Shown here in pieces: positions 1 to 64,000 of a DNA stretch of 64,000 nt (the stretch's first letter is position 1; each line of letters begins with the position of its first letter). Position numbers and translations under genes: made by a program. Under the pieces are notes generated by a model. That model saw only the letters and a list, made by a program, of their open reading frames with translations, ran no database searches and was not told where the DNA came from. The stretch is from Pachysolen tannophilus NRRL Y-2460. Taxonomy: Eukaryota. The stretch spans positions 439,944-503,943 of the forward strand of contig KV454018.1 of NCBI GenBank assembly GCA_001661245.1. The letters are read 5' to 3'.

Positions 1-2544
1 GATTCTTTGAGTACGAGCAGGCACAGAAAGAATTCTGTTGTAAAATCAATTGCATTGAACGAAATTCCATTGATTGAGGATCATTTGACTAATAAATCGT
101 TGAATATTAAAGGATCTGCTACTAATTTGAAAAGAATACGTTCAATTGATGATTTGAGTTTAAGGGGAAATGGAAGCAATGTTGGTGGTGATGATAATAG
201 TAGTAATGGTACTAAAGGTGATGATGGTACTAAAGGTGGGCCGTTGATGACTTATCCATTCAACGACAAAGAGAAAAATGATTTATGGAATCAATATCTA
301 GATTCTTTTGAGTTTGATAATTTAATATCGTTTGATGATGAACAAGAGTTGGTGGATAATTTGGAAAATGAAAAAATTTATCAGTTTAAAGATTATGTTG
401 ATCTTACTTTGTTAGAAAATGGTAAATATGAAGTACAATGTGAACATTTAATTAATAATTTAGATCATTTATTACTTTCAAATCAAGAAATTTCATTGGA
501 GACTTTAGAATTTCAGAAAAAATCTGATGATTTGATTAATAAAATCAATTTTTTAGAAAATATTTCAAATGAATTAAATAAAAATTTAAATTATTTTAAT
601 TCATTGGATGATATTATAAAAATCTTAAATAAAACAAATTTAAATATTGGAAATAATAGTTTAAATACTAATATCTTGATTAAATTGGATGAATGTTTGA
701 AATTTGTTAATGATCCAAATAATGCTAAATTTAAAGAAATTGAACTTTATAAAATGAAATTTAGACAATGTATGGTTAGAGCTTTAACTTTAATTAGAAA
801 TTATGTTGTTGAAGGATTTAAAAAAATTTCAAATGAATTAAATTCCAAATTAAAAGTTGGTATGATTTCTAATGTGACAATTGAAGCTTTAATATATAAT
901 AGATTTCAAGAAGATTGTTCCAAATTTAAACCATTGATAAACGAACTTTATATTAGAACAATTATAATTGAAGAAGATGATGAATCAAATTATGATAGTG
1001 AATATTTAGGATTATTAACTGATTGTTATAACAATTATTTTAAGATAAGAAAACATTTTTTAAGCAGTTATATCCATAATCATCTTTCAAATTATAATAG
1101 TACAAACAAAGTTTTAATTCATTATATTCAAGATAATATTTCATTTTTTTCAAATATTTGTAATAAAGAGCTTAAAATTTTTAAATCAATTTTTTATTCT
1201 AGTCCAAATTTAAACAAGTATAACAATAAAGTGATAAATAATGAATTTCAAGATATATTGAATCCACTTTATCAATTAGCAAGAACTAAAATTCTTAGGG
1301 AAACCAGTATTGATAGATTATGTGATGTAATTACATTGTTACAAAAATATTATGAATTTGAATATGATGAAGGTAATAGTGAAATTGAAAGTGTTGGAAT
1401 TGGTAATAATGAAAATAGTCTTGATTTAAAATTTGCATCTGATGATTCAGCACTAAATAAAACTATTAGATTTGATAAATTATTTGAACCAATCTTGAAA
1501 GAAGTTCAAACAAAATTAATCTTAAGAATACAAGTTTATATCGATAAAAATATTTTAAATTATAAACCTAGTGGGGAAGAATTAACTATTGCTAATCGAA
1601 GAATTAAACAAAAACAGAAATCAGAAAATTCAAATGCTGATGATGCTAGTTTTAATGATACAGCTAGTAGTATCGTTACTACTACCAGTATGATTGATGA
1701 AAACATTAATAAGACTCTTAAAGAATTTAATATTGATCAGGATGAAACTAGCAGTTCCTTATATTATCCACCGATTCTTAAATCGATTAAATTATTAAAC
1801 AAGATTTATCAGTTGGTTGATCCAAAGATTTTTTCAGATTTAGCAAATTCAATTGTTCATTTATTGATCTTATCCATTAGAGAAACATTTGAAAAAAATT
1901 ATGTTATTAATAATAAAAATAAAACAGATTTGAAACTTTACTTGATAAAAAATTATATTTTTTTGAAAAAAGTGTTGGATACCAATTTTGATATTGAATA
2001 CGTTGGTAATGAATCAATCTTGGATTTCAGTGGATTACAAGGTTTAATATATGGTGTAATAAATAAGACTGAAACTACTTTAAATGATAAATATAGAAGA
2101 AAAAGTAGTATTGGAAGTGAAAATGGATTTTTTAACAAAGTATTGAAATCAGTACCCAAATATGTGAATAATATCATTGATGGGAAACAAGAATTAACTG
2201 TCGAATTAAGAAACTTGATTCATTCTTATATTGATGATTGTTCAGATATCATACTTTTACCTTTAAAATCAATTACAAAGGACAATATACAAAATCTGAA
2301 TGAAATTTTAGGAGATTTTAAAAAAAACTTAAATATAGAGATTGAAAGACGTAAAACTCAAATCTTAAACTACATTGATGATGATGAAACTGTTGTTAGC
2401 AGTTTAATAGACGGTATTAAAGAATCAATTGTCAACAAGTACGAAAATGTTTATCAATATATAAACGAATTATTCACAAAAAATGGCGTTAAAGATACAG
2501 AACTAATGGAAGCTGATACCTTACTTTATTTCTTAAATAACTGA
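1..2544 (+). CDS. COG3: Conserved oligomeric Golgi complex subunit 3 (Sec34/Cog3), 5' end probably outside window
   Basis: Frame is open from base 1 and the track start is a TTG. RKNSVVKSIA N-terminus and LIKLDECLKFV...KFRQCMVRALTLIRNY...YYPPILKSIKLLNKIYQLV match Cog3 motifs. Confidence 0.9.
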   Translation, partial: DSLSTSRHRKNSVVKSIALNEIPLIEDHLTNKSLNIKGSATNLKRIRSIDDLSLRGNGSNVGGDDNSSNGTKGDDGTKGGPLMTYPFNDKEKNDLWNQYLDSFEFDNLISFDDEQELVDNLENEKIYQFKDYVDLTLLENGKYEVQCEHLINNLDHLLLSNQEISLETLEFQKKSDDLINKINFLENISNELNKNLNYFNSLDDIIKILNKTNLNIGNNSLNTNILIKLDECLKFVNDPNNAKFKEIELYKMKFRQCMVRALTLIRNYVVEGFKKISNELNSKLKVGMISNVTIEALIYNRFQEDCSKFKPLINELYIRTIIIEEDDESNYDSEYLGLLTDCYNNYFKIRKHFLSSYIHNHLSNYNSTNKVLIHYIQDNISFFSNICNKELKIFKSIFYSSPNLNKYNNKVINNEFQDILNPLYQLARTKILRETSIDRLCDVITLLQKYYEFEYDEGNSEIESVGIGNNENSLDLKFASDDSALNKTIRFDKLFEPILKEVQTKLILRIQVYIDKNILNYKPSGEELTIANRRIKQKQKSENSNADDASFNDTASSIVTTTSMIDENINKTLKEFNIDQDETSSSLYYPPILKSIKLLNKIYQLVDPKIFSDLANSIVHLLILSIRETFEKNYVINNKNKTDLKLYLIKNYIFLKKVLDTNFDIEYVGNESILDFSGLQGLIYGVINKTETTLNDKYRRKSSIGSENGFFNKVLKSVPKYVNNIIDGKQELTVELRNLIHSYIDDCSDIILLPLKSITKDNIQNLNEILGDFKKNLNIEIERRKTQILNYIDDDETVVSSLIDGIKESIVNKYENVYQYINELFTKNGVKDTELMEADTLLYFLNN

Positions 2545-2618
2545 TTCACCTGTTTGTATATATTGTATATATATATATATTTAAATATATAAATAGTAAA
2601 TGACAATAATACATATAC

Positions 2619-2960
2619 TTATTGCTCAATCTCGTCTAATGGATTATAAGTATTTTCGGATAATAATCTATTCAACTCCTGTTTAACATAATTAATCTTT
2701 GACTGGTCCACTAAAAGGTGGGTCTCATCTAAATCATCTATCACTATATCGTGCTTATCATGGTCTATTGACAAGATTAAAGCCTTTACTGATGGATCAC
2801 TGTAATTTAGTCAGTATATGAAAATTGATTGAACTATACTTACTTTAACTTACCATTGAATTAAAGTTCCTTTATCAAATAAATACTGTTAGTCTTCATT
2901 TCCCAAATAATGTCTATATTATCTCTTCTATCTATACTCACCTTTAATTGCTCTGGGCAT
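2619..2960 (-). CDS. TFB5: TFIIH subunit Tfb5 (71 aa), three exons: 2960-2942, 2869-2854, 2799-2619
   Basis: Manual splice. Intron 1 is 2941-2870 (GTGAGT..GACTAAC..AAG) and intron 2 is 2853-2800 (GTAAGT..TACTGAC..CAG). Product MPRAIKGTLIQCDPSVKALILSIDHDKHDIVIDDLDETHLLVDQSKINYVKQELNRLLSENTYNPLDEIEQ. Divergent from VPS41 as in S. cerevisiae. Confidence 0.95.
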
Positions 2961-3126
2961 GTTGTTGTAGTAAATTCCGTTTATCAATTGTTATTTATTA
3001 TATTAAAAAAGTTATTAAATAAGAAAAGGTTTTTTTATTTATATTTAATTTCATAAAATCGTAATATACAAATTTGCCATAATACAACGAAAACAACAAC
3101 GACATCAATTACTTGGACAAGTGAAA

Positions 3127-5943
3127 ATGTCAGAGGATGGCACTGAAAAGCATCTTGTTCATGATCATGGAAAACAAGATAATGATGGTTTGAATGGTAG
3201 TAATTTGAATGGTAATGGTGTTGATAAAACTGAAAAGGAACTTGGAGAGGAAGAGAAACAGAATGAGGAAGAAGAGGAAGAAGAAGAAGAAGAACCACCA
3301 ACGTTAAAGTATACAAGATTAACTCAGCTTCCGTCGAGGTTCTTCAATAAGGATCCAATATCTGCTTGTCATTTCCATGATTCAATTTTCATATTTGCTA
3401 CCCATTCTGGGTTTATTCATTTGACGAAAACGGATTTAACTCCAATAAGAACTTTTAGAGCACACAGAGCGTCGGTACTATCAATTCATACAGATGGACA
3501 ATATGTGGCGACCGGATCGATGGATGGAACTGTAGTGATTGGGTCGATAGAAGATGAACAGGACATTGTTGCGTTCAATTTTAAGAGACCAATTCATGCT
3601 GTGGTATTAGATAGACAATATAGAGTTACAAAAAGTTTTATCTCTGGAGGTATGGCAGGTAACGTTGTATTATCTAGTAAGAACTGGTTAGGACAAAGAA
3701 ATGATGTGGTATTGGATTCTGATAATGGACCAATTGTAAATATTCAAATCATAGATGATTTGATCATCTGGATGAATGATCGTGGCATAACTATTTATCA
3801 GCTTCCAACAAAGATGACATTGTACAATATTGCTTTACCAAAAGATTTTAAAACAAGACCGGATTTGTATTGGCCAAAAGTTTACTTTTCTGCACTCAAT
3901 CAGATAGTGATTGCTTGGTGTAATTATATATGGTTTATTAAAGTTTCAATGACGAAGGAAAGTGAAACAGATAATAAATTCTTGTCTTCTACATCATCAA
4001 CTTTTAAACCATCATATGATAAAAAAATCGAAATTGAAAAAGTGATTGCTCTTGAGCATGATATAATAGCTGGTATTTCACAGTTCAATAATGATGATAT
4101 AATGATTTTAAACTATTTATTACCTGATGAAGAAACAGGTATTTCACCACCGCCAGAGTTAAAGTTGATAAATTCTGACACTTTAGAAGAATCATTAGAT
4201 GATGTAATAGAATTGAAAAATTTTGAAAACTTGGGAGTTAATGATTATCATTTATATCAATACGTGGATCCTGAATGTAAAAGGTGGTTTTTAATAAGTG
4301 CTAATGATGGAGTAATAGTGGAAGAATTTAACATTCATGACAAATATCAGTGGTATTTAAAGAAACATGATTATTTGAAAGCTTGGTCAATCAGTGAATA
4401 TATAGTGGAGAAACTAGAAAGATTGAACGTCGGTTTGAAACAAATGAACGCTTTTGTCGAGCTGAACAATTGGAAAGAAGCAGCTAAATTTTTATCCCAA
4501 ATTTTAGATTGCATTGGTAAAGATCATCTTGATAGAGTAAAAGAAGTTTGGGAGGACTGGCTTCGAATATTTTATAAATCGAATAAGGTAGATGATATAG
4601 TGGATTATATACCCAAGGATGATAATTTTGGAGTAGAAAAAGGAATTTATAATAAGTATTTGGAATATTATTTGGATCTGAAACAATTTTTAAAATTTAA
4701 TGAATTGATTAGGAATTGGAATCATGAATTATTTGATTTAAAATATATTAAAAATTTAATTGAAATCAATTTGAAAAATTATGACCAAGGAGATCAAAAA
4801 GATGTTTCTGAAGTTGAAATTTACGAACTAAGAAAACTATTTGTGGATTTATGTGTTGAATTAAATGAGTACGCACCAGCAGTTGAACATTTAATCAAGT
4901 TGAAAGATAAGCATCTATTACAATTTTTATCTGAAAATAATTTAATTGAAGATTTTTTTGACCAACTTCCTGAGATCATTACGTTAAACTTGAGCAGAGA
5001 CGAAATTGATTTGTCTCCTTTAGATTACTTGAAAGAAAAATTGGATGATAAGATTGAGATTTTGATTAATAATAGGCATAAGATATTACCACAGGATATC
5101 TTGAATAAAATGGAAGCTCATAATTTAAACTTGATCAATTATTTATATTTTGAAAAATTGTTTAAATTAGATAAATTTTTAGTTAAAAATTTTGAAAACG
5201 ATATGGTCAAATTGTCTGCTTCATATAATAGACCAATGTTGTTGAGTTTCTTGATGAAAAGTAATAATTACAATATTGAAAATGCAATTAAGATTTGTGA
5301 GTCTAAGAATTATATTAAAGAATTGGTTTATCTCTTAAGCAAAGTCGGTCAAAATAAGAAAGCATTGATGCTAATAATAGATAAATTAAATGACCCTGAG
5401 CAGGCAATTAATTTTGTAACAAATTTCAATGATAAAGAATTATGGGATTACTTGTTAGATTACTCAATGGATAAGCCAAAATTTATTAAATCCTTAATCT
5501 TGAAAGCTGGAGATACAATAGACCCAAAATCGATTGTCATGAGAATACCTGAGAAAGTGGAAATTGATGATTTACAAAATTTATTGATTAATATCACCTC
5601 CAACAATAACATGGAAGTTTTAATCAATAGAAGAATATTGAAAATCATAGAACTGGAAACTATGAGTTATTTTGATGAATTGAAAAATTTAAAATTAAAA
5701 GGTTATCTAATTGATCCAAGAGATTATTTAAAACAAGATTGGGAACTAGGGCCGGAACAAGAACAGGCAACTTTTATAAAATTTGTTGATGAATCAAAGA
5801 AAACCCTAATTAAAGAAGAGCAACTAATCGGTAAAGAAAATATTTGGAAATCCGTAAGCACAAGCATCTCCCAGAAGATTACACACTTAGCCTATATCAA
5901 AGAAAAATGGCTGCTTCACCTTTCCAATGGCAATAAGGAATGA
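3127..5943 (+). CDS. VPS41: HOPS complex subunit Vps41
   Basis: Acidic tract then EPPTLKYTRL, a WD40 propeller (HRASVLSI, ATGSMDGTVVIG) and a clathrin-repeat region (ELVYLLSKVGQNKKALMLII). First ATG at 3127. Confidence 0.95.
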   Translation: MSEDGTEKHLVHDHGKQDNDGLNGSNLNGNGVDKTEKELGEEEKQNEEEEEEEEEEPPTLKYTRLTQLPSRFFNKDPISACHFHDSIFIFATHSGFIHLTKTDLTPIRTFRAHRASVLSIHTDGQYVATGSMDGTVVIGSIEDEQDIVAFNFKRPIHAVVLDRQYRVTKSFISGGMAGNVVLSSKNWLGQRNDVVLDSDNGPIVNIQIIDDLIIWMNDRGITIYQLPTKMTLYNIALPKDFKTRPDLYWPKVYFSALNQIVIAWCNYIWFIKVSMTKESETDNKFLSSTSSTFKPSYDKKIEIEKVIALEHDIIAGISQFNNDDIMILNYLLPDEETGISPPPELKLINSDTLEESLDDVIELKNFENLGVNDYHLYQYVDPECKRWFLISANDGVIVEEFNIHDKYQWYLKKHDYLKAWSISEYIVEKLERLNVGLKQMNAFVELNNWKEAAKFLSQILDCIGKDHLDRVKEVWEDWLRIFYKSNKVDDIVDYIPKDDNFGVEKGIYNKYLEYYLDLKQFLKFNELIRNWNHELFDLKYIKNLIEINLKNYDQGDQKDVSEVEIYELRKLFVDLCVELNEYAPAVEHLIKLKDKHLLQFLSENNLIEDFFDQLPEIITLNLSRDEIDLSPLDYLKEKLDDKIEILINNRHKILPQDILNKMEAHNLNLINYLYFEKLFKLDKFLVKNFENDMVKLSASYNRPMLLSFLMKSNNYNIENAIKICESKNYIKELVYLLSKVGQNKKALMLIIDKLNDPEQAINFVTNFNDKELWDYLLDYSMDKPKFIKSLILKAGDTIDPKSIVMRIPEKVEIDDLQNLLINITSNNNMEVLINRRILKIIELETMSYFDELKNLKLKGYLIDPRDYLKQDWELGPEQEQATFIKFVDESKKTLIKEEQLIGKENIWKSVSTSISQKITHLAYIKEKWLLHLSNGNKE

Positions 5944-6426
5944 AATAAATGATGACATTTGGATTGTATTTCAAGTATTGGGGAAGAAGCAGGTATTTCC
6001 TAAAGAGGAAATTTTTTTTGTACCATACAATCTGCTGTGTACCCCTTTTTTTTTTACCTAACACAAAAACAATTCAAATCACTATCAAGAATTGAAAAAT
6101 GAACATGAAGCTTTAACATGAATTGGAAGTAATGCAGGGAAGTATATGTCATTGCCACAAAGTCAAAGATTTGTGTGAGTTTTGGTGGCGAGGGTTTTCT
6201 TTTTTTTTTTTTTTTTTGCTTAATTCCTGCACAAGTGTTTGCTGAGGTATTGAAACTTACTTTGATAGTTATTGCTAGGAATATATACTGAATGAAGAAA
6301 TCACTGTAAGGTAGTCTGACAAATAGAGGTTGTATTAACACCTTATTAGGCTTTTAACTAGGATGTACTAATCGTTAAGATTGGTATTTTCTTGGTATTT
6401 TGATTTGAAATTTCAAGAACTAGGAT

Positions 6427-8604
6427 ATGGAGATGGGGATGAACAAAGCAATAGATGTATCTAACTCTTTGGAGGAGGATGTTGCAAAAGATGAGTTGAT
6501 TGTTTTTGATGATAAGGATCCGTCTTTGTACAAAGATTTGGATAATCAAGACTTGGATGATGATATAAATACAAAAGTTTTCTTTAACAATAATAGTTTT
6601 CAATTTGTAACTATTACTCAAGAAACTCTCAATAATGTTATGAACGAAGAGCTAGCTTCTATTGGTACAGAAGAACATATTGAAGGTTCGACTACTTTTA
6701 AAGTAGAAAGAGATAATGAAGAGGAATTTCAAGAGGCTTCCAAATTTTTAAGTTTGGTTGAAGTTAATGGAAAAGAAACTGGAGACTCTTCATTCACTAA
6801 CTTTCACAGGAATAATAATAAAGAAAGTTTAAGAAAATTCTCAAACTTAGAAGAATCTTTTAATGTGAAAATAAACAGTTTTGGAGATTTGGGGGATGAC
6901 AAGAAGTTTTTTTCGAATAATGGGGTAATTATGGATAACTCAAATGATGATTCTAATTTTATAACCAATAACAGCAGTATTTCTAATGCACATCAAAATA
7001 CTTTTCAGTCGTCGTCACCTTCAAAGCGTACACCATTAGGTGATATCACAGGTGATGTTATGATTACTAAAAATGTTGAGAAATCTGATACTTCAAACAA
7101 TTACGAGGACATTTCTAAAGGTGTCGTTGATAGTTTCGTTTCAACAAATGATAAATTAGAAAATAAAATTTTTAATACTCCGGATAGACCATCCTTAGGT
7201 AGGGATCATGACGACGAACAACATCATGAACAAGATCATCATGAAATTACAACTCCAACCACTGGCAAAGGTGTAATGATTAGTAGAAATGCTGATGATA
7301 GCCTAAAATCACCTTCAAAACTTTCAAAAAATAGTCTGTCGCCCTTTTTAAATATGTTTAAAAGATCAGCAGATGATTTTAATTCCAGTACGAGACCAAA
7401 CAGGTTTCTTTGTGATGAAGCAAATTCAGGTCTTGAAAATAAACCTAGATTTAATTTCTTTAACAACTTCGAAAGTATGAAACTTCAATTACCTGAGTCT
7501 AGATTGTGGAGTTCTAAAGCTGAAAGTGAAAACAAAGAGAATATTGATAACAATGAAATTAATTCACCTCTGAAACTGAATAGCGCTACAAGTTCAGGCT
7601 ATAAATTCAGGACTAGTTTTAATGATACTTTCAAAAGACATTTTGGTGGTGAAAGTAGACTAGGTTCATTTAGAAGTTGGAAACAATCTGCAGCTTCCAC
7701 TGATATACTTACTCCAAATAATAATTTGCAACAAAAAAATGAGGAAAATTATTCTTTCAGATCAATTTTTAAAGAATTTGAAAATTTTAAAGTGAAAATA
7801 ACTGGTGGATCTGGTACTAATACCAACAATGAAAATGTTGAGCCAAATTCAATGGGTGAAGGTCTCCAACTTTCCCCAGAATTTAAGAAAAGATTTAAAG
7901 AAAATTTTAAAGAGATTAAAGAAAAATACAATGATAATTTAAGGCGGAAGAAATTGGAAAATGGTAATAATGATGAACAGGAGCAGGCTCCACATTTACG
8001 TAAATCCATAGAGAATCTTAAGGCCAAATTTGAAAATGTTAGACAAGAGTATCATAACAGGAAAAACTTTAGAAAAGATGAGCAACTTTTAGAAGCTAAA
8101 AACAATGAATTTGTTGTTTCTAATAAAGGGCACAATAATAGAAATATTACTGAAGGAAAAACTATTAGAGAACTTCAGCCAGTTGTCAATCAAAGAATAC
8201 ATGTTGAAAGTCGCCCATCTTCCAAAGCAAGTGAAATTTTAAGACCATCTTCCAAGCAACAAAGTAATTTTTCTAGACCTATTTCTAGGAAGATTAGTGA
8301 TTTCTCAACTTCACCTTCAAGAGAAAAATCACGTCCAGGTTCTAAAAGTATTCATCGTTCACCTTCATCTCAAAGGATTAAAGTTGTTGATAACAAACTT
8401 AAAGTTGAAGCTACTAGAATAGATAAATTGGATGATGACGAGTTTTTGAACAAGATATGCCAAGAAGAAAATTTAATGAAGGAAGAATTGATTAGAAGAA
8501 TTAAGGAAGGTAGTTTAAAGGCTCGTAGAAAAGGTAGGTCGATTAATATTCAATTAGTAAATTCGAATTTTGATCCTCCAAAGAGTAGACAGCAGCTGTA
8601 TTAA
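6427..8604 (+). CDS. Uncharacterised low-complexity/coiled-coil protein with D-box, KEN-box and CDK-type motifs
   Basis: 725-aa ATG-started ORF, S/N/K-rich, no family recognised. Confidence 0.7.
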   Translation: MEMGMNKAIDVSNSLEEDVAKDELIVFDDKDPSLYKDLDNQDLDDDINTKVFFNNNSFQFVTITQETLNNVMNEELASIGTEEHIEGSTTFKVERDNEEEFQEASKFLSLVEVNGKETGDSSFTNFHRNNNKESLRKFSNLEESFNVKINSFGDLGDDKKFFSNNGVIMDNSNDDSNFITNNSSISNAHQNTFQSSSPSKRTPLGDITGDVMITKNVEKSDTSNNYEDISKGVVDSFVSTNDKLENKIFNTPDRPSLGRDHDDEQHHEQDHHEITTPTTGKGVMISRNADDSLKSPSKLSKNSLSPFLNMFKRSADDFNSSTRPNRFLCDEANSGLENKPRFNFFNNFESMKLQLPESRLWSSKAESENKENIDNNEINSPLKLNSATSSGYKFRTSFNDTFKRHFGGESRLGSFRSWKQSAASTDILTPNNNLQQKNEENYSFRSIFKEFENFKVKITGGSGTNTNNENVEPNSMGEGLQLSPEFKKRFKENFKEIKEKYNDNLRRKKLENGNNDEQEQAPHLRKSIENLKAKFENVRQEYHNRKNFRKDEQLLEAKNNEFVVSNKGHNNRNITEGKTIRELQPVVNQRIHVESRPSSKASEILRPSSKQQSNFSRPISRKISDFSTSPSREKSRPGSKSIHRSPSSQRIKVVDNKLKVEATRIDKLDDDEFLNKICQEENLMKEELIRRIKEGSLKARRKGRSINIQLVNSNFDPPKSRQQLY

Positions 8605-9472
8605 TTTACACAAATTAATTGTTTTTATTTTGATATATATGCTACCAATAAATCATTTTATAATTGAAGCTAGTTCATTTTGAAAAAGTAAATGACTGAG
8701 AGTCTTGTAATAATGTTAATAATGATACAACTTGGATGAACTAAACTGAATACATAAAAAATAAAATACTAAAACAACTTTGTAACTACGCTAAAATGCT
8801 AAGAATTGATAGAAGTAAAGAAAAAGAGATGCAAAAACGAAAAGCACAAAAAAAAAAATACTAAAAAAAAAAAACAATTAATATTGATACAAGAAAGTGA
8901 ACAAAATATAATGTAATATGAGAAAAAAAAAACAAAAATCTAATAAATAGCCAAGAGAATGGTAAGAATGAAACAAAATTATGGAAAAGTGAATAAGATA
9001 AGTAAAAATTAATCACAAAAGAACACTTTTAGTTAATAAAGATGCAAAAAAGGCACAAATTTTCACAAGATGAGAAGTAAACAAAAATTCCTTTAAAAAT
9101 AATAAAAGAAGATAAATATTTAATTGAAGGGTTATAAAGAACAAAAAAAAAAAAAGGCAAGAAAATAAAAACATAAAAATAATAACGTAACAAAAATAAT
9201 AAAAAAAAATCCAGGGGTTGACCATAACATGTTGGAACATAAACAGCCTTATTTTGATCCATCAGTGATAATAGAAATATATATGTTTTGTCTTGAGGGG
9301 AACTTGTATTTTCTTTTTCATTCTATCAGTTTTAAATAATGATCCATTTTTTTTTCGAAAGTTTTAATTTTAATTTTTCAAAAAAAAAGTTTTTTTTTTT
9401 ATTTTTTTAAAATTTTTTTTAAATTTTTTTTTATATTTTTTTTATTTTTATATCTAAAGTAAGATGATAAAC

Positions 9473-10894
9473 TCAATCTTTTTGCTCTTGTTGTTCTTCT
9501 CCTTCTGCTGTTGCTGATACTGAGTTTACAATCTGGTCTGGATGTTGATTTTCTTGCTGCTGCTGTGGTGGTAGTTGTTGTTGATGTTGCAGCTCAGTAA
9601 TTTTTTTCTTTTCATGCTCGACTTTGTTACTAATTAACTGTATAGCAGCATTAATGGCATTTTGAGTTCCTTGTAAAGTCAATACTCTTGAAGGGGAACC
9701 TTGAATTTCATCATTAATTTTAACATAACAACCTGTTAATTGTCTAATATGTTTAACATTTGAACCACCTTTACCTATAACTAAACCTATATGTTCTTTT
9801 GGTACAGCATAATCCTGTTCTATTCTTTCACCTTGCTGTAGAGTATTAAAATTATTTTGTTGCTGCAGTTGTTGAGTGCGTGGGATAAAAGGCATACCGT
9901 TATTTACAGATGTATTATTAAATTGTCTTCCACCAACGGTACCATTATTTCTAGGAGCATTATTAAAACTACCAGCCAGTGCAGCCATTGGGTTTGCACC
10001 CATCATATTCATCATTGGAGGAATTTGCATTGGTAATGACATTGGCATACCTGGGATCATTGGATTACCACCATTTAACATTGGATTAAAAGGAACATTT
10101 AAACTATAATTTGCTGGATTATAAAAAACACATTTTGACATCAATTGTTTATTTTCTAAAACTGTCTGAGCAATATAATAAGTTGCAATATGTATTGCAT
10201 CAGCTACACCTGTAAGATTTAAAATTCTATCAGTTGATTGTGGTAATGTTCTATCTTCAGCTTTTAATCTTGCAGCTGAATTTTCTTCAATTTCTCTAAA
10301 TCTTGCACCTTTTTTACCAATAATATAACCCATTATAGGATGAGGAAATAATAACTTCATCATAAAAGGTTTTGAATCTGGAGAAGATGGAACATTTTCA
10401 GGTTCATCAACTATAGCTCTAACAATAAAACCAAAAGCTTTTGCAACATTTTCTGCAGGTCCACGAACAGAAACAATTCTTTCAGGAACACCTCTTAAAT
10501 TATCACTTACATTTATCCTACAACTAGCAGCTTCTTTTATATGAGAAATCTTCTCACCTCCTTTCCCAACAATTAAAGAAGCTTCTTTAACAGGACAAAA
10601 CATTCTAAAATGAACATAAGTTGGATCATCAACTTTATGACTACTAATTGGTCCCAGTCTATTATTGATAGATCCCGCACTACCCGTTTCATCACTATTA
10701 TTATTATAATTATTATTATTATTATTATTATTAGTATTGGCCATAGTAACATCTTCATTTGAAGTTGTTGATGCAACAGCAGCAGTCTTAGCACTATCCT
10801 CCTCCTTATCATGTCTTTCAATAGCTTCACTATCTAAAGCAACTCTCTTAGCGCCATTCTCTTCATCAACTTCATCGTTCTTTCTTTTCAACAT
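9473..10894 (-). CDS. PBP2: Triple KH-domain RNA-binding protein Pbp2 (hnRNP K-like)
   Basis: Three GxxG KH loops (IVGKGG, IIGKKG, VIGKGG). RINVSDNLRGVPERIV and AKAFGFIVRA match Pbp2. Divergent from SWC5. Confidence 0.88.
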   Translation of the reverse strand: MLKRKNDEVDEENGAKRVALDSEAIERHDKEEDSAKTAAVASTTSNEDVTMANTNNNNNNNNYNNNSDETGSAGSINNRLGPISSHKVDDPTYVHFRMFCPVKEASLIVGKGGEKISHIKEAASCRINVSDNLRGVPERIVSVRGPAENVAKAFGFIVRAIVDEPENVPSSPDSKPFMMKLLFPHPIMGYIIGKKGARFREIEENSAARLKAEDRTLPQSTDRILNLTGVADAIHIATYYIAQTVLENKQLMSKCVFYNPANYSLNVPFNPMLNGGNPMIPGMPMSLPMQIPPMMNMMGANPMAALAGSFNNAPRNNGTVGGRQFNNTSVNNGMPFIPRTQQLQQQNNFNTLQQGERIEQDYAVPKEHIGLVIGKGGSNVKHIRQLTGCYVKINDEIQGSPSRVLTLQGTQNAINAAIQLISNKVEHEKKKITELQHQQQLPPQQQQENQHPDQIVNSVSATAEGEEQQEQKD

Positions 10895-11459
10895 TATCTC
10901 TTATATTTAATTATTTAATTTTTTTTCCTTTGTTACTAATTTTTATATTTAATTTTTTTTCTTTCTTTCTCTCTCTTCTCTATACTATTTCTTTTTTTCC
11001 TTTGTTTGTTTAACGGGTCCTTTTCTTTCTCTAATTAATTAATATTCAACAAATTTTACAAAATCACTGAACCTCTATTCTCCCGTCCAAACAACTTCCT
11101 TCTTATCACTATTCCAACTATTAATATTAAGAAAAATAATTAATTATAATACTTATTAAATATTCAATAATTTTATTATGGTTTCCCAATATTAAAAATC
11201 GCTGTTTTTTTTTTGTTTTTTTTTGTTTTTTTTTGTTTTTTTCAAACTAAAAAAAAACAATTTCCGAATTTGGATTTTTGAGTTTTTTGTTCACGACACA
11301 CTTTTAAAAGGTGTAAAAAATGGTGGAAAATGATGAAAAATGGCGGCGAGAGAAATACCCTTTAGTTGGGGGTTTTATTAGTTAATATTGAAATGATTTA
11401 TAATTAGTTTAGAATCAGAGAAAAGTTTTGAATCTAGAGTTAGAGTTAGAGTTTTAATA

Positions 11460-12425
11460 ATGAGTGAACTGGAGTTTGAGCTGGCAAAGGATAAGGTGGA
11501 GGAGTTGGAGAATGGTTGTGATGATAATGACGAATATAATGAAGATGAAGATGAGGATTTTGATCCCACAAAGTTTGGTGATAAGGATGGAGTGGATGAT
11601 GAAGATGAGGAAGAAGAAGAAGAGGGCAAGGCTTTGAAGAAGGTGAATAACAATAAGAAAAAGTCCAGGAAAGTTAGTGATGAGTATGATGAGGTGGAGG
11701 TACAAAAAGATATATCACGGGCTGGATATGATAAGATTGAAAGTTCAGAAGGTGGTTTAATAAAGACTAGAACTCAAAGGGCAAAAGAAGAACAAAATCT
11801 GGGGAAACAGTTTAAAACAATTTCTCAAGAACAAGATTCGAAACTTAATATTAATTCCATATGGAATGATTTAAAAACTGAATCAAGTTTAAAAATTACT
11901 AAAAGTTCATCTCCCATTGAAGAAGATAATATTAATTTGAATTTATCGGGTGATAAACAAGATTTTCAAAAACAAGAACCTGAGAAGATTAAGATTAAAA
12001 CTTCTTATGAGTTTGCAGGGGATATAATAACAGAAGATAAATGGGTAGATGCTTCATCTGCTGAAGCACAAGCATATTTAAATTCAACAAAATTAAAATC
12101 CACTTCTTTGGAAACTCCAATTCAGAGCCGAAATCAGAATCAACTTAAAGACTCACCACTGTCAATTTCAGGTGGTCCACAGAGAAAATCTTTCAAGAGG
12201 AAAAGACCATCGTTATTGGATGCTGTGATAAATGATTCCAAAGCATCCAAATTATCTACTTTGGAGAAATCAAGATTAGATTGGTCTAGTTATGTTGATA
12301 AACATAATATAAAAGATGAACTAAAAACAAATAAAAAAGGTGGATATTTGGATAAACAAGATTTCCTTTCAAGGGTAGAAAGAAATTTGGATGATAAGTA
12401 TAAAGCATCAAAGAAAAAATTATGA
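11460..12425 (+). CDS. SWC5: SWR1 complex subunit Swc5 (BCNT-C domain)
   Basis: Acidic N-terminus (EDEDFDP), GGLIKTR, YEFAG, KLSTLEKSRLDW...GGYLDKQDFLSRV. Confidence 0.95.
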   Translation: MSELEFELAKDKVEELENGCDDNDEYNEDEDEDFDPTKFGDKDGVDDEDEEEEEEGKALKKVNNNKKKSRKVSDEYDEVEVQKDISRAGYDKIESSEGGLIKTRTQRAKEEQNLGKQFKTISQEQDSKLNINSIWNDLKTESSLKITKSSSPIEEDNINLNLSGDKQDFQKQEPEKIKIKTSYEFAGDIITEDKWVDASSAEAQAYLNSTKLKSTSLETPIQSRNQNQLKDSPLSISGGPQRKSFKRKRPSLLDAVINDSKASKLSTLEKSRLDWSSYVDKHNIKDELKTNKKGGYLDKQDFLSRVERNLDDKYKASKKKL

Positions 12426-12594
12426 GTTTTTCTATACGAAATTTTTTTTTTGGCAAATGTATATTATATTATAATTTAATAATATGGAAAAGACAATTAA
12501 TGTACTTATTATTAAACCTTTTTTACTTTTATTCTTGCAATAGAAAAGAAAAAAAAATATGAAAAACTGGAAAACTTCCTTTTTACATGATAAA

Positions 12595-14937
12595 CTATAA
12601 ATGTGGAATACCTAAACTCGTAAATAACATTGTAAGACAACTTAATAAACCTTCTCCTAAAACTAAACCGCTAGAAAACACAATCATACGAATTTTCCCA
12701 TCATGACTATGATTACAATGCCTTAACCAGAAATAAGCAATCATTCCTCCAACAAACCTTGCTAATGTGAAAGATGGAGTATTATAAATACCAATACCAA
12801 CAGCAACACCGCTTGGTAAATAAACTAATTTACTATGAATATTATGACTTTTAGGGTAAATATTTTTAAGTAATGAAATAATAACAAATACAACCATAAA
12901 GAAAATTGAAAATCCCAAAGCATATTTTGGTAATCCCTTACCAGTAACTAATCTTGAACAATCAATCCAAATAACAGCAGTTGGAACTCTAAAGATTTTA
13001 CCAGGTATTTCATAAACCAGATTATAAATTTTGTACATAATTGATGATAAGAAAATTGAATAAGTTGCACCGATAAGCTGAGCTATAAATTGAGCTTGAG
13101 GTGAAGCTCCAATAAGATGCCCCGTTTTCAAATCTTGCATCAAATCACCAGCCTGTTGAGCACCTGCTTCAGCTATACCACCAGCAACTAAATTTATTAA
13201 TACTGCACCTGGAACAGAATTTGGAATAACTAATGCAAAAAACAATTGAGATAATTTCCCAATTCCACTAACTGGATTCAAATCTGTTTCTCCTAATGCT
13301 CTGACACCTAAAACAGAAAGAAAAAGTGACAAGATTATTGATATCACCAAGGCATATACTGGTATCACTGGTCCAAATACTAATCTAACAGCAATAATAC
13401 ATCCAATTGATGATATTATCAACCCTATAATCGTGACACGCATTGAAACCAAATGACTTGGGTCTAAATCAATATCTGCTTTGTCCAGTACTTCATCTAT
13501 AAAGCTAGACTTGTTATGAGAAATTTCTTCGGTATTATTATCTTCTTCGTGTTCACCATGGTAAGCACTACTATGTGGTTGATTATTAGAACCACGATCT
13601 ACACGTGTATGAATTAAAGGATGTTCATCGGCAGCATCATTCGTAGTGGCACTTACCGTTTCCAAATACCTTCTGTTTACTGTATAACTCAGGTATAATT
13701 GAAATAATGATCTGATAGTGACGACCAAGAATGATACCACAGAATCTGCAACCATCACCGATAAACTTATCCATAATATCCATCCCTGTCCACCATCTTT
13801 CCAATCATCAATCTCTCCTGGAGCCCATTCAAAATATTTCAGCATAGGTGCCAATATTCCCCACCCTAATATAGCACCGACTAACATATATGATACAGTC
13901 AGGGGTCCCATTATAATACCTTGACCAACGTATGCTGGAGATGGTTGAAAATTCCAAAGATAATTTTGTGAAAGATATGAAGAAAAAATTGGCAATGATC
14001 TCAAGATGGGTATAAAATAAGCCAATATTGTATAAAAAGCAGATAATGAGAAAGTTATAGTTAAAGCTCTAATATTTTTTCTATATGTTTCAACCCTTTT
14101 CAAAGGATCAATATCTTGAGCTTCAATTATTGTTAAATTACTTCCTCTTCCATTTTGAATATTTATATTAATTTGCTCTCCTTGTGGGAATTGTTGTTCA
14201 TCGTCCAAGATAACTGTTCTTGCTTCATCGTTTTGTGATTCTTCATTCTCTGACTCATTAATACTACTAGCGATTTCATTACTTGAACTTCCATCACCGT
14301 CATCTGTTCTATCTGTATTGTCAATCTTACTTGCTGATGGGTTAACTTCATTTTCATCATCTTGAAAATCATCATAGATTTCAGTATTGTGTAAAACAGA
14401 AATCAATGTTGCAGTGGCACTTCCACTAGGAAATGGTAATTTTTCTTTTATAACTACTTGTTTTCTCAATGGAACTGCAAAGAAAACTCCAAAAAATGCT
14501 AATCCAGTAGACCAAATACATAATTGTAATAATGATAATTGAATTGGTTTATCTAAACCACTTTCCTCCACAGTTAAAAATTTTTCAAGAGCAGGTATTA
14601 TTCCAACAAATCCATATGCTAAAGGACCAGTACCTACCGCAACAGCAATACTCTGTACAAATACATTTTCCACATCTGTAAATTTATAATTTAAATAAGA
14701 TTGTAATGATTTAAACATTGCAAAACCTAATAACGCAGACGGTAAAGACATCATTGAAACCCAACCTGTTTGTAATCCAAATTGAAAATTTGAAATCAAA
14801 ACTATAGTACCTATTATCAAACCAGCAATAGTTGATCTTAACGTTATTTGAGGTAATATGGCCTTTGCCGACCATTTAGCATATTTTGACATTGTATAAT
14901 CCTCTTCTCTTGAGTTCACCCCTCTATCAGTAGACAT
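12595..14937 (-). CDS. OPT/YSL-family oligopeptide transporter (YGL114W-like)
   Basis: NFQFGLQTGWVSMMSLP, LPFPSGSATA, SPAYVGQGIIMG, GETDLNPVSGIGK, GDLMQDLKTGHL, with many TM segments. Confidence 0.92.
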   Translation of the reverse strand: MSTDRGVNSREEDYTMSKYAKWSAKAILPQITLRSTIAGLIIGTIVLISNFQFGLQTGWVSMMSLPSALLGFAMFKSLQSYLNYKFTDVENVFVQSIAVAVGTGPLAYGFVGIIPALEKFLTVEESGLDKPIQLSLLQLCIWSTGLAFFGVFFAVPLRKQVVIKEKLPFPSGSATATLISVLHNTEIYDDFQDDENEVNPSASKIDNTDRTDDGDGSSSNEIASSINESENEESQNDEARTVILDDEQQFPQGEQININIQNGRGSNLTIIEAQDIDPLKRVETYRKNIRALTITFSLSAFYTILAYFIPILRSLPIFSSYLSQNYLWNFQPSPAYVGQGIIMGPLTVSYMLVGAILGWGILAPMLKYFEWAPGEIDDWKDGGQGWILWISLSVMVADSVVSFLVVTIRSLFQLYLSYTVNRRYLETVSATTNDAADEHPLIHTRVDRGSNNQPHSSAYHGEHEEDNNTEEISHNKSSFIDEVLDKADIDLDPSHLVSMRVTIIGLIISSIGCIIAVRLVFGPVIPVYALVISIILSLFLSVLGVRALGETDLNPVSGIGKLSQLFFALVIPNSVPGAVLINLVAGGIAEAGAQQAGDLMQDLKTGHLIGASPQAQFIAQLIGATYSIFLSSIMYKIYNLVYEIPGKIFRVPTAVIWIDCSRLVTGKGLPKYALGFSIFFMVVFVIISLLKNIYPKSHNIHSKLVYLPSGVAVGIGIYNTPSFTLARFVGGMIAYFWLRHCNHSHDGKIRMIVFSSGLVLGEGLLSCLTMLFTSLGIPHL

Positions 14938-15426
14938 TTTCTCATTGATAATAAATTACAATTTTATGTTCTCAACTTTCTTTTATACTTCAACGGCAAC
15001 GGACCTATTTCCTAAATTAAAGAGCAAAATAAAGAAGAAGATGAAGAATAAAAGGCTAAAAAAAAAGGCTAAAAAAAAAACAAAAAAACACCTTCAAAAC
15101 TCCAGCAAAATAAATAAATAAAAACAAATCAATAGAGAGGATTTCCCTAAATGCGATTCCAATTAACTATCTCTTTTCTTTTCTTATTTACAATTGTTAT
15201 AAATATTGTATTTACTTTTATTCTTTTAATTTGTAATAATTTATAGACTATTTTTCATATTCTTCGCTTATCACTAGATGGTGAAAGAGTTTCCCTTTTA
15301 GGTTACTTATCGAGAGAATAGATTTTAGTTGAAGAAAACAGCAAAAAAACCCAAATAATTGGTTCAAAAAAAAATTAAAAACGTAGCTAGCTGATCATTT
15401 TATTTATGTTATTTATGTTATTTAAT

Positions 15427-16596
15427 CTACAGTTCGAGTTGAACGTCATCGTCGTCATCATTATTATTATTATCATCATCACCATCCAGGTCACCGAATA
15501 AGATATATTTCAAGATATCACTTAAAGTGATAACACTTATCAATTTTCCATTTTCATCTACAATGAATAATCTGTGTAATCTTGATTTTCTTATTGTTTC
15601 CATGATTGTGCTTAGTCTATCGTTTAGAGTACAAGTGTAAACGCCTTCGAAATCTTCGGATCTTCTCATCAATGCTTCACCTACACTTAGTGATAAATCT
15701 GTATATAAACCACCTTTTATCAAAGTAAGGACATCATAAGCTTCATAAACGTTGATTAACTTATCGTTTTCATCCACTATTGGCACTGAGGAGACGGAAT
15801 TTTGTGATAAGACATGAATAACGTCAATTACAGGGGTTTCCATTGTAGCTCTTAACATTTGTTTCTCAGTTCCTATATTTATATCTTTTAAAGGTCTTAA
15901 TAACATTCTTGTTTCACGACAATTTAATGCCACGAATTTCAAGATTCTATATTGAGTCAATACAGAGACAACAATTTCTCTATTTGTCTTTTCATCTTCA
16001 TCAATTAAAGGTATTCTTCTTGCCTTTGAGTCTATCATCTTAACACATGCTTCATATAACGATTTAAAAGGATGACTTGATATTGTTTCTATTGGTTCCA
16101 CTGAAATTGCCTTTTCAACATCTCTTAAACCATCCAAGGTTAATTTTTCTACCAAATCAAATTTATCAGGGAATTGAAAATAATATTGTATAACGTTAAT
16201 AAAATCAGAAGAAGTTAAAAGTCCAGCAAATCTTGAAGTCTTATTATTCCAAAGTGGAGCTGATACAATTGAATTTTGTAACAAGATATTTAAAGATTTC
16301 TTGACCAACAATGAAGTATCCAATACAATTAACCTATATGAAACAGGTAATACATCATAAGAAGTTTTACTTTTTAAAAAAAGCCTTATTGCTCTTAACG
16401 CTATTTTTTGATCCTTAGCAATTTGTTCCGTAGTTAATGAAGAAACCAAATCCTTATGATGATGATGGTGATGATATGATGGAGAACTAGCATCAGCAGA
16501 TGTAGAAGACGACGTGGAAGCTGTTTGAAGCAACAGCAGCTGCAGTTGTTGTTGCTGTTGCTGTTGTTGTTGTTGCTGTTGTGATACGGATGACAT
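15427..16596 (-). CDS. SNF4: AMPK gamma subunit Snf4 (4 CBS domains)
   Basis: KTSYDVLPVSYRLIVLDTSLLVKKSLNILLQNSIVSAPLW, VSVLTQYRILKFVALN. Confidence 0.97.
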   Translation of the reverse strand: MSSVSQQQQQQQQQQQQLQLLLLQTASTSSSTSADASSPSYHHHHHHKDLVSSLTTEQIAKDQKIALRAIRLFLKSKTSYDVLPVSYRLIVLDTSLLVKKSLNILLQNSIVSAPLWNNKTSRFAGLLTSSDFINVIQYYFQFPDKFDLVEKLTLDGLRDVEKAISVEPIETISSHPFKSLYEACVKMIDSKARRIPLIDEDEKTNREIVVSVLTQYRILKFVALNCRETRMLLRPLKDINIGTEKQMLRATMETPVIDVIHVLSQNSVSSVPIVDENDKLINVYEAYDVLTLIKGGLYTDLSLSVGEALMRRSEDFEGVYTCTLNDRLSTIMETIRKSRLHRLFIVDENGKLISVITLSDILKYILFGDLDGDDDNNNNDDDDDVQLEL

Positions 16597-17078
16597 GTCA
16601 ATAAATAACTACCTCAGGCAAAAAAAAAAACCCAATTTGTGAAATTTTATTCTAATTTATTCTAATTTAATTTAATTTATTAATATAATATATGCCTTAT
16701 CATTCAATCAAACAAAAATTTCTCTCTTCCTATTGACCTATTAGGATATATAACTTAAAATTACTTCAAATTTATTAATATTAATAAATCATTAATTATA
16801 TATAGTATTTAACCTTTTCTATTTTCTCTGTTCTCTGTCCTCTGTTCTTTACCTTTAAACAACCAAACACCAAATAAGGTATAAAACAAATATTTCCCGA
16901 ATCGGTAATTACATACACGACTTCCAAAAACAGCTTTTTTATTGTTTCTAAACACGCCTTTTTGTTTTAAAACGAAAAGGGAAAGATGAAAGCAAAGAAT
17001 CAATTTACCCTACTTTTGAAAAGTTTTACAAGTTTACCCGGACTTTGAAGAAAAAAAAATTTTTGATTTTCTTTTTGG

Positions 17079-17086
17079 TATAAATA
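17079..17086 (+). promoter_or_regulatory. TATA box of the U2 snRNA gene
   Basis: TATAAATA about 40 nt upstream of the U2 5' end. Confidence 0.6.
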
Positions 17087-17123
17087 GAGCTGTTTCCCCT
17101 TTAGAAATCCTATTTTTTGAAAA

Positions 17124-17335
17124 ACCAATCTCTTTGCCTTTTGGCTTAGATCAAGTGTAGTATCTGTTCTTTTCAGTGTAACAACTGAAATGTCATCCAT
17201 TGATGACTATTTTAAATAATTGTTACATTTATTTTTGGAATTTAAGTCGGTTAAATCTCTACTGTTGGGCTTGCTCAATGGTTTAGATTTAACCAAGGTG
17301 TCGCTGCTATTGCACTAAAGGCTTCTGACACCGAT
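17124..17335 (+). ncRNA. LSR1: U2 spliceosomal snRNA (about 210 nt)
   Basis: ATCTCTTTGCCTTTTGGCTTAGATCAAGTGTAGTATCTGTTCTTTTCAGTGTAACAACTGA includes the branch-site recognition sequence GTAGTA. Sm site ATTTTTGG at ~17231, stem III GGTTAAATCT...AGATTTAACC, stem IV GGTGTC...ATTGCAC...GACACC. Confidence 0.97.
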
Positions 17336-17420
17336 TTTAAAACTTTTTAAAAAAAAAANAATAATAATATATTATTTATTTATTTTATTTATTTATTTAT
17401 TATTATTATATATATATATA

Positions 17421-17797
17421 NNNNNNNNNNNNNNNNNNNNNNNNNNNNNNNNNNNNNNNNNNNNNNNNNNNNNNNNNNNNNNNNNNNNNNNNNNNNNNNN
17501 NNNNNNNNNNNNNNNNNNNNNNNNNNNNNNNNNNNNNNNNNNNNNNNNNNNNNNNNNNNNNNNNNNNNNNNNNNNNNNNNNNNNNNNNNNNNNNNNNNNN
17601 NNNNNNNNNNNNNNNNNNNNNNNNNNNNNNNNNNNNNNNNNNNNNNNNNNNNNNNNNNNNNNNNNNNNNNNNNNNNNNNNNNNNNNNNNNNNNNNNNNNN
17701 NNNNNNNNNNNNNNNNNNNNNNNNNNNNNNNNNNNNNNNNNNNNNNNNNNNNNNNNNNNNNNNNNNNNNNNNNNNNNNNNNNNNNNNNNNNNNNNNN
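17421..17797. other. Assembly gap
   Basis: Run of N flanked by AT microsatellite and poly-T. Confidence 0.99.
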
Positions 17798-17971
17798 TNT
17801 TNTTTTTTTTTTTTTTATTTTAATTTTTAAATCTAGCTTTAATTGAGTTCAATTAAAGAGGTTTAAAAATTAAAAATTGATTTTTAAAAAAAAAACTAAA
17901 ACTTTTTCTTTTATTAAAATAAAATAAAATAAAATAAAATAAAATAAAGAACTAATAATAATATAAAACAA

Positions 17972-19201
17972 TTACGCCCACTTACCCAACAATGCCATTA
18001 AACCTGCACCTGTACATAAGATTACATAGGCAAAGATCATTTTCTTTAAATTTGCTTTACCTTTAAATTCATCACTGAATAAAAATTCATGAGCCATTAA
18101 TTCGACTAAACCTGTATATATTAAGATACCTGCAGATATGGAATCAAAGCAACCATTTGTAATTAAAGCTCTTCTAGAATTTGGAGGATAAGAAGTTCTT
18201 ACACCAAGACCAATAGCTATAGAAATTGGTGTTGTTATAGCATATGCCAGAGACATTAACCATGGTGTCCATTTTTTAGATTTAGGCCATGGAGTTTGAG
18301 CAATTCTTGTACCTAAACCTAAACCTTCAAAACATTGATGAAATACCAAGACAATATATAAAGTTTTAAATTCATCACCTGAAACAGCCAAAGTTAATCC
18401 AATGAAAACAGAATGGAAAATAATACCAAATTCTAATACAAAAATGTTTAATAATTGTCCATAATACAGTTCTTTTTCTGGATCAGCACCTGGAGTTTCA
18501 AGAACTTCCATATTTTGATGATCCAGAGCATGTGAAAAATGTTTTGGAAGCATAGCTTTCAATTGTTTTTGTTTATCATCATCACAAGTAGCTTGTGTTT
18601 CAATATCATCTTGAACTGTTTCAGGGAAATTTTTCAGTCCATCAATTCCATCTTTTTCTTCATCATTTTCATCATTTTCTTCATTTTCTTCTTGTTCATT
18701 AGTTTCAGCTTCTTCCTTATGATGATCATGATTACTACCATGACGTACATATAAACTTTCATCTCCAAAATGACTATGTGTATGTGCAGTAGCAGCTCCA
18801 TTTTCAATATCTGGATTATAAGTTTGATTTTCAATATATTTATAAGCAAGTAATTCAGAAAAAAATAAAGTGAATAAAGTCATCAATGCAATACCAAATG
18901 CCCAAGGGTATTCAGCAAAAGTACCACCAAGACAATCTTCAGAAAGATTTTCATTAGCAGGTTGAAGTAAATGAATAAAAGCAGTTGCAACAATAACACC
19001 TGAACCAAAATATTTTGCAACAAAAAAACATAATGGGGGTAATCTTATAAAAGAATATTTTGATGATAATACTGGGAAAAAGGCACCAAATGCAGATGTT
19101 GCCATAATAACAAAAACTGCAGATATCCTCACACCCATATTACCATTGTAATCATTACCCGATTCGCAGGCATCACGAGGTATTAACTGTACTGGATCCA
19201 T
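17972..19201 (-). CDS. ZRT2: ZIP-family zinc transporter (Zrt2-like)
   Basis: KYFGSGVIVATAFIHLL, His-rich loop HTHSHFG, LEFGIIFHSVFIG, FHQCFEGLGLG, C-terminal MALLGKWA. Adjacent to DIP2 as in S. cerevisiae. Confidence 0.9.
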   Translation of the reverse strand: MDPVQLIPRDACESGNDYNGNMGVRISAVFVIMATSAFGAFFPVLSSKYSFIRLPPLCFFVAKYFGSGVIVATAFIHLLQPANENLSEDCLGGTFAEYPWAFGIALMTLFTLFFSELLAYKYIENQTYNPDIENGAATAHTHSHFGDESLYVRHGSNHDHHKEEAETNEQEENEENDENDEEKDGIDGLKNFPETVQDDIETQATCDDDKQKQLKAMLPKHFSHALDHQNMEVLETPGADPEKELYYGQLLNIFVLEFGIIFHSVFIGLTLAVSGDEFKTLYIVLVFHQCFEGLGLGTRIAQTPWPKSKKWTPWLMSLAYAITTPISIAIGLGVRTSYPPNSRRALITNGCFDSISAGILIYTGLVELMAHEFLFSDEFKGKANLKKMIFAYVILCTGAGLMALLGKWA

Positions 19202-20154
19202 ATTGATGTGAAATAATACTGAATTGGGATTCGATAATTGAAATAATAATAATAATAAAAATTAAAAAAGATCTGCTCGTTAAAATAATCGACACTTTTA
19301 CCTCACTTTTATATTTAATACTTTTGAATAACCTCACTCAAATAATCTAAGCTTTAGCCCATTTAAAATGCAATAAAATATATATAACCTCTACCAGCAA
19401 GAAAGAAAGAAACAAAAAAACGTTATAACTATAAAATTACCTGAATAAAAACAACAATACTGGTTTTCTGGTCTATCTCTATAATTTAATATGCAGAATT
19501 TAGTTTCATTTGTCGAATCACCTCTCTTTCACGATACAACCAAACAAAAAAATAATAAGTGGAAATGAATAAAAAAAAACCGAAAAGAAAAAAGTATCAC
19601 CGATTCAACTGTACATTCCACTGTGTCATCTAACAAATGTCTCACTAATAATAATTCATCCATCATAAGGTTGAATAATGAATAACCATTATCGTTGAAA
19701 AATTTTGATGCGGCTCGAATTGAAAAAAAAAAAAAATTTTTCTTATTTTTTTTTTTCAACTGTAGTGGTTATCATAAGGTTATGAAATTTTAAGGTATTT
19801 TTGGTGAAATAGCAAATATATAATAAGACAAATTGATTTTCAGTGTTCTGATACAAACTAAGTTAAAAGTTTTATGGCCATTACTGACATTGTATTTTAT
19901 TCTATTCCATTTATCGCCTATCGAATGAATAGTAAGATGATTGTATTTTGTATGTGTCTGATGTAGCAAATAGTGGTAGCGGGATTCACGTTATCGTAAG
20001 CGTTTTTTTACTTTTTCTTTTTTTTATTTAATTTTTTTAATTTTTTGTCTTTCTCTCTTTCTGATCATGTAATCATACATATTTACACATGATAATATAA
20101 AATAGAATAATTATTTTTAAGCATTAATTGGGCTGTAATCTGGGTGAGCGAGAT

Positions 20155-22974
20155 TTAGACAACAGTTTCGTAGAGTCTTTTTTTAGCCTTTTTAGCTTCA
20201 AAGTCTCTTTGATCATATTCATCAACGAATTCGGTGTTGTGGTTTAAGTTCCATTGATTTCTTAAAAATTTCAATCCAACCAAATTAAATCCTAAAGAAT
20301 CAACATTTTCTTGTAATTGTGATCTTAATTGTTTTTTCAAATTAATGATTTGTTTTTTTAAATCATCATTTCTTTGTGAAGCCAATTCTTTAAAATTTGT
20401 TCTAATAATGAAAAATAAAACCTTGCAGAAAAGTTGTAAATTGATAATATTATGAGATATATTTTCATTATTTGTCCAAATTTGAATAAATTTTAACAAA
20501 TTTAGTGAGTATGAAAAGGGTAATACTAATAATGCATCTTCTAATTGTGCAGCTCTAATTTTTAAAATTGTTTGTAATAAATATTCATCCAGAGTCAAAT
20601 TTAATGCTCTTAATATTGGATTCGAATTAGGCTCATTTGCTGAAGCTATATCCAAAGCCTCTATTAATTTTTCACCTGCTTTTAAAGATTCCATTGTCTG
20701 TTTGTGTATCCTAGTGGCTTCATCATCAATAACTTCCTCGCCACCTTCTTCGGTACCGGTGGTCTTTGCTATTGGTTGTTCATCACCTTCACCTTCTAAA
20801 GAAGCCAACAAAGTTGATTCATATTGCTCGTCCATTTCCTTTTCACGTTCTTCTTCAATGAAAACTTGATCATCAGTTATTGCCCAAACTCTAATACTGT
20901 GATCATGTGAAGAACTTACCAAGAATTCTCCGTCGCTACTAACTGCTAAAGACCAAACTTCTGATTGATGCAGAGCTAGTTTTTGAATACATTCAAATTT
21001 ATCACCATCCCAATATTTAATTAGTCCATCTTTACCTGCACTGAAAAAATTATGTGAATTTGGTATAAATTTAACATTCATAATAGAATCTTGATGTCCG
21101 AAAATTGATTTATGACAATCACCAAAATCCAACCCCCATATTTTGATATTTTTATCAGCAGAAGAAGTTATAATAAGTTTAGAATCAAAAGAAATATCAA
21201 TTGATAATACTGGTAACTTATGTCCATATAAACTTAAGAAAAATTTCAAACTATCGAAAAAGAAAACTTTAACAGTATTATCCAATAATGATACAGCCAA
21301 TAATTTAGAATCTGGAGAAATTCTAATACTAAGAATATCATCATTTAATTCTAAAGTTTTACTATGGAATAATTTCATCTTTGGAATCAATCTTTCTGTA
21401 CCTGGAACAAGTTCATTTTCAATTTTAAAATCCCAAAATTTAACTGTCTTATCAGCTGATCCTGTGACTAAACTCTTACCATCATTGCTTATGTCTAATG
21501 ACCAAATAGCACCTCCGTGAGCTTCACTTACAGACTCTAATAGAGTAGATGATGCTAAGTCGTACAATTCAATTTCACCATTTCTAGTACCAATAACTAC
21601 CAATGTACCTCCTGGTAAAAATTTACATGTTAATGCATAACCACATTCAAAAGTCCTGATACAATTTGTAAGTTTAATATTCCAAATTTTTAACAATCCA
21701 TTTGATGAAGTGGCCAAAAGCTTATTATCATCACTAAGATCAATAGATCTAACATCTGTTCTATGACCTTGTAACTCGATTGAATATTGTTTCAATGGTT
21801 GAATAGAATCACTGTTACTTGATAATTTCTTGATACTTTCAGGTAATGAAACCCTATAATATTCAATAGAATTGTTATTCAATGAAATTAAAATTTCTAA
21901 ATTTTTTAAATTTGATAACAAAGACCATTGACAACTTTTAACTTTGGCAGGACATCTAATAATTGTAAAACTTGTAACTGTCATGTTTATTTCTGAATTT
22001 TTAAAACTTTCTTCAATTTCTAAATCATCATAACCTTTTTCTTTTAATCTTTTCTCTCTTTTCAACTTTGCCTTTTTAATTTCATCTTCAGTTCTTATTC
22101 TAAAAATTTCAATCGTCTTGTCAGAATTTTGAGTATAAAAAAATAATAATTTATCATTTAATTTTTTAAATGAAATATCAATACATCTTGATTTACTTTG
22201 TTTTTCAAATATTCCAATTTCAATTATTTTAGTAGTATCTTGATTTAAATCAATTTTCCAAAATTTTAATTGATTTTCAATACCACTAGTTATACAAAAT
22301 TGTTTCTCATATATTCCTAAAGACCAACACTCACCCGAATGAGCAACATGTGTTTCAACGCATTGTTGAGATTTTAAATCCCATAACTTAATTAATCCAT
22401 CTTTTGAAGTACTCAAGAGCCAATCTTCCAATTCATCATCACTGGCCATATCATCTTCGGATAAAAACTGCAACCCTGTAATTTGATCTTTATGTGATTT
22501 CAATTTAAATAATCCAACTTCACCAACAAGGTCCCATAGCATTATGGTCGAATCTTTTGACCCAGAACATAACCTTGTACCAGTTCTATCAAATTTCAAT
22601 ATTGTTATAGATGATTTATGTCCAGTAAAATTTATTAATACAGAATTGGAAGCCAAATCCCAAATTTTAATAACTCCATCTCTGTAACCTACTGCCAAAA
22701 TATTTGTTAAATCATGATACTGTAAATAAGTAATCTCTGAAGGTGGAGCTGAAGTAATTGAATTTGCAGCACCAGGCAGGATACCATCTCTCAATTTATC
22801 CAATAATTCACCTGCCTTAATATCCCATATTAAAATCTCTTCTAATCCCGCAGTAATGGCCCTACAACCTTTCAGCTTCGAACCCAAAGCAGAGCCCAAG
22901 CATAAAATGTTACTGTTAGAGGATAACACACCAAAACTACGCTCTTGTTCATATCTCTGGTATGACTTCACCAT
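20155..22974 (-). CDS. DIP2: SSU processome WD40 protein Dip2/Utp12
   Basis: MVKSYQRYEQ, multiple WD40 repeats, KFFLSLYGHKLPVLSIDIS, MESLKAGEKLIEAL, LEDALLVLPFSY. Confidence 0.97.
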   Translation of the reverse strand: MVKSYQRYEQERSFGVLSSNSNILCLGSALGSKLKGCRAITAGLEEILIWDIKAGELLDKLRDGILPGAANSITSAPPSEITYLQYHDLTNILAVGYRDGVIKIWDLASNSVLINFTGHKSSITILKFDRTGTRLCSGSKDSTIMLWDLVGEVGLFKLKSHKDQITGLQFLSEDDMASDDELEDWLLSTSKDGLIKLWDLKSQQCVETHVAHSGECWSLGIYEKQFCITSGIENQLKFWKIDLNQDTTKIIEIGIFEKQSKSRCIDISFKKLNDKLLFFYTQNSDKTIEIFRIRTEDEIKKAKLKREKRLKEKGYDDLEIEESFKNSEINMTVTSFTIIRCPAKVKSCQWSLLSNLKNLEILISLNNNSIEYYRVSLPESIKKLSSNSDSIQPLKQYSIELQGHRTDVRSIDLSDDNKLLATSSNGLLKIWNIKLTNCIRTFECGYALTCKFLPGGTLVVIGTRNGEIELYDLASSTLLESVSEAHGGAIWSLDISNDGKSLVTGSADKTVKFWDFKIENELVPGTERLIPKMKLFHSKTLELNDDILSIRISPDSKLLAVSLLDNTVKVFFFDSLKFFLSLYGHKLPVLSIDISFDSKLIITSSADKNIKIWGLDFGDCHKSIFGHQDSIMNVKFIPNSHNFFSAGKDGLIKYWDGDKFECIQKLALHQSEVWSLAVSSDGEFLVSSSHDHSIRVWAITDDQVFIEEEREKEMDEQYESTLLASLEGEGDEQPIAKTTGTEEGGEEVIDDEATRIHKQTMESLKAGEKLIEALDIASANEPNSNPILRALNLTLDEYLLQTILKIRAAQLEDALLVLPFSYSLNLLKFIQIWTNNENISHNIINLQLFCKVLFFIIRTNFKELASQRNDDLKKQIINLKKQLRSQLQENVDSLGFNLVGLKFLRNQWNLNHNTEFVDEYDQRDFEAKKAKKRLYETVV

Positions 22975-23023
22975 TTCTTAATTTTTACCAATATAATACT
23001 ATTTTCATCTATACACTTAAAAG

Positions 23024-23034
23024 TGAAAATTTTT
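23024..23034. promoter_or_regulatory. RRPE-like element upstream of DIP2
   Basis: TGAAAATTTTT about 50 nt upstream of a ribosome-biogenesis gene. Confidence 0.55.
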
Positions 23035-23272
23035 TTTTTTTATTTTTCTTTTTTTTGTAGTAGTAGTACAACAACAACAATAGCTTCAAAGATATAGTTT
23101 GAAGAGATGAATTGCCTAAAACGTCTATTTGTGTAAATGAGCACTACCTTTTATGTGTTTTTGGTTGAAATTTTTTGGTTTGGTGATGGCTAACTAGCTA
23201 GTTAGGAAGTGGTGGCTAGTAGCAGGTGGCTAGCTAGTTAGCTAGCTGGTAGTTGGATTGTTTATTTCGGAA

Positions 23273-24189
23273 TCATACCAAGTGACTGTCTTTACAATAT
23301 TCAACAAACTGGTCCATGAGACTGGGCCAAGCAGCTGATTCGTCATATGTTTCTAGATTTGGATGCTCTTCCCAATATTGCATGAACAAGTACAACATTT
23401 GCCATTGATCTCTTGATATAGCAAAGTTGTGTTCATTTTCAATAAATTTTATAAAAGTCTCTATCTTTTCTTGTCCAAATGTTTTGGTTAACAACAATCT
23501 CCAATATTCTACTGCCACATCAGGTGGTAAACTTCTTTGATTTTCTTCTAAAGAATATGTAAATGCAAAATCATAAATTTTTCGAAGAAATTTTGGGTCA
23601 TTGAACATTAAATCCTGAAATTCTAACAATTTTTTCCTCATCTTTGGTATTGAATTAATATTCAGATTTGACCAGTTATTAATGAATTTTTTTTTAAGAA
23701 AAACTCCAGTTGTCGGAGATTCCAAAAATTCTGCTAATGCTAGCACAACAGCATTTTCAGGTTCAAATCCTAAGTCTTGAATATATTTGAAAGTACCATC
23801 AATTCCGATCTGTTCATCATTTTCTAATAAAGTGTTAGTAAAAATTCTTAATTTCTTAATATTAGTTCCACCGCTTTCTCTTGTATATATTTGTTTTTTA
23901 TTTTTTTGTTGTTTCCTGTTTTCTTTAACTTACCCTTATACTGGTTGAATATTTCCTCTAAATCTTCAAAGTACTTGTTATCCTCTAAAGTTTTACCTTT
24001 ATGAATACTATAATAATAATCTACTGAAACATTGAGATCCCAATCATTCGATGACAATATCTTGGTAGCAATTTTCGGATCAGCATCTGTTATTTCAATG
24101 AATTTGCTCTTTATAGCTCGTTGGGAGGGCTTTAAAACATGTTAGCATCTAAAATTACAATAAAAGGAAAATATAATCAAACTTACCAT
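23273..24189 (-). CDS. DCN1: Cullin neddylation E3 Dcn1, three exons: 24189-24187 (ATG only), 24129-23934, 23823-23273
   Basis: Intron 1 is 24186-24130 (GTAAGT..TGCTAAC..AAG) and intron 2 is 23933-23824 (GTAAGT..TACTAAC..TAG). The spliced protein has a UBA-like N-terminus (FIEIT..NDWDLNVSVDYY), IGIDGTFKYIQDLG, AISRDQWQM and YDESAAWPSLMDQFVEY. Confidence 0.93.
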
Positions 24190-24441
24190 TCTACTCTTTA
24201 AACCACTTGATTCTATCTTTTAAAATTGGTTCTTTTTCCAATCAATTATAAAATTTGATGGTTTTTTCTTTTGTTTTTTTATTTTTTGTTTTTTTTTGTT
24301 TCTTTTTTGTTATTAAAAAAATAACCGCTCATGTAAACACACAAAGAAAAACAAACAAACAAATTATATAATTAATTAATTAATTATTTAATTAATTAAC
24401 AAATTGAAGCAAGATAAACGGGATCTTCTGCTGGGTATAAG

Positions 24442-26685
24442 ATGATGACTTTATCGTCTAGTCATCAGAGGCCAATAGATACTCTGACTTTATTGAATAT
24501 TTTCCCGAATTGTTCTATTATTCAGGAAGATTATGTGCCTCAAAGTTTAAATAATGATTTGAATCACATTATCGAATTTATAAATTATGGTCTTAGTCAT
24601 GAGATTAGAGATCAACCTAATAATCGGGTTAAGCAGGCGCTTAAATCTTTGTTTAGCAATAATATGGGCGGTAAATTATTGGATATATATATTGATATGA
24701 TTAGGCAAAAAGTTTGTCATAATAATGGTGGTGATGATGATCATGATGATCATGATGGTGATGATGATAGTAGTAGTATAGTTTCCACTGTACGGACCAT
24801 TGGGTTAAATAAAGACAAGTTCTTGCATATTGCTAAACAATTACAATTTAATTATATACAGATTCAGATTTTTGAGAGGAGTTGTAATTCTGTGTTTCAA
24901 ACAATCATACAGAAGAATAATTATTTATCAAATCAAATTTCCAATCTTTTCAAAAATAAGCTTTTTTCTAAAAATGATGGTAAGGAAGATTTATTAATAA
25001 TTAAATCAACTTTACAATATATTGGGTTAAAACAACATATGAATGAGATTATAATAAATGTTTCAATTAATTATATATATAATTTTATAAATCATAATTT
25101 TGGTTCTAGATGGGAGGAACCTTCGATGAATATTCTTCTGAATTGGTCTTCTTCAGTGTTATATCCAACTCTTACAAATTTTATAACAAGTGATGAATTT
25201 AATATTGAAATTTTAAATCAATTAGTTAAAAATGAATTGGTGAAATTAAGAACAAAAGAAGCATTTGATATTATTGTTGATTATCCTGATTCATTGGCAA
25301 CTTTAAAAGAATTAAAATATTGTATCACTACACAAAAGCAAAGACAACACTTGGTAAATACATTTATAGATTCATGCAATAAGAGATTATTACATGCAGG
25401 TGCTAACACAATTGATATAATTAAATGTTATTTGTCAACGATAAAATCATTTTTAATTATTGATCCAAGAGGTGTCTTACTTGATAAAGTATGCAGACCA
25501 ATAAGAAGTTATTTAAAAGATCGTGATGATACAATAGAAAAAATAGTTCATGGTTTATTAGATGACAGTGAGGATAATGAATTGAATGATTTGGCTCAAG
25601 AACTAAGAAATAGTAATGATTATATTACACCTAAAATTGATGACTTGAACGATTTGAATTGGACCCCAGATCCTATTGATGCATTACCTGATTTTAGAAA
25701 AGGTAATGATCTTATAGAATCATTAATTTCAATTTTTGATTCTAAAGATATTTTCATTTCCGAATTCATGGACGTTTTTTGTAGTGATTTGTTGAATTTA
25801 ACCGATTATAATGTTACAGATGCATTGTTGAAATTAGAATTGTTAAAATTAAGATTTGGGGAACGTGAATTTAATTCTTTGGATGTTATGGTCAAAGATT
25901 TAATTGAAAGTAAAAGAATTGATCATACAATTCATTTGGAACTTGATGAAAGGAACAAAGATAATGGTATTTTCCATTCAACAGTTTTATCATACTTGTA
26001 TTGGCCAAATGGTGCTAAAAGTGAAGAAGAATTTGTATTACCAACTCAATTGAATAATATTTTTACCAATTATTGTTCACATTTTGAGAAATTGAAACAA
26101 GGTAGGAAATTAAAATTATTTTCAAACAAAGGGAATGTTGAATTAGATTTAGAGTTTGATGATAATAGAAAATTCACTTTCAATGTTTCCCCAGATAAGG
26201 CAAGTATAATTCATTTATTTAGTTCAAAAGAACAAGAAAACATAAAAGAATTATCTATTGATGAAATTATGAATGAATTACAAATGTCAGAACTTTTAGC
26301 TAAACGAGCAATTGCTTTTTGGATTAAAAACCAGATTTTGTTAGAAACAAAATCTGGTCATTATAAAATATTAAATTCATTGGACGAATTATCAGAGAAG
26401 GAAAAAGTTGGAGGTACTATCAACAACTACTATTCGACAGAAGTAGGGATAAAGGCTGACCTGGAAGAAGAAGCAGTTAAATTGAAATATTGGCCTTTCA
26501 TCGAAGGTATGCTTAAAAATCTTGGTAATATGGAATTGACAAAAATTCATAGTTTTTTGAAAATGGTTGTGCCGAAGGACAATGGTAATGGATATAATTT
26601 AAGTGAAAAGCAATTGAAAGAGTATTTAGATAATGAAGTTAAAGTAGAAATTGATGGGAACGGATATAAATTAGCTAAAAGATGA
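24442..26685 (+). CDS. APC2: Anaphase-promoting complex cullin-like subunit Apc2
   Basis: FDIIVDYPDS, RLLHAGANT, IDPRGVLLDKV, LNWTPDPIDA, WPFIEGMLKNLG. Confidence 0.95.
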   Translation: MMTLSSSHQRPIDTLTLLNIFPNCSIIQEDYVPQSLNNDLNHIIEFINYGLSHEIRDQPNNRVKQALKSLFSNNMGGKLLDIYIDMIRQKVCHNNGGDDDHDDHDGDDDSSSIVSTVRTIGLNKDKFLHIAKQLQFNYIQIQIFERSCNSVFQTIIQKNNYLSNQISNLFKNKLFSKNDGKEDLLIIKSTLQYIGLKQHMNEIIINVSINYIYNFINHNFGSRWEEPSMNILLNWSSSVLYPTLTNFITSDEFNIEILNQLVKNELVKLRTKEAFDIIVDYPDSLATLKELKYCITTQKQRQHLVNTFIDSCNKRLLHAGANTIDIIKCYLSTIKSFLIIDPRGVLLDKVCRPIRSYLKDRDDTIEKIVHGLLDDSEDNELNDLAQELRNSNDYITPKIDDLNDLNWTPDPIDALPDFRKGNDLIESLISIFDSKDIFISEFMDVFCSDLLNLTDYNVTDALLKLELLKLRFGEREFNSLDVMVKDLIESKRIDHTIHLELDERNKDNGIFHSTVLSYLYWPNGAKSEEEFVLPTQLNNIFTNYCSHFEKLKQGRKLKLFSNKGNVELDLEFDDNRKFTFNVSPDKASIIHLFSSKEQENIKELSIDEIMNELQMSELLAKRAIAFWIKNQILLETKSGHYKILNSLDELSEKEKVGGTINNYYSTEVGIKADLEEEAVKLKYWPFIEGMLKNLGNMELTKIHSFLKMVVPKDNGNGYNLSEKQLKEYLDNEVKVEIDGNGYKLAKR

Positions 26686-26809
26686 AAGAAAATCAGGAAT
26701 TTTTATTATTATTATTATTTTTATTACATTTTTACTTAATAGATGAAATATTAATTTTCAAAACTTTTAATGACTCTAATTTAATTATTATCTATAAAAA
26801 TACAAATTA

Positions 26810-29800
26810 TTAAACTGTGGTTTCTAAAACTTTTTCTACTATTTCTAAAACATCATTTCCAGTAAAATCGACATTATCACTGTTACCAGGAACGGCCAAT
26901 TTTTGGGCAATAATATTATCCAATAATATTCTCAATTGTTTAATTAAGACGGCATTCTTGCACCATGTCCTAATAGGTAACCAATTATCCAACACAATAA
27001 AAGATGATGAATTGATCAGCCCCAAATCGTAAGTTATTGATCCACCAAACAACAACACAGAAAGAGTTGATGTAGGAGTTATATCACGAAGATATAATTT
27101 TGTAGTATGTTGTGATGATTGATATGCAATAAATGCAGACTTTGACAACAAGTTATCTTTATTTTTAGAAACACGTTGAGCAGATGGAGTAAAATCGTAA
27201 TCTTCTGATACAGAAATTTCGTCCCCTTGAATATTTCCCCCATTACCAGAAAATAAAACTGATGAAGGATGAATAAAAGCTCTTGTCGCCGGTAATTCCT
27301 TGTTTTCTTTTTCCTTATCTCTATCAATATGTGCATTGGAGTTAGTTGGTATTCCAGTATAGTTTTCATTCCGGATCCATAGTTTTATATTTTTAGCATC
27401 TGGATCCATTGCGATTGCTCCAGAACTACTTGAAGAGTATTTTGTATCCGGTAACTCAACTCTTGAAATTTGAGGATAAAATGATCCTGTTATAATTGCC
27501 CTTATGACATTAGAGTTATTCCTATTTCTGTTCAAATAGGTGGAATCAGAAGAATACTTGAATGGGATAAAGCCTAATTCTCTTAAAATAGAGACGTATT
27601 GTGCTCTTGTAGATTCAATGTCCTTCATTTTCCTGTATGACAAATAGTTGTTGTCCAACCAATTTTTCAAATAACTTGAAGATGCTTTCTCTTTAATCAA
27701 CTCATGATATTTATCGTAAGAATTAACAATTGCCATCAAATCGCCTTGACCGTTGCTAAAAGAATTTTGAACTTTCTTAACAATTTCTCTTTTTTCAAAA
27801 TTATTTATAAAAGTGCTACCGTTTGTTGATATCGACGCCAATGTCAAACAGATATCTAAGCAACCAAAAATAGTACCAAAAATTAACAATTTACCTGATT
27901 GTAGATCAGTCGGTAACATGGACAAGTAAGAACCTAAATTTGTCAAATTATCATCAACAATAGCGCCAATTTCTTCCAAAAACTGCTTCGATTTTATCAA
28001 GGATTCTTCCTCTGGTGGATCTATGTTGTTTTTAAGAAAACTGGACACATCGCTGATTCCCATTGATTTAACAATCAAATAAACATTTTCCAATCTAGTT
28101 CTTTTAATTTCCGGAATAGGTTGGCTCAACATATTTGACTCTGTTTCTTTTGTATATAATCTATAGCAGTTACCATCCCTCACACGGCCAGATCTACCTC
28201 TTCTTTGGTTTACTTCTGCTTTTGAGCACCAATTTTCTATTAATTTTGTTGTGTTTAACTTTGCATCATAAAATAGAGATTTGGATCTACCAGAATCAAT
28301 TACAGCAACGACATCCGGGATGGTGATAGAAGTTTCTGCAACATTTGTTGAAACGACAACTTTCCTGACACTGTTCGAAGAAGGAATCTGAAAAACCTTT
28401 TTCTGATCATTGGAAGATAATGCAGAATGTAGCGGTAATAAAAACAATTTCCTACCATGATTATTGAAACTATTATCAATATTTCTAATGCACTGATTGA
28501 TCTCCATAATACCTGGTAAAAATATCAATATAGAACCAAAATTTGATTCATTAGCCATATCCTTATCTACTTTGATCACCAACTTGGAGATCAAATCATA
28601 ATTAATATTTCCAGTAGCAAAAAATTTCGAGCTTGCCTTTGGTCTTAGTTCTCCTTCCTCTCCATTCATATAATTTTCAGCATTATTACTTTTTATGGTG
28701 AAATCGATGTCTTCCAAAATTTCATCCAAATAGTAGTCCTTAATAGGAAAAGTCCTACCTGAAATATGGACATGAGACAATTGATCATCAAAGAAGCTTT
28801 TGAATACAGATATGTTGATCGTAGCTGACATTAAAATGATTTTTAAATGAGGATAATTTGATCTAATTTTTTTCAAAATTATTAAAAGAAAATCACTATC
28901 AATGGATCTTTCATGTACTTCATCTATGAAAATGTAGCCCACGCTATCGAAAACTTTGGATGATGAAGCGTCTTTATTCATTAATAGTCCTTGAATCATT
29001 CTTAATAGAACTCCCGTAGTTACAAAAGAAATCCTAGTTCTATTGGAAGTTTTATTTTCACCTCTAATGATATAACCAGTTTCTTCGCCGCATTTCTCAC
29101 ATCTTTCCTCTGAAATTCTTTCCGCTAAACCTATTGTAGAAATACGTCTAGGTTGGGTGCATAAGATAGAATGATTAAAATCTCCTTTAGAATTCATGTA
29201 GTCTAAAATAAACTGAACAATTTGAGTAGATTTACCTGAACCGGTTTCACCAGTTACTAAAGTAACTTTATTAGAATTAATAATTTCAATTAGTTCATCT
29301 TTTTTAGACCAAGCTGGTAATTTTGATCTTTTCAGTAATGATTGTAAGACTTCTGAAGATTTTAGCTTCAATTCGTATTTTGTTTTTAATTCTTCTGTAT
29401 TATCAATAGTTTGAAATGTTCTGTTAGATTTCTTATTGGATTTCCTAGTGGTATTATCAGGGATTACTTGATTTCTTTCAAATTTATGAATTTTCTTTAA
29501 ATTTGGATCAAACAATGGGCCCGGATCTTCAATGATCTGAGAGATATTTTCATTTAACCAGTCCACACACGAATGAATAATACAATCTCCTAGTAACTCA
29601 TAGTTTATGATATACTTTAATAATTTTTGAATAATAGAGATTTTGATATAACTTGCCAATTTGTAAGAAGAATTATTAACCACCAAGTACAATCCCGGAA
29701 TTGAATTTGGGTATTTCTGAGATTTATAAACTTTCAAGCTCAACAATCCAGGTTTCAAATGTTCTGGATTCAATTTAATTTCAATTGTTTGCTCATCAAT

Positions 29801-31060
29801 TTTTTTCATAAAATCTTTTCCATAAATTATTTCTAAACTTTCAGTTTCCTGATCCCATAATTCTTGAGAATCATTCAGAGCTAAGGCTTTAGATTCATCA
29901 TAATCATCTATTAGGGTTTGTGTTAAATATTCTGCGGCAAGAACTTCGTTATCTTTAAACTTTTTCAATGCAACTAAAATTTCATTTTTATTAAACCCAC
30001 CTTCGGATAATCTCTTCATTATATATTCTTTTTGCAATTCCCCTGTGACTTTCAAAGACAAATTAGCATCTCTATTTTCAAAATAAGAAGGTAAATCATC
30101 TTCTGGAATATGGAAAATGAGCCATTCTAAAGTTTCAGTTAAAGAATTGGTATAATTTAATGCTTCCTCAATGTGAACTTTTCTAAAGCCAAGTTTATCC
30201 AATACTGGTATAAACGACTTCTTATCTTCATCATTTAATTTTGAGTCATGTGAAGTCCAATCAATATGAGACTTTATAGATGATTCTATCAATTCACGAG
30301 ACTCTGGTGATAAATCCATTGTGGTTGCATTTTCCCAAACTTTTCTTGGGAAAGTTGATCTAATAGCTGAAGTATGGTTATTTTTTTGATGAACAGGTTC
30401 AACTTCAGTTTTCGTAACTTTCTTTGATAATGTTTCCTTTGGCTTTTGAATTGATATTGCTATAGTAGGTTTTTTAATTTTTTCCTTATTCAGTTGTTGT
30501 AATTCTTTTTCTTTTTGCCTTTTCTCTTCAAATTTCCGTTGTTCCAAATGAGCACTAAAAGGATCTGAATTATATACAAGTTTGGCCCTTTCTGGATCCT
30601 GTTTTGTCAATTTTTTACGTTCTTCTTCTAATTGCACCCATATTTCTCTATGAGAAGGTGGTAAAATCATCTTGAGATTCTTATCAAATGCAATTCTGTG
30701 TAACACATACGTGGCGCTTAAGTTTCTCGCCACAACACTCTCTTCAGCAGGCTTTATTATATCTGTTGGAGGAACCATCCGAATATTTATCAATTCCTGA
30801 GTCTTTGGATTTGTCCATGTTAACGTAACCGTACATACATGTCTCGAAGCATTATCCAGTTTACAGAAAAAAGTTCTAATATCATAATTGACCCTCCCCC
30901 ATTTCCGCTTCTGGCAGTGCTCATTCAATAGTGCCACAGGTAACTTCCCTGTCCAGTTTTCAGTCTGTGTAACTGCTGCTTTGGCAATATTTCTCTTTGT
31001 CTTCAGATCTGGTACTTCTGGTTCAATTTTCTCTTCAACTCTCTTTGGTTTCTTCCCCAT
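26810..31060 (-). CDS. DEAH/RHA RNA helicase with UBA/RWD region (YLR419W/Ucp12/DHX57-like)
   Basis: WTGKLPVALLNEHCQKRKW, GETGSGKSTQ, CTQPRRIS, DEVHER, MSAT, STNVAETSITIPD, QRRGRSGR. Confidence 0.92.
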   Translation of the reverse strand: MGKKPKRVEEKIEPEVPDLKTKRNIAKAAVTQTENWTGKLPVALLNEHCQKRKWGRVNYDIRTFFCKLDNASRHVCTVTLTWTNPKTQELINIRMVPPTDIIKPAEESVVARNLSATYVLHRIAFDKNLKMILPPSHREIWVQLEEERKKLTKQDPERAKLVYNSDPFSAHLEQRKFEEKRQKEKELQQLNKEKIKKPTIAISIQKPKETLSKKVTKTEVEPVHQKNNHTSAIRSTFPRKVWENATTMDLSPESRELIESSIKSHIDWTSHDSKLNDEDKKSFIPVLDKLGFRKVHIEEALNYTNSLTETLEWLIFHIPEDDLPSYFENRDANLSLKVTGELQKEYIMKRLSEGGFNKNEILVALKKFKDNEVLAAEYLTQTLIDDYDESKALALNDSQELWDQETESLEIIYGKDFMKKIDEQTIEIKLNPEHLKPGLLSLKVYKSQKYPNSIPGLYLVVNNSSYKLASYIKISIIQKLLKYIINYELLGDCIIHSCVDWLNENISQIIEDPGPLFDPNLKKIHKFERNQVIPDNTTRKSNKKSNRTFQTIDNTEELKTKYELKLKSSEVLQSLLKRSKLPAWSKKDELIEIINSNKVTLVTGETGSGKSTQIVQFILDYMNSKGDFNHSILCTQPRRISTIGLAERISEERCEKCGEETGYIIRGENKTSNRTRISFVTTGVLLRMIQGLLMNKDASSSKVFDSVGYIFIDEVHERSIDSDFLLIILKKIRSNYPHLKIILMSATINISVFKSFFDDQLSHVHISGRTFPIKDYYLDEILEDIDFTIKSNNAENYMNGEEGELRPKASSKFFATGNINYDLISKLVIKVDKDMANESNFGSILIFLPGIMEINQCIRNIDNSFNNHGRKLFLLPLHSALSSNDQKKVFQIPSSNSVRKVVVSTNVAETSITIPDVVAVIDSGRSKSLFYDAKLNTTKLIENWCSKAEVNQRRGRSGRVRDGNCYRLYTKETESNMLSQPIPEIKRTRLENVYLIVKSMGISDVSSFLKNNIDPPEEESLIKSKQFLEEIGAIVDDNLTNLGSYLSMLPTDLQSGKLLIFGTIFGCLDICLTLASISTNGSTFINNFEKREIVKKVQNSFSNGQGDLMAIVNSYDKYHELIKEKASSSYLKNWLDNNYLSYRKMKDIESTRAQYVSILRELGFIPFKYSSDSTYLNRNRNNSNVIRAIITGSFYPQISRVELPDTKYSSSSSGAIAMDPDAKNIKLWIRNENYTGIPTNSNAHIDRDKEKENKELPATRAFIHPSSVLFSGNGGNIQGDEISVSEDYDFTPSAQRVSKNKDNLLSKSAFIAYQSSQHTTKLYLRDITPTSTLSVLLFGGSITYDLGLINSSSFIVLDNWLPIRTWCKNAVLIKQLRILLDNIIAQKLAVPGNSDNVDFTGNDVLEIVEKVLETTV

Positions 31061-31717
31061 CTTTTCTTCGTTTATTTTTTTTTCTCTGTTCTTTTGAGTT
31101 CCTTTTGCCTAACCAAAAAAATTCCCTTAACCACAAGAAAAAAAGAAAGCCTCGAACACTGTCCTTCAATCACCAAATCCTAGCAAAACCTCTCAACTTT
31201 ATTGTTTTTAATCTTGAATAAAGTCATCTTCCATATGATGGAAAATGGTTTTGAAAAATTCTATTACTCCCGCTGGAGAGAATGCAAAAATGGTCGTGGA
31301 TCCCCGGTAGCAAGCCGCCGCCCCAGCCCGCCCAAAACCAACCGTTTCTTGAACGGCCTAATCCTCTTACTAGTCCGCCTATTTGTCCGCCTACTTGTCT
31401 ACTTATTTTTCCGCCTATTTTTTTTGCTAGCCGCCCCCCCCCCCGTAGCCTTGAGGCCGCTGCCTTGCCGCCCTTCCCTCTCCAGAAATTCCGGCGAAAA
31501 AAACTATTGGGCGGAGAAATTTAGACGGAAGATTAGGCGGGAAGTCCGGCTGGAAATTCCTTTGGATTTCCTTGGGGAGTTCGTTGGTAGGTTTTGGTAT
31601 TTTCTTCTCATTTCTTGTACGCGTCTTAAAGCTCGATGCAGTTTTACCAATTTATATATATATATATATATTTATAAATATGATATTCACAAATTGATTT
31701 GGTTGGAATGTCTCATT

Positions 31718-33079
31718 ATGAGTTTTTCTTCTGTTGTATCGTCGTCACAAGATGATGAGGTGGGACAAACTCTTGGAAGTCTTTTGGAGAATGAGTCTAA
31801 AATAAAGCCAATATCAACAGGTTCAACGGCTTTGGATAATGAATTGGAAGGCGGTATAAGGAGTGGTTGTCTTTATGAGATATCTGGGTTGATGAATTCT
31901 GGGAAATTGGAACTTGTATTGGAGGTGGTACGCCGTTATTTGATGAAGAATGATGAAGTGTTATGGGTTGATACTAATTCCAAGATTCCTTTAAATCATT
32001 TACAAAAAAAGATCATGATGGTGCTGGATGATGAGCCGCATGATAATCATGATAATCATCTTGAAGCTTTATCATATGTTAAAGTCTATAGCTTGGCTGA
32101 GTTATTAGTATTATTACAAAATTTGAATCTGGGAATTGGGGGGAAAAATTATTCGTTAATAGTTATAAATGAATTTGCAGAATTGGTTCATTCATCTTTT
32201 TTAGAATTAGATATTTTATTATCTGAACAAAAGGAGAAAATAGATGAATTGAAACAGAAATTTGAAATTGAAAGAAAGCAAAGAGAAGCTGTAGGTGATA
32301 AATATATTGTGAACGAGAAAGATTTACCCTCATTAGGTTCAAATATTGTGGTTAGGCAAAATCGTACAATTCAAGAATTGATGTTATTGTTGAGTACATA
32401 TTGTACTCAGTTCAATTCTTCTGCCTTGCTATTAGGATCTATGAACACTTTAACACGTAGATTGTATATTGAAAATGAAGATGTGCAACTGACTTCATTT
32501 ACTACTGAAAATTCTGAATTAAGCTCAAGTCAAATGTCAACTTCTAATTCCAATTCAAACATTAAAGCCATTCTCCAAGCAAAATTGGTACCGGTATTGG
32601 GGATTGATAACCCTTGGAAATCTTATTTGAAAAATAGTATTGTATTATATAAAGATTGGTTACAAGATATATCAGTTTTCAAACTTATGGGTGATAAAGA
32701 TGAAGATAAAATTAACTCACTACAAACTGTTACATGTGCAATTCTTACATCAACTAGCTATATACCAGTCTCTAATAGTGACAACAAATCTTCACCGCAT
32801 CGAAAAGTATTGAAAAATAAGAAAACGGTAAGATTCTTTGTAGATGAAAAGGGAATCCGAGATTTAACCATTGTCACACCAAGAGATTTTTCATTTTCAC
32901 AACTTCAGTCTGAACCCATTCAAAAACTACAACAATTGCCATCACATCATTCGCAATTAATTCCAAATTCAAAAAATTCTGAAATTACTAGAAATCCTCC
33001 ATCTCAAGAACAAGATGTATCAAACGTCCCAGATGTATCTTTAGAACGTATTTACAGTAGTAGTGATACAGATAGTTAA
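31718..33079 (+). CDS. Divergent RecA/Rad51 paralogue, Rad55-like
   Basis: PISTGSTALDNELEGGIRSGCLYEISGLMNSGK (degenerate Walker A), VLWVDT, YSLIVIN (Walker B-like). ATG 31718 is the plausible start, since the upstream part of the track ORF reads as promoter. Confidence 0.7.
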   Translation: MSFSSVVSSSQDDEVGQTLGSLLENESKIKPISTGSTALDNELEGGIRSGCLYEISGLMNSGKLELVLEVVRRYLMKNDEVLWVDTNSKIPLNHLQKKIMMVLDDEPHDNHDNHLEALSYVKVYSLAELLVLLQNLNLGIGGKNYSLIVINEFAELVHSSFLELDILLSEQKEKIDELKQKFEIERKQREAVGDKYIVNEKDLPSLGSNIVVRQNRTIQELMLLLSTYCTQFNSSALLLGSMNTLTRRLYIENEDVQLTSFTTENSELSSSQMSTSNSNSNIKAILQAKLVPVLGIDNPWKSYLKNSIVLYKDWLQDISVFKLMGDKDEDKINSLQTVTCAILTSTSYIPVSNSDNKSSPHRKVLKNKKTVRFFVDEKGIRDLTIVTPRDFSFSQLQSEPIQKLQQLPSHHSQLIPNSKNSEITRNPPSQEQDVSNVPDVSLERIYSSSDTDS

Positions 33080-33454
33080 GAAAGTTCAAATCCAAATTCA
33101 AATTCAATTCCAAATCTGACTACTCTTCTAAACTCCGATAAACAAGAACTATAACTACAAATAGGAAATGACAAACTCATCATCAACTTTTGCATTGAAC
33201 CGTTAGGGTTGAACCGTTAGGATTCAACTGTTCAACTTGATCATATAGAAAGCAAAATGCACTTAACGGGTTGATATTTCCTTTTTGGAAAGTGTTGTTT
33301 TTTTTTTTTTTTTTTTCTGTATGCATAACGGAAATAATAGCAAAATAGGATTTTAATATAAAATGGCCTAAGATGTCTATGAATTATTGGATATAATTGT
33401 TGGACTGGACGACTGGACTGATTATAAAGATTGATGAGATAGTGGTTGCTAGTC

Positions 33455-35194
33455 ATGACACAGAATTCGAGTGATGGTGATGAGTCATCTTACGTTGAAG
33501 CTTATAGACTGGACGAATTTGATCCTAATTTTGTGGAGAGACAGCTGAGTAATCAATTTGTTGGTGGAGATGAGATATCTTCAGCTTATGAGTCAGATTC
33601 TGAAGAAAGTAATGGAGATGAGCATTTCGAAAATGAAAAAATCAAAGATATTAAGACCGGATTACTGTCCCAGAATGGTGTGGAACCAGAAGTTAGGGCA
33701 GAAGGTGAGCCAGTTCGTGAGGCGGTACGTGAGCCATTACATGAGCCATTACGTGAACCGGTACGTGAGCCAGTACATGATGGAAATTCTTCATTATCCA
33801 GGACTGCATCTAGAATAAGTAATTTTTCACAGAAAATTAAACAAAAATTTGGATTTTTCGATAAAGGTTTTAAAGGTGATAGAATTGTATTACTGTTTTC
33901 TTTTATCAAAATATATGTTATTATGCTGACTTTAATATTGGGAATATTTTCCATATATTGGGGGTCAATATATCGCAGGCAGGATAGATATCCAAATTTG
34001 AAAATGTTGGTAGTCATTGAAGACCAAGAAGTTGACGGTATTGCCCCATACCTTGGGCAAGCCATTGAGAAAACAGCTAACTCATCTACAATGGTAGCAC
34101 TAGGTACTTGGCATGTAAAGACTGAGGATGAAATGACAGCATTAGCATCCAAAGATGGTCTTAGTGTTTATGAAGAAACAACGAGACTTGTACATCATCA
34201 AAAATATTGGTCAGCGGTATATGTTCGACCAAATGCGACTTATGATATCTATAGTGCATTCAAGAATGCCAATTCTTCATATTCTCCATCGTCTGAAATG
34301 TTTGTTGAAATGATTTATGAAACTGGAAGAGATTTTGCAGCAGTATCTGAATATATTTATCCTTTTTTATTAATTTTTCAACAAACTTTTATATCTAATA
34401 TCACTGAAAATTTTTATTCACCTTTACTTCAAGAATTATCAGATGATGAAAAGACTTCATTAATTCTTGATCTGCCCAATTTACTTAATGAGATTCCATA
34501 TGTTGATTTTTATGATATGAGACCTGCTAATAATCAAGTTGTTCTTGCACCTTCACAAGTTGGATTAATTTATTTAATTATTTTAACTTTTTTCCAATTC
34601 AATTTTTTTCTTCAAGTTCATGGTAAAATTGCACAAAAACTTAGAACTTTACATTATGTTGTTTATCGTCTGTTAGCAGCACAAGTTTCTTATTTAATTT
34701 TATCACTTGCTTATTCTGCAGTTTCTGCTGCTTTTCAAATAAATTTCAATAATGCTTATAAAGGAGGTTTTGGTGTACAATGGATGTTCAGTTATTTAAC
34801 CATGGCAGCTGTTGGTGGTGCTAATGAAAATGTTGCATTAATATGTTTTGCTACATACCCTCCAGTTTTAGGTTTTTGGCTCTTGGGTTTTGTAATTATC
34901 AACATTTCACCAACTTTTGCACCTTTAGCCTTGTGTCCACATTTTTACCGTTATGGTTATGCTTTCCCAATTCATAATTCTGCAGAAGCAACAAAAGTTG
35001 TATTATTTAATACTTATAGAGGACAACTTGGTAGAAATATTGGTATATTAATAGCTTGGATTGTAATTAACAATAGTTTACTTCCATTTACATTAAAATT
35101 TTTTGCTTCTAGAATGAGGAAAAAGGCACTTGCAGCAAGTTCACATGGTGGATCTTCTCCAAAACAACTTTCAAATGCTACTCCAAAAAAATGA
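33455..35194 (+). CDS. Sng1/YJR015W-family membrane protein (DUF3533)
   Basis: IFSIYWGSIYRR, VHHQKYWSAVYV, YETGRD, APSQVGLIYLIILTFFQFNF, AVGGANEN, FYRYGYAFPIHN. Confidence 0.85.
   Translation: MTQNSSDGDESSYVEAYRLDEFDPNFVERQLSNQFVGGDEISSAYESDSEESNGDEHFENEKIKDIKTGLLSQNGVEPEVRAEGEPVREAVREPLHEPLREPVREPVHDGNSSLSRTASRISNFSQKIKQKFGFFDKGFKGDRIVLLFSFIKIYVIMLTLILGIFSIYWGSIYRRQDRYPNLKMLVVIEDQEVDGIAPYLGQAIEKTANSSTMVALGTWHVKTEDEMTALASKDGLSVYEETTRLVHHQKYWSAVYVRPNATYDIYSAFKNANSSYSPSSEMFVEMIYETGRDFAAVSEYIYPFLLIFQQTFISNITENFYSPLLQELSDDEKTSLILDLPNLLNEIPYVDFYDMRPANNQVVLAPSQVGLIYLIILTFFQFNFFLQVHGKIAQKLRTLHYVVYRLLAAQVSYLILSLAYSAVSAAFQINFNNAYKGGFGVQWMFSYLTMAAVGGANENVALICFATYPPVLGFWLLGFVIINISPTFAPLALCPHFYRYGYAFPIHNSAEATKVVLFNTYRGQLGRNIGILIAWIVINNSLLPFTLKFFASRMRKKALAASSHGGSSPKQLSNATPKK
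33707..33778 (+). repeat. Coding 12-bp minisatellite, 6 copies (EPVR/EAVR/EPLH/EPLR/EPVR/EPVH)
   Basis: GAGCCAGTTCGT GAGGCGGTACGT GAGCCATTACAT GAGCCATTACGT GAACCGGTACGT GAGCCAGTACAT. Confidence 0.9.
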
Positions 35195-36562
35195 AATTGA
35201 GAAGAAAAAAAAAAAGAATCTATCATTAAATAGTTTCTTAATTTACTTATGTATAAAATAAAAAAAAGATATATATAAATTACATGCATGTAAAGTAACC
35301 CAAACTCAAACTCAAACTCAAACTAAAGTACTTTATCTCAAAAACTCTCGCTAGTAAAACCATATATATAATAACGAACTAAACGAACAAACATTTCCGC
35401 TTATCATTACTACTCAGGTCCTACATACATTTAATATTAAAGCCATACTGCTGAAACACTGTAAATCCATTTATTCACTAAAAAAACCAAAAAAGAGAAA
35501 TAGGCAGCAGGAAATGGGCGAAAAATAAGATCGACACTAGTGAGGGAGAGGGGGAGAGAAAGGGCAGGATTACGGCTAGGCTAACTGCTAGCTGCCGGGG
35601 CCGAGGACCTTGCATTTCTCCAGGGGCTTATTATTAAAAAGGGCTCAAGATCGATCTTTCCTTTAAACTTGAAAGAAAAAAAAAAAAAGTTTCCGGCTTA
35701 CTGCCGGTTAAAACCAGCAGAGGTGGTGAGGGGGCCCTAGGGGAAGCCCAACTGGGGAGCCCAACTAGGGGGCCAACTAGATTCCACCTGGGGCTAGCCC
35801 GTTCCTGCCCGCCTCGCTTCGAAGCATCATCAGCGGTAAATCATCGGTCAAAGTTTCAAAAAAAAAAGGGCATCTCATCGGTGACCAAATTAAAACAATT
35901 TCAAGTTGAAAAGTGAAAAATTTATTGATCATCTTAGAAATTAGATCTACTCAAAATTAACCAAAAAAAAAAAAAAAAAGAAAAACCTTGTTGCAATCAA
36001 CTCTTGAGACATCTGGCTACATCTTCTTCTTTTTATATATATATATATACTTTTTTGGCTCTCTTATTTTCCCAAAAGTAAAAATAGAAATTTGAGGAGA
36101 GATATGTATCTTCGCCGGCGATCAGCCCATATATACTTTAAAGAAATCTGTGTCTTTTTTTGTCCTTTTTTTTTCTTTTTTTTTTTCATCATCAAATACT
36201 ACCCGATCTGGGCTAATGTAAAAGGAAATTTGATCTAGGTCTTGAAGTTTTTTAGTCTATTTTTCTTTTATTTTTACTGCTAATTTATTCATCTTCATTG
36301 CTATCTTTATCTAACATTTTGTTTTAGAATAAAGAGACCAACAGGGATCAAAATTCAAAATTTGAAAAAAAAAAAGCAATAAAAAAAAATTATTATTATA
36401 TATATTTATAATTGTATTTATATTTAATTTAATTTTAATTTTAATTTAAATTTAAATTTGTATTACTTGTCATTCAACAAAGAGTTTTTGCATTAAAAAA
36501 CTCCAAAAAAAATTTTTTGTTTTATCAAGAACATTATATATATATAGTTAAAGAATTATATT

Positions 36563-37768
36563 ATGGCTTCATTATCATATACTTCATCGAGGGATCCTTT
36601 TAGAAGTGTCAATCCTTCTTCGAGATTGAGTAGGATGTCTAGTGAAAGTTCACTTGTGTCTTCCAATGAAATTTTCCATGATAATTTTTCAGTCAATGTT
36701 GTTAATCAATCTAGATATAAAGTTTCATTAAAATTATCACAACGAGAAATTGAATTATTAAGGGAGAGTTGGACTCAGATGTTAAACGATAATCCTGGTG
36801 ATAATAATGGTGGTGGGAATAGTGATGGGACAAATAAACTTAATTCTTCATCATTTGCTTCATCTTTATTTTGTCATCAACTTTATGATAATTTATTGGA
36901 TATGGATCCAAATTTAACAAAATTATTTCCTAGTATAAGACATCAAGCTGTATCATTTGCAGGGATAATGAATGTTGCAATTGCTAATTTAGAAAATTTA
37001 AGTGTTTTAAATGATGTATTAGAACATTTAGGAAGAACTCATGCAAGAATTTTAGGTATTGATTCTCCTTATTTTAAATTGATGGGTGAAGCATTAATAA
37101 AAACTTTTCAAAATAGATTTATTGCAAGTGAAATGGATTTTACCAATGAATTAGAAGATTATTGGATTAAATTATATTGTTTTTTGGCAAATTCAATTTT
37201 ACAAAGTGGAATTGATCCTATAATTCGTTATGCTGAAGATGATATTTCAAAACAAACAATGCTTGAAATTGAAAATATTTCTGAAGATGAAAATAGTTTA
37301 TTTGATGGTACAAGTGTTTTAAGTAAAACAAATTCAACTATTTCTAATTCAACAAATGTTGATAGTAGTAGTAACAGTCACGTGAGCAGGACTTCATCAG
37401 TAATCTCACCTTTTATTAATACAAAAAATTCAACAAATTCAACAACAACAACAGCATCATCAACAGTAAGAAATTCTTCTTCTTCAGAATCAATTTTTTC
37501 ACCAACTAAAAAAGCTTTAAGAAACTTTGCCAGTTCTAACTCTTCGAGTAAACTGAACAATTTAAACAATAACAATAATAATAATAATATCACTCAACCA
37601 ACTCCTGCAATTCAAGCACCAACACCTACCCCAGCAGCTCTTGCTGCTGCAACATCAGCAGCAGCTACTTCTACCAATGGAGCTCATAAGTTGACTACAA
37701 AGAGAAAATTCTCAAAATTAGGAAGAAGCAGCAAGAATAACGATGATGGTACTTGCATAATTATTTAA
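36563..37768 (+). CDS. Single-domain globin with S/N-rich tail and C-terminal CaaX (YNL234W-like)
   Basis: REIELLRESW, FCHQLYDNLL..PNLTKLFPSIRHQA, LEHLGRTHARILGI, MGEALIKTF, WIKLY. Ends CIII*. Confidence 0.88.
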   Translation: MASLSYTSSRDPFRSVNPSSRLSRMSSESSLVSSNEIFHDNFSVNVVNQSRYKVSLKLSQREIELLRESWTQMLNDNPGDNNGGGNSDGTNKLNSSSFASSLFCHQLYDNLLDMDPNLTKLFPSIRHQAVSFAGIMNVAIANLENLSVLNDVLEHLGRTHARILGIDSPYFKLMGEALIKTFQNRFIASEMDFTNELEDYWIKLYCFLANSILQSGIDPIIRYAEDDISKQTMLEIENISEDENSLFDGTSVLSKTNSTISNSTNVDSSSNSHVSRTSSVISPFINTKNSTNSTTTTASSTVRNSSSSESIFSPTKKALRNFASSNSSSKLNNLNNNNNNNNITQPTPAIQAPTPTPAALAAATSAAATSTNGAHKLTTKRKFSKLGRSSKNNDDGTCIII

Positions 37769-38216
37769 GTTCCTAATTTATTATTTACAGCATTCTTTTA
37801 TACTATTTTTTATTTTTGGCTTTTTTTTTTTTCATCCTTCTCTTTATTTTTTACTTCCCTTTTTTTTTTTCTTCCTACCCTCCAGTGTATAGCTTGATCC
37901 AATCTCTTTTCATATAGAGCCTCTACAGTAATATTATAAGCTTAAAGACGATGCATATTAATTACTAAAATACACTAAATTTGAACTAAAATGAAGAACA
38001 GTTTTAGTCAAAAACTTTTCACAGCCGTCAGACATCTTCAGCCGCACCGCGAGATAAAGTTTAAACTTTTGGCAAAAAAAGAAAAAAAAAAATTTTTTTT
38101 GAAAAATTTTTCAATGTTTTGTACCTCATCTATCTTATCAAGAAGAACCTGAGCAAAACTCAAACAATTCAAAGTCAGATATAGTCTTGAAATAAAGGTA
38201 AATTTTTTTTTCTTCG

Positions 38217-39556
38217 ATGTATCAGGTAAAGTTTTTGAAGCCAATTTCATTTGCTCATGGTGATGGGAAAAAAAGTGTTGGGAAAAAGCCAATTTGCTCC
38301 AAGAAAAAAAGTTCATTTTCTTTAATTTCACCCCAGTCTCAGCAACATTTTCTTTTGATAACTACATTGCTAACGGTGGTGAATGATTTAGGAGAACTTT
38401 TGTATTGTGGGGATTTGAAAGTTAAGGTGGATGTTAGAATATATCAGCAGAATAGTAAAGATGATGGTGTTGTACGGGCATTTCCTTCCAAGTTTCTTTA
38501 TAAATTACCAATCATATCGTCAAGTGAGATGAGTTGGAAGTCAGGATATAGGACGATGGAAGTTGATTTGGAAATACCTGTTTCTTTGTTGAATACGTTG
38601 ACGATACAACATAAGCAGGATCAAGATATTTATGCAATTGTTACAGCAGAAGTTGTACCTGATTCTTATTCTGATTTTGATTTAGTTATGGGTTCTGATG
38701 ATAGTACAAGGTTAAAAGTTGCCCAAGATTCATACAAGATTATGGAAGGACTTTCATCTCCAATTTTTGAAAGCAAAGTATTAAAAGAAAAAAATTTTCA
38801 ATTTTTGCCAGTAACAAGTTTACCGTTGAAAATTATCACTAAAAATACTTATTGTACTAATGGACCTAAGATTTCAACAGAAAGGATTAGTATGAGATAT
38901 CTTCCAATTTATAATAAATTTCCATCTGACAATAATTGTAGTGATGATTTTTTTTCTAAACAAGATATAATGTTGATAGAGGAATTAAGTCATGGTATTG
39001 CAAGGCACTTGTGGGATGCAGGTATAGTAACTGTTAAGTTTTTACCTTTGTTGTTGGGAAATTATCTTAAAAATAATGGATCCAAAAAAAAATGAATATA
39101 TTGGAACTAGGAACAGGAATTGGATTAGTTTCAATTTCATTATCAAAGATATTCGAAGGTAATACAAGGATTGTTGCTACAGATTTAGAAGATGCAAGAG
39201 AAATTTGTGTTGAAAACATTCAATTGAACAACTCTAATGGGAAAACCTCTATTGAATTTCATGAATTTGAATGGGAATCTGCTGGTAACAATTCATTATC
39301 AGAAAAACATCAATGTTGGGATTTTATTGTAATAACTGACTGTACATATAATTCTTCATATTATAATGATTTAAATAATGCAATTCTAAAAGAATCCGGA
39401 AAGGAAACCATCGTCTTATTGGCTCATAAATTTAGAGACGGTCACAGTGAAAGAAAATTTTTCGAAATGTTTAGAAAAAATTTCATATTAATTAACCAAT
39501 ATTGGTTTCACTTTGGTTTTGATAGTATTCACATTGGAACTTACAAAAAAATTTAA
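38217..39556 (+). CDS. Seven-beta-strand protein methyltransferase (Methyltransf_16/METTL21-like), frameshifted at A9 39084-39092
   Basis: First ORF ends after IARHLWDAG. The overlapping second ORF supplies NILELGTGIGLV, ATDL and DFIVITDCTYN. One extra A fuses them. Confidence 0.82.
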
Positions 39557-39650
39557 TCATTTTATTAATCACTATCATAATTAAAATTTCTAATAACACA
39601 TGTTTAGCAAAAGAAAAAAAAAACGAAAAAACAAATTGCAGGGTACTATT

Positions 39651-42600
39651 CTATTCATATTGTTTCTCCTCAACAGGTAATATAATATCTTCATCTACTA
39701 TGATAACTTTTGTCAGATTCGCTTCTGATTCATCTTCTTTTTGTTCTTCCTTTTCTACGCTACTATTACTATGATTATGGAGATCAGAATCAGAATCCTT
39801 TTTTGGTGGTACCGGTGAATTTAAAAATGGAGATTTATCACTAGTAACAGGTGATTTTACGGAAGGTGATTTTCCTGATCCTATGATATATGAACAGTCT
39901 TCACATGTATCACACACATGATTATCTTTTTTCCATGGATCCATATCATAGTTTTCGATTTTTCCATGTCTTGGATGGAATACTTTCTGGTAAGCTCTAA
40001 TTCTTCTTCTTGAAAGTCTTTCTTTAAAAGATTTTGTTGTTTTCAAAGAAGTTGTTGATTTTATAGATTTTATAGATTTCAGTGTTGGAAGAGGTTGTAA
40101 TTCTTCATTTTCGCACTCTAAATCCATAGTCTTGTCATTTTTATGTTTTTTCTTCCTTTTTTCCTTCTTTGGCTTCTTGAGTTTTTTCTGCTTTTCATCT
40201 TTTTTTTCATGTTCATCCTCATCTTGTTCTTTTTCTTGTTCATTTTTTACTTCTCCTTCTTGTTCTTCTTCTTTTTCTTCTTTTTCTTCTTCGATAGACT
40301 GTTTTGTATCCATGGTCACCACTGATGTATCTTTTGACTCTTCAATTGTATAATTATTCTCATTATTTTTCCTTCTTCTAAAAATTCTGAAATGACGTCT
40401 ATTTTGCTTTTGAACAGAACTTGAACCTTTTAAATTCTCAATTTCATTTGCTGTTTCTGCTTCTGCTTCTATTTCTGTTACTGCTTTTCCTCCTCTTTCT
40501 GCTTCTGTTTTTTCTTCTGCTCCTGAATCTTGGGTTACTGGTGAGTGAAATTGAGTTTCTGTTTCTACATCTACCATTGTTTCAGCTTCATTCAAATTAA
40601 AACTAGTTTCATTTCCCAAAGCTAAAGATTCGTCTTTTTGTATTTGACTTAAATCTTCAGTATCAGATTCTGTCAAGAGATGCTTTTCAACAAATTCCGA
40701 AATATCATTATATCCGTCAATTGAATATGAGGTTCTAACAGTTTTAGCTGTTTCCAACTCTTTTTCTTCTTCTTCTTCTTCTTCTTCTTCATCTTCAAAG
40801 TTTGCGTTTGTAATTTTTGGACTAGTGACGCTAGAGATTTGCTCACTTAAATTTTCCTTTGAATGGGGATGCAGACTCAAATTATCATCTTCAATATCAC
40901 TCTTGACAAGAGCATGTTCCCCAATATTTAAAGCAGGAACATCCATTACAGTAGGACTATGATCTGGTTCAAACAATTCAGCCTTTAGTTGATCATCTGT
41001 ATTACTTTCATCTTTTAATAAATCATTGTTATTATTATTATCGGTTTTTTCAACATTATCAAAAAGCATATCTTTTATACTTCTAGCAGAAGATTTTCTC
41101 TTTTTCAAAGATAAATTCAACAGACTTCTGGTTTCAAATTTTTTTGTAGTTACTTGTGTTTCATCTTCTTCTTCATTATCATCATCAAAATCAACATTAT
41201 CATTAGATATCAGTGTAATATCAAATATATCTGAATCAATTCTTGCATCTTTCAAATCCAAAGGAGTTATTGTTTGAGTACTTTTATCGATAACATCAAT
41301 TTCTCTTTCCATAAAGATGAATCTTTCCATACTCTGATCCGAGACATCTAAACCTTCACTATTTTTTTTACTATTCCTGTAAATACGAGAGTTTAAATTT
41401 AAATCTGAAAATTTTGAAACTAAAGATCCTAAAGAATTTACTCTTTTCTTACTCGATGAGCTATAATTTCTATTTGAATTAGGACTTGACTTTCTTGAAA
41501 ATTTAGTTTCAAAATCAGCAGTAGATGAGCTACTATTTTTAGCTATAGATTTATGATTTTTAATTTTGGTGTCTAAAAAGACAACAGTCTTTTTGGAATT
41601 TGGTCTTGTTATACTTTTATAACTTTTACCACTGCCACTTCTTGTATTTTTCTTTGTACTTGTAGCTACATTTATATCTGAATTTTTCCATAAATCGTCT
41701 TTGCAATCGAAATGGTAATCAAGGGTATCATAAAAAATCTCAGTACTAGAAAATGCAGATTCCGTTTTGCTTCCAGGAAGAAAAGCTGAAGATGATCCAA
41801 CTACAATTCCATCAACGGGAGTTTTTGGAGATTCAGAATCTGATCTACTTCTTGAATTTGATTTTCTGAAATTATTGTTTAATTCAATTTCATTTTGATC
41901 AGAGTCTTTTCCTTCTGAATTAGAAGGTGATAAGGAAAAATCATAATTTCCTTCAAAATTAGAATGTAAATGTGATTGTGATTGTGATTGTGAGGTCGAT
42001 GGTGAGGTCGATGGTGAGGGCGAGGCCGACAAGTTGGTGTATGAGTGGGAAAGGTTGTGTAAACGTGAGCGTGAGCGTGAACGTGAATGTGAACGTGGAC
42101 TTGAACGCAAAGGCGATCGTAATGGCGATTGCCGCAAAGACGAGCGCAAGGGAGAACGCAAGGGAGAACGCAAATTTAAATGAGAATGAGAATTAGAATT
42201 AGAATCTGATAGTTTACCGCTGAGGGGACTTTCTGGAGGAGGAGAAGTAGGAGTACCTGTTGATTTTGAAAATAAGTTTTGTCTTTTTTTTGATTTTAAA
42301 GCTTTTGTTTTCATATTTTTTGACTTTTTCTCTCTTTTTGATTCATCTTCATCATCAGCATTATCATCATCATCAGGAGAAGATACAAGTTTCATCTTCG
42401 GATTAGCTTCTGATAATGTCAAATTTTGAACTTCTTGTCTACCATAACTATATGGATAAAAATTATCTAAATCAATTTCAAAATTCATACCATCTTCTTT
42501 TTCTTTAATTTTACCACCACTTCTTGGGAAACCAAATGATATAAAACTTTTCTTTTTTTATTTGAACTTAAATTTGAATCATAAATTAAATTTTCTTTAT

Positions 42601-43207
42601 CTTCCATTCTTTTTTTACGTAATATTGGACTTGAATTTCTTGTTATAATTCCAGATATTTTTTCAAAATTTTCTACTGCAATTGCTGGTTTTGAAGGAGA
42701 CAGTCTTGAAGATGAAGAAAAATTTGATATTGAATTTTTTTTTTGCCCGCCTCTCCTAACAGTAGTTGCCATATCAGTAGTAGTTGTTGCCGTTGCAGGT
42801 GGAGTTTTATTAACATTTGATAAATTTAAATAACGACTTGTATCTTGTGATAAAAACCCATTTCTAAAAGTATCATCACCTGGACCAGCACCAGCACCAG
42901 CACCAGAACCAGAACCTGCAACAACACCGTCATCAGTACCAGCGCCACTCTTTATTAAAAAGGAAGAAGGACTCCTACCACTATTATTTTTATTGTTTTT
43001 ATTACTTTTTGAATTCTTCATTTTAGTTTTCAAAGTTGATGTCGATCTCGAAATAGAATTCGATCTTGATCTTGATCTCAAACTCGAGGGAGTTACCGTT
43101 ACCCCTTTTTCGGAACCAGCCGAGGTTGGTAATTTAAACTCATCCTTGAATGAAAACAACTTGGAAGAGCAGTAACACAGTACTGACGACCCATCCGCTT
43201 CCTTCAT
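39651..43207 (-). CDS. Large Ser/Lys/Glu-rich disordered protein, probably one gene split by a frameshift near 42553-42559
   Basis: Overlapping 240-aa and 945-aa ORFs of similar composition. One extra A in the A7 run gives NKKKKSFISFGFPRSGGKIKEKEDGMNF. No family recognised. Confidence 0.6.
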
Positions 43208-44135
43208 TGAAACAACAAAAAAAAAAAGAAAAGGAAACCTCTATTCTATTGTTTAAAGCCGTATTATTATTGGGGGTAACTTTCAAAAAAAAGGGGTGTC
43301 AATTTTTTTTTATATATTATTAAAAAAAAAAAACCCAATTGTATCAACTAATGAAACAACCCAGCAAAGATCTAATAAGGTCAAGATATATATGAAATAT
43401 AATTGTGTTCTTGAATTAAAGAAAAAAGAAAAATAAAAGAAAAAGGTCAAATTAAAAACTCGTTGACGCCGTTGTATAGTTATTGATAAAAAGAAAAAAC
43501 AAAAGGGGGTAATTTGCGTTTTTGTGTAATTAATACTCAAAAATAGATGAGGATGAGGATGAGCATGAGCATTATTACACGGTAGTGTATTTCATTCAAA
43601 TATTTCCGAAAACGGGATAGAAAAAACATACAAAGAAAAAAGAAAGAAATGTCCGATCAAATACCCGAAACCAATTTCCCCCTCTTCCACATATATATAT
43701 ATATGTAATAGTTGAAAAGGGACTATAATAGTCATTTAACCACTTTGCGAATCATTGAATACCAGAAAAAAAAATAAAAAAAAAAATTTAAAAAACTACA
43801 ATCTCAATTCCAATTGATGTTAGAAAATTTCTCTCTTAATCTTTTTAACCTGTTATAAATCTATTTACCTAATAAATTTCTATTTCTTCTAGTTCCCTAA
43901 AGTTTTATAGTTACCCTACCGTAAAGTCATCATGAGTAAAGTCTATCCTGAAACCTGAAATTTACGCAGACACAGCAATCACAAGTAAAAAAAAAAAAAA
44001 AAAAAATTTTTTCTCTTACAAATTCACTACTCAATTTTCTCCTTTGTTACCTCTCTCCGCCCAAACAGTCCGCCCAACCACCGGCAAACAAGTGGCCAAC
44101 CCTGGAAAAAGAAAAGAAAAAAAAAGAAAAAAAAA

Positions 44136-44874
44136 NNNNNNNNNNNNNNNNNNNNNNNNNNNNNNNNNNNNNNNNNNNNNNNNNNNNNNNNNNNNNNNNN
44201 NNNNNNNNNNNNNNNNNNNNNNNNNNNNNNNNNNNNNNNNNNNNNNNNNNNNNNNNNNNNNNNNNNNNNNNNNNNNNNNNNNNNNNNNNNNNNNNNNNNN
44301 NNNNNNNNNNNNNNNNNNNNNNNNNNNNNNNNNNNNNNNNNNNNNNNNNNNNNNNNNNNNNNNNNNNNNNNNNNNNNNNNNNNNNNNNNNNNNNNNNNNN
44401 NNNNNNNNNNNNNNNNNNNNNNNNNNNNNNNNNNNNNNNNNNNNNNNNNNNNNNNNNNNNNNNNNNNNNNNNNNNNNNNNNNNNNNNNNNNNNNNNNNNN
44501 NNNNNNNNNNNNNNNNNNNNNNNNNNNNNNNNNNNNNNNNNNNNNNNNNNNNNNNNNNNNNNNNNNNNNNNNNNNNNNNNNNNNNNNNNNNNNNNNNNNN
44601 NNNNNNNNNNNNNNNNNNNNNNNNNNNNNNNNNNNNNNNNNNNNNNNNNNNNNNNNNNNNNNNNNNNNNNNNNNNNNNNNNNNNNNNNNNNNNNNNNNNN
44701 NNNNNNNNNNNNNNNNNNNNNNNNNNNNNNNNNNNNNNNNNNNNNNNNNNNNNNNNNNNNNNNNNNNNNNNNNNNNNNNNNNNNNNNNNNNNNNNNNNNN
44801 NNNNNNNNNNNNNNNNNNNNNNNNNNNNNNNNNNNNNNNNNNNNNNNNNNNNNNNNNNNNNNNNNNNNNNNNNN
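44136..44874. other. Assembly gap covering the 5' part of TEF1
   Basis: Run of N. Confidence 0.99.
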
Positions 44875-45492
44875 ATTGGTGGTATTGGTACGGTGCCAGT
44901 TGGTAGAGTTGAAACCGGTGTCATTAAAGCCGGTATGGTTGTCACTTTTGCCCCAGCTGGTGTCACCACTGAAGTTAAATCCGTTGAAATGCACCACGAA
45001 ACTTTAACCGAAGGTCTTCCAGGTGACAATGTTGGTTTCAACGTTAAGAACGTTTCCGTTAAAGAAATTAGAAGAGGTAACGTTTGTGGTGATTCAAAGA
45101 ATGATCCACCAAAAGGTTGTGATTCCTTTGCTGCTCAAGTTATTGTCTTGAACCATCCAGGTCAAATCTCTGCTGGTTACTCTCCAGTCTTGGATTGTCA
45201 TACTGCTCATATTGCTTGTAAATTCGACACCTTGATTGAAAAAATTGATAGAAGAACTGGTAAGAAATTAGAAGAAAATCCTAAATTTGTTAAATCTGGT
45301 GATGCTTGTATCGTTAAGATGGTTCCAACCAAACCAATGTGTGTTGAAGCTTACTCCGACTACCCACCATTAGGTAGATTCGCTGTCAGAGATATGAGAC
45401 AAACCGTTGCTGTTGGTGTTATCAAATCTGTCGAAAAATCAGACAAGGCTGGTAAGGTTACAAAAGCTGCTCAAAAAGCTGCCAAGAAATAA
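44875..45492 (+). CDS. TEF1: Translation elongation factor eEF1A, 3' part
   Basis: [15 protein letters not shown]...[21 protein letters not shown]...KAAQKAAKK, with strong codon bias. Confidence 0.98.
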
Positions 45493-45840
45493 GAACCTTT
45501 GACTTTTTATCTCTCTTCTTTTTTTTTTTTTTTTTTTGTTAATTAGCCATTGAGTCATTTTTACTTGTATTTCCTACCTATTGCCCACTTCCTCTTGTTT
45601 TACTTTTAGTAATAATATATATATATATATATATGTTTCTATATAAAGTATATTGGAAGTTTATAATATAAATTATATAAGTATATTTTTTAACTGTAGA
45701 GAAAAGTAGTTTTTTAAATAATCAAAAAAGTTTGTTGTAATTGAAGATCATCATAAAATTGTAAATAAGTAATAATAAACAAGAGATTTAATCATTTAAC
45801 AGCGGTTAATTTATTCCAATGGCGGACCCATTAAAATATC

Positions 45841-48816
45841 ATGGAGCAAGATGATTTTGATTTAGATCAGGTTATTGGGCTAGTGGAATTGTTATATTCA
45901 TCAAGAGACCCGGATCAAGTGATTGAGGTTCAAAAAATTTTACAACGGTTTCAAAAATCTTCAAATAGTTGGTATATTTCAAATCAATTATTATTAAATG
46001 ATTCAATCAATTGTAAATTCTTTGGTGCTTTGACTTATACTGTGGGGATAAATTTACATTTGGGGGAATTTTCAACAGATTTGAAATTCAAAATAATATT
46101 AGAATTATTAAACCATGTAATTTTACTTATTAATGAGAATAAAAATAATACACTCTTTGTTATTGAAAAATTATTATCTAATCTTGCTATTATTTTTGTT
46201 ACCAGTTATAAAGAATGGAGTTATTCTTTACAAAGTTTATATGCTTCTTTGAAAAATAAAAACCCACAGATTATTAATGATTCAAATATCAATGATTTTG
46301 ATTCTACTTATGATATGATACTTTTACTATTTTCTCAAATTGTAGTTGAGGAAACATCGAAATTAGAATCTTCAAATGTTGATAAGTCCAATTTACATAA
46401 ATTTATTCATGAAAAATTTTTCCCCATAACAAGTGCATTGTTATTTAGAACAGAAATGATAAAATCTTTAGATTGTTTAGGTAGTTGGATTCAATACATT
46501 TCTACTGCTGAATTGGAATCTGTTGAAAGATATGATTTATCAATAATATTGGATCATTTATTGGATTTAATTATACTCAATAATGCAGATATTTCTCAAA
46601 GGGCTATCAATGTTACTGTTGATATACTTGATACAAATCCTTCAATGTTGAATAAAGTTTTGAAAAATAAACTTGATTCATTAATTTTTGGTAAATGGGG
46701 TGTCAATTATTTACAATCTTTAATTGAAGATCATGATTTTGAAAATATTAATCAATTTTCAAGATTAGTGATTTTATTTTTAGAAACTGATATTATTCAT
46801 GTTGCACATTTATTAGCTGATGATGCCAATAATGAAAAATTTGAATTTTTATTGAATTTAACAAATTTTCCTGGAATACCAATAGATGAAGAATTAATCT
46901 CAAAAGATTTTATTGAATTTTGGTCAGAATTGGCTGAAGCATATGTGGATGATGAAGATAGATTATTAGTTTTACTTAAAAATGATACCGATCAATTAAT
47001 GAAATTAAATCAAAAGGCAACTTCTATCTTTCAACGAGTTTCATCTATTTATTGGAGCAAGATTCATATACCTGTTAACGTGGATGATGAAGAATTTAAA
47101 CTCTATAAAGAAGAGTTTATGTCCTATAGAAGTGATGTTGCTGATTTCTTTGATACCATTTATCCCATTGTTAAAATAGCCATGTATAAAAATTTGATTG
47201 ATACTATTTCAAACAATATATCTTCACTGAAACCAAATTTTCAAGATATTGAAGCTTCTTTATTTTTAATTAATTCTATTTCCTCAAATTTCAATGAAGA
47301 TAATATTAACACTAACATATTGTCATATTTGACAAATATCTTAGAATCAAATTTTTTCGAAATAATATCAAGTAACAATAGCAATGAAAACAAATATACA
47401 ATTTCAACAACTATACAATTTTTATCTAGTATTGATTTTTTCTATAAACATAAAATAGGACTCAAATATTTACCTTCAATTTTGAATTTCCTTTTTAGTT
47501 GCATGTTAGAATCTAATTTATACCATTTATCTTCATCCAAGGCAATTTGCAGAATTTCTAATGACTGTCGGTTATCATTGGTTGGTTATTTACCAAATTT
47601 TGAAAATTTAATAGTGGAAATGATTAATAATATAAATATATTACCAATTATTCGAGAAAGAATTGTTAATTCATATGCTTCAATCATTCAAGGTATTAAA
47701 AATCCTGAAATACAAGGGAAAAACTTGAATATTTTACTAGGATTAATAAATGAAAAATGTGTTCAATTGATCACTAACAATCAAATAACTAATGAAAACA
47801 CCTTGAATTATTTAATTTCATTATTAAATTGTATCTATGAAATTGGGAAAGGAATGCAACTTCCTGAGGACGATGTTGAAGATTTTTATAGTCAGGAAGA
47901 AATAAATTTAATAAATGAATATTGGACTAATGACTCATACAATATCCATGATAAGATTATACGTATCATTACAGAAGTATCAACTAATTCCAGTTCACCA
48001 ATGTTGTTGAACAATACCGAGATTGTTGAGAAATGCTGTTTAATTTTCAAGACAGGATTGACTGAATCTATTGAAGGACCATTTGTATTTAAAGATGAAA
48101 CTTTAATTCAATATATTTTAACAAAGTCTGGTTCTGCCAATATCAATACAATGCCCTTTTTATTCGAATTATTTGACGCTGTGATAACGGCAAATTATAA
48201 GACTATTTCACCTAGCTTGGTTTCATCAACAGTAGATACAATTTTCCTTTCTCGATTACCCTTGATTAAAACTGATCCTGATTTAATTGAATCCTCAATA
48301 AAAATTTTGGGAACAATTGTAGAGAAAAAACCAAGTTTAATAATTTACAATGGAAATTTTACTATTATTATTTTGCATTTTTGTTTAGAAAACTTATCAA
48401 CTAGTGAAAAATTTATTTTGAAATCAGTCTCAAAATTTTGGAGTAAGCTAATAGTTTTGAAAAAAGGAGATAAAAGAGATTTTGAATTTATTTCCAATTT
48501 ATTCTTGCAAGAAAAATTAGGTGTTGTTTTAACTTATCTGGTAATATCGAACTTGTTGAAGTCTCAGAGATCCAATATAGATAATTTTCAGGAAATATTG
48601 AAATTCTTAATTGTGAAATATCCTTTGTATGTTAAAAATTGGTTGGAAGATGCTTTTGCTAAGGTTAATGAGGAGAGGGTTAATCAACGTATTGATGAAT
48701 TAAAAAGCTATCATGTATTTATTAAGAAGTTAATAATGACAAGAGGAAAAACTCAGGCTTTTCAAAATGTAGTTAAAGAATATTGGTTGGAAACAAACGG
48801 ATTGTTTAACTACTAA
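45841..48816 (+). CDS. KAP122: Importin-beta-like karyopherin Kap122/Pdr6 (importin-13 family)
   Basis: VELLYS, LQRFQKS, CKFFGALT, LTNFPGIPIDEELIS, IEASLF, FIKKLIMTRG, HEAT-like throughout. Confidence 0.8.
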   Translation: MEQDDFDLDQVIGLVELLYSSRDPDQVIEVQKILQRFQKSSNSWYISNQLLLNDSINCKFFGALTYTVGINLHLGEFSTDLKFKIILELLNHVILLINENKNNTLFVIEKLLSNLAIIFVTSYKEWSYSLQSLYASLKNKNPQIINDSNINDFDSTYDMILLLFSQIVVEETSKLESSNVDKSNLHKFIHEKFFPITSALLFRTEMIKSLDCLGSWIQYISTAELESVERYDLSIILDHLLDLIILNNADISQRAINVTVDILDTNPSMLNKVLKNKLDSLIFGKWGVNYLQSLIEDHDFENINQFSRLVILFLETDIIHVAHLLADDANNEKFEFLLNLTNFPGIPIDEELISKDFIEFWSELAEAYVDDEDRLLVLLKNDTDQLMKLNQKATSIFQRVSSIYWSKIHIPVNVDDEEFKLYKEEFMSYRSDVADFFDTIYPIVKIAMYKNLIDTISNNISSLKPNFQDIEASLFLINSISSNFNEDNINTNILSYLTNILESNFFEIISSNNSNENKYTISTTIQFLSSIDFFYKHKIGLKYLPSILNFLFSCMLESNLYHLSSSKAICRISNDCRLSLVGYLPNFENLIVEMINNINILPIIRERIVNSYASIIQGIKNPEIQGKNLNILLGLINEKCVQLITNNQITNENTLNYLISLLNCIYEIGKGMQLPEDDVEDFYSQEEINLINEYWTNDSYNIHDKIIRIITEVSTNSSSPMLLNNTEIVEKCCLIFKTGLTESIEGPFVFKDETLIQYILTKSGSANINTMPFLFELFDAVITANYKTISPSLVSSTVDTIFLSRLPLIKTDPDLIESSIKILGTIVEKKPSLIIYNGNFTIIILHFCLENLSTSEKFILKSVSKFWSKLIVLKKGDKRDFEFISNLFLQEKLGVVLTYLVISNLLKSQRSNIDNFQEILKFLIVKYPLYVKNWLEDAFAKVNEERVNQRIDELKSYHVFIKKLIMTRGKTQAFQNVVKEYWLETNGLFNY

Positions 48817-49089
48817 GACAATTGAGTCATTTACTTGTATACAATTTTTCATTTTATTCCATTTTTTTGAAAAAGGTTATTTTTTGCGTTTCCTGTTACT
48901 TTCATTTCTACATAATCTTCTTTCTTTACAGAAAAAGATAATACTCATGGTAATTTTTTTTTTTTTTTTTCTTTTTATTTGTTCGTTAATACTTTTAATT
49001 TTATTCATTATTCTTTTTTGAAATTACAAATATTTAAATCTATCAGTTAACTAAAGTTGACAAGAAAAAAAATTCAAAATATGATGAAA

Positions 49090-50886
49090 TTAAGGCAACA
49101 AGACATTCAAGATTTCAACTAAATGATCACATTCTTCGCTGAACTTAACTTTTTCAAGACCAACACATTGATATCTAACTCTAACATTACCGTTATAATT
49201 ATCTTGTCTTGCTCTAATTCTGAAATTAAATTCATTCATTTGTAATTTCTGGAAAAAAGTAGCAGAATCACCATTATTTTCCATAATTTCATTTGCTGTT
49301 GTACCATCCAATAATGATTCGACTTCATTATTGAACAAAGTTAACCAAAGTTGACCACTGTGATCGATAACGCTTATAGTTAATATATAACGATAATTTG
49401 GAGTTTCAAAACTCTTGTCACATTTTTCACATCTCCATGATCCATCTGGTTGTTCCAAGACTTTCCTATTACAACCTTCAGTTGAGCAAGCAGGATAACA
49501 AAAATTTTCTGTTCTTATGAAATTTATTGAAGCTTTTATTGAAAAATAATCCAGTTTATCATTCATACCAAGATTTTCATTTTGTGCCTCCAATATAGTT
49601 TTCCTTTCATTTAAATTGATACCACCTGCAGAACTCATAGTTTCTACTTTCAAAGATTTGAATTGTTCATGAATACCTTGTTTATCATACCATCCTTTTA
49701 ATTGAAAAGCTTCAGGAATATCAGGGTTTGATACAATAGTAGCTGAAGGTGTTAATGATAAACTTCTTCCACCAAAATCTTGTACTTTTGCACCCTTGAT
49801 GACAACAATTGAGCCTTCATTTAAATTGAAATCTATAGCACTTTTATTCCATAATCCTACAGTAATTGCAAAATGTGATTCATCAACAATTACAATATCT
49901 CTTCTATCGAATGGTCTACCAGTGGATTTAGCTACAATTTGGAAAGCTGGATTAACTTCTTTCAAGACACCAACAACATCGATCACAGCATTAGCTTCCA
50001 AATCTTGAATTTTATTAAGTTTTACAAAATTAAAATTTAATTTTGGTACATCTGCAGCATCTTCACATTCTTCAATTTCTGTATCTCTATCCAAAGATAA
50101 TTCATATGGATGACTCAAGTTTGAGAATTGAGGTTTTGCTTGTTGGATTCTTGCCTTTGATATATAATAAACTTTTCCTTCTTGTAATAAATCATAAAAT
50201 TTATCTGCAATATCATTAAAAGCAGTTGCTCTAATCTCATTTGTTTCGTCTAATAAATTAACATTAAACAATTTACCTTCCCCCTTTTGATTCGACCAAG
50301 TTCTCATATCGGATTTGTAAGAAACTCTTGCTTTTATAGTCCAATTATTTTGATAAGGAGAAAGCTGATCAATTGCATATATGTTGGCACGGCTTTCAGG
50401 TCTTTTCTGAACTGGTACCTGTTGTTGTTGTACAGATTGTACAGGTAACAGTGGTTTTGATTGATCATCAACCCCTTCTCCAACAAAAAAATCTTCTTCT
50501 GGATGTTCATTAAAGTAATCATCTATATTAGTAGTACTTCCTTGACCATATCTTGGAGCTGTTGGTTGTACAACTTTTAATTCACTAATAATCAATACTC
50601 TCTTATTATTACTCATTTTTTCAGAATCATAATCCAATAAAGTAACTATCGATGACTTCTTCAAACCTTGCAGTTCAGCAGCATCAACAAATTCCGGCCT
50701 AATCACACCATGAACAGTATAAGACCCATCCGATATAATCAATCTTAATCTTTTACCTTGATCATTAGGTACTTGCTTAATATTAGTAACTTGAAGTGTA
50801 ACCGGATGATTCTCCAGAAATGGCTTTGATTTACTAAAAATAGTATGCAAAACCTTATCATCAATTGCAACAGGAGCAGCCATCAT
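49090..50886 (-). CDS. RFA1: Replication protein A large subunit Rfa1
   Basis: IDQLSPYQNNWTIKARVSYKS, GEGKLFNVNLLDE, EIRATAFN, C4 zinc motif YPAC..CNRKV..WRCEKC. Confidence 0.97.
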   Translation of the reverse strand: MMAAPVAIDDKVLHTIFSKSKPFLENHPVTLQVTNIKQVPNDQGKRLRLIISDGSYTVHGVIRPEFVDAAELQGLKKSSIVTLLDYDSEKMSNNKRVLIISELKVVQPTAPRYGQGSTTNIDDYFNEHPEEDFFVGEGVDDQSKPLLPVQSVQQQQVPVQKRPESRANIYAIDQLSPYQNNWTIKARVSYKSDMRTWSNQKGEGKLFNVNLLDETNEIRATAFNDIADKFYDLLQEGKVYYISKARIQQAKPQFSNLSHPYELSLDRDTEIEECEDAADVPKLNFNFVKLNKIQDLEANAVIDVVGVLKEVNPAFQIVAKSTGRPFDRRDIVIVDESHFAITVGLWNKSAIDFNLNEGSIVVIKGAKVQDFGGRSLSLTPSATIVSNPDIPEAFQLKGWYDKQGIHEQFKSLKVETMSSAGGINLNERKTILEAQNENLGMNDKLDYFSIKASINFIRTENFCYPACSTEGCNRKVLEQPDGSWRCEKCDKSFETPNYRYILTISVIDHSGQLWLTLFNNEVESLLDGTTANEIMENNGDSATFFQKLQMNEFNFRIRARQDNYNGNVRVRYQCVGLEKVKFSEECDHLVEILNVLLP

Positions 50887-50991
50887 GAACTTTTAATCCA
50901 ATTAACTAGATCCAACTTCAATAAACAGATATATTAATATATATTAATATATATATATATAATTATATAATTGGTTTATGATCAGGTTGTG

Positions 50992-50997
50992 ACGCGT
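50992..50997. promoter_or_regulatory. MCB element (MBF site) upstream of RFA1
   Basis: ACGCGT about 105 nt upstream of a G1/S replication gene, in otherwise AT-rich DNA. Confidence 0.7.
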
Positions 50998-51406
50998 AAA
51001 ATTTAAGAAAAATAAATAGAAAAAAAAAAAAATTTGGTCGCCACTGTGCGCATTTTAATTGCGCACTTGCGCATAAGAATTAAGAAAAAAGTGCAACCTT
51101 TTATACGTATTTAAATCGCTATTATATTTTACACGCGCACGCAGGTTCTGTATTATAAGCGTATGCAATAACCTAAACAATTTGTAAGATAAGTGCGGGC
51201 TAAAGTGACAAAAACGACACAAAAAGACAAAAGAGACACAAGTGACACAAGCGACACAATAAAAGACAGAGGAGACAGAAGAGTGACAGAAGAGAGGACA
51301 GGCGGAACCACATAGGTGGAGTGGAAGGCGAGAAGAGAAGACAATAGATCAAGAAAGAGAGATTTAAAAAAGATAGATTGGATGAACTTGAAAATTAAGG
51401 ACGGAA

Positions 51407-52728
51407 ATGGAGAAGAAAATGGAGAGGAGTATGTGGAGGGTCCAGATGGATGTGGTGTCTATTCAATGTTCCTTTGCTGAAGTGATTAATGATGTATTAG
51501 TTGGTAAAGAAGTTCAGGATAAGTTTTGGATAAAAGTCAATGAGAATAGAGGTTATATATTTGTTGAAACTGCCGATGATGATGATGGACAACTAAGATT
51601 TAGAGAAGAAGGTAATAGTGGTACTATTTTTCGCAAAATATCTGATCGAGAGTATGAGTTGACTCGTGATAAAGTTATCTATCGTTTAAAAATTCCTTTT
51701 AGAATTTTCAGTGATGCAAAAATTTTACAAAATATCAATACTTTTGATATTTCATCTCATTGTGGATTTTATTGTATTGGTAATAATAATGGTAAGATTA
51801 TTATTGGAACAATATCGGATAAAAATTCAATATTAAAAATTTTCCAAAATTGTCATTTTGATCTTGATGTGATCAAAATTCAAATTTTCCCGTCAGATAA
51901 GGTTTTATTATCTGCTGGTTTGGATTACACCATCAAGATATGGTCGATATTAGATGGATCAAATCCAAGGTGTTTTAAAGGTCATACAGATAGAATAACA
52001 GATTTAAAATTGATTGGTAAAACTGGAAGGAATTTTGTTAGTAGTTCGTTAGATGGAACTTTGAAACTTTGGGAAACTGGATCTGGTAATTGCATAATAA
52101 CTTTACGTAGAAGATTAACAGAAATTGATGGAATAAATTGTCTTTACTATATTGAATCTTCAAATTATCCAAGGTTAAAAAAAAAATTGATAAAGGAGAG
52201 GAAAATTTGGAATTTGAAACTGAAAATAAATTAATCTTGTCTGGACATTGTTCAGGAATAATTGCATTGTGGGATTTGGGAAATCATATAAAGCTAAAAG
52301 AATTCACCATTGATAGTGATAAGAATGGAAAAAATCAAGTTAAAACTATAGTTTGTATTAAAGAACAATACATTATAGCAGGTTTCGAAGATGGGAATTT
52401 AAGAATTTTTGATTTTGAAAAACAAATTTTAATTAAAGATTTTTTGTTTAGCAATTCAATCAACTCCATTGAACTAGTGAAAGATAACAGCGCTATTATA
52501 GTAGCAATTGAAGGCATAGAAACATTATTTGAATTTGATGTTAATGATTTAATCAATAACACTTATGCTATTACAATCAATAACAACAACTCCAAGGAAC
52601 TTCATATCAAGCCTAAAACTTACCTAGTTGGTCTAGATAACCATATAAACACAATAAAGGCAACAACAAGTGGATCCAAGCTCTTTGTCGGTGCTAAATA
52701 TGGAGAATTCGTTGAATATGATGTTTAA
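51407..52728 (+). CDS. RPN14: Proteasome assembly chaperone Rpn14/PAAF1 (WD40), frameshifted at A10 52177-52186; start may be ATG 51446
   Basis: FPSDKVLLSAGLDYTIKIWS..DGSNPRCFKGH, GRNFVSSSLDGTLKLWE, then LEFETENKLILSGH in the shifted frame. Next to COG7 and PMC1 as in S. cerevisiae. Confidence 0.88.
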
Positions 52729-52890
52729 ACTATGTGAAAAATCGAGGTCGTTTACAGAATATTAATATTTTGGGGTAAGTAGTTATTTCAAAAAGTTGGT
52801 GATGTATTTTAATAAATAATAAATAGATATTGAAGAACTTGAAATTGCAATTTAAAAGTAGATAGAGTAAATGATAGTAGGATTGGAAAA

Positions 52891-53847
52891 ATGACAACAG
52901 ATAAGAAGGCTGAACCTATAAGCACAGCATCAGAAGCACTTTCGATGTTTTTTGATGAGGATTTTTCTCCGCATGCTTATTTGGATGCATTATTCACATC
53001 GACTTTATCAGCAGGTCCAAATACACCGAGGTTATCAAAGACAAAGCTAACTTCAGTCAATTCTTTACAATCATTACAATCAAAATGTTCAAACTTATTA
53101 GCCCACTTGGACTACTATACAAATGAGTTGACTAAAGATTTGGAGCTGAAAATAAGGTATTTGCATTCGTCATCGTCAATTATATCTTATTCATATGATA
53201 ATAATAATTATAATAATAATAGTAATAATAATAGTAATAGTAATGACGAAAATGGAATAGATAAAGACCTTTATGTGAATAATGGTACTACAAGGTTAGA
53301 AAATTATATTGATAATCTATCCAACGCTATACATACATTATACGATGATGTTAATATGGTAAATTCACAGATTAGTGAATTGGAATATAACCGTGACGAA
53401 TCTAATTCTGATCGTCTGATCTTGATAAAACTTTCGAAATTAAAGAAAATTAAGATTAAAATGTTATCAATTTTGAACATTTTTGAAACAGCTAAGGCAA
53501 TAACAACAACTTCGTTGGAAGATGATGGTGATAATGATAATGTTACAGATTTGGATAAGAAAATTGCTCCTACAACGGGAGATAACAATTTTAAAAAAAA
53601 TTCTGAAATTGTTTCTATAAATTTAGACGTTTTCACAAATTCTTTACTGATTTTAGAAGATACAATAATTGATGAACTAAATAAATCTGTTCAAACCCAA
53701 ACACGTAATGATGGAATTATAAGGAAAATTGAGTCTTTGATTGAATTATTACCATTGTTTAAAAACTTGGGTAAATTTTATATCAGTTATAATTCTTTTG
53801 TAAGTAGATTAAATGATCAAAAGGAAAGTTATTTAAACAAATTTTAA
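52891..53847 (+). CDS. COG7: Conserved oligomeric Golgi complex subunit 7
   Basis: LSMFFDEDFSPHAYLD, LLAHLDYYTNELT, TRLENYIDNL match yeast Cog7, with supporting gene order. Confidence 0.85.
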   Translation: MTTDKKAEPISTASEALSMFFDEDFSPHAYLDALFTSTLSAGPNTPRLSKTKLTSVNSLQSLQSKCSNLLAHLDYYTNELTKDLELKIRYLHSSSSIISYSYDNNNYNNNSNNNSNSNDENGIDKDLYVNNGTTRLENYIDNLSNAIHTLYDDVNMVNSQISELEYNRDESNSDRLILIKLSKLKKIKIKMLSILNIFETAKAITTTSLEDDGDNDNVTDLDKKIAPTTGDNNFKKNSEIVSINLDVFTNSLLILEDTIIDELNKSVQTQTRNDGIIRKIESLIELLPLFKNLGKFYISYNSFVSRLNDQKESYLNKF

Positions 53848-54226
53848 TGGAAAAGTTATTTCTTACCAAGCAAAACAAAACAATAAATAGATTTCTTCAT
53901 TTTACTTTATATAAATTTGTAGTAATATAAAACTAAAATATATATATATAAAGTCCAAACAATTTATTTCCCTTCTTTGTCCATAAACACCACACAAAAG
54001 ATAATATATAATACGACATCACATTTTTGTACCTAAAACCGATAACAACAACAAAAAACTGAAACGAAAAAATGAAAAACTAAAACGCTAATAAATGATC
54101 AAATATCGTCCAAAATGACTGTACAAATAGATATTTAAAAATACAGAAGAAAAAAAAAGAAAAAAGACAAAATCTTTTTTTAAGCAACAGAAAACTGAAG
54201 ATTCACATGGAACCTAAATTGAAAGG

Positions 54227-57200
54227 CTAAACTTCGTCAGAATTATTTGCACCACCTAACTCCTTTGAAGGTCTATGCCATCCAGCAACAGCACCTCCAA
54301 CCGCAGTAGGAACCATGGCTAATGCAGAGATAGCAGAAAGTGTAGATTGCTGTCCATCATTGTTCGTCAAAGTTGATGCATTACTACTATAATTTGAATT
54401 TGAACGTGATACTCTCCAGTCGTGATACATCTTGATTGGATTATGGGTTGGAGAATTTTCTGATTTTAGTTGTATAATCTCCTCCTTGGCTTTTCTGAAA
54501 GGTGGTATGGCTTCGTATAAAGGTGATAATTCTAAGTCATCTTCCGGGTACGGATTTTTTGGTCTTCTTTGGTTTCTTAAAAATCTAAATGTACCCAAAT
54601 AAACCAAAATTCTATAAAGTCTTGTTGGGAATACTCTGACTACCCACTTATCTGGAATAATACGAATTATCCAACCAGCTGGAAACGAAACTAAACCACA
54701 AATAATAGCAGTACCCCACATAGCTCCTGTTTGTCTTGCTATAGAAAAGGCAGCACCACCAACAAACATTATAAGAATTTGAAATCCACCAATAATTGCA
54801 GCAATACCAACAAAATACCAGTTTCTGAAAACATGCTGTGAAAAATCAAGGTTATCTCTATTAAGTCTTTGCTTTACTGTTTCCAAGCCATCACCTTCAT
54901 CCAATTTTCTAGAAACAAAAAGAGCAAAAAATTGTAACCAAACAAATGCATTGAATGTCATTGCAGATAATTGAGTTGATTGGTGGTCATTAATATCTTT
55001 TGTACCAAAGAAAATTTGAGCTCCTGCAAAATGTAATACAAAAGTGATCACCAATTGAACCATTGATTGTCCCATTATCATTTTCCACATTGCAACTGAA
55101 ATCAATGGTTGTGATCTACCAGCTGGGGTTCTATTTAACATACTGTCATCTGGTTTATCAGTAGCCAATGCCAATGCAGCTAATGTATCCATGATCAAAT
55201 TAACCCATAATAACTGAACTGCTGTCAAGACAGAAGATCCACTAGATGAAGCAACAGCAGACACAAAAGTTAACACAACTGCAGTTACATTTACAGTCAA
55301 TTGAAATTGGATGAACTTCTTGATCGAAGCAGCTACAGTTCGACCCCATTTAATAGCATCAACAATTGATTTAAAATCATCAGTCATCAATATAATATCT
55401 GAAGCTTCTCTAGCAACTTCTGTTCCTGAGATACCCATTGAAAATCCAACATCTGCCAACTTTAAAGCAGGTGCATCATTTGTTCCATCACCGGTTACTG
55501 CTACAACTTCCCCCATATCTCTTAAAGTTTTGACTAAAATTCTTTTATCTTCTGGAGAAGACCTTGCCAATACTTTTAATTGAGGAACAATATTATCTCT
55601 TTCAGTTTGTGAAAGTTTTCTAAATACTGGGCCTTCCATACAAGCTTTTGGATTATCTAAATCTTCTTCCTGTAAAATATTACAAGCAAATGAAATTGCC
55701 TTTGCAGTTGTTATATTATCACCAGTAACCATTCTTACAACTACACCTGCTCTTTGACATTGTTCAACTGCTCCTGGAACTCCTGGTCTTAAAGGATCTT
55801 GAATTCCAACTAATGAATCCATAACCAACCCAGCTGATGAACCTTCAATTTTTAAAGCACTATCACTACTACCATCATTAATTTTAAGATGGTTATCAAT
55901 TTCAATAGGTTGACCAAATAATTTATCAGGATCGGCTTCTTCAGGATTATCATCAATCAATTCTTGTGGAGGCCAAGATTTCAATCCAATAAAATCCTTA
56001 TGAGCCATTAAAATTGTCCTTAAAGCATCTTTAGCAAATTCTTCAATTTTACTATTCACAAAAGTTTGTGATGATTGATTTAATTTAAGAACTTGAGATC
56101 CATCATCAGACATTCTAGAATCACATCTAGAGAAAACAATTTCTGATGCACCTTTAACATAAAATCGATAACCATTTTCAACTTTAAGTACAATCCCACC
56201 CCATTTTCTACTACTTTCAAATGGAATCAACTGTACAATTTTTGATTTATAACCATCTCTTAGATCATCTAAAGATTGAGATTCAAATGTTTGAAATGAA
56301 TCTTGTAACATAATCAACAATGCTGTTTCAGTTTTACTACCAACAAATGGTTCAGATAATTGTGGAGATACTTGTTTTTTAGTTTTTTTTAAAGAATACC
56401 AATGTGCTCTTACTGGAGGATTTAAAATATCATCAGCTTCTATATCTACTTCTTCAAGTTGTTTATTTGGGAAAGCTGAAGAATTTAATGAAATATTTTC
56501 AACAATTAATTTTTTCAAATTTCCACCTAATTGATGATCATCAATAATATCAATAGAACTTTCCAATTTAGAATTAACTGTATCATCAAATTCCAAATTT
56601 CCAAATAAACCTTTAACTACTCTCATTCTGTTTAAAGTTAATGTACCTGTTTTATCGGAACAAACTGCTGTAGCACCTCCCATTGTTTCACATGATCTTA
56701 AGACTCTAACCAAGTTACCATCTTTCATCATTCTTGTAGTAGCAAATGCCAATGCTAATGTTACAGCTAATGGTAAACCTTCAGGTACAGCAACCACAAC
56801 TATTGTTATTGCTGTTATTACTATATTTAAAAACTTTGTACCCTTTTCAGTTGGTGCCAAATCATAATATGAATGACCTTTTGGTAATAAACACAAGAAT
56901 CTTATGAAAAGTACAATAAATAATAGCAGAGCAGCTAATAATCCAAATTTCAGAATACCATCAGCTAATGCGGTTAATCTTGCTTGTAAAGGAGTTTCTT
57001 CAGGTTCAACTTTTAAAGATATTAAAGTTCTTCCATGAATTGAATTTGGACCAATTGCAGTGACAACAGCTTTACCAACACCTGATAATAATTTTGAACC
57101 TGAAATTAACATTGGATCTGGAACATTTTTAAAACCAATATCTTCATCATTTGAAAAATTTTCTTCATATAATCTTAAAGCCAAATCTGCAGATAATTTT

Positions 57201-57973
57201 TTAATAGTATTAGTTTCACCTGTTAACAGAGATTCATCACATTCACAACTTCCAGAAACTAATATACAATCTGCGGGTACTATATCACCAGTTTCAAGTC
57301 CCAATATATCTCCAACTACTAAATCATAAATTGATATTACTTCTTTCACTCCACTTCTATAAACAATAATATCTCTATCATCTTTTTTAGAATTAAGTTT
57401 TGTAAATTGTTTTTCCTTTTGATAATCATTTACTGCACCTACAACAACAACAATTAATATTGCAACTATAATCGCCACACCTTCAACCCATTCAACTTTT
57501 GGTTGTGGATTACCTTCATCATCATATTCAACTGGTTGACCAAAAGTTTCATATAAACCTAATGCCAATGAAACAATGGCGGCTATTGATAACATAATCA
57601 ATACTTTATCTTGTAATGCTTCCCATGCTAATTTGAAAAAAGATTTTGGTGGTCTTGAAGGTAATCTATTTTCACCATAAATTTTTTGCCTCACCACTTT
57701 ATCTGGAAGATCTTTATCTAATCCATTTTCAAAATCAGTATTAAATTCATGTTTAATTCTTTCTATTCCTCCAATCTCTTTTAATTTTAATATCGATTTT
57801 GGATCATGCAAATCTGTTAATTCTTCTGTTGTTAAATTGAACCCATTAGTCAACTCGTGTGATCTTGATCCTGAATCTAATCCCGATCCTGATCCCGATC
57901 CTGATCCGGTTGTTGTTATTGTTCTTGTTCTTGTAGAATCCAACCTTATAGGATTTCCTGAACTTTTCATCAT
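54227..57973 (-). CDS. PMC1: Vacuolar P2B-type Ca2+-ATPase Pmc1
   Basis: VVVAVPEGLPLAVT, CSDKTGTLT, MVTGDN, VAVTGDGTNDAPAL, LWVNLIMDTLAALAL. First ATG at 57973. Confidence 0.97.
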   Translation of the reverse strand: MMKSSGNPIRLDSTRTRTITTTGSGSGSGSGLDSGSRSHELTNGFNLTTEELTDLHDPKSILKLKEIGGIERIKHEFNTDFENGLDKDLPDKVVRQKIYGENRLPSRPPKSFFKLAWEALQDKVLIMLSIAAIVSLALGLYETFGQPVEYDDEGNPQPKVEWVEGVAIIVAILIVVVVGAVNDYQKEKQFTKLNSKKDDRDIIVYRSGVKEVISIYDLVVGDILGLETGDIVPADCILVSGSCECDESLLTGETNTIKKLSADLALRLYEENFSNDEDIGFKNVPDPMLISGSKLLSGVGKAVVTAIGPNSIHGRTLISLKVEPEETPLQARLTALADGILKFGLLAALLLFIVLFIRFLCLLPKGHSYYDLAPTEKGTKFLNIVITAITIVVVAVPEGLPLAVTLALAFATTRMMKDGNLVRVLRSCETMGGATAVCSDKTGTLTLNRMRVVKGLFGNLEFDDTVNSKLESSIDIIDDHQLGGNLKKLIVENISLNSSAFPNKQLEEVDIEADDILNPPVRAHWYSLKKTKKQVSPQLSEPFVGSKTETALLIMLQDSFQTFESQSLDDLRDGYKSKIVQLIPFESSRKWGGIVLKVENGYRFYVKGASEIVFSRCDSRMSDDGSQVLKLNQSSQTFVNSKIEEFAKDALRTILMAHKDFIGLKSWPPQELIDDNPEEADPDKLFGQPIEIDNHLKINDGSSDSALKIEGSSAGLVMDSLVGIQDPLRPGVPGAVEQCQRAGVVVRMVTGDNITTAKAISFACNILQEEDLDNPKACMEGPVFRKLSQTERDNIVPQLKVLARSSPEDKRILVKTLRDMGEVVAVTGDGTNDAPALKLADVGFSMGISGTEVAREASDIILMTDDFKSIVDAIKWGRTVAASIKKFIQFQLTVNVTAVVLTFVSAVASSSGSSVLTAVQLLWVNLIMDTLAALALATDKPDDSMLNRTPAGRSQPLISVAMWKMIMGQSMVQLVITFVLHFAGAQIFFGTKDINDHQSTQLSAMTFNAFVWLQFFALFVSRKLDEGDGLETVKQRLNRDNLDFSQHVFRNWYFVGIAAIIGGFQILIMFVGGAAFSIARQTGAMWGTAIICGLVSFPAGWIIRIIPDKWVVRVFPTRLYRILVYLGTFRFLRNQRRPKNPYPEDDLELSPLYEAIPPFRKAKEEIIQLKSENSPTHNPIKMYHDWRVSRSNSNYSSNASTLTNNDGQQSTLSAISALAMVPTAVGGAVAGWHRPSKELGGANNSDEV

Positions 57974-58641
57974 TATCAAGAATTACCAATTTTAAATTAT
58001 ATTATCAAATAATAATAAAATAAAAAAAAAAAAAAAACTAATATTATATGTAGTAGTAGTATATGATCAGATCTACTAACCTTTGCCTCAAATATATGCA
58101 TATAAATATATATATTAATATATTATTAATACATATATATAATATATATAATATATATTAAAATAAAAGTATTAAATTCTTTTATCACAACGTATTTATT
58201 TAATTTATTCACAAGTGGCGCCAATATAATTGCATAATTGAATTTTTTTTTTTTTTGGTTTTTTTCTTGTTTTGTTTGTTTAATCAATTTTTTTTTAAGT
58301 TAATCGCCATTTAGTTTGCTAAGCTGTTTCTTTTTTGTTATTTTTTGCCTATAAAAATCTGTTAAATTAAATTCAAACTCAAATTTAAAATGCAAAAAAA
58401 AACCAAAAAACCAAAAAATCAAAAAAATCAAAAAATTAAAAGTAGAAAAAAGATGGCAGCGTTTTGTTGTATCGAGGCTATGCTCTTTGTGATTTCCTAA
58501 TATGGAACAATTAGTGGTGCACGATAAATAAATATATATATTTTTTTTGTTTTTTTTTTGTTTTTTTTTTTCTTTGCTTAAAATCTTTGCATTTTTTTTT
58601 TTAAGGGTCCCTAATTAAATCTCTCCGTATAACTGTACGGT

Positions 58642-58672
58642 TTGCTGCGCAATAAAAATTATTGCGCAGCAA
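58642..58672. repeat. Perfect 14-bp inverted repeat with 3-nt spacer
   Basis: TTGCTGCGCAATAA-AAA-TTATTGCGCAGCAA. Confidence 0.95.
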
Positions 58673-58811
58673 TTTGTTTGTTTCTTTGTTTGTTTGAGTG
58701 CGCATGCGTTATGCGTACACATGATAAAACCCAAAATTCAGGTTTCAACTAAATAAGGAAGGGCTCAGCTTCTTTTTTCCTTTTCCTTTTTCTTTTTCTT
58801 TTTCTTTTTTT

Positions 58812-59432
58812 TTATACGTTATCGTCATGATAATAAAAACTTGATTTTTTAGGATTTGAAGGAGCATGACTTATATAATTTTCATCATCTGGTGGTCTTT
58901 CATTTCTATCATTATTACATAACATACTATGTATACTTAAAGAAGTAGATAAAATATTTTGAACTGGAGACCATTTATCACCTAATATATCTAAACAAAT
59001 ATGTCCATTTGAATATATATGTGGATGTATAGGTATTTTTGTTATATTATCATCTCTACTTAAAATAAATTGAACTTGTGGACTTTCAAAAGGATATTCA
59101 TCTCCAATTATAAATTGTAATCGATAAATGTCTTCTGGTGAATAAATTGGATTATTTAAAACTTTCATATCTACATAAAGCTTGTTTAATTCACTTGTTT
59201 GGATCAAATGCAAGTCTGTATTATTATTATTTATTATCAAAAAAAAATTTTTTTTTTTTAAGCGCCAAAAATTAGTTAGTATGCGTCTATAATAACAATA
59301 TAAATATACATCATTAATCAATATCATTTAAGGATCTATATTTATATATATTTATATATATATATACATACTTTCAGGTAACTCTTTACCTAAAGCTTTT
59401 ATTTCATTTAAAAGTCTTCTAGTGGCAAACAT
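58812..59432 (-). CDS. Ubiquitin-conjugating enzyme, UBE2W/Ubc16-like; exons 59432-59372 and 59215-58812
   Basis: Intron 59371-59216 (GTATGT..TACTAAC..CAG) joins MFATRRLLNEIKALGKELPE to NLHLIQT. HPHIYSNGHICLDIL, WSPVQ, RPPDD and terminal YHDDNV are UBE2W hallmarks. Confidence 0.88.
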
Positions 59433-59768
59433 CCTCTTTAATATAATATATTAGTATTATTATTTGATTAATTATATAAATCGTTTTATCTTTGTTTCTT
59501 GTTACAAAAAATTAGATTATCACACACACAAAGACATCGAAAAAAAAAAAAAAAAAATAAAATCAAAAATAGTATGTAGTAGTGTTTTAAAAAACTAAAA
59601 CTCCCGTTTCGGATAAAAAGGGCGTTTTCCTTTTTTTTTTGCTTTTCTTTAGAGAAAAAAAACGAGCATCGGATCGAATCTTGGAAAAAAAAATACATAT
59701 AATATAATTATATATATATATATATTTTTTTTTTATTTATATAAAGTAGTTGTATCAATTTGTTTGTT

Positions 59769-61256
59769 ATGCATAGGTTTAGTACACGATTGGCACTTGG
59801 AACTAGGTTTCTGGTCAAGAATGAGTCCACTGTTGTGAGGTCGTTATTATTGTATTATGGTGTCTCATCACAGTTAAGATTGAATTCAACAATGGCGGGA
59901 AACGGAGCCGGACCCGTGGGCGGTGGTGGTCGTGGTCATGGTGGTACTACCGCTTCTACTGGCAGTTCTTCCCCAATTCCACGACCCCAACCACTGTTGA
60001 AAGAAGTTGAAAAATCTCAATCATTACAACAACAACAACAACAACAACAACAACTGCTGCTGCTGCTGCTGACGCTGTCGTCGCCTCTGCTGGACCAATC
60101 TTTAGACGTTTCCCCTCCTGAAAAGAAATTAACCCTTATGGAAAAAATCAAACATGAATTCAATCATTATAAAGATGGTACTAAATTGTTAGGTTTAGAA
60201 ATGAAAATTTCTTTAAAATTGTTATATAAGATGTTTGCAGGTTATGAATTAACAAGAAGAGAATCAAAACAATTAGAAAGAACAATGAGAGATATGTTAA
60301 GTTTATTCCCTTTTGCAATGTTTGTTATTATTCCATTTGCTGAATTATTATTACCTCTTGCTTTAAAACTTATGCCAAATTTATTACCTTCAACATATGA
60401 ATCAAATTTAGATAAAGAAAAAAAAATTAAATTATTAAGAAAGACAAGATTAAAAGTTAGTGAAAATTTAAGACAAATTAAAAAAGAAATTAAATTACCA
60501 CCAACTTTTACAAAAGAAGATAGACAAATTTTTACAAATTTTTATCGTAAAATACAAACAAATAAAAAACAAGATATTTCAAGAGAAGAATTAGTTAAAG
60601 TTGCAAAATTATTAAAAGATGATTTAATTTTGGATAATCTTTCACGTCCAGAATTATGTGCATTTGCTCGTTATATTAATATTAAACCTTATGGTACTGA
60701 ACAAATTTTACGTTATAGAATTCGTCATAAAATGCTTCAAATTAAACATGATGATAGTGTAATACAATACGAAGGAATTGATAGTTTAACTACTCAAGAA
60801 TTACAAAGTGCTTGTACTTCAAGAGGTATTAAAGTACAATCTGTATCACCAACAGAATTAAAAGAAGATTTATCTAATTGGTTAGAGATGAGATTAGTAG
60901 ACAAAATCCCATCTACATTATTGGTCTTGAGTACTGCATATGCTTATGGATCTTTACCAAAAACCTATAAATCTCAATACGATGCATTATTAGCAGTATT
61001 GTTGTCATTACCAACAGAAGTTTATCATGAAACAGAATTAAATGTTTCGGAAGATAAAGATATTACTCATAAACAAAGAATTAATGTATTAAAAGAACAA
61101 GAAAATTTGATTGAATCTGAAAATAAACAAGAACCAAAAGAAGCAGTGGTTCCTATCAAAGATACTATAGTTTTAGATGATAAAATAGTTCCTCATGAAA
61201 AAACACCTGAGATTTTGGAAACAAAGGAAAACGAAACAACAAAATCCAAAAATTAA
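59769..61256 (+). CDS. MDM38: LETM1-family mitochondrial inner membrane protein (Mdm38/Ylh47)
   Basis: HYKDGTKLLGLEMKIS, GYELTRRE, PFAELLLPLALKLMPNLLPSTYES, LDNLSRPEL, ELQSACTSRG. Presequence-like N-terminus from ATG 59769. The paralogue assignment is uncertain. Confidence 0.88.
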   Translation: MHRFSTRLALGTRFLVKNESTVVRSLLLYYGVSSQLRLNSTMAGNGAGPVGGGGRGHGGTTASTGSSSPIPRPQPLLKEVEKSQSLQQQQQQQQQLLLLLLTLSSPLLDQSLDVSPPEKKLTLMEKIKHEFNHYKDGTKLLGLEMKISLKLLYKMFAGYELTRRESKQLERTMRDMLSLFPFAMFVIIPFAELLLPLALKLMPNLLPSTYESNLDKEKKIKLLRKTRLKVSENLRQIKKEIKLPPTFTKEDRQIFTNFYRKIQTNKKQDISREELVKVAKLLKDDLILDNLSRPELCAFARYINIKPYGTEQILRYRIRHKMLQIKHDDSVIQYEGIDSLTTQELQSACTSRGIKVQSVSPTELKEDLSNWLEMRLVDKIPSTLLVLSTAYAYGSLPKTYKSQYDALLAVLLSLPTEVYHETELNVSEDKDITHKQRINVLKEQENLIESENKQEPKEAVVPIKDTIVLDDKIVPHEKTPEILETKENETTKSKN

Positions 61257-61366
61257 AAATTAATAATTAACAATTAAATTTATATATTAAAGATAATTTT
61301 ACTTACGCATACGTACTATTTATTAAGCAAAATGAACTTCCCATCTTGCATTTTTTTTTTTTTTTT

Positions 61367-63391
61367 TCAATTTTCATTTTTCATTTCATCTAATTTTTTA
61401 GTAAAATCAAAATCATCCCATAGCTTTTGAAACTTTTTAACTTTTTCTTTGCTCTCTCCATTGAATAATCTCCTTCTTTTCTCAATATCAAATTTATCCA
61501 ACTCCAACATTCCACCAATAATTCTCCTAACAAATAATTCTTTATCTTTGGGCCATTCTTCATTTTCTTCTTCTATAATATGACCCATACCACCAGATAA
61601 ATCAAACCACACATGGAAATATGGACTTTCTTTGGCGATCAATGATTGATAAGGTTTTGATGAAGTATCAATGATCAGTCTATGCTGATTTTTAAAATCG
61701 TTGGATATTTCGATAATTCCATTTTTGAAAAAATTAGAAACTAATTTCTTATTAAAAGTTGTTGGTAATGGCACAGCCATAACACGACAATGATCATTTT
61801 TATTTGTACATAATTCATAAAATATAACAGTTTTGTTTAGTTTTTGGAAATAAAAAATAGATAATGTTTCCATAAATAATTTTAATTCTTTAAATTCTTC
61901 ATCCTTTAAATATAACGTATTTTTAATATGTCTCAATGGTATTAAAGTAGTCAGAAATGGTACTAAATCTGGTTGTGGTGAAATTATTAATATGAAATGT
62001 GAACCAATTGATATAATTGGTAATTGGTTATGTATATCATTTTCTAAACATAATTTGCAAGAATCCAATTTTTTAGAAATTTCTTTTAATTGTTCTAATT
62101 TAGTTTCTTTTAAAGAAATTTTACCTTTATTCAAATTTTTTAACAATGAAGATGATGTATTTGAAAGATCATCATCTTGCTCATCTAAATCTGCAGAAAA
62201 TTTTTTATTTTTAAAAATTGCCTTAATTTCATTCATTATTATTGATGAATTATTATCTGTCATCCTTTCCTCCAGAGCCATTTGTTCAATTGAAGTTTCA
62301 TTGTCATCATTATTATCATGAAGATTGTTTATAATTTTGCGTTTCCGTAGAGAATTTCCAGAATTTTCATCTTTATCTATTATAGTGTCTTTTTGTTGTG
62401 ATTTAAATGTATTCTCTAGTATTTTAAATTTCTTCTCCAATTCTTTTAAATCCAATGATTTCCGTAATTTTGCTCTAATTAATTCTGATTTCAGTTTATT
62501 TAAATCAGATTGAGTCACCACCACCACCAGTTTTTCTTCTTCTTTTTGTTCTGCATCCTGTTCATCCTCATTAGCAATGCTCTGTGTATTATCACCAACA
62601 AATTCTCTTTTATTATAGAAACTCCCATCAGGCTTTAATTTATAAGTTTTTCCAGGATTAATAAGACGATCATTTAATTCTTGTTCTTCTTCTCGAGCAA
62701 TATCAAATTCAAGTAAATTTCCATATCTTTCTAACGCTATGATTTCAACAGGTTTTTTCAGTTCCTTTGCTTGATCATATATTCTTCTCAATTTCATCAT
62801 CCTCCAACTAGACCCACTATCTCCAAACTCATAAGGTACATCGAATAATCTTGATTGAGACTTAGTTTTTGATTTTGTAACAGTTACAGAAGATTGTTTC
62901 GATGATGGTACTGATTCTTTTAAACCCTTATCGTTTAAATTTTTTTCAATTACAAATCTATTTTCTTTCTTATCATTGCTGTCATATGTTGAAGCTTTAT
63001 TAAAAGAGAAATTTTCTTGTTTCCCAGTACTGATCATCCATTCATCTCTGGTTACATTTTTATTATTTTCCAAAATATCATTTTTTCCTTTTAATTGAAT
63101 AGCAGTACTTCCAGCCTCTATAAATTCATAATCGTCCATATCATCCTCCTCACTCTCAGATTCGTTTAACTCAGACTTTATTTTTTTACTTTTCTGTAAA
63201 TCTTGGTCTTCTTTAAGCCTATTATGGTGATGATGCCCATCTCCTCTACTTCTATTCTGCTCGTTCTTACGTTTATGTGATGAAGATGATGATAACTTTG
63301 AAGAGCTGGAATGACGCTTAGATTTCTCAAATTTCCTGTCACCATCAGAGGACTTAAATCTCAATTTCGTTGGCTTCCTCTCATCCACCAT
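61367..63391 (-). CDS. Cwf19/CWF19L2-like spliceosome disassembly factor (CwfJ C-terminal domains)
   Basis: GDSGSSWRMMKLRR, ALERYG..FDIAREEE, CKLCLE, PYFHVWF..GGMGHIIE, IIGGML, WDDFDFTK. Confidence 0.82.
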   Translation of the reverse strand: MVDERKPTKLRFKSSDGDRKFEKSKRHSSSSKLSSSSSHKRKNEQNRSRGDGHHHHNRLKEDQDLQKSKKIKSELNESESEEDDMDDYEFIEAGSTAIQLKGKNDILENNKNVTRDEWMISTGKQENFSFNKASTYDSNDKKENRFVIEKNLNDKGLKESVPSSKQSSVTVTKSKTKSQSRLFDVPYEFGDSGSSWRMMKLRRIYDQAKELKKPVEIIALERYGNLLEFDIAREEEQELNDRLINPGKTYKLKPDGSFYNKREFVGDNTQSIANEDEQDAEQKEEEKLVVVVTQSDLNKLKSELIRAKLRKSLDLKELEKKFKILENTFKSQQKDTIIDKDENSGNSLRKRKIINNLHDNNDDNETSIEQMALEERMTDNNSSIIMNEIKAIFKNKKFSADLDEQDDDLSNTSSSLLKNLNKGKISLKETKLEQLKEISKKLDSCKLCLENDIHNQLPIISIGSHFILIISPQPDLVPFLTTLIPLRHIKNTLYLKDEEFKELKLFMETLSIFYFQKLNKTVIFYELCTNKNDHCRVMAVPLPTTFNKKLVSNFFKNGIIEISNDFKNQHRLIIDTSSKPYQSLIAKESPYFHVWFDLSGGMGHIIEEENEEWPKDKELFVRRIIGGMLELDKFDIEKRRRLFNGESKEKVKKFQKLWDDFDFTKKLDEMKNEN

Positions 63392-63557
63392 CTTCTAATC
63401 TGATGTTTTCTTTCCAATTAAAATATATAAATATAATATAATACAAATATTTTCTACTTTCTACTTTTTACTTTTTTTGTATGTAAATTTTCACTTTTTT
63501 ATACAATATAGTTATTTAAGAAGAAGAGATTATTAAACTAAAACAAACACATCAAGA

Positions 63558-64000
63558 ATGGGTAAATATTGGTGTAAGCACTGCTCTATAGTAAGTATTC
63601 ATTTAGTTTAGTTGTTTGATCTCATTTTTTTGCTTTTGCTTTCATTTGAATACTAACAGTTGTACCAAGTTTGTTGATGAAAATAAAATACAAAAATTAA
63701 GGCATGAAAGTTCTGGAAGGCATCAAAGAAATATATCTCATTTATTGAAGAGTCTTCATGAGAAGAATAAAAATGAAAAAAAAGATTTGAAACTTGCAAG
63801 AGAAGAACTTGAAAGAATTAATAGGGAAATAGGTGGTGAAATAAGTAATGATAAACCTAAAAAATTTATTAAAGTGCCCAAGAAAATTGATAAAGATAAT
63901 GAACAAGAGGAAAAATCTGGAGTTATAGGTAATTGGGAACCTACCACCAATTCAAGAGAAGAAGATACTTCTTCCAAAGATAAGGAAATAGTATCAAATT
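63558..64000 (+). CDS. U1-C/matrin-type zinc finger protein (WBP4/FBP21-like), runs off window; exons 63558-63590 and 63670->64000
   Basis: MGKYWCKHCSI, then intron 63591-63669 (GTAAGT..TACTAAC..AAG), then FVDENKIQKLRHESSGRHQRNI, giving CxxC..H..H. Frame stays open to the window end. Confidence 0.8.

Follow-up and report, generated by a model that had tools for sequence, protein, structure and literature searches.

The stretch of DNA analysed here, a 64-kb window, contains several ORFs that can be assigned to families, among them an OPT oligopeptide transporter (12595..14937, minus strand; Pfam PF03169), a DUF3533/SNG1-family protein (33455..35194, plus strand; PF12051) and a CwfJ/Cwf19-like protein (61367..63391, minus strand; PF04676 and PF04677), which carry five, seven and six CTG codons, respectively. 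A YLR419W/DHX29-like helicase, also assigned by Pfam (26810..31060, minus strand), has six CTG codons and served as tree marker. DIP2/UTP12, RFA1, a PMC1-like Ca2+-ATPase, a KH-domain ORF and a LETM1-like ORF are present as well; in the last of these a run of six CTG codons (60054..60071, plus strand) follows nine CAA codons and becomes Q9A6 with NCBI table 26, Q9S6 with table 12 and Q9L6 with the standard code. An earlier note on this DNA had described CTG codons as rare. We counted 94 among the 15,678 codons of 24 ORFs (3.9 per ORF, with at least one in 23 of the 24) and found nothing unusual in that number, 73 being expected from position-specific base use in DNA of 29.7% G+C. ARAGORN detected no tRNA genes in the 64-kb window, and the sequencing runs containing the stretch, among the matches listed, were five from two studies, none of them RNA; one of the five may be where the window came from.

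Seven CTG codons had been singled out as sites where homologues carry Ala or another small residue, and all seven were confirmed as in-frame minus-strand codons ('cag' when read on the plus strand). Of the OPT and DIP2 sites, which had been proposed to favour Ala over Ser, two have Ala in homologues: at OPT codon 366 (WGILAPM[CTG]K, 13840..13842) homologues have A 68, S 43, V 5 and L 3 (n=119) and the database copy P0001 has Ala, and at DIP2/UTP12 codon 668 (QKLA[CTG]HQSEVW, 20971..20973) S. cerevisiae Utp12 has A. The two others are proline positions: at OPT codon 346 (IIMGP[CTG]T, 13900..13902) P occupies 106/119 homologues, so not Ala, in a context that reads MGLP in homologues against MGP-CTG in the window, and at DIP2/UTP12 codon 795 (LNLT[CTG]DEY, 20590..20592) Utp12 has P. 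RFA1 codon 445 (NDK[CTG]DYF, 49552..49554) faces P in an Ustilago chain and in human RPA70 and G in S. cerevisiae Rfa1. In the PMC1-like ATPase, codon 249 (DES[CTG]LTGE, 57227..57229) faces S in three plasma-membrane Ca-ATPases and I in SERCA2, codon 341 (DGI[CTG]KFG, 56951..56953) a column of G, G, G and S, and an additional CTG at codon 349 (56927..56929, minus strand) a column of A, A, A and I. A small residue rather than Leu is found in homologues at 7/7 named sites if proline is counted; Ala leads at no more than 2/7.

Which residue do public records place at CTG? Three database proteins, P0001, P0121 and P0361, are letter-for-letter equal to the table 26 (CTG=Ala) translations of the OPT, SNG1-family and CwfJ ORFs, respectively. 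When the same ORFs are translated under table 1 or table 12, 5/780, 7/579 and 6/674 residues differ, solely at the 18 CTG codons (5+7+6). The public translations have Ala at all 18/18 and neither Ser nor Leu at any; such translations reflect what an annotator chose and are not a measurement.

Where does the organism belong? A tree of one gene, the helicase, was built from 26 rows, none of them a named Alaninales sequence, with group labels drawn partly from general taxonomy. It nests the window within Pichiomycetes (SH-aLRT 100) and separates it from the CUG-Ser1 clade (92) and from core Pichiales (89); the window and Komagataella emerge from a basal fork without a clear branching order. The best non-self matches to window ORFs had 53–60% identity, and the named P. 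tannophilus proteins among the matches listed were paralogues only, with 42% and 36% identity. The 120 matches listed included no orthologue named as P. tannophilus, and the species assignment draws in part on this absence. The P. tannophilus genome has about 30% G+C. We conclude, with a probability of about 0.93, that the window is nuclear DNA, that the budding yeast it comes from belongs to the CUG-Ala clade (Alaninales), with Pachysolen tannophilus as the likeliest species, and that the DNA is to be read with NCBI code 26 (CUG=Ala). The CUG=Ala interpretation of the earlier note is borne out, since the public proteins of three window ORFs are table 26 translations. The novelty that it had envisaged, should the organism lie outside the known CUG-Ala clade, does not materialize: the evidence leads to P. 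tannophilus, in which CUG-Ala was discovered, and CUG=Ala is here already public knowledge.

We inspected 46 of the 94 CTG codons against homologues, 29 of which had a usable aligned column (in the KH-domain ORF, 0/4 CTG codons fell within the region covered by the solved-structure alignment). The commonest homologue residue was Ser at five columns, Pro and Lys at four each, Ala and Gly at three each, Leu at one and others at nine. The Ala-like pattern that had been proposed across the window is weaker than implied, Ala being commonest at 3/29. For scoring, four families (119, 119, 120 and 148 homologues) provided 17 CTG sites whose columns were at least 80% occupied. Summed log-odds at these sites were A +0.5, S −5.7 and L −18.5, and CTG alone, among codons with more than two sites in the four families, had a non-standard best residue.

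Could CUG stand for Ser (NCBI table 12), the meaning that it has in the CUG-Ser1 yeasts (Candida/Debaryomyces) and the CUG-Ser2 yeasts (Ascoidea/Saccharomycopsis)? Ser is the commonest residue at more usable columns than Ala (5/29 against 3), its mean frequency at CTG columns is higher (S 0.143, A 0.119), and a 2014 alignment study is reported to have put Pachysolen in the Ser code on the same kind of evidence (PMC4986446). Several observations nevertheless make a Ser code very improbable here: (i) the Ala-minus-Ser score at CTG is +6.2, whereas 10,000 resamplings of genuine Ser-codon sites never went beyond +3.4, which suggests a lean to Ala over Ser; (ii) CTG occupies 0/65 Ser-conserved positions (expected 4.5, P 0.01), whereas CUG-Ser yeasts in these alignments, exposed as mistranslated by counting L, show L at up to 9/26 conserved Ser columns; (iii) the helicase tree excludes the window from the Ser1 clade; and (iv) the public record has Ala at all 18 CTG codons of the three ORFs. 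The same L count, made at conserved Ala columns, revealed no standard-code-translated CUG-Ala relatives among the homologue matches, the highest value being 2/22 (Lachancea and Saccharomycodes rows). In Pachysolen itself, proteomics that followed the 2014 Ser assignment is reported to have found Ala (PMC4937558).

The +6.2 score is also below the 1st percentile (+14.8) of true Ala-codon draws and so fits neither the Ala nor the Ser distribution, and with an occupancy threshold of 50% it drops to about +2. The alignments of the window strongly reject Leu but barely separate Ala from Ser, and by themselves they do not establish Ala. The argument in the earlier note is weaker than its CUG=Ala conclusion, given that the alignments reject Leu without a clear separation of Ala from Ser.

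A second alternative is that CUG is decoded ambiguously, as Ala and another residue, or inefficiently, and is hence tolerated at unconstrained positions only. CTG shuns conserved columns of all three residues alike, as expected of a poorly decoded codon: beside the Ser positions given above, it occupies 0/57 Ala-conserved positions (expected 7.4, P 3.5e-4) and 1/131 Leu-conserved positions (expected 9.1, P 9e-4), and stochastic CUG decoding is reported for Ascoidea asiatica (PMC6041473). Mutational history explains this avoidance equally well, as no GCN codon lies one step from CTG, and CTG is not depleted overall (94 against 73 expected). Moreover, LC-MS/MS of Pachysolen is reported to place Ala at 97.2% of the 907 CUG positions that had full support (PMC4937558), and we regard ambiguous or inefficient decoding as hardly probable. 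At the 17 sites, the residues that a single mutation of CTG would yield (P, Q, R, L, V, M) left no clear footprint in the columns: enrichment was P 1.4, Q 1.36, R 0.96, L 0.83, M 0.71 and V 0.64, with higher values for K (1.95) and H (2.2). There is likewise only a slight chance that the yeast lies outside the described Alaninales genera, or that its CUG decoding is less clean than published, in which case the avoidance of conserved columns may reflect, beyond mutational history, selection against an error-prone codon.

Least credible of all is the standard code, in which CUG would be an ordinary rare Leu codon, the genome being AT-rich, and the seven sites would have been picked by chance: the CTG count is near the expectation from base composition, CwfJ codon 300 is the sole CTG in a column where Leu dominates (L in 104/148 homologues, column 78% Leu) and Leu would suit several CTGs in hydrophobic membrane segments (SNG1 147 and 406; PMC1 349), but the Leu-minus-Ala score at CTG is −18.9, while 10,000 samples of 17 genuine Leu-codon sites each never scored below +41.7, mean Leu frequency is 0.087 at CTG columns against 0.594 at other Leu codons, only the one Leu-conserved position noted above holds CTG, the columns are mostly polar (K, S, E, Q, N, D, P), those of the helicase being polar and variable (K; Q/N/A; E/G/S; S/K/E/A; S/T/G), and Leu is not used in the public record.

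How would CUG have come to specify Ala? In the scheme drawn from the literature, the ancestral tRNA-Leu(CAG) would have been lost and a duplicated alanine tRNA would then have gained the anticodon CAG. Alanyl-tRNA synthetase would read the acceptor stem (G3:U70, A73) and ignore the anticodon, and therefore tRNA(CAG) would still be charged with Ala and Ala inserted at CUG. The Pachysolen tRNA(CAG) is described with G3:U70, A73 and no extended variable loop (PMC4937558). From the window, we infer that CUG may have been re-populated after the capture, so that the codons would lie at variable, substitution-tolerant sites and not at conserved Ala, Ser or Leu ones.

Sense-codon reassignment in nuclear genomes is rare. 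The CUG-Ala case, one of a handful, dates from a 2016 publication; NCBI gives it a code table of its own, and a yeast order is now defined by it. The clade is reported to consist of Pachysolen, Nakazawaea and Peterozyma (PMC5951914), and CUG-Ala is given as the diagnostic trait of the order Alaninales (PMC11182611). Translation of the window requires table 26, the standard code introducing at least one wrong residue in 23/24 ORFs. A caution for similar work is that hand-picked 'small residue' sites do not tell Ala from Ser in this lineage, where CUG codons of the window avoid the conserved positions of each candidate residue.

A comparison with the Pachysolen code (table 26), which covered public translations, the placing and density of CTG, gene composition and the helicase tree, found no differing feature in the window. 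The two share Ala at all 18 CTG codons in the public translations of three ORFs and AT-rich genes; the one-gene tree keeps the window apart from the Ser1 clade and from core Pichiales. They also share the placing of CTG away from conserved Leu positions, as reported for Pachysolen in PMC4986446. CTG density can be set against the reported Pachysolen count, 94 in 24 ORFs here and 16,824 in 5,288 proteins there (PMC4937558).

The CUG-Ser1 code (table 12, Serinales) resembles that of the window in that the same codon was taken from Leu, as a rare codon in AT-rich genomes, and in that the synthetase of the capturing tRNA is reported to ignore the anticodon (PMC4937558). It differs in the residue, Ser instead of Ala, in the clade, outside of which the window falls, and in the conserved Ser columns, where CTG is found at up to 9/26 in CUG-Ser1 yeasts and at 0/65 in the window. 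In the CUG-Ser2 yeasts (Ascoidea, Saccharomycopsis), a clade that includes the stochastic Ser/Leu decoding of Ascoidea asiatica, CUG is reported to have been reassigned independently within the budding yeasts (PMC5951914). Their OPT homologues have 55–56% identity, no nearer than those of Pichiales or Serinales among the matches listed. Both the residue and the lineage of the CUG-Ser2 reassignment differ from those of the window.

How is CTG read in this DNA? The earlier note proposed that CUG had been reassigned from Leu to Ala and named seven CTG codons, and we found all seven in frame and correctly placed. CTG makes up 94 of the 15,678 codons of the window ORFs and is present in 23 of 24 ORFs. 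Position-specific base use predicts 73, a similar count; thus, the codon, called rare in the note, is not unusually so. Of the named sites, OPT codon 366 corresponds to A in 68, S in 43, V in 5 and L in 3 of 119 homologues, and OPT codon 346 to P in 106 of the 119. S. cerevisiae Utp12 has A at DIP2 codon 668 and P at codon 795, and homologues show P, P and G at RFA1 codon 445, S, S, S and I at PMC1 codon 249, and G, G, G and S at PMC1 codon 341. The proposal that these positions do not favour Leu therefore stands at 7/7, but Ala predominates at just two of them.

We aligned homologues for four ORFs (OPT, n = 119; SNG1-like, n = 119; helicase, n = 120; CwfJ, n = 148) and scored every window codon against the residue frequencies of its own alignment column, in the manner of Codetta. 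Seventeen of the 24 CTG codons of these ORFs fell in columns with at least 80% occupancy, with summed log-odds of +0.5 for Ala, -5.7 for Ser and -18.5 for Leu; among all codons scored, only CTG scored best for a non-standard residue at more than two sites. The Leu-minus-Ala score at CTG was -18.9, and the lowest value in 10,000 draws of 17 genuine Leu-codon sites was +41.7. For Ser, the Ala-minus-Ser score of +6.2 exceeded the maximum of genuine Ser-site draws (+3.4) and lay below the first percentile of genuine Ala-site draws (+14.8). Solved-structure alignments added 12 usable CTG sites (PMC1, DIP2, RFA1, VPS41 and APC2), and none of four CTG codons was aligned in that of the KH protein. In all, 29 of 46 CTG codons examined had a usable column; homologues most often carried Ser in 5 of these columns, Pro in 4, Lys in 4, Ala in 3, Gly in 3, Leu in 1 and others in 9. 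Tabulating CTG columns against orthologues thus bore out the rejection of Leu, but not Ala as the dominant residue (3/29 vs 5/29 for Ser).

Conserved columns were examined in the same four ORFs: OPT (12598-14937, minus strand), SNG1-like (33455-35191, plus), helicase (26813-31060, minus) and CwfJ (61370-63391, minus). Columns at least 70% Ala held 57 GCN codons and no CTG (7.4 expected, P = 3.5e-4), those at least 70% Ser held 65 Ser codons and no CTG (4.5 expected, P = 0.01), and those at least 70% Leu held 130 standard Leu codons and one CTG (9.1 expected, P = 9e-4). That sole CTG at a conserved column is CwfJ codon 300, where the column is 78% Leu. Conserved Ala, Ser and Leu positions are all avoided by CTG and, because of this, the window alignments argue firmly against Leu but by themselves do not prove Ala. 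Reaching CTG from any GCN codon takes more than a single mutation, and a captured CUG would therefore be expected only at sites where other residues are tolerated on the way. A footprint of one-step neighbours of CTG gave no clear signal in the columns of the 17 sites.

In the LETM1-like ORF, (CTG)6 directly follows (CAA)9 (60027-60071, plus), read as Q9A6 under NCBI table 26 (CTG = Ala). Glutamine runs of the KH ORF (9476-10894, minus; QQ[CTG]QQQ and E[CTG]QHQQQ) and of the N-terminus of the CBS ORF (15430-16596, minus) likewise contain or adjoin CTG codons. This suggests that CTG arose from CAG within low-complexity tracts.

The public proteins P0001 (OPT), P0121 (SNG1-like) and P0361 (CwfJ) are table 26 translations of window ORFs, letter for letter, and mismatch the table 1 (CTG = Leu) and table 12 (CTG = Ser) translations exactly at 5, 7 and 6 CTG codons. 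Public annotation of this DNA used CTG = Ala, which is the annotator's choice and not a measurement, but shows that the CUG-Ala code is the one on public record for this genome. With these three matches, the Ala reading is right.

The window is gene-dense budding-yeast chromosome DNA (29.7% G+C) in which 24 ORFs reach 200 aa and are real. Pfam covers most, including COG3, VPS41, a KH protein, SWC5/BCNT, an OPT transporter, a CBS protein, a ZIP transporter, DIP2/UTP12, APC2, a YLR419W/DHX29-like helicase, a Rad51-like protein, a DUF3533/SNG1 protein, a globin, RFA1, a WD40 protein, a PMC1-like Ca-ATPase, a LETM1-like protein and a CwfJ/Cwf19-like protein. A 25th ORF (44031-44924, minus, 297 aa) was rejected as a gene, being almost entirely a scaffold gap of 739 N (44136-44874); a second gap of 377 N (17421-17797) separates the CBS and ZIP genes. 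Two minus-strand ORFs, 39651-42488 (945 aa) and 42485-43207 (240 aa), share 4 bases and match no Pfam family; a single gene broken by a frameshift, intron or assembly error may underlie the pair. No tRNA genes were found in the 64-kb window.

Among the matches listed for the OPT, SNG1-like and helicase searches, the best non-self matches, from Candida boidinii, Komagataella, Kuraishia, C. arabinofermentans and Babjeviella, reached only 53-60% identity, and the named Pachysolen tannophilus proteins listed in the SNG1 search were paralogues only (42% and 36% identity). These listings contained no orthologue under the name P. tannophilus; most simply, that orthologue would be the window protein itself. 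A single-gene tree for the helicase, built by maximum likelihood from 26 rows and 1,441 columns, placed the window inside Pichiomycetes (SH-aLRT 100) in an unresolved basal fork, outside the CUG-Ser1 clade (92) and core Pichiales (89), with group labels that partly follow general taxonomy. Published phylogenies put the Ala clade in the same region (PMC5951914, PMC4986446).

Several public homologues (P0106, P0112 and P0342-P0347) show Leu in place of Ser at many conserved columns, for example P0342 (9/26), P0112 (7/37) and P0106, a named Metschnikowia bicuspidata record (6/37); this is the hallmark of standard-code translation applied to CUG-Ser yeasts. The window OPT (12595-14937) and helicase (26810-31060) genes lie 12 kb apart. 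Their Candida arabinofermentans homologues (P0046, P0243) share one contig of 397,009 bases, and their locus tags differ by three (CANARDRAFT_8747, CANARDRAFT_8750), and a Spathaspora record (P0250, 2,146 aa) joins helicase and OPT Pfam domains, which hints that the linkage is conserved.

The CUG-Ala finding is already known, and the argument first offered for it is weaker than it appears, its coordinates and conclusion being right. The Pachysolen tRNA(CAG) is described as an alanine tRNA whose anticodon has mutated; it has A73 and a G3:U70 pair, lacks an extended variable loop and probably arose from a duplicated tRNA-Ala(UGC) through CGC and insertion of an A in the anticodon. Of 907 CUG positions with full support, LC-MS/MS gave Ala at 97.2% (PMC4937558). 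Pachysolen, Nakazawaea and Peterozyma make up the Ala clade (PMC5951914), which today forms the order Alaninales, with CUG-Ala as its diagnostic trait (PMC11182611). A 2014 alignment study reported Pachysolen CUG as absent from conserved Leu positions and put the species in the Ser code (PMC4986446); proteomics later gave Ala (PMC4937558). The window alignments likewise reject Leu without proving Ala.
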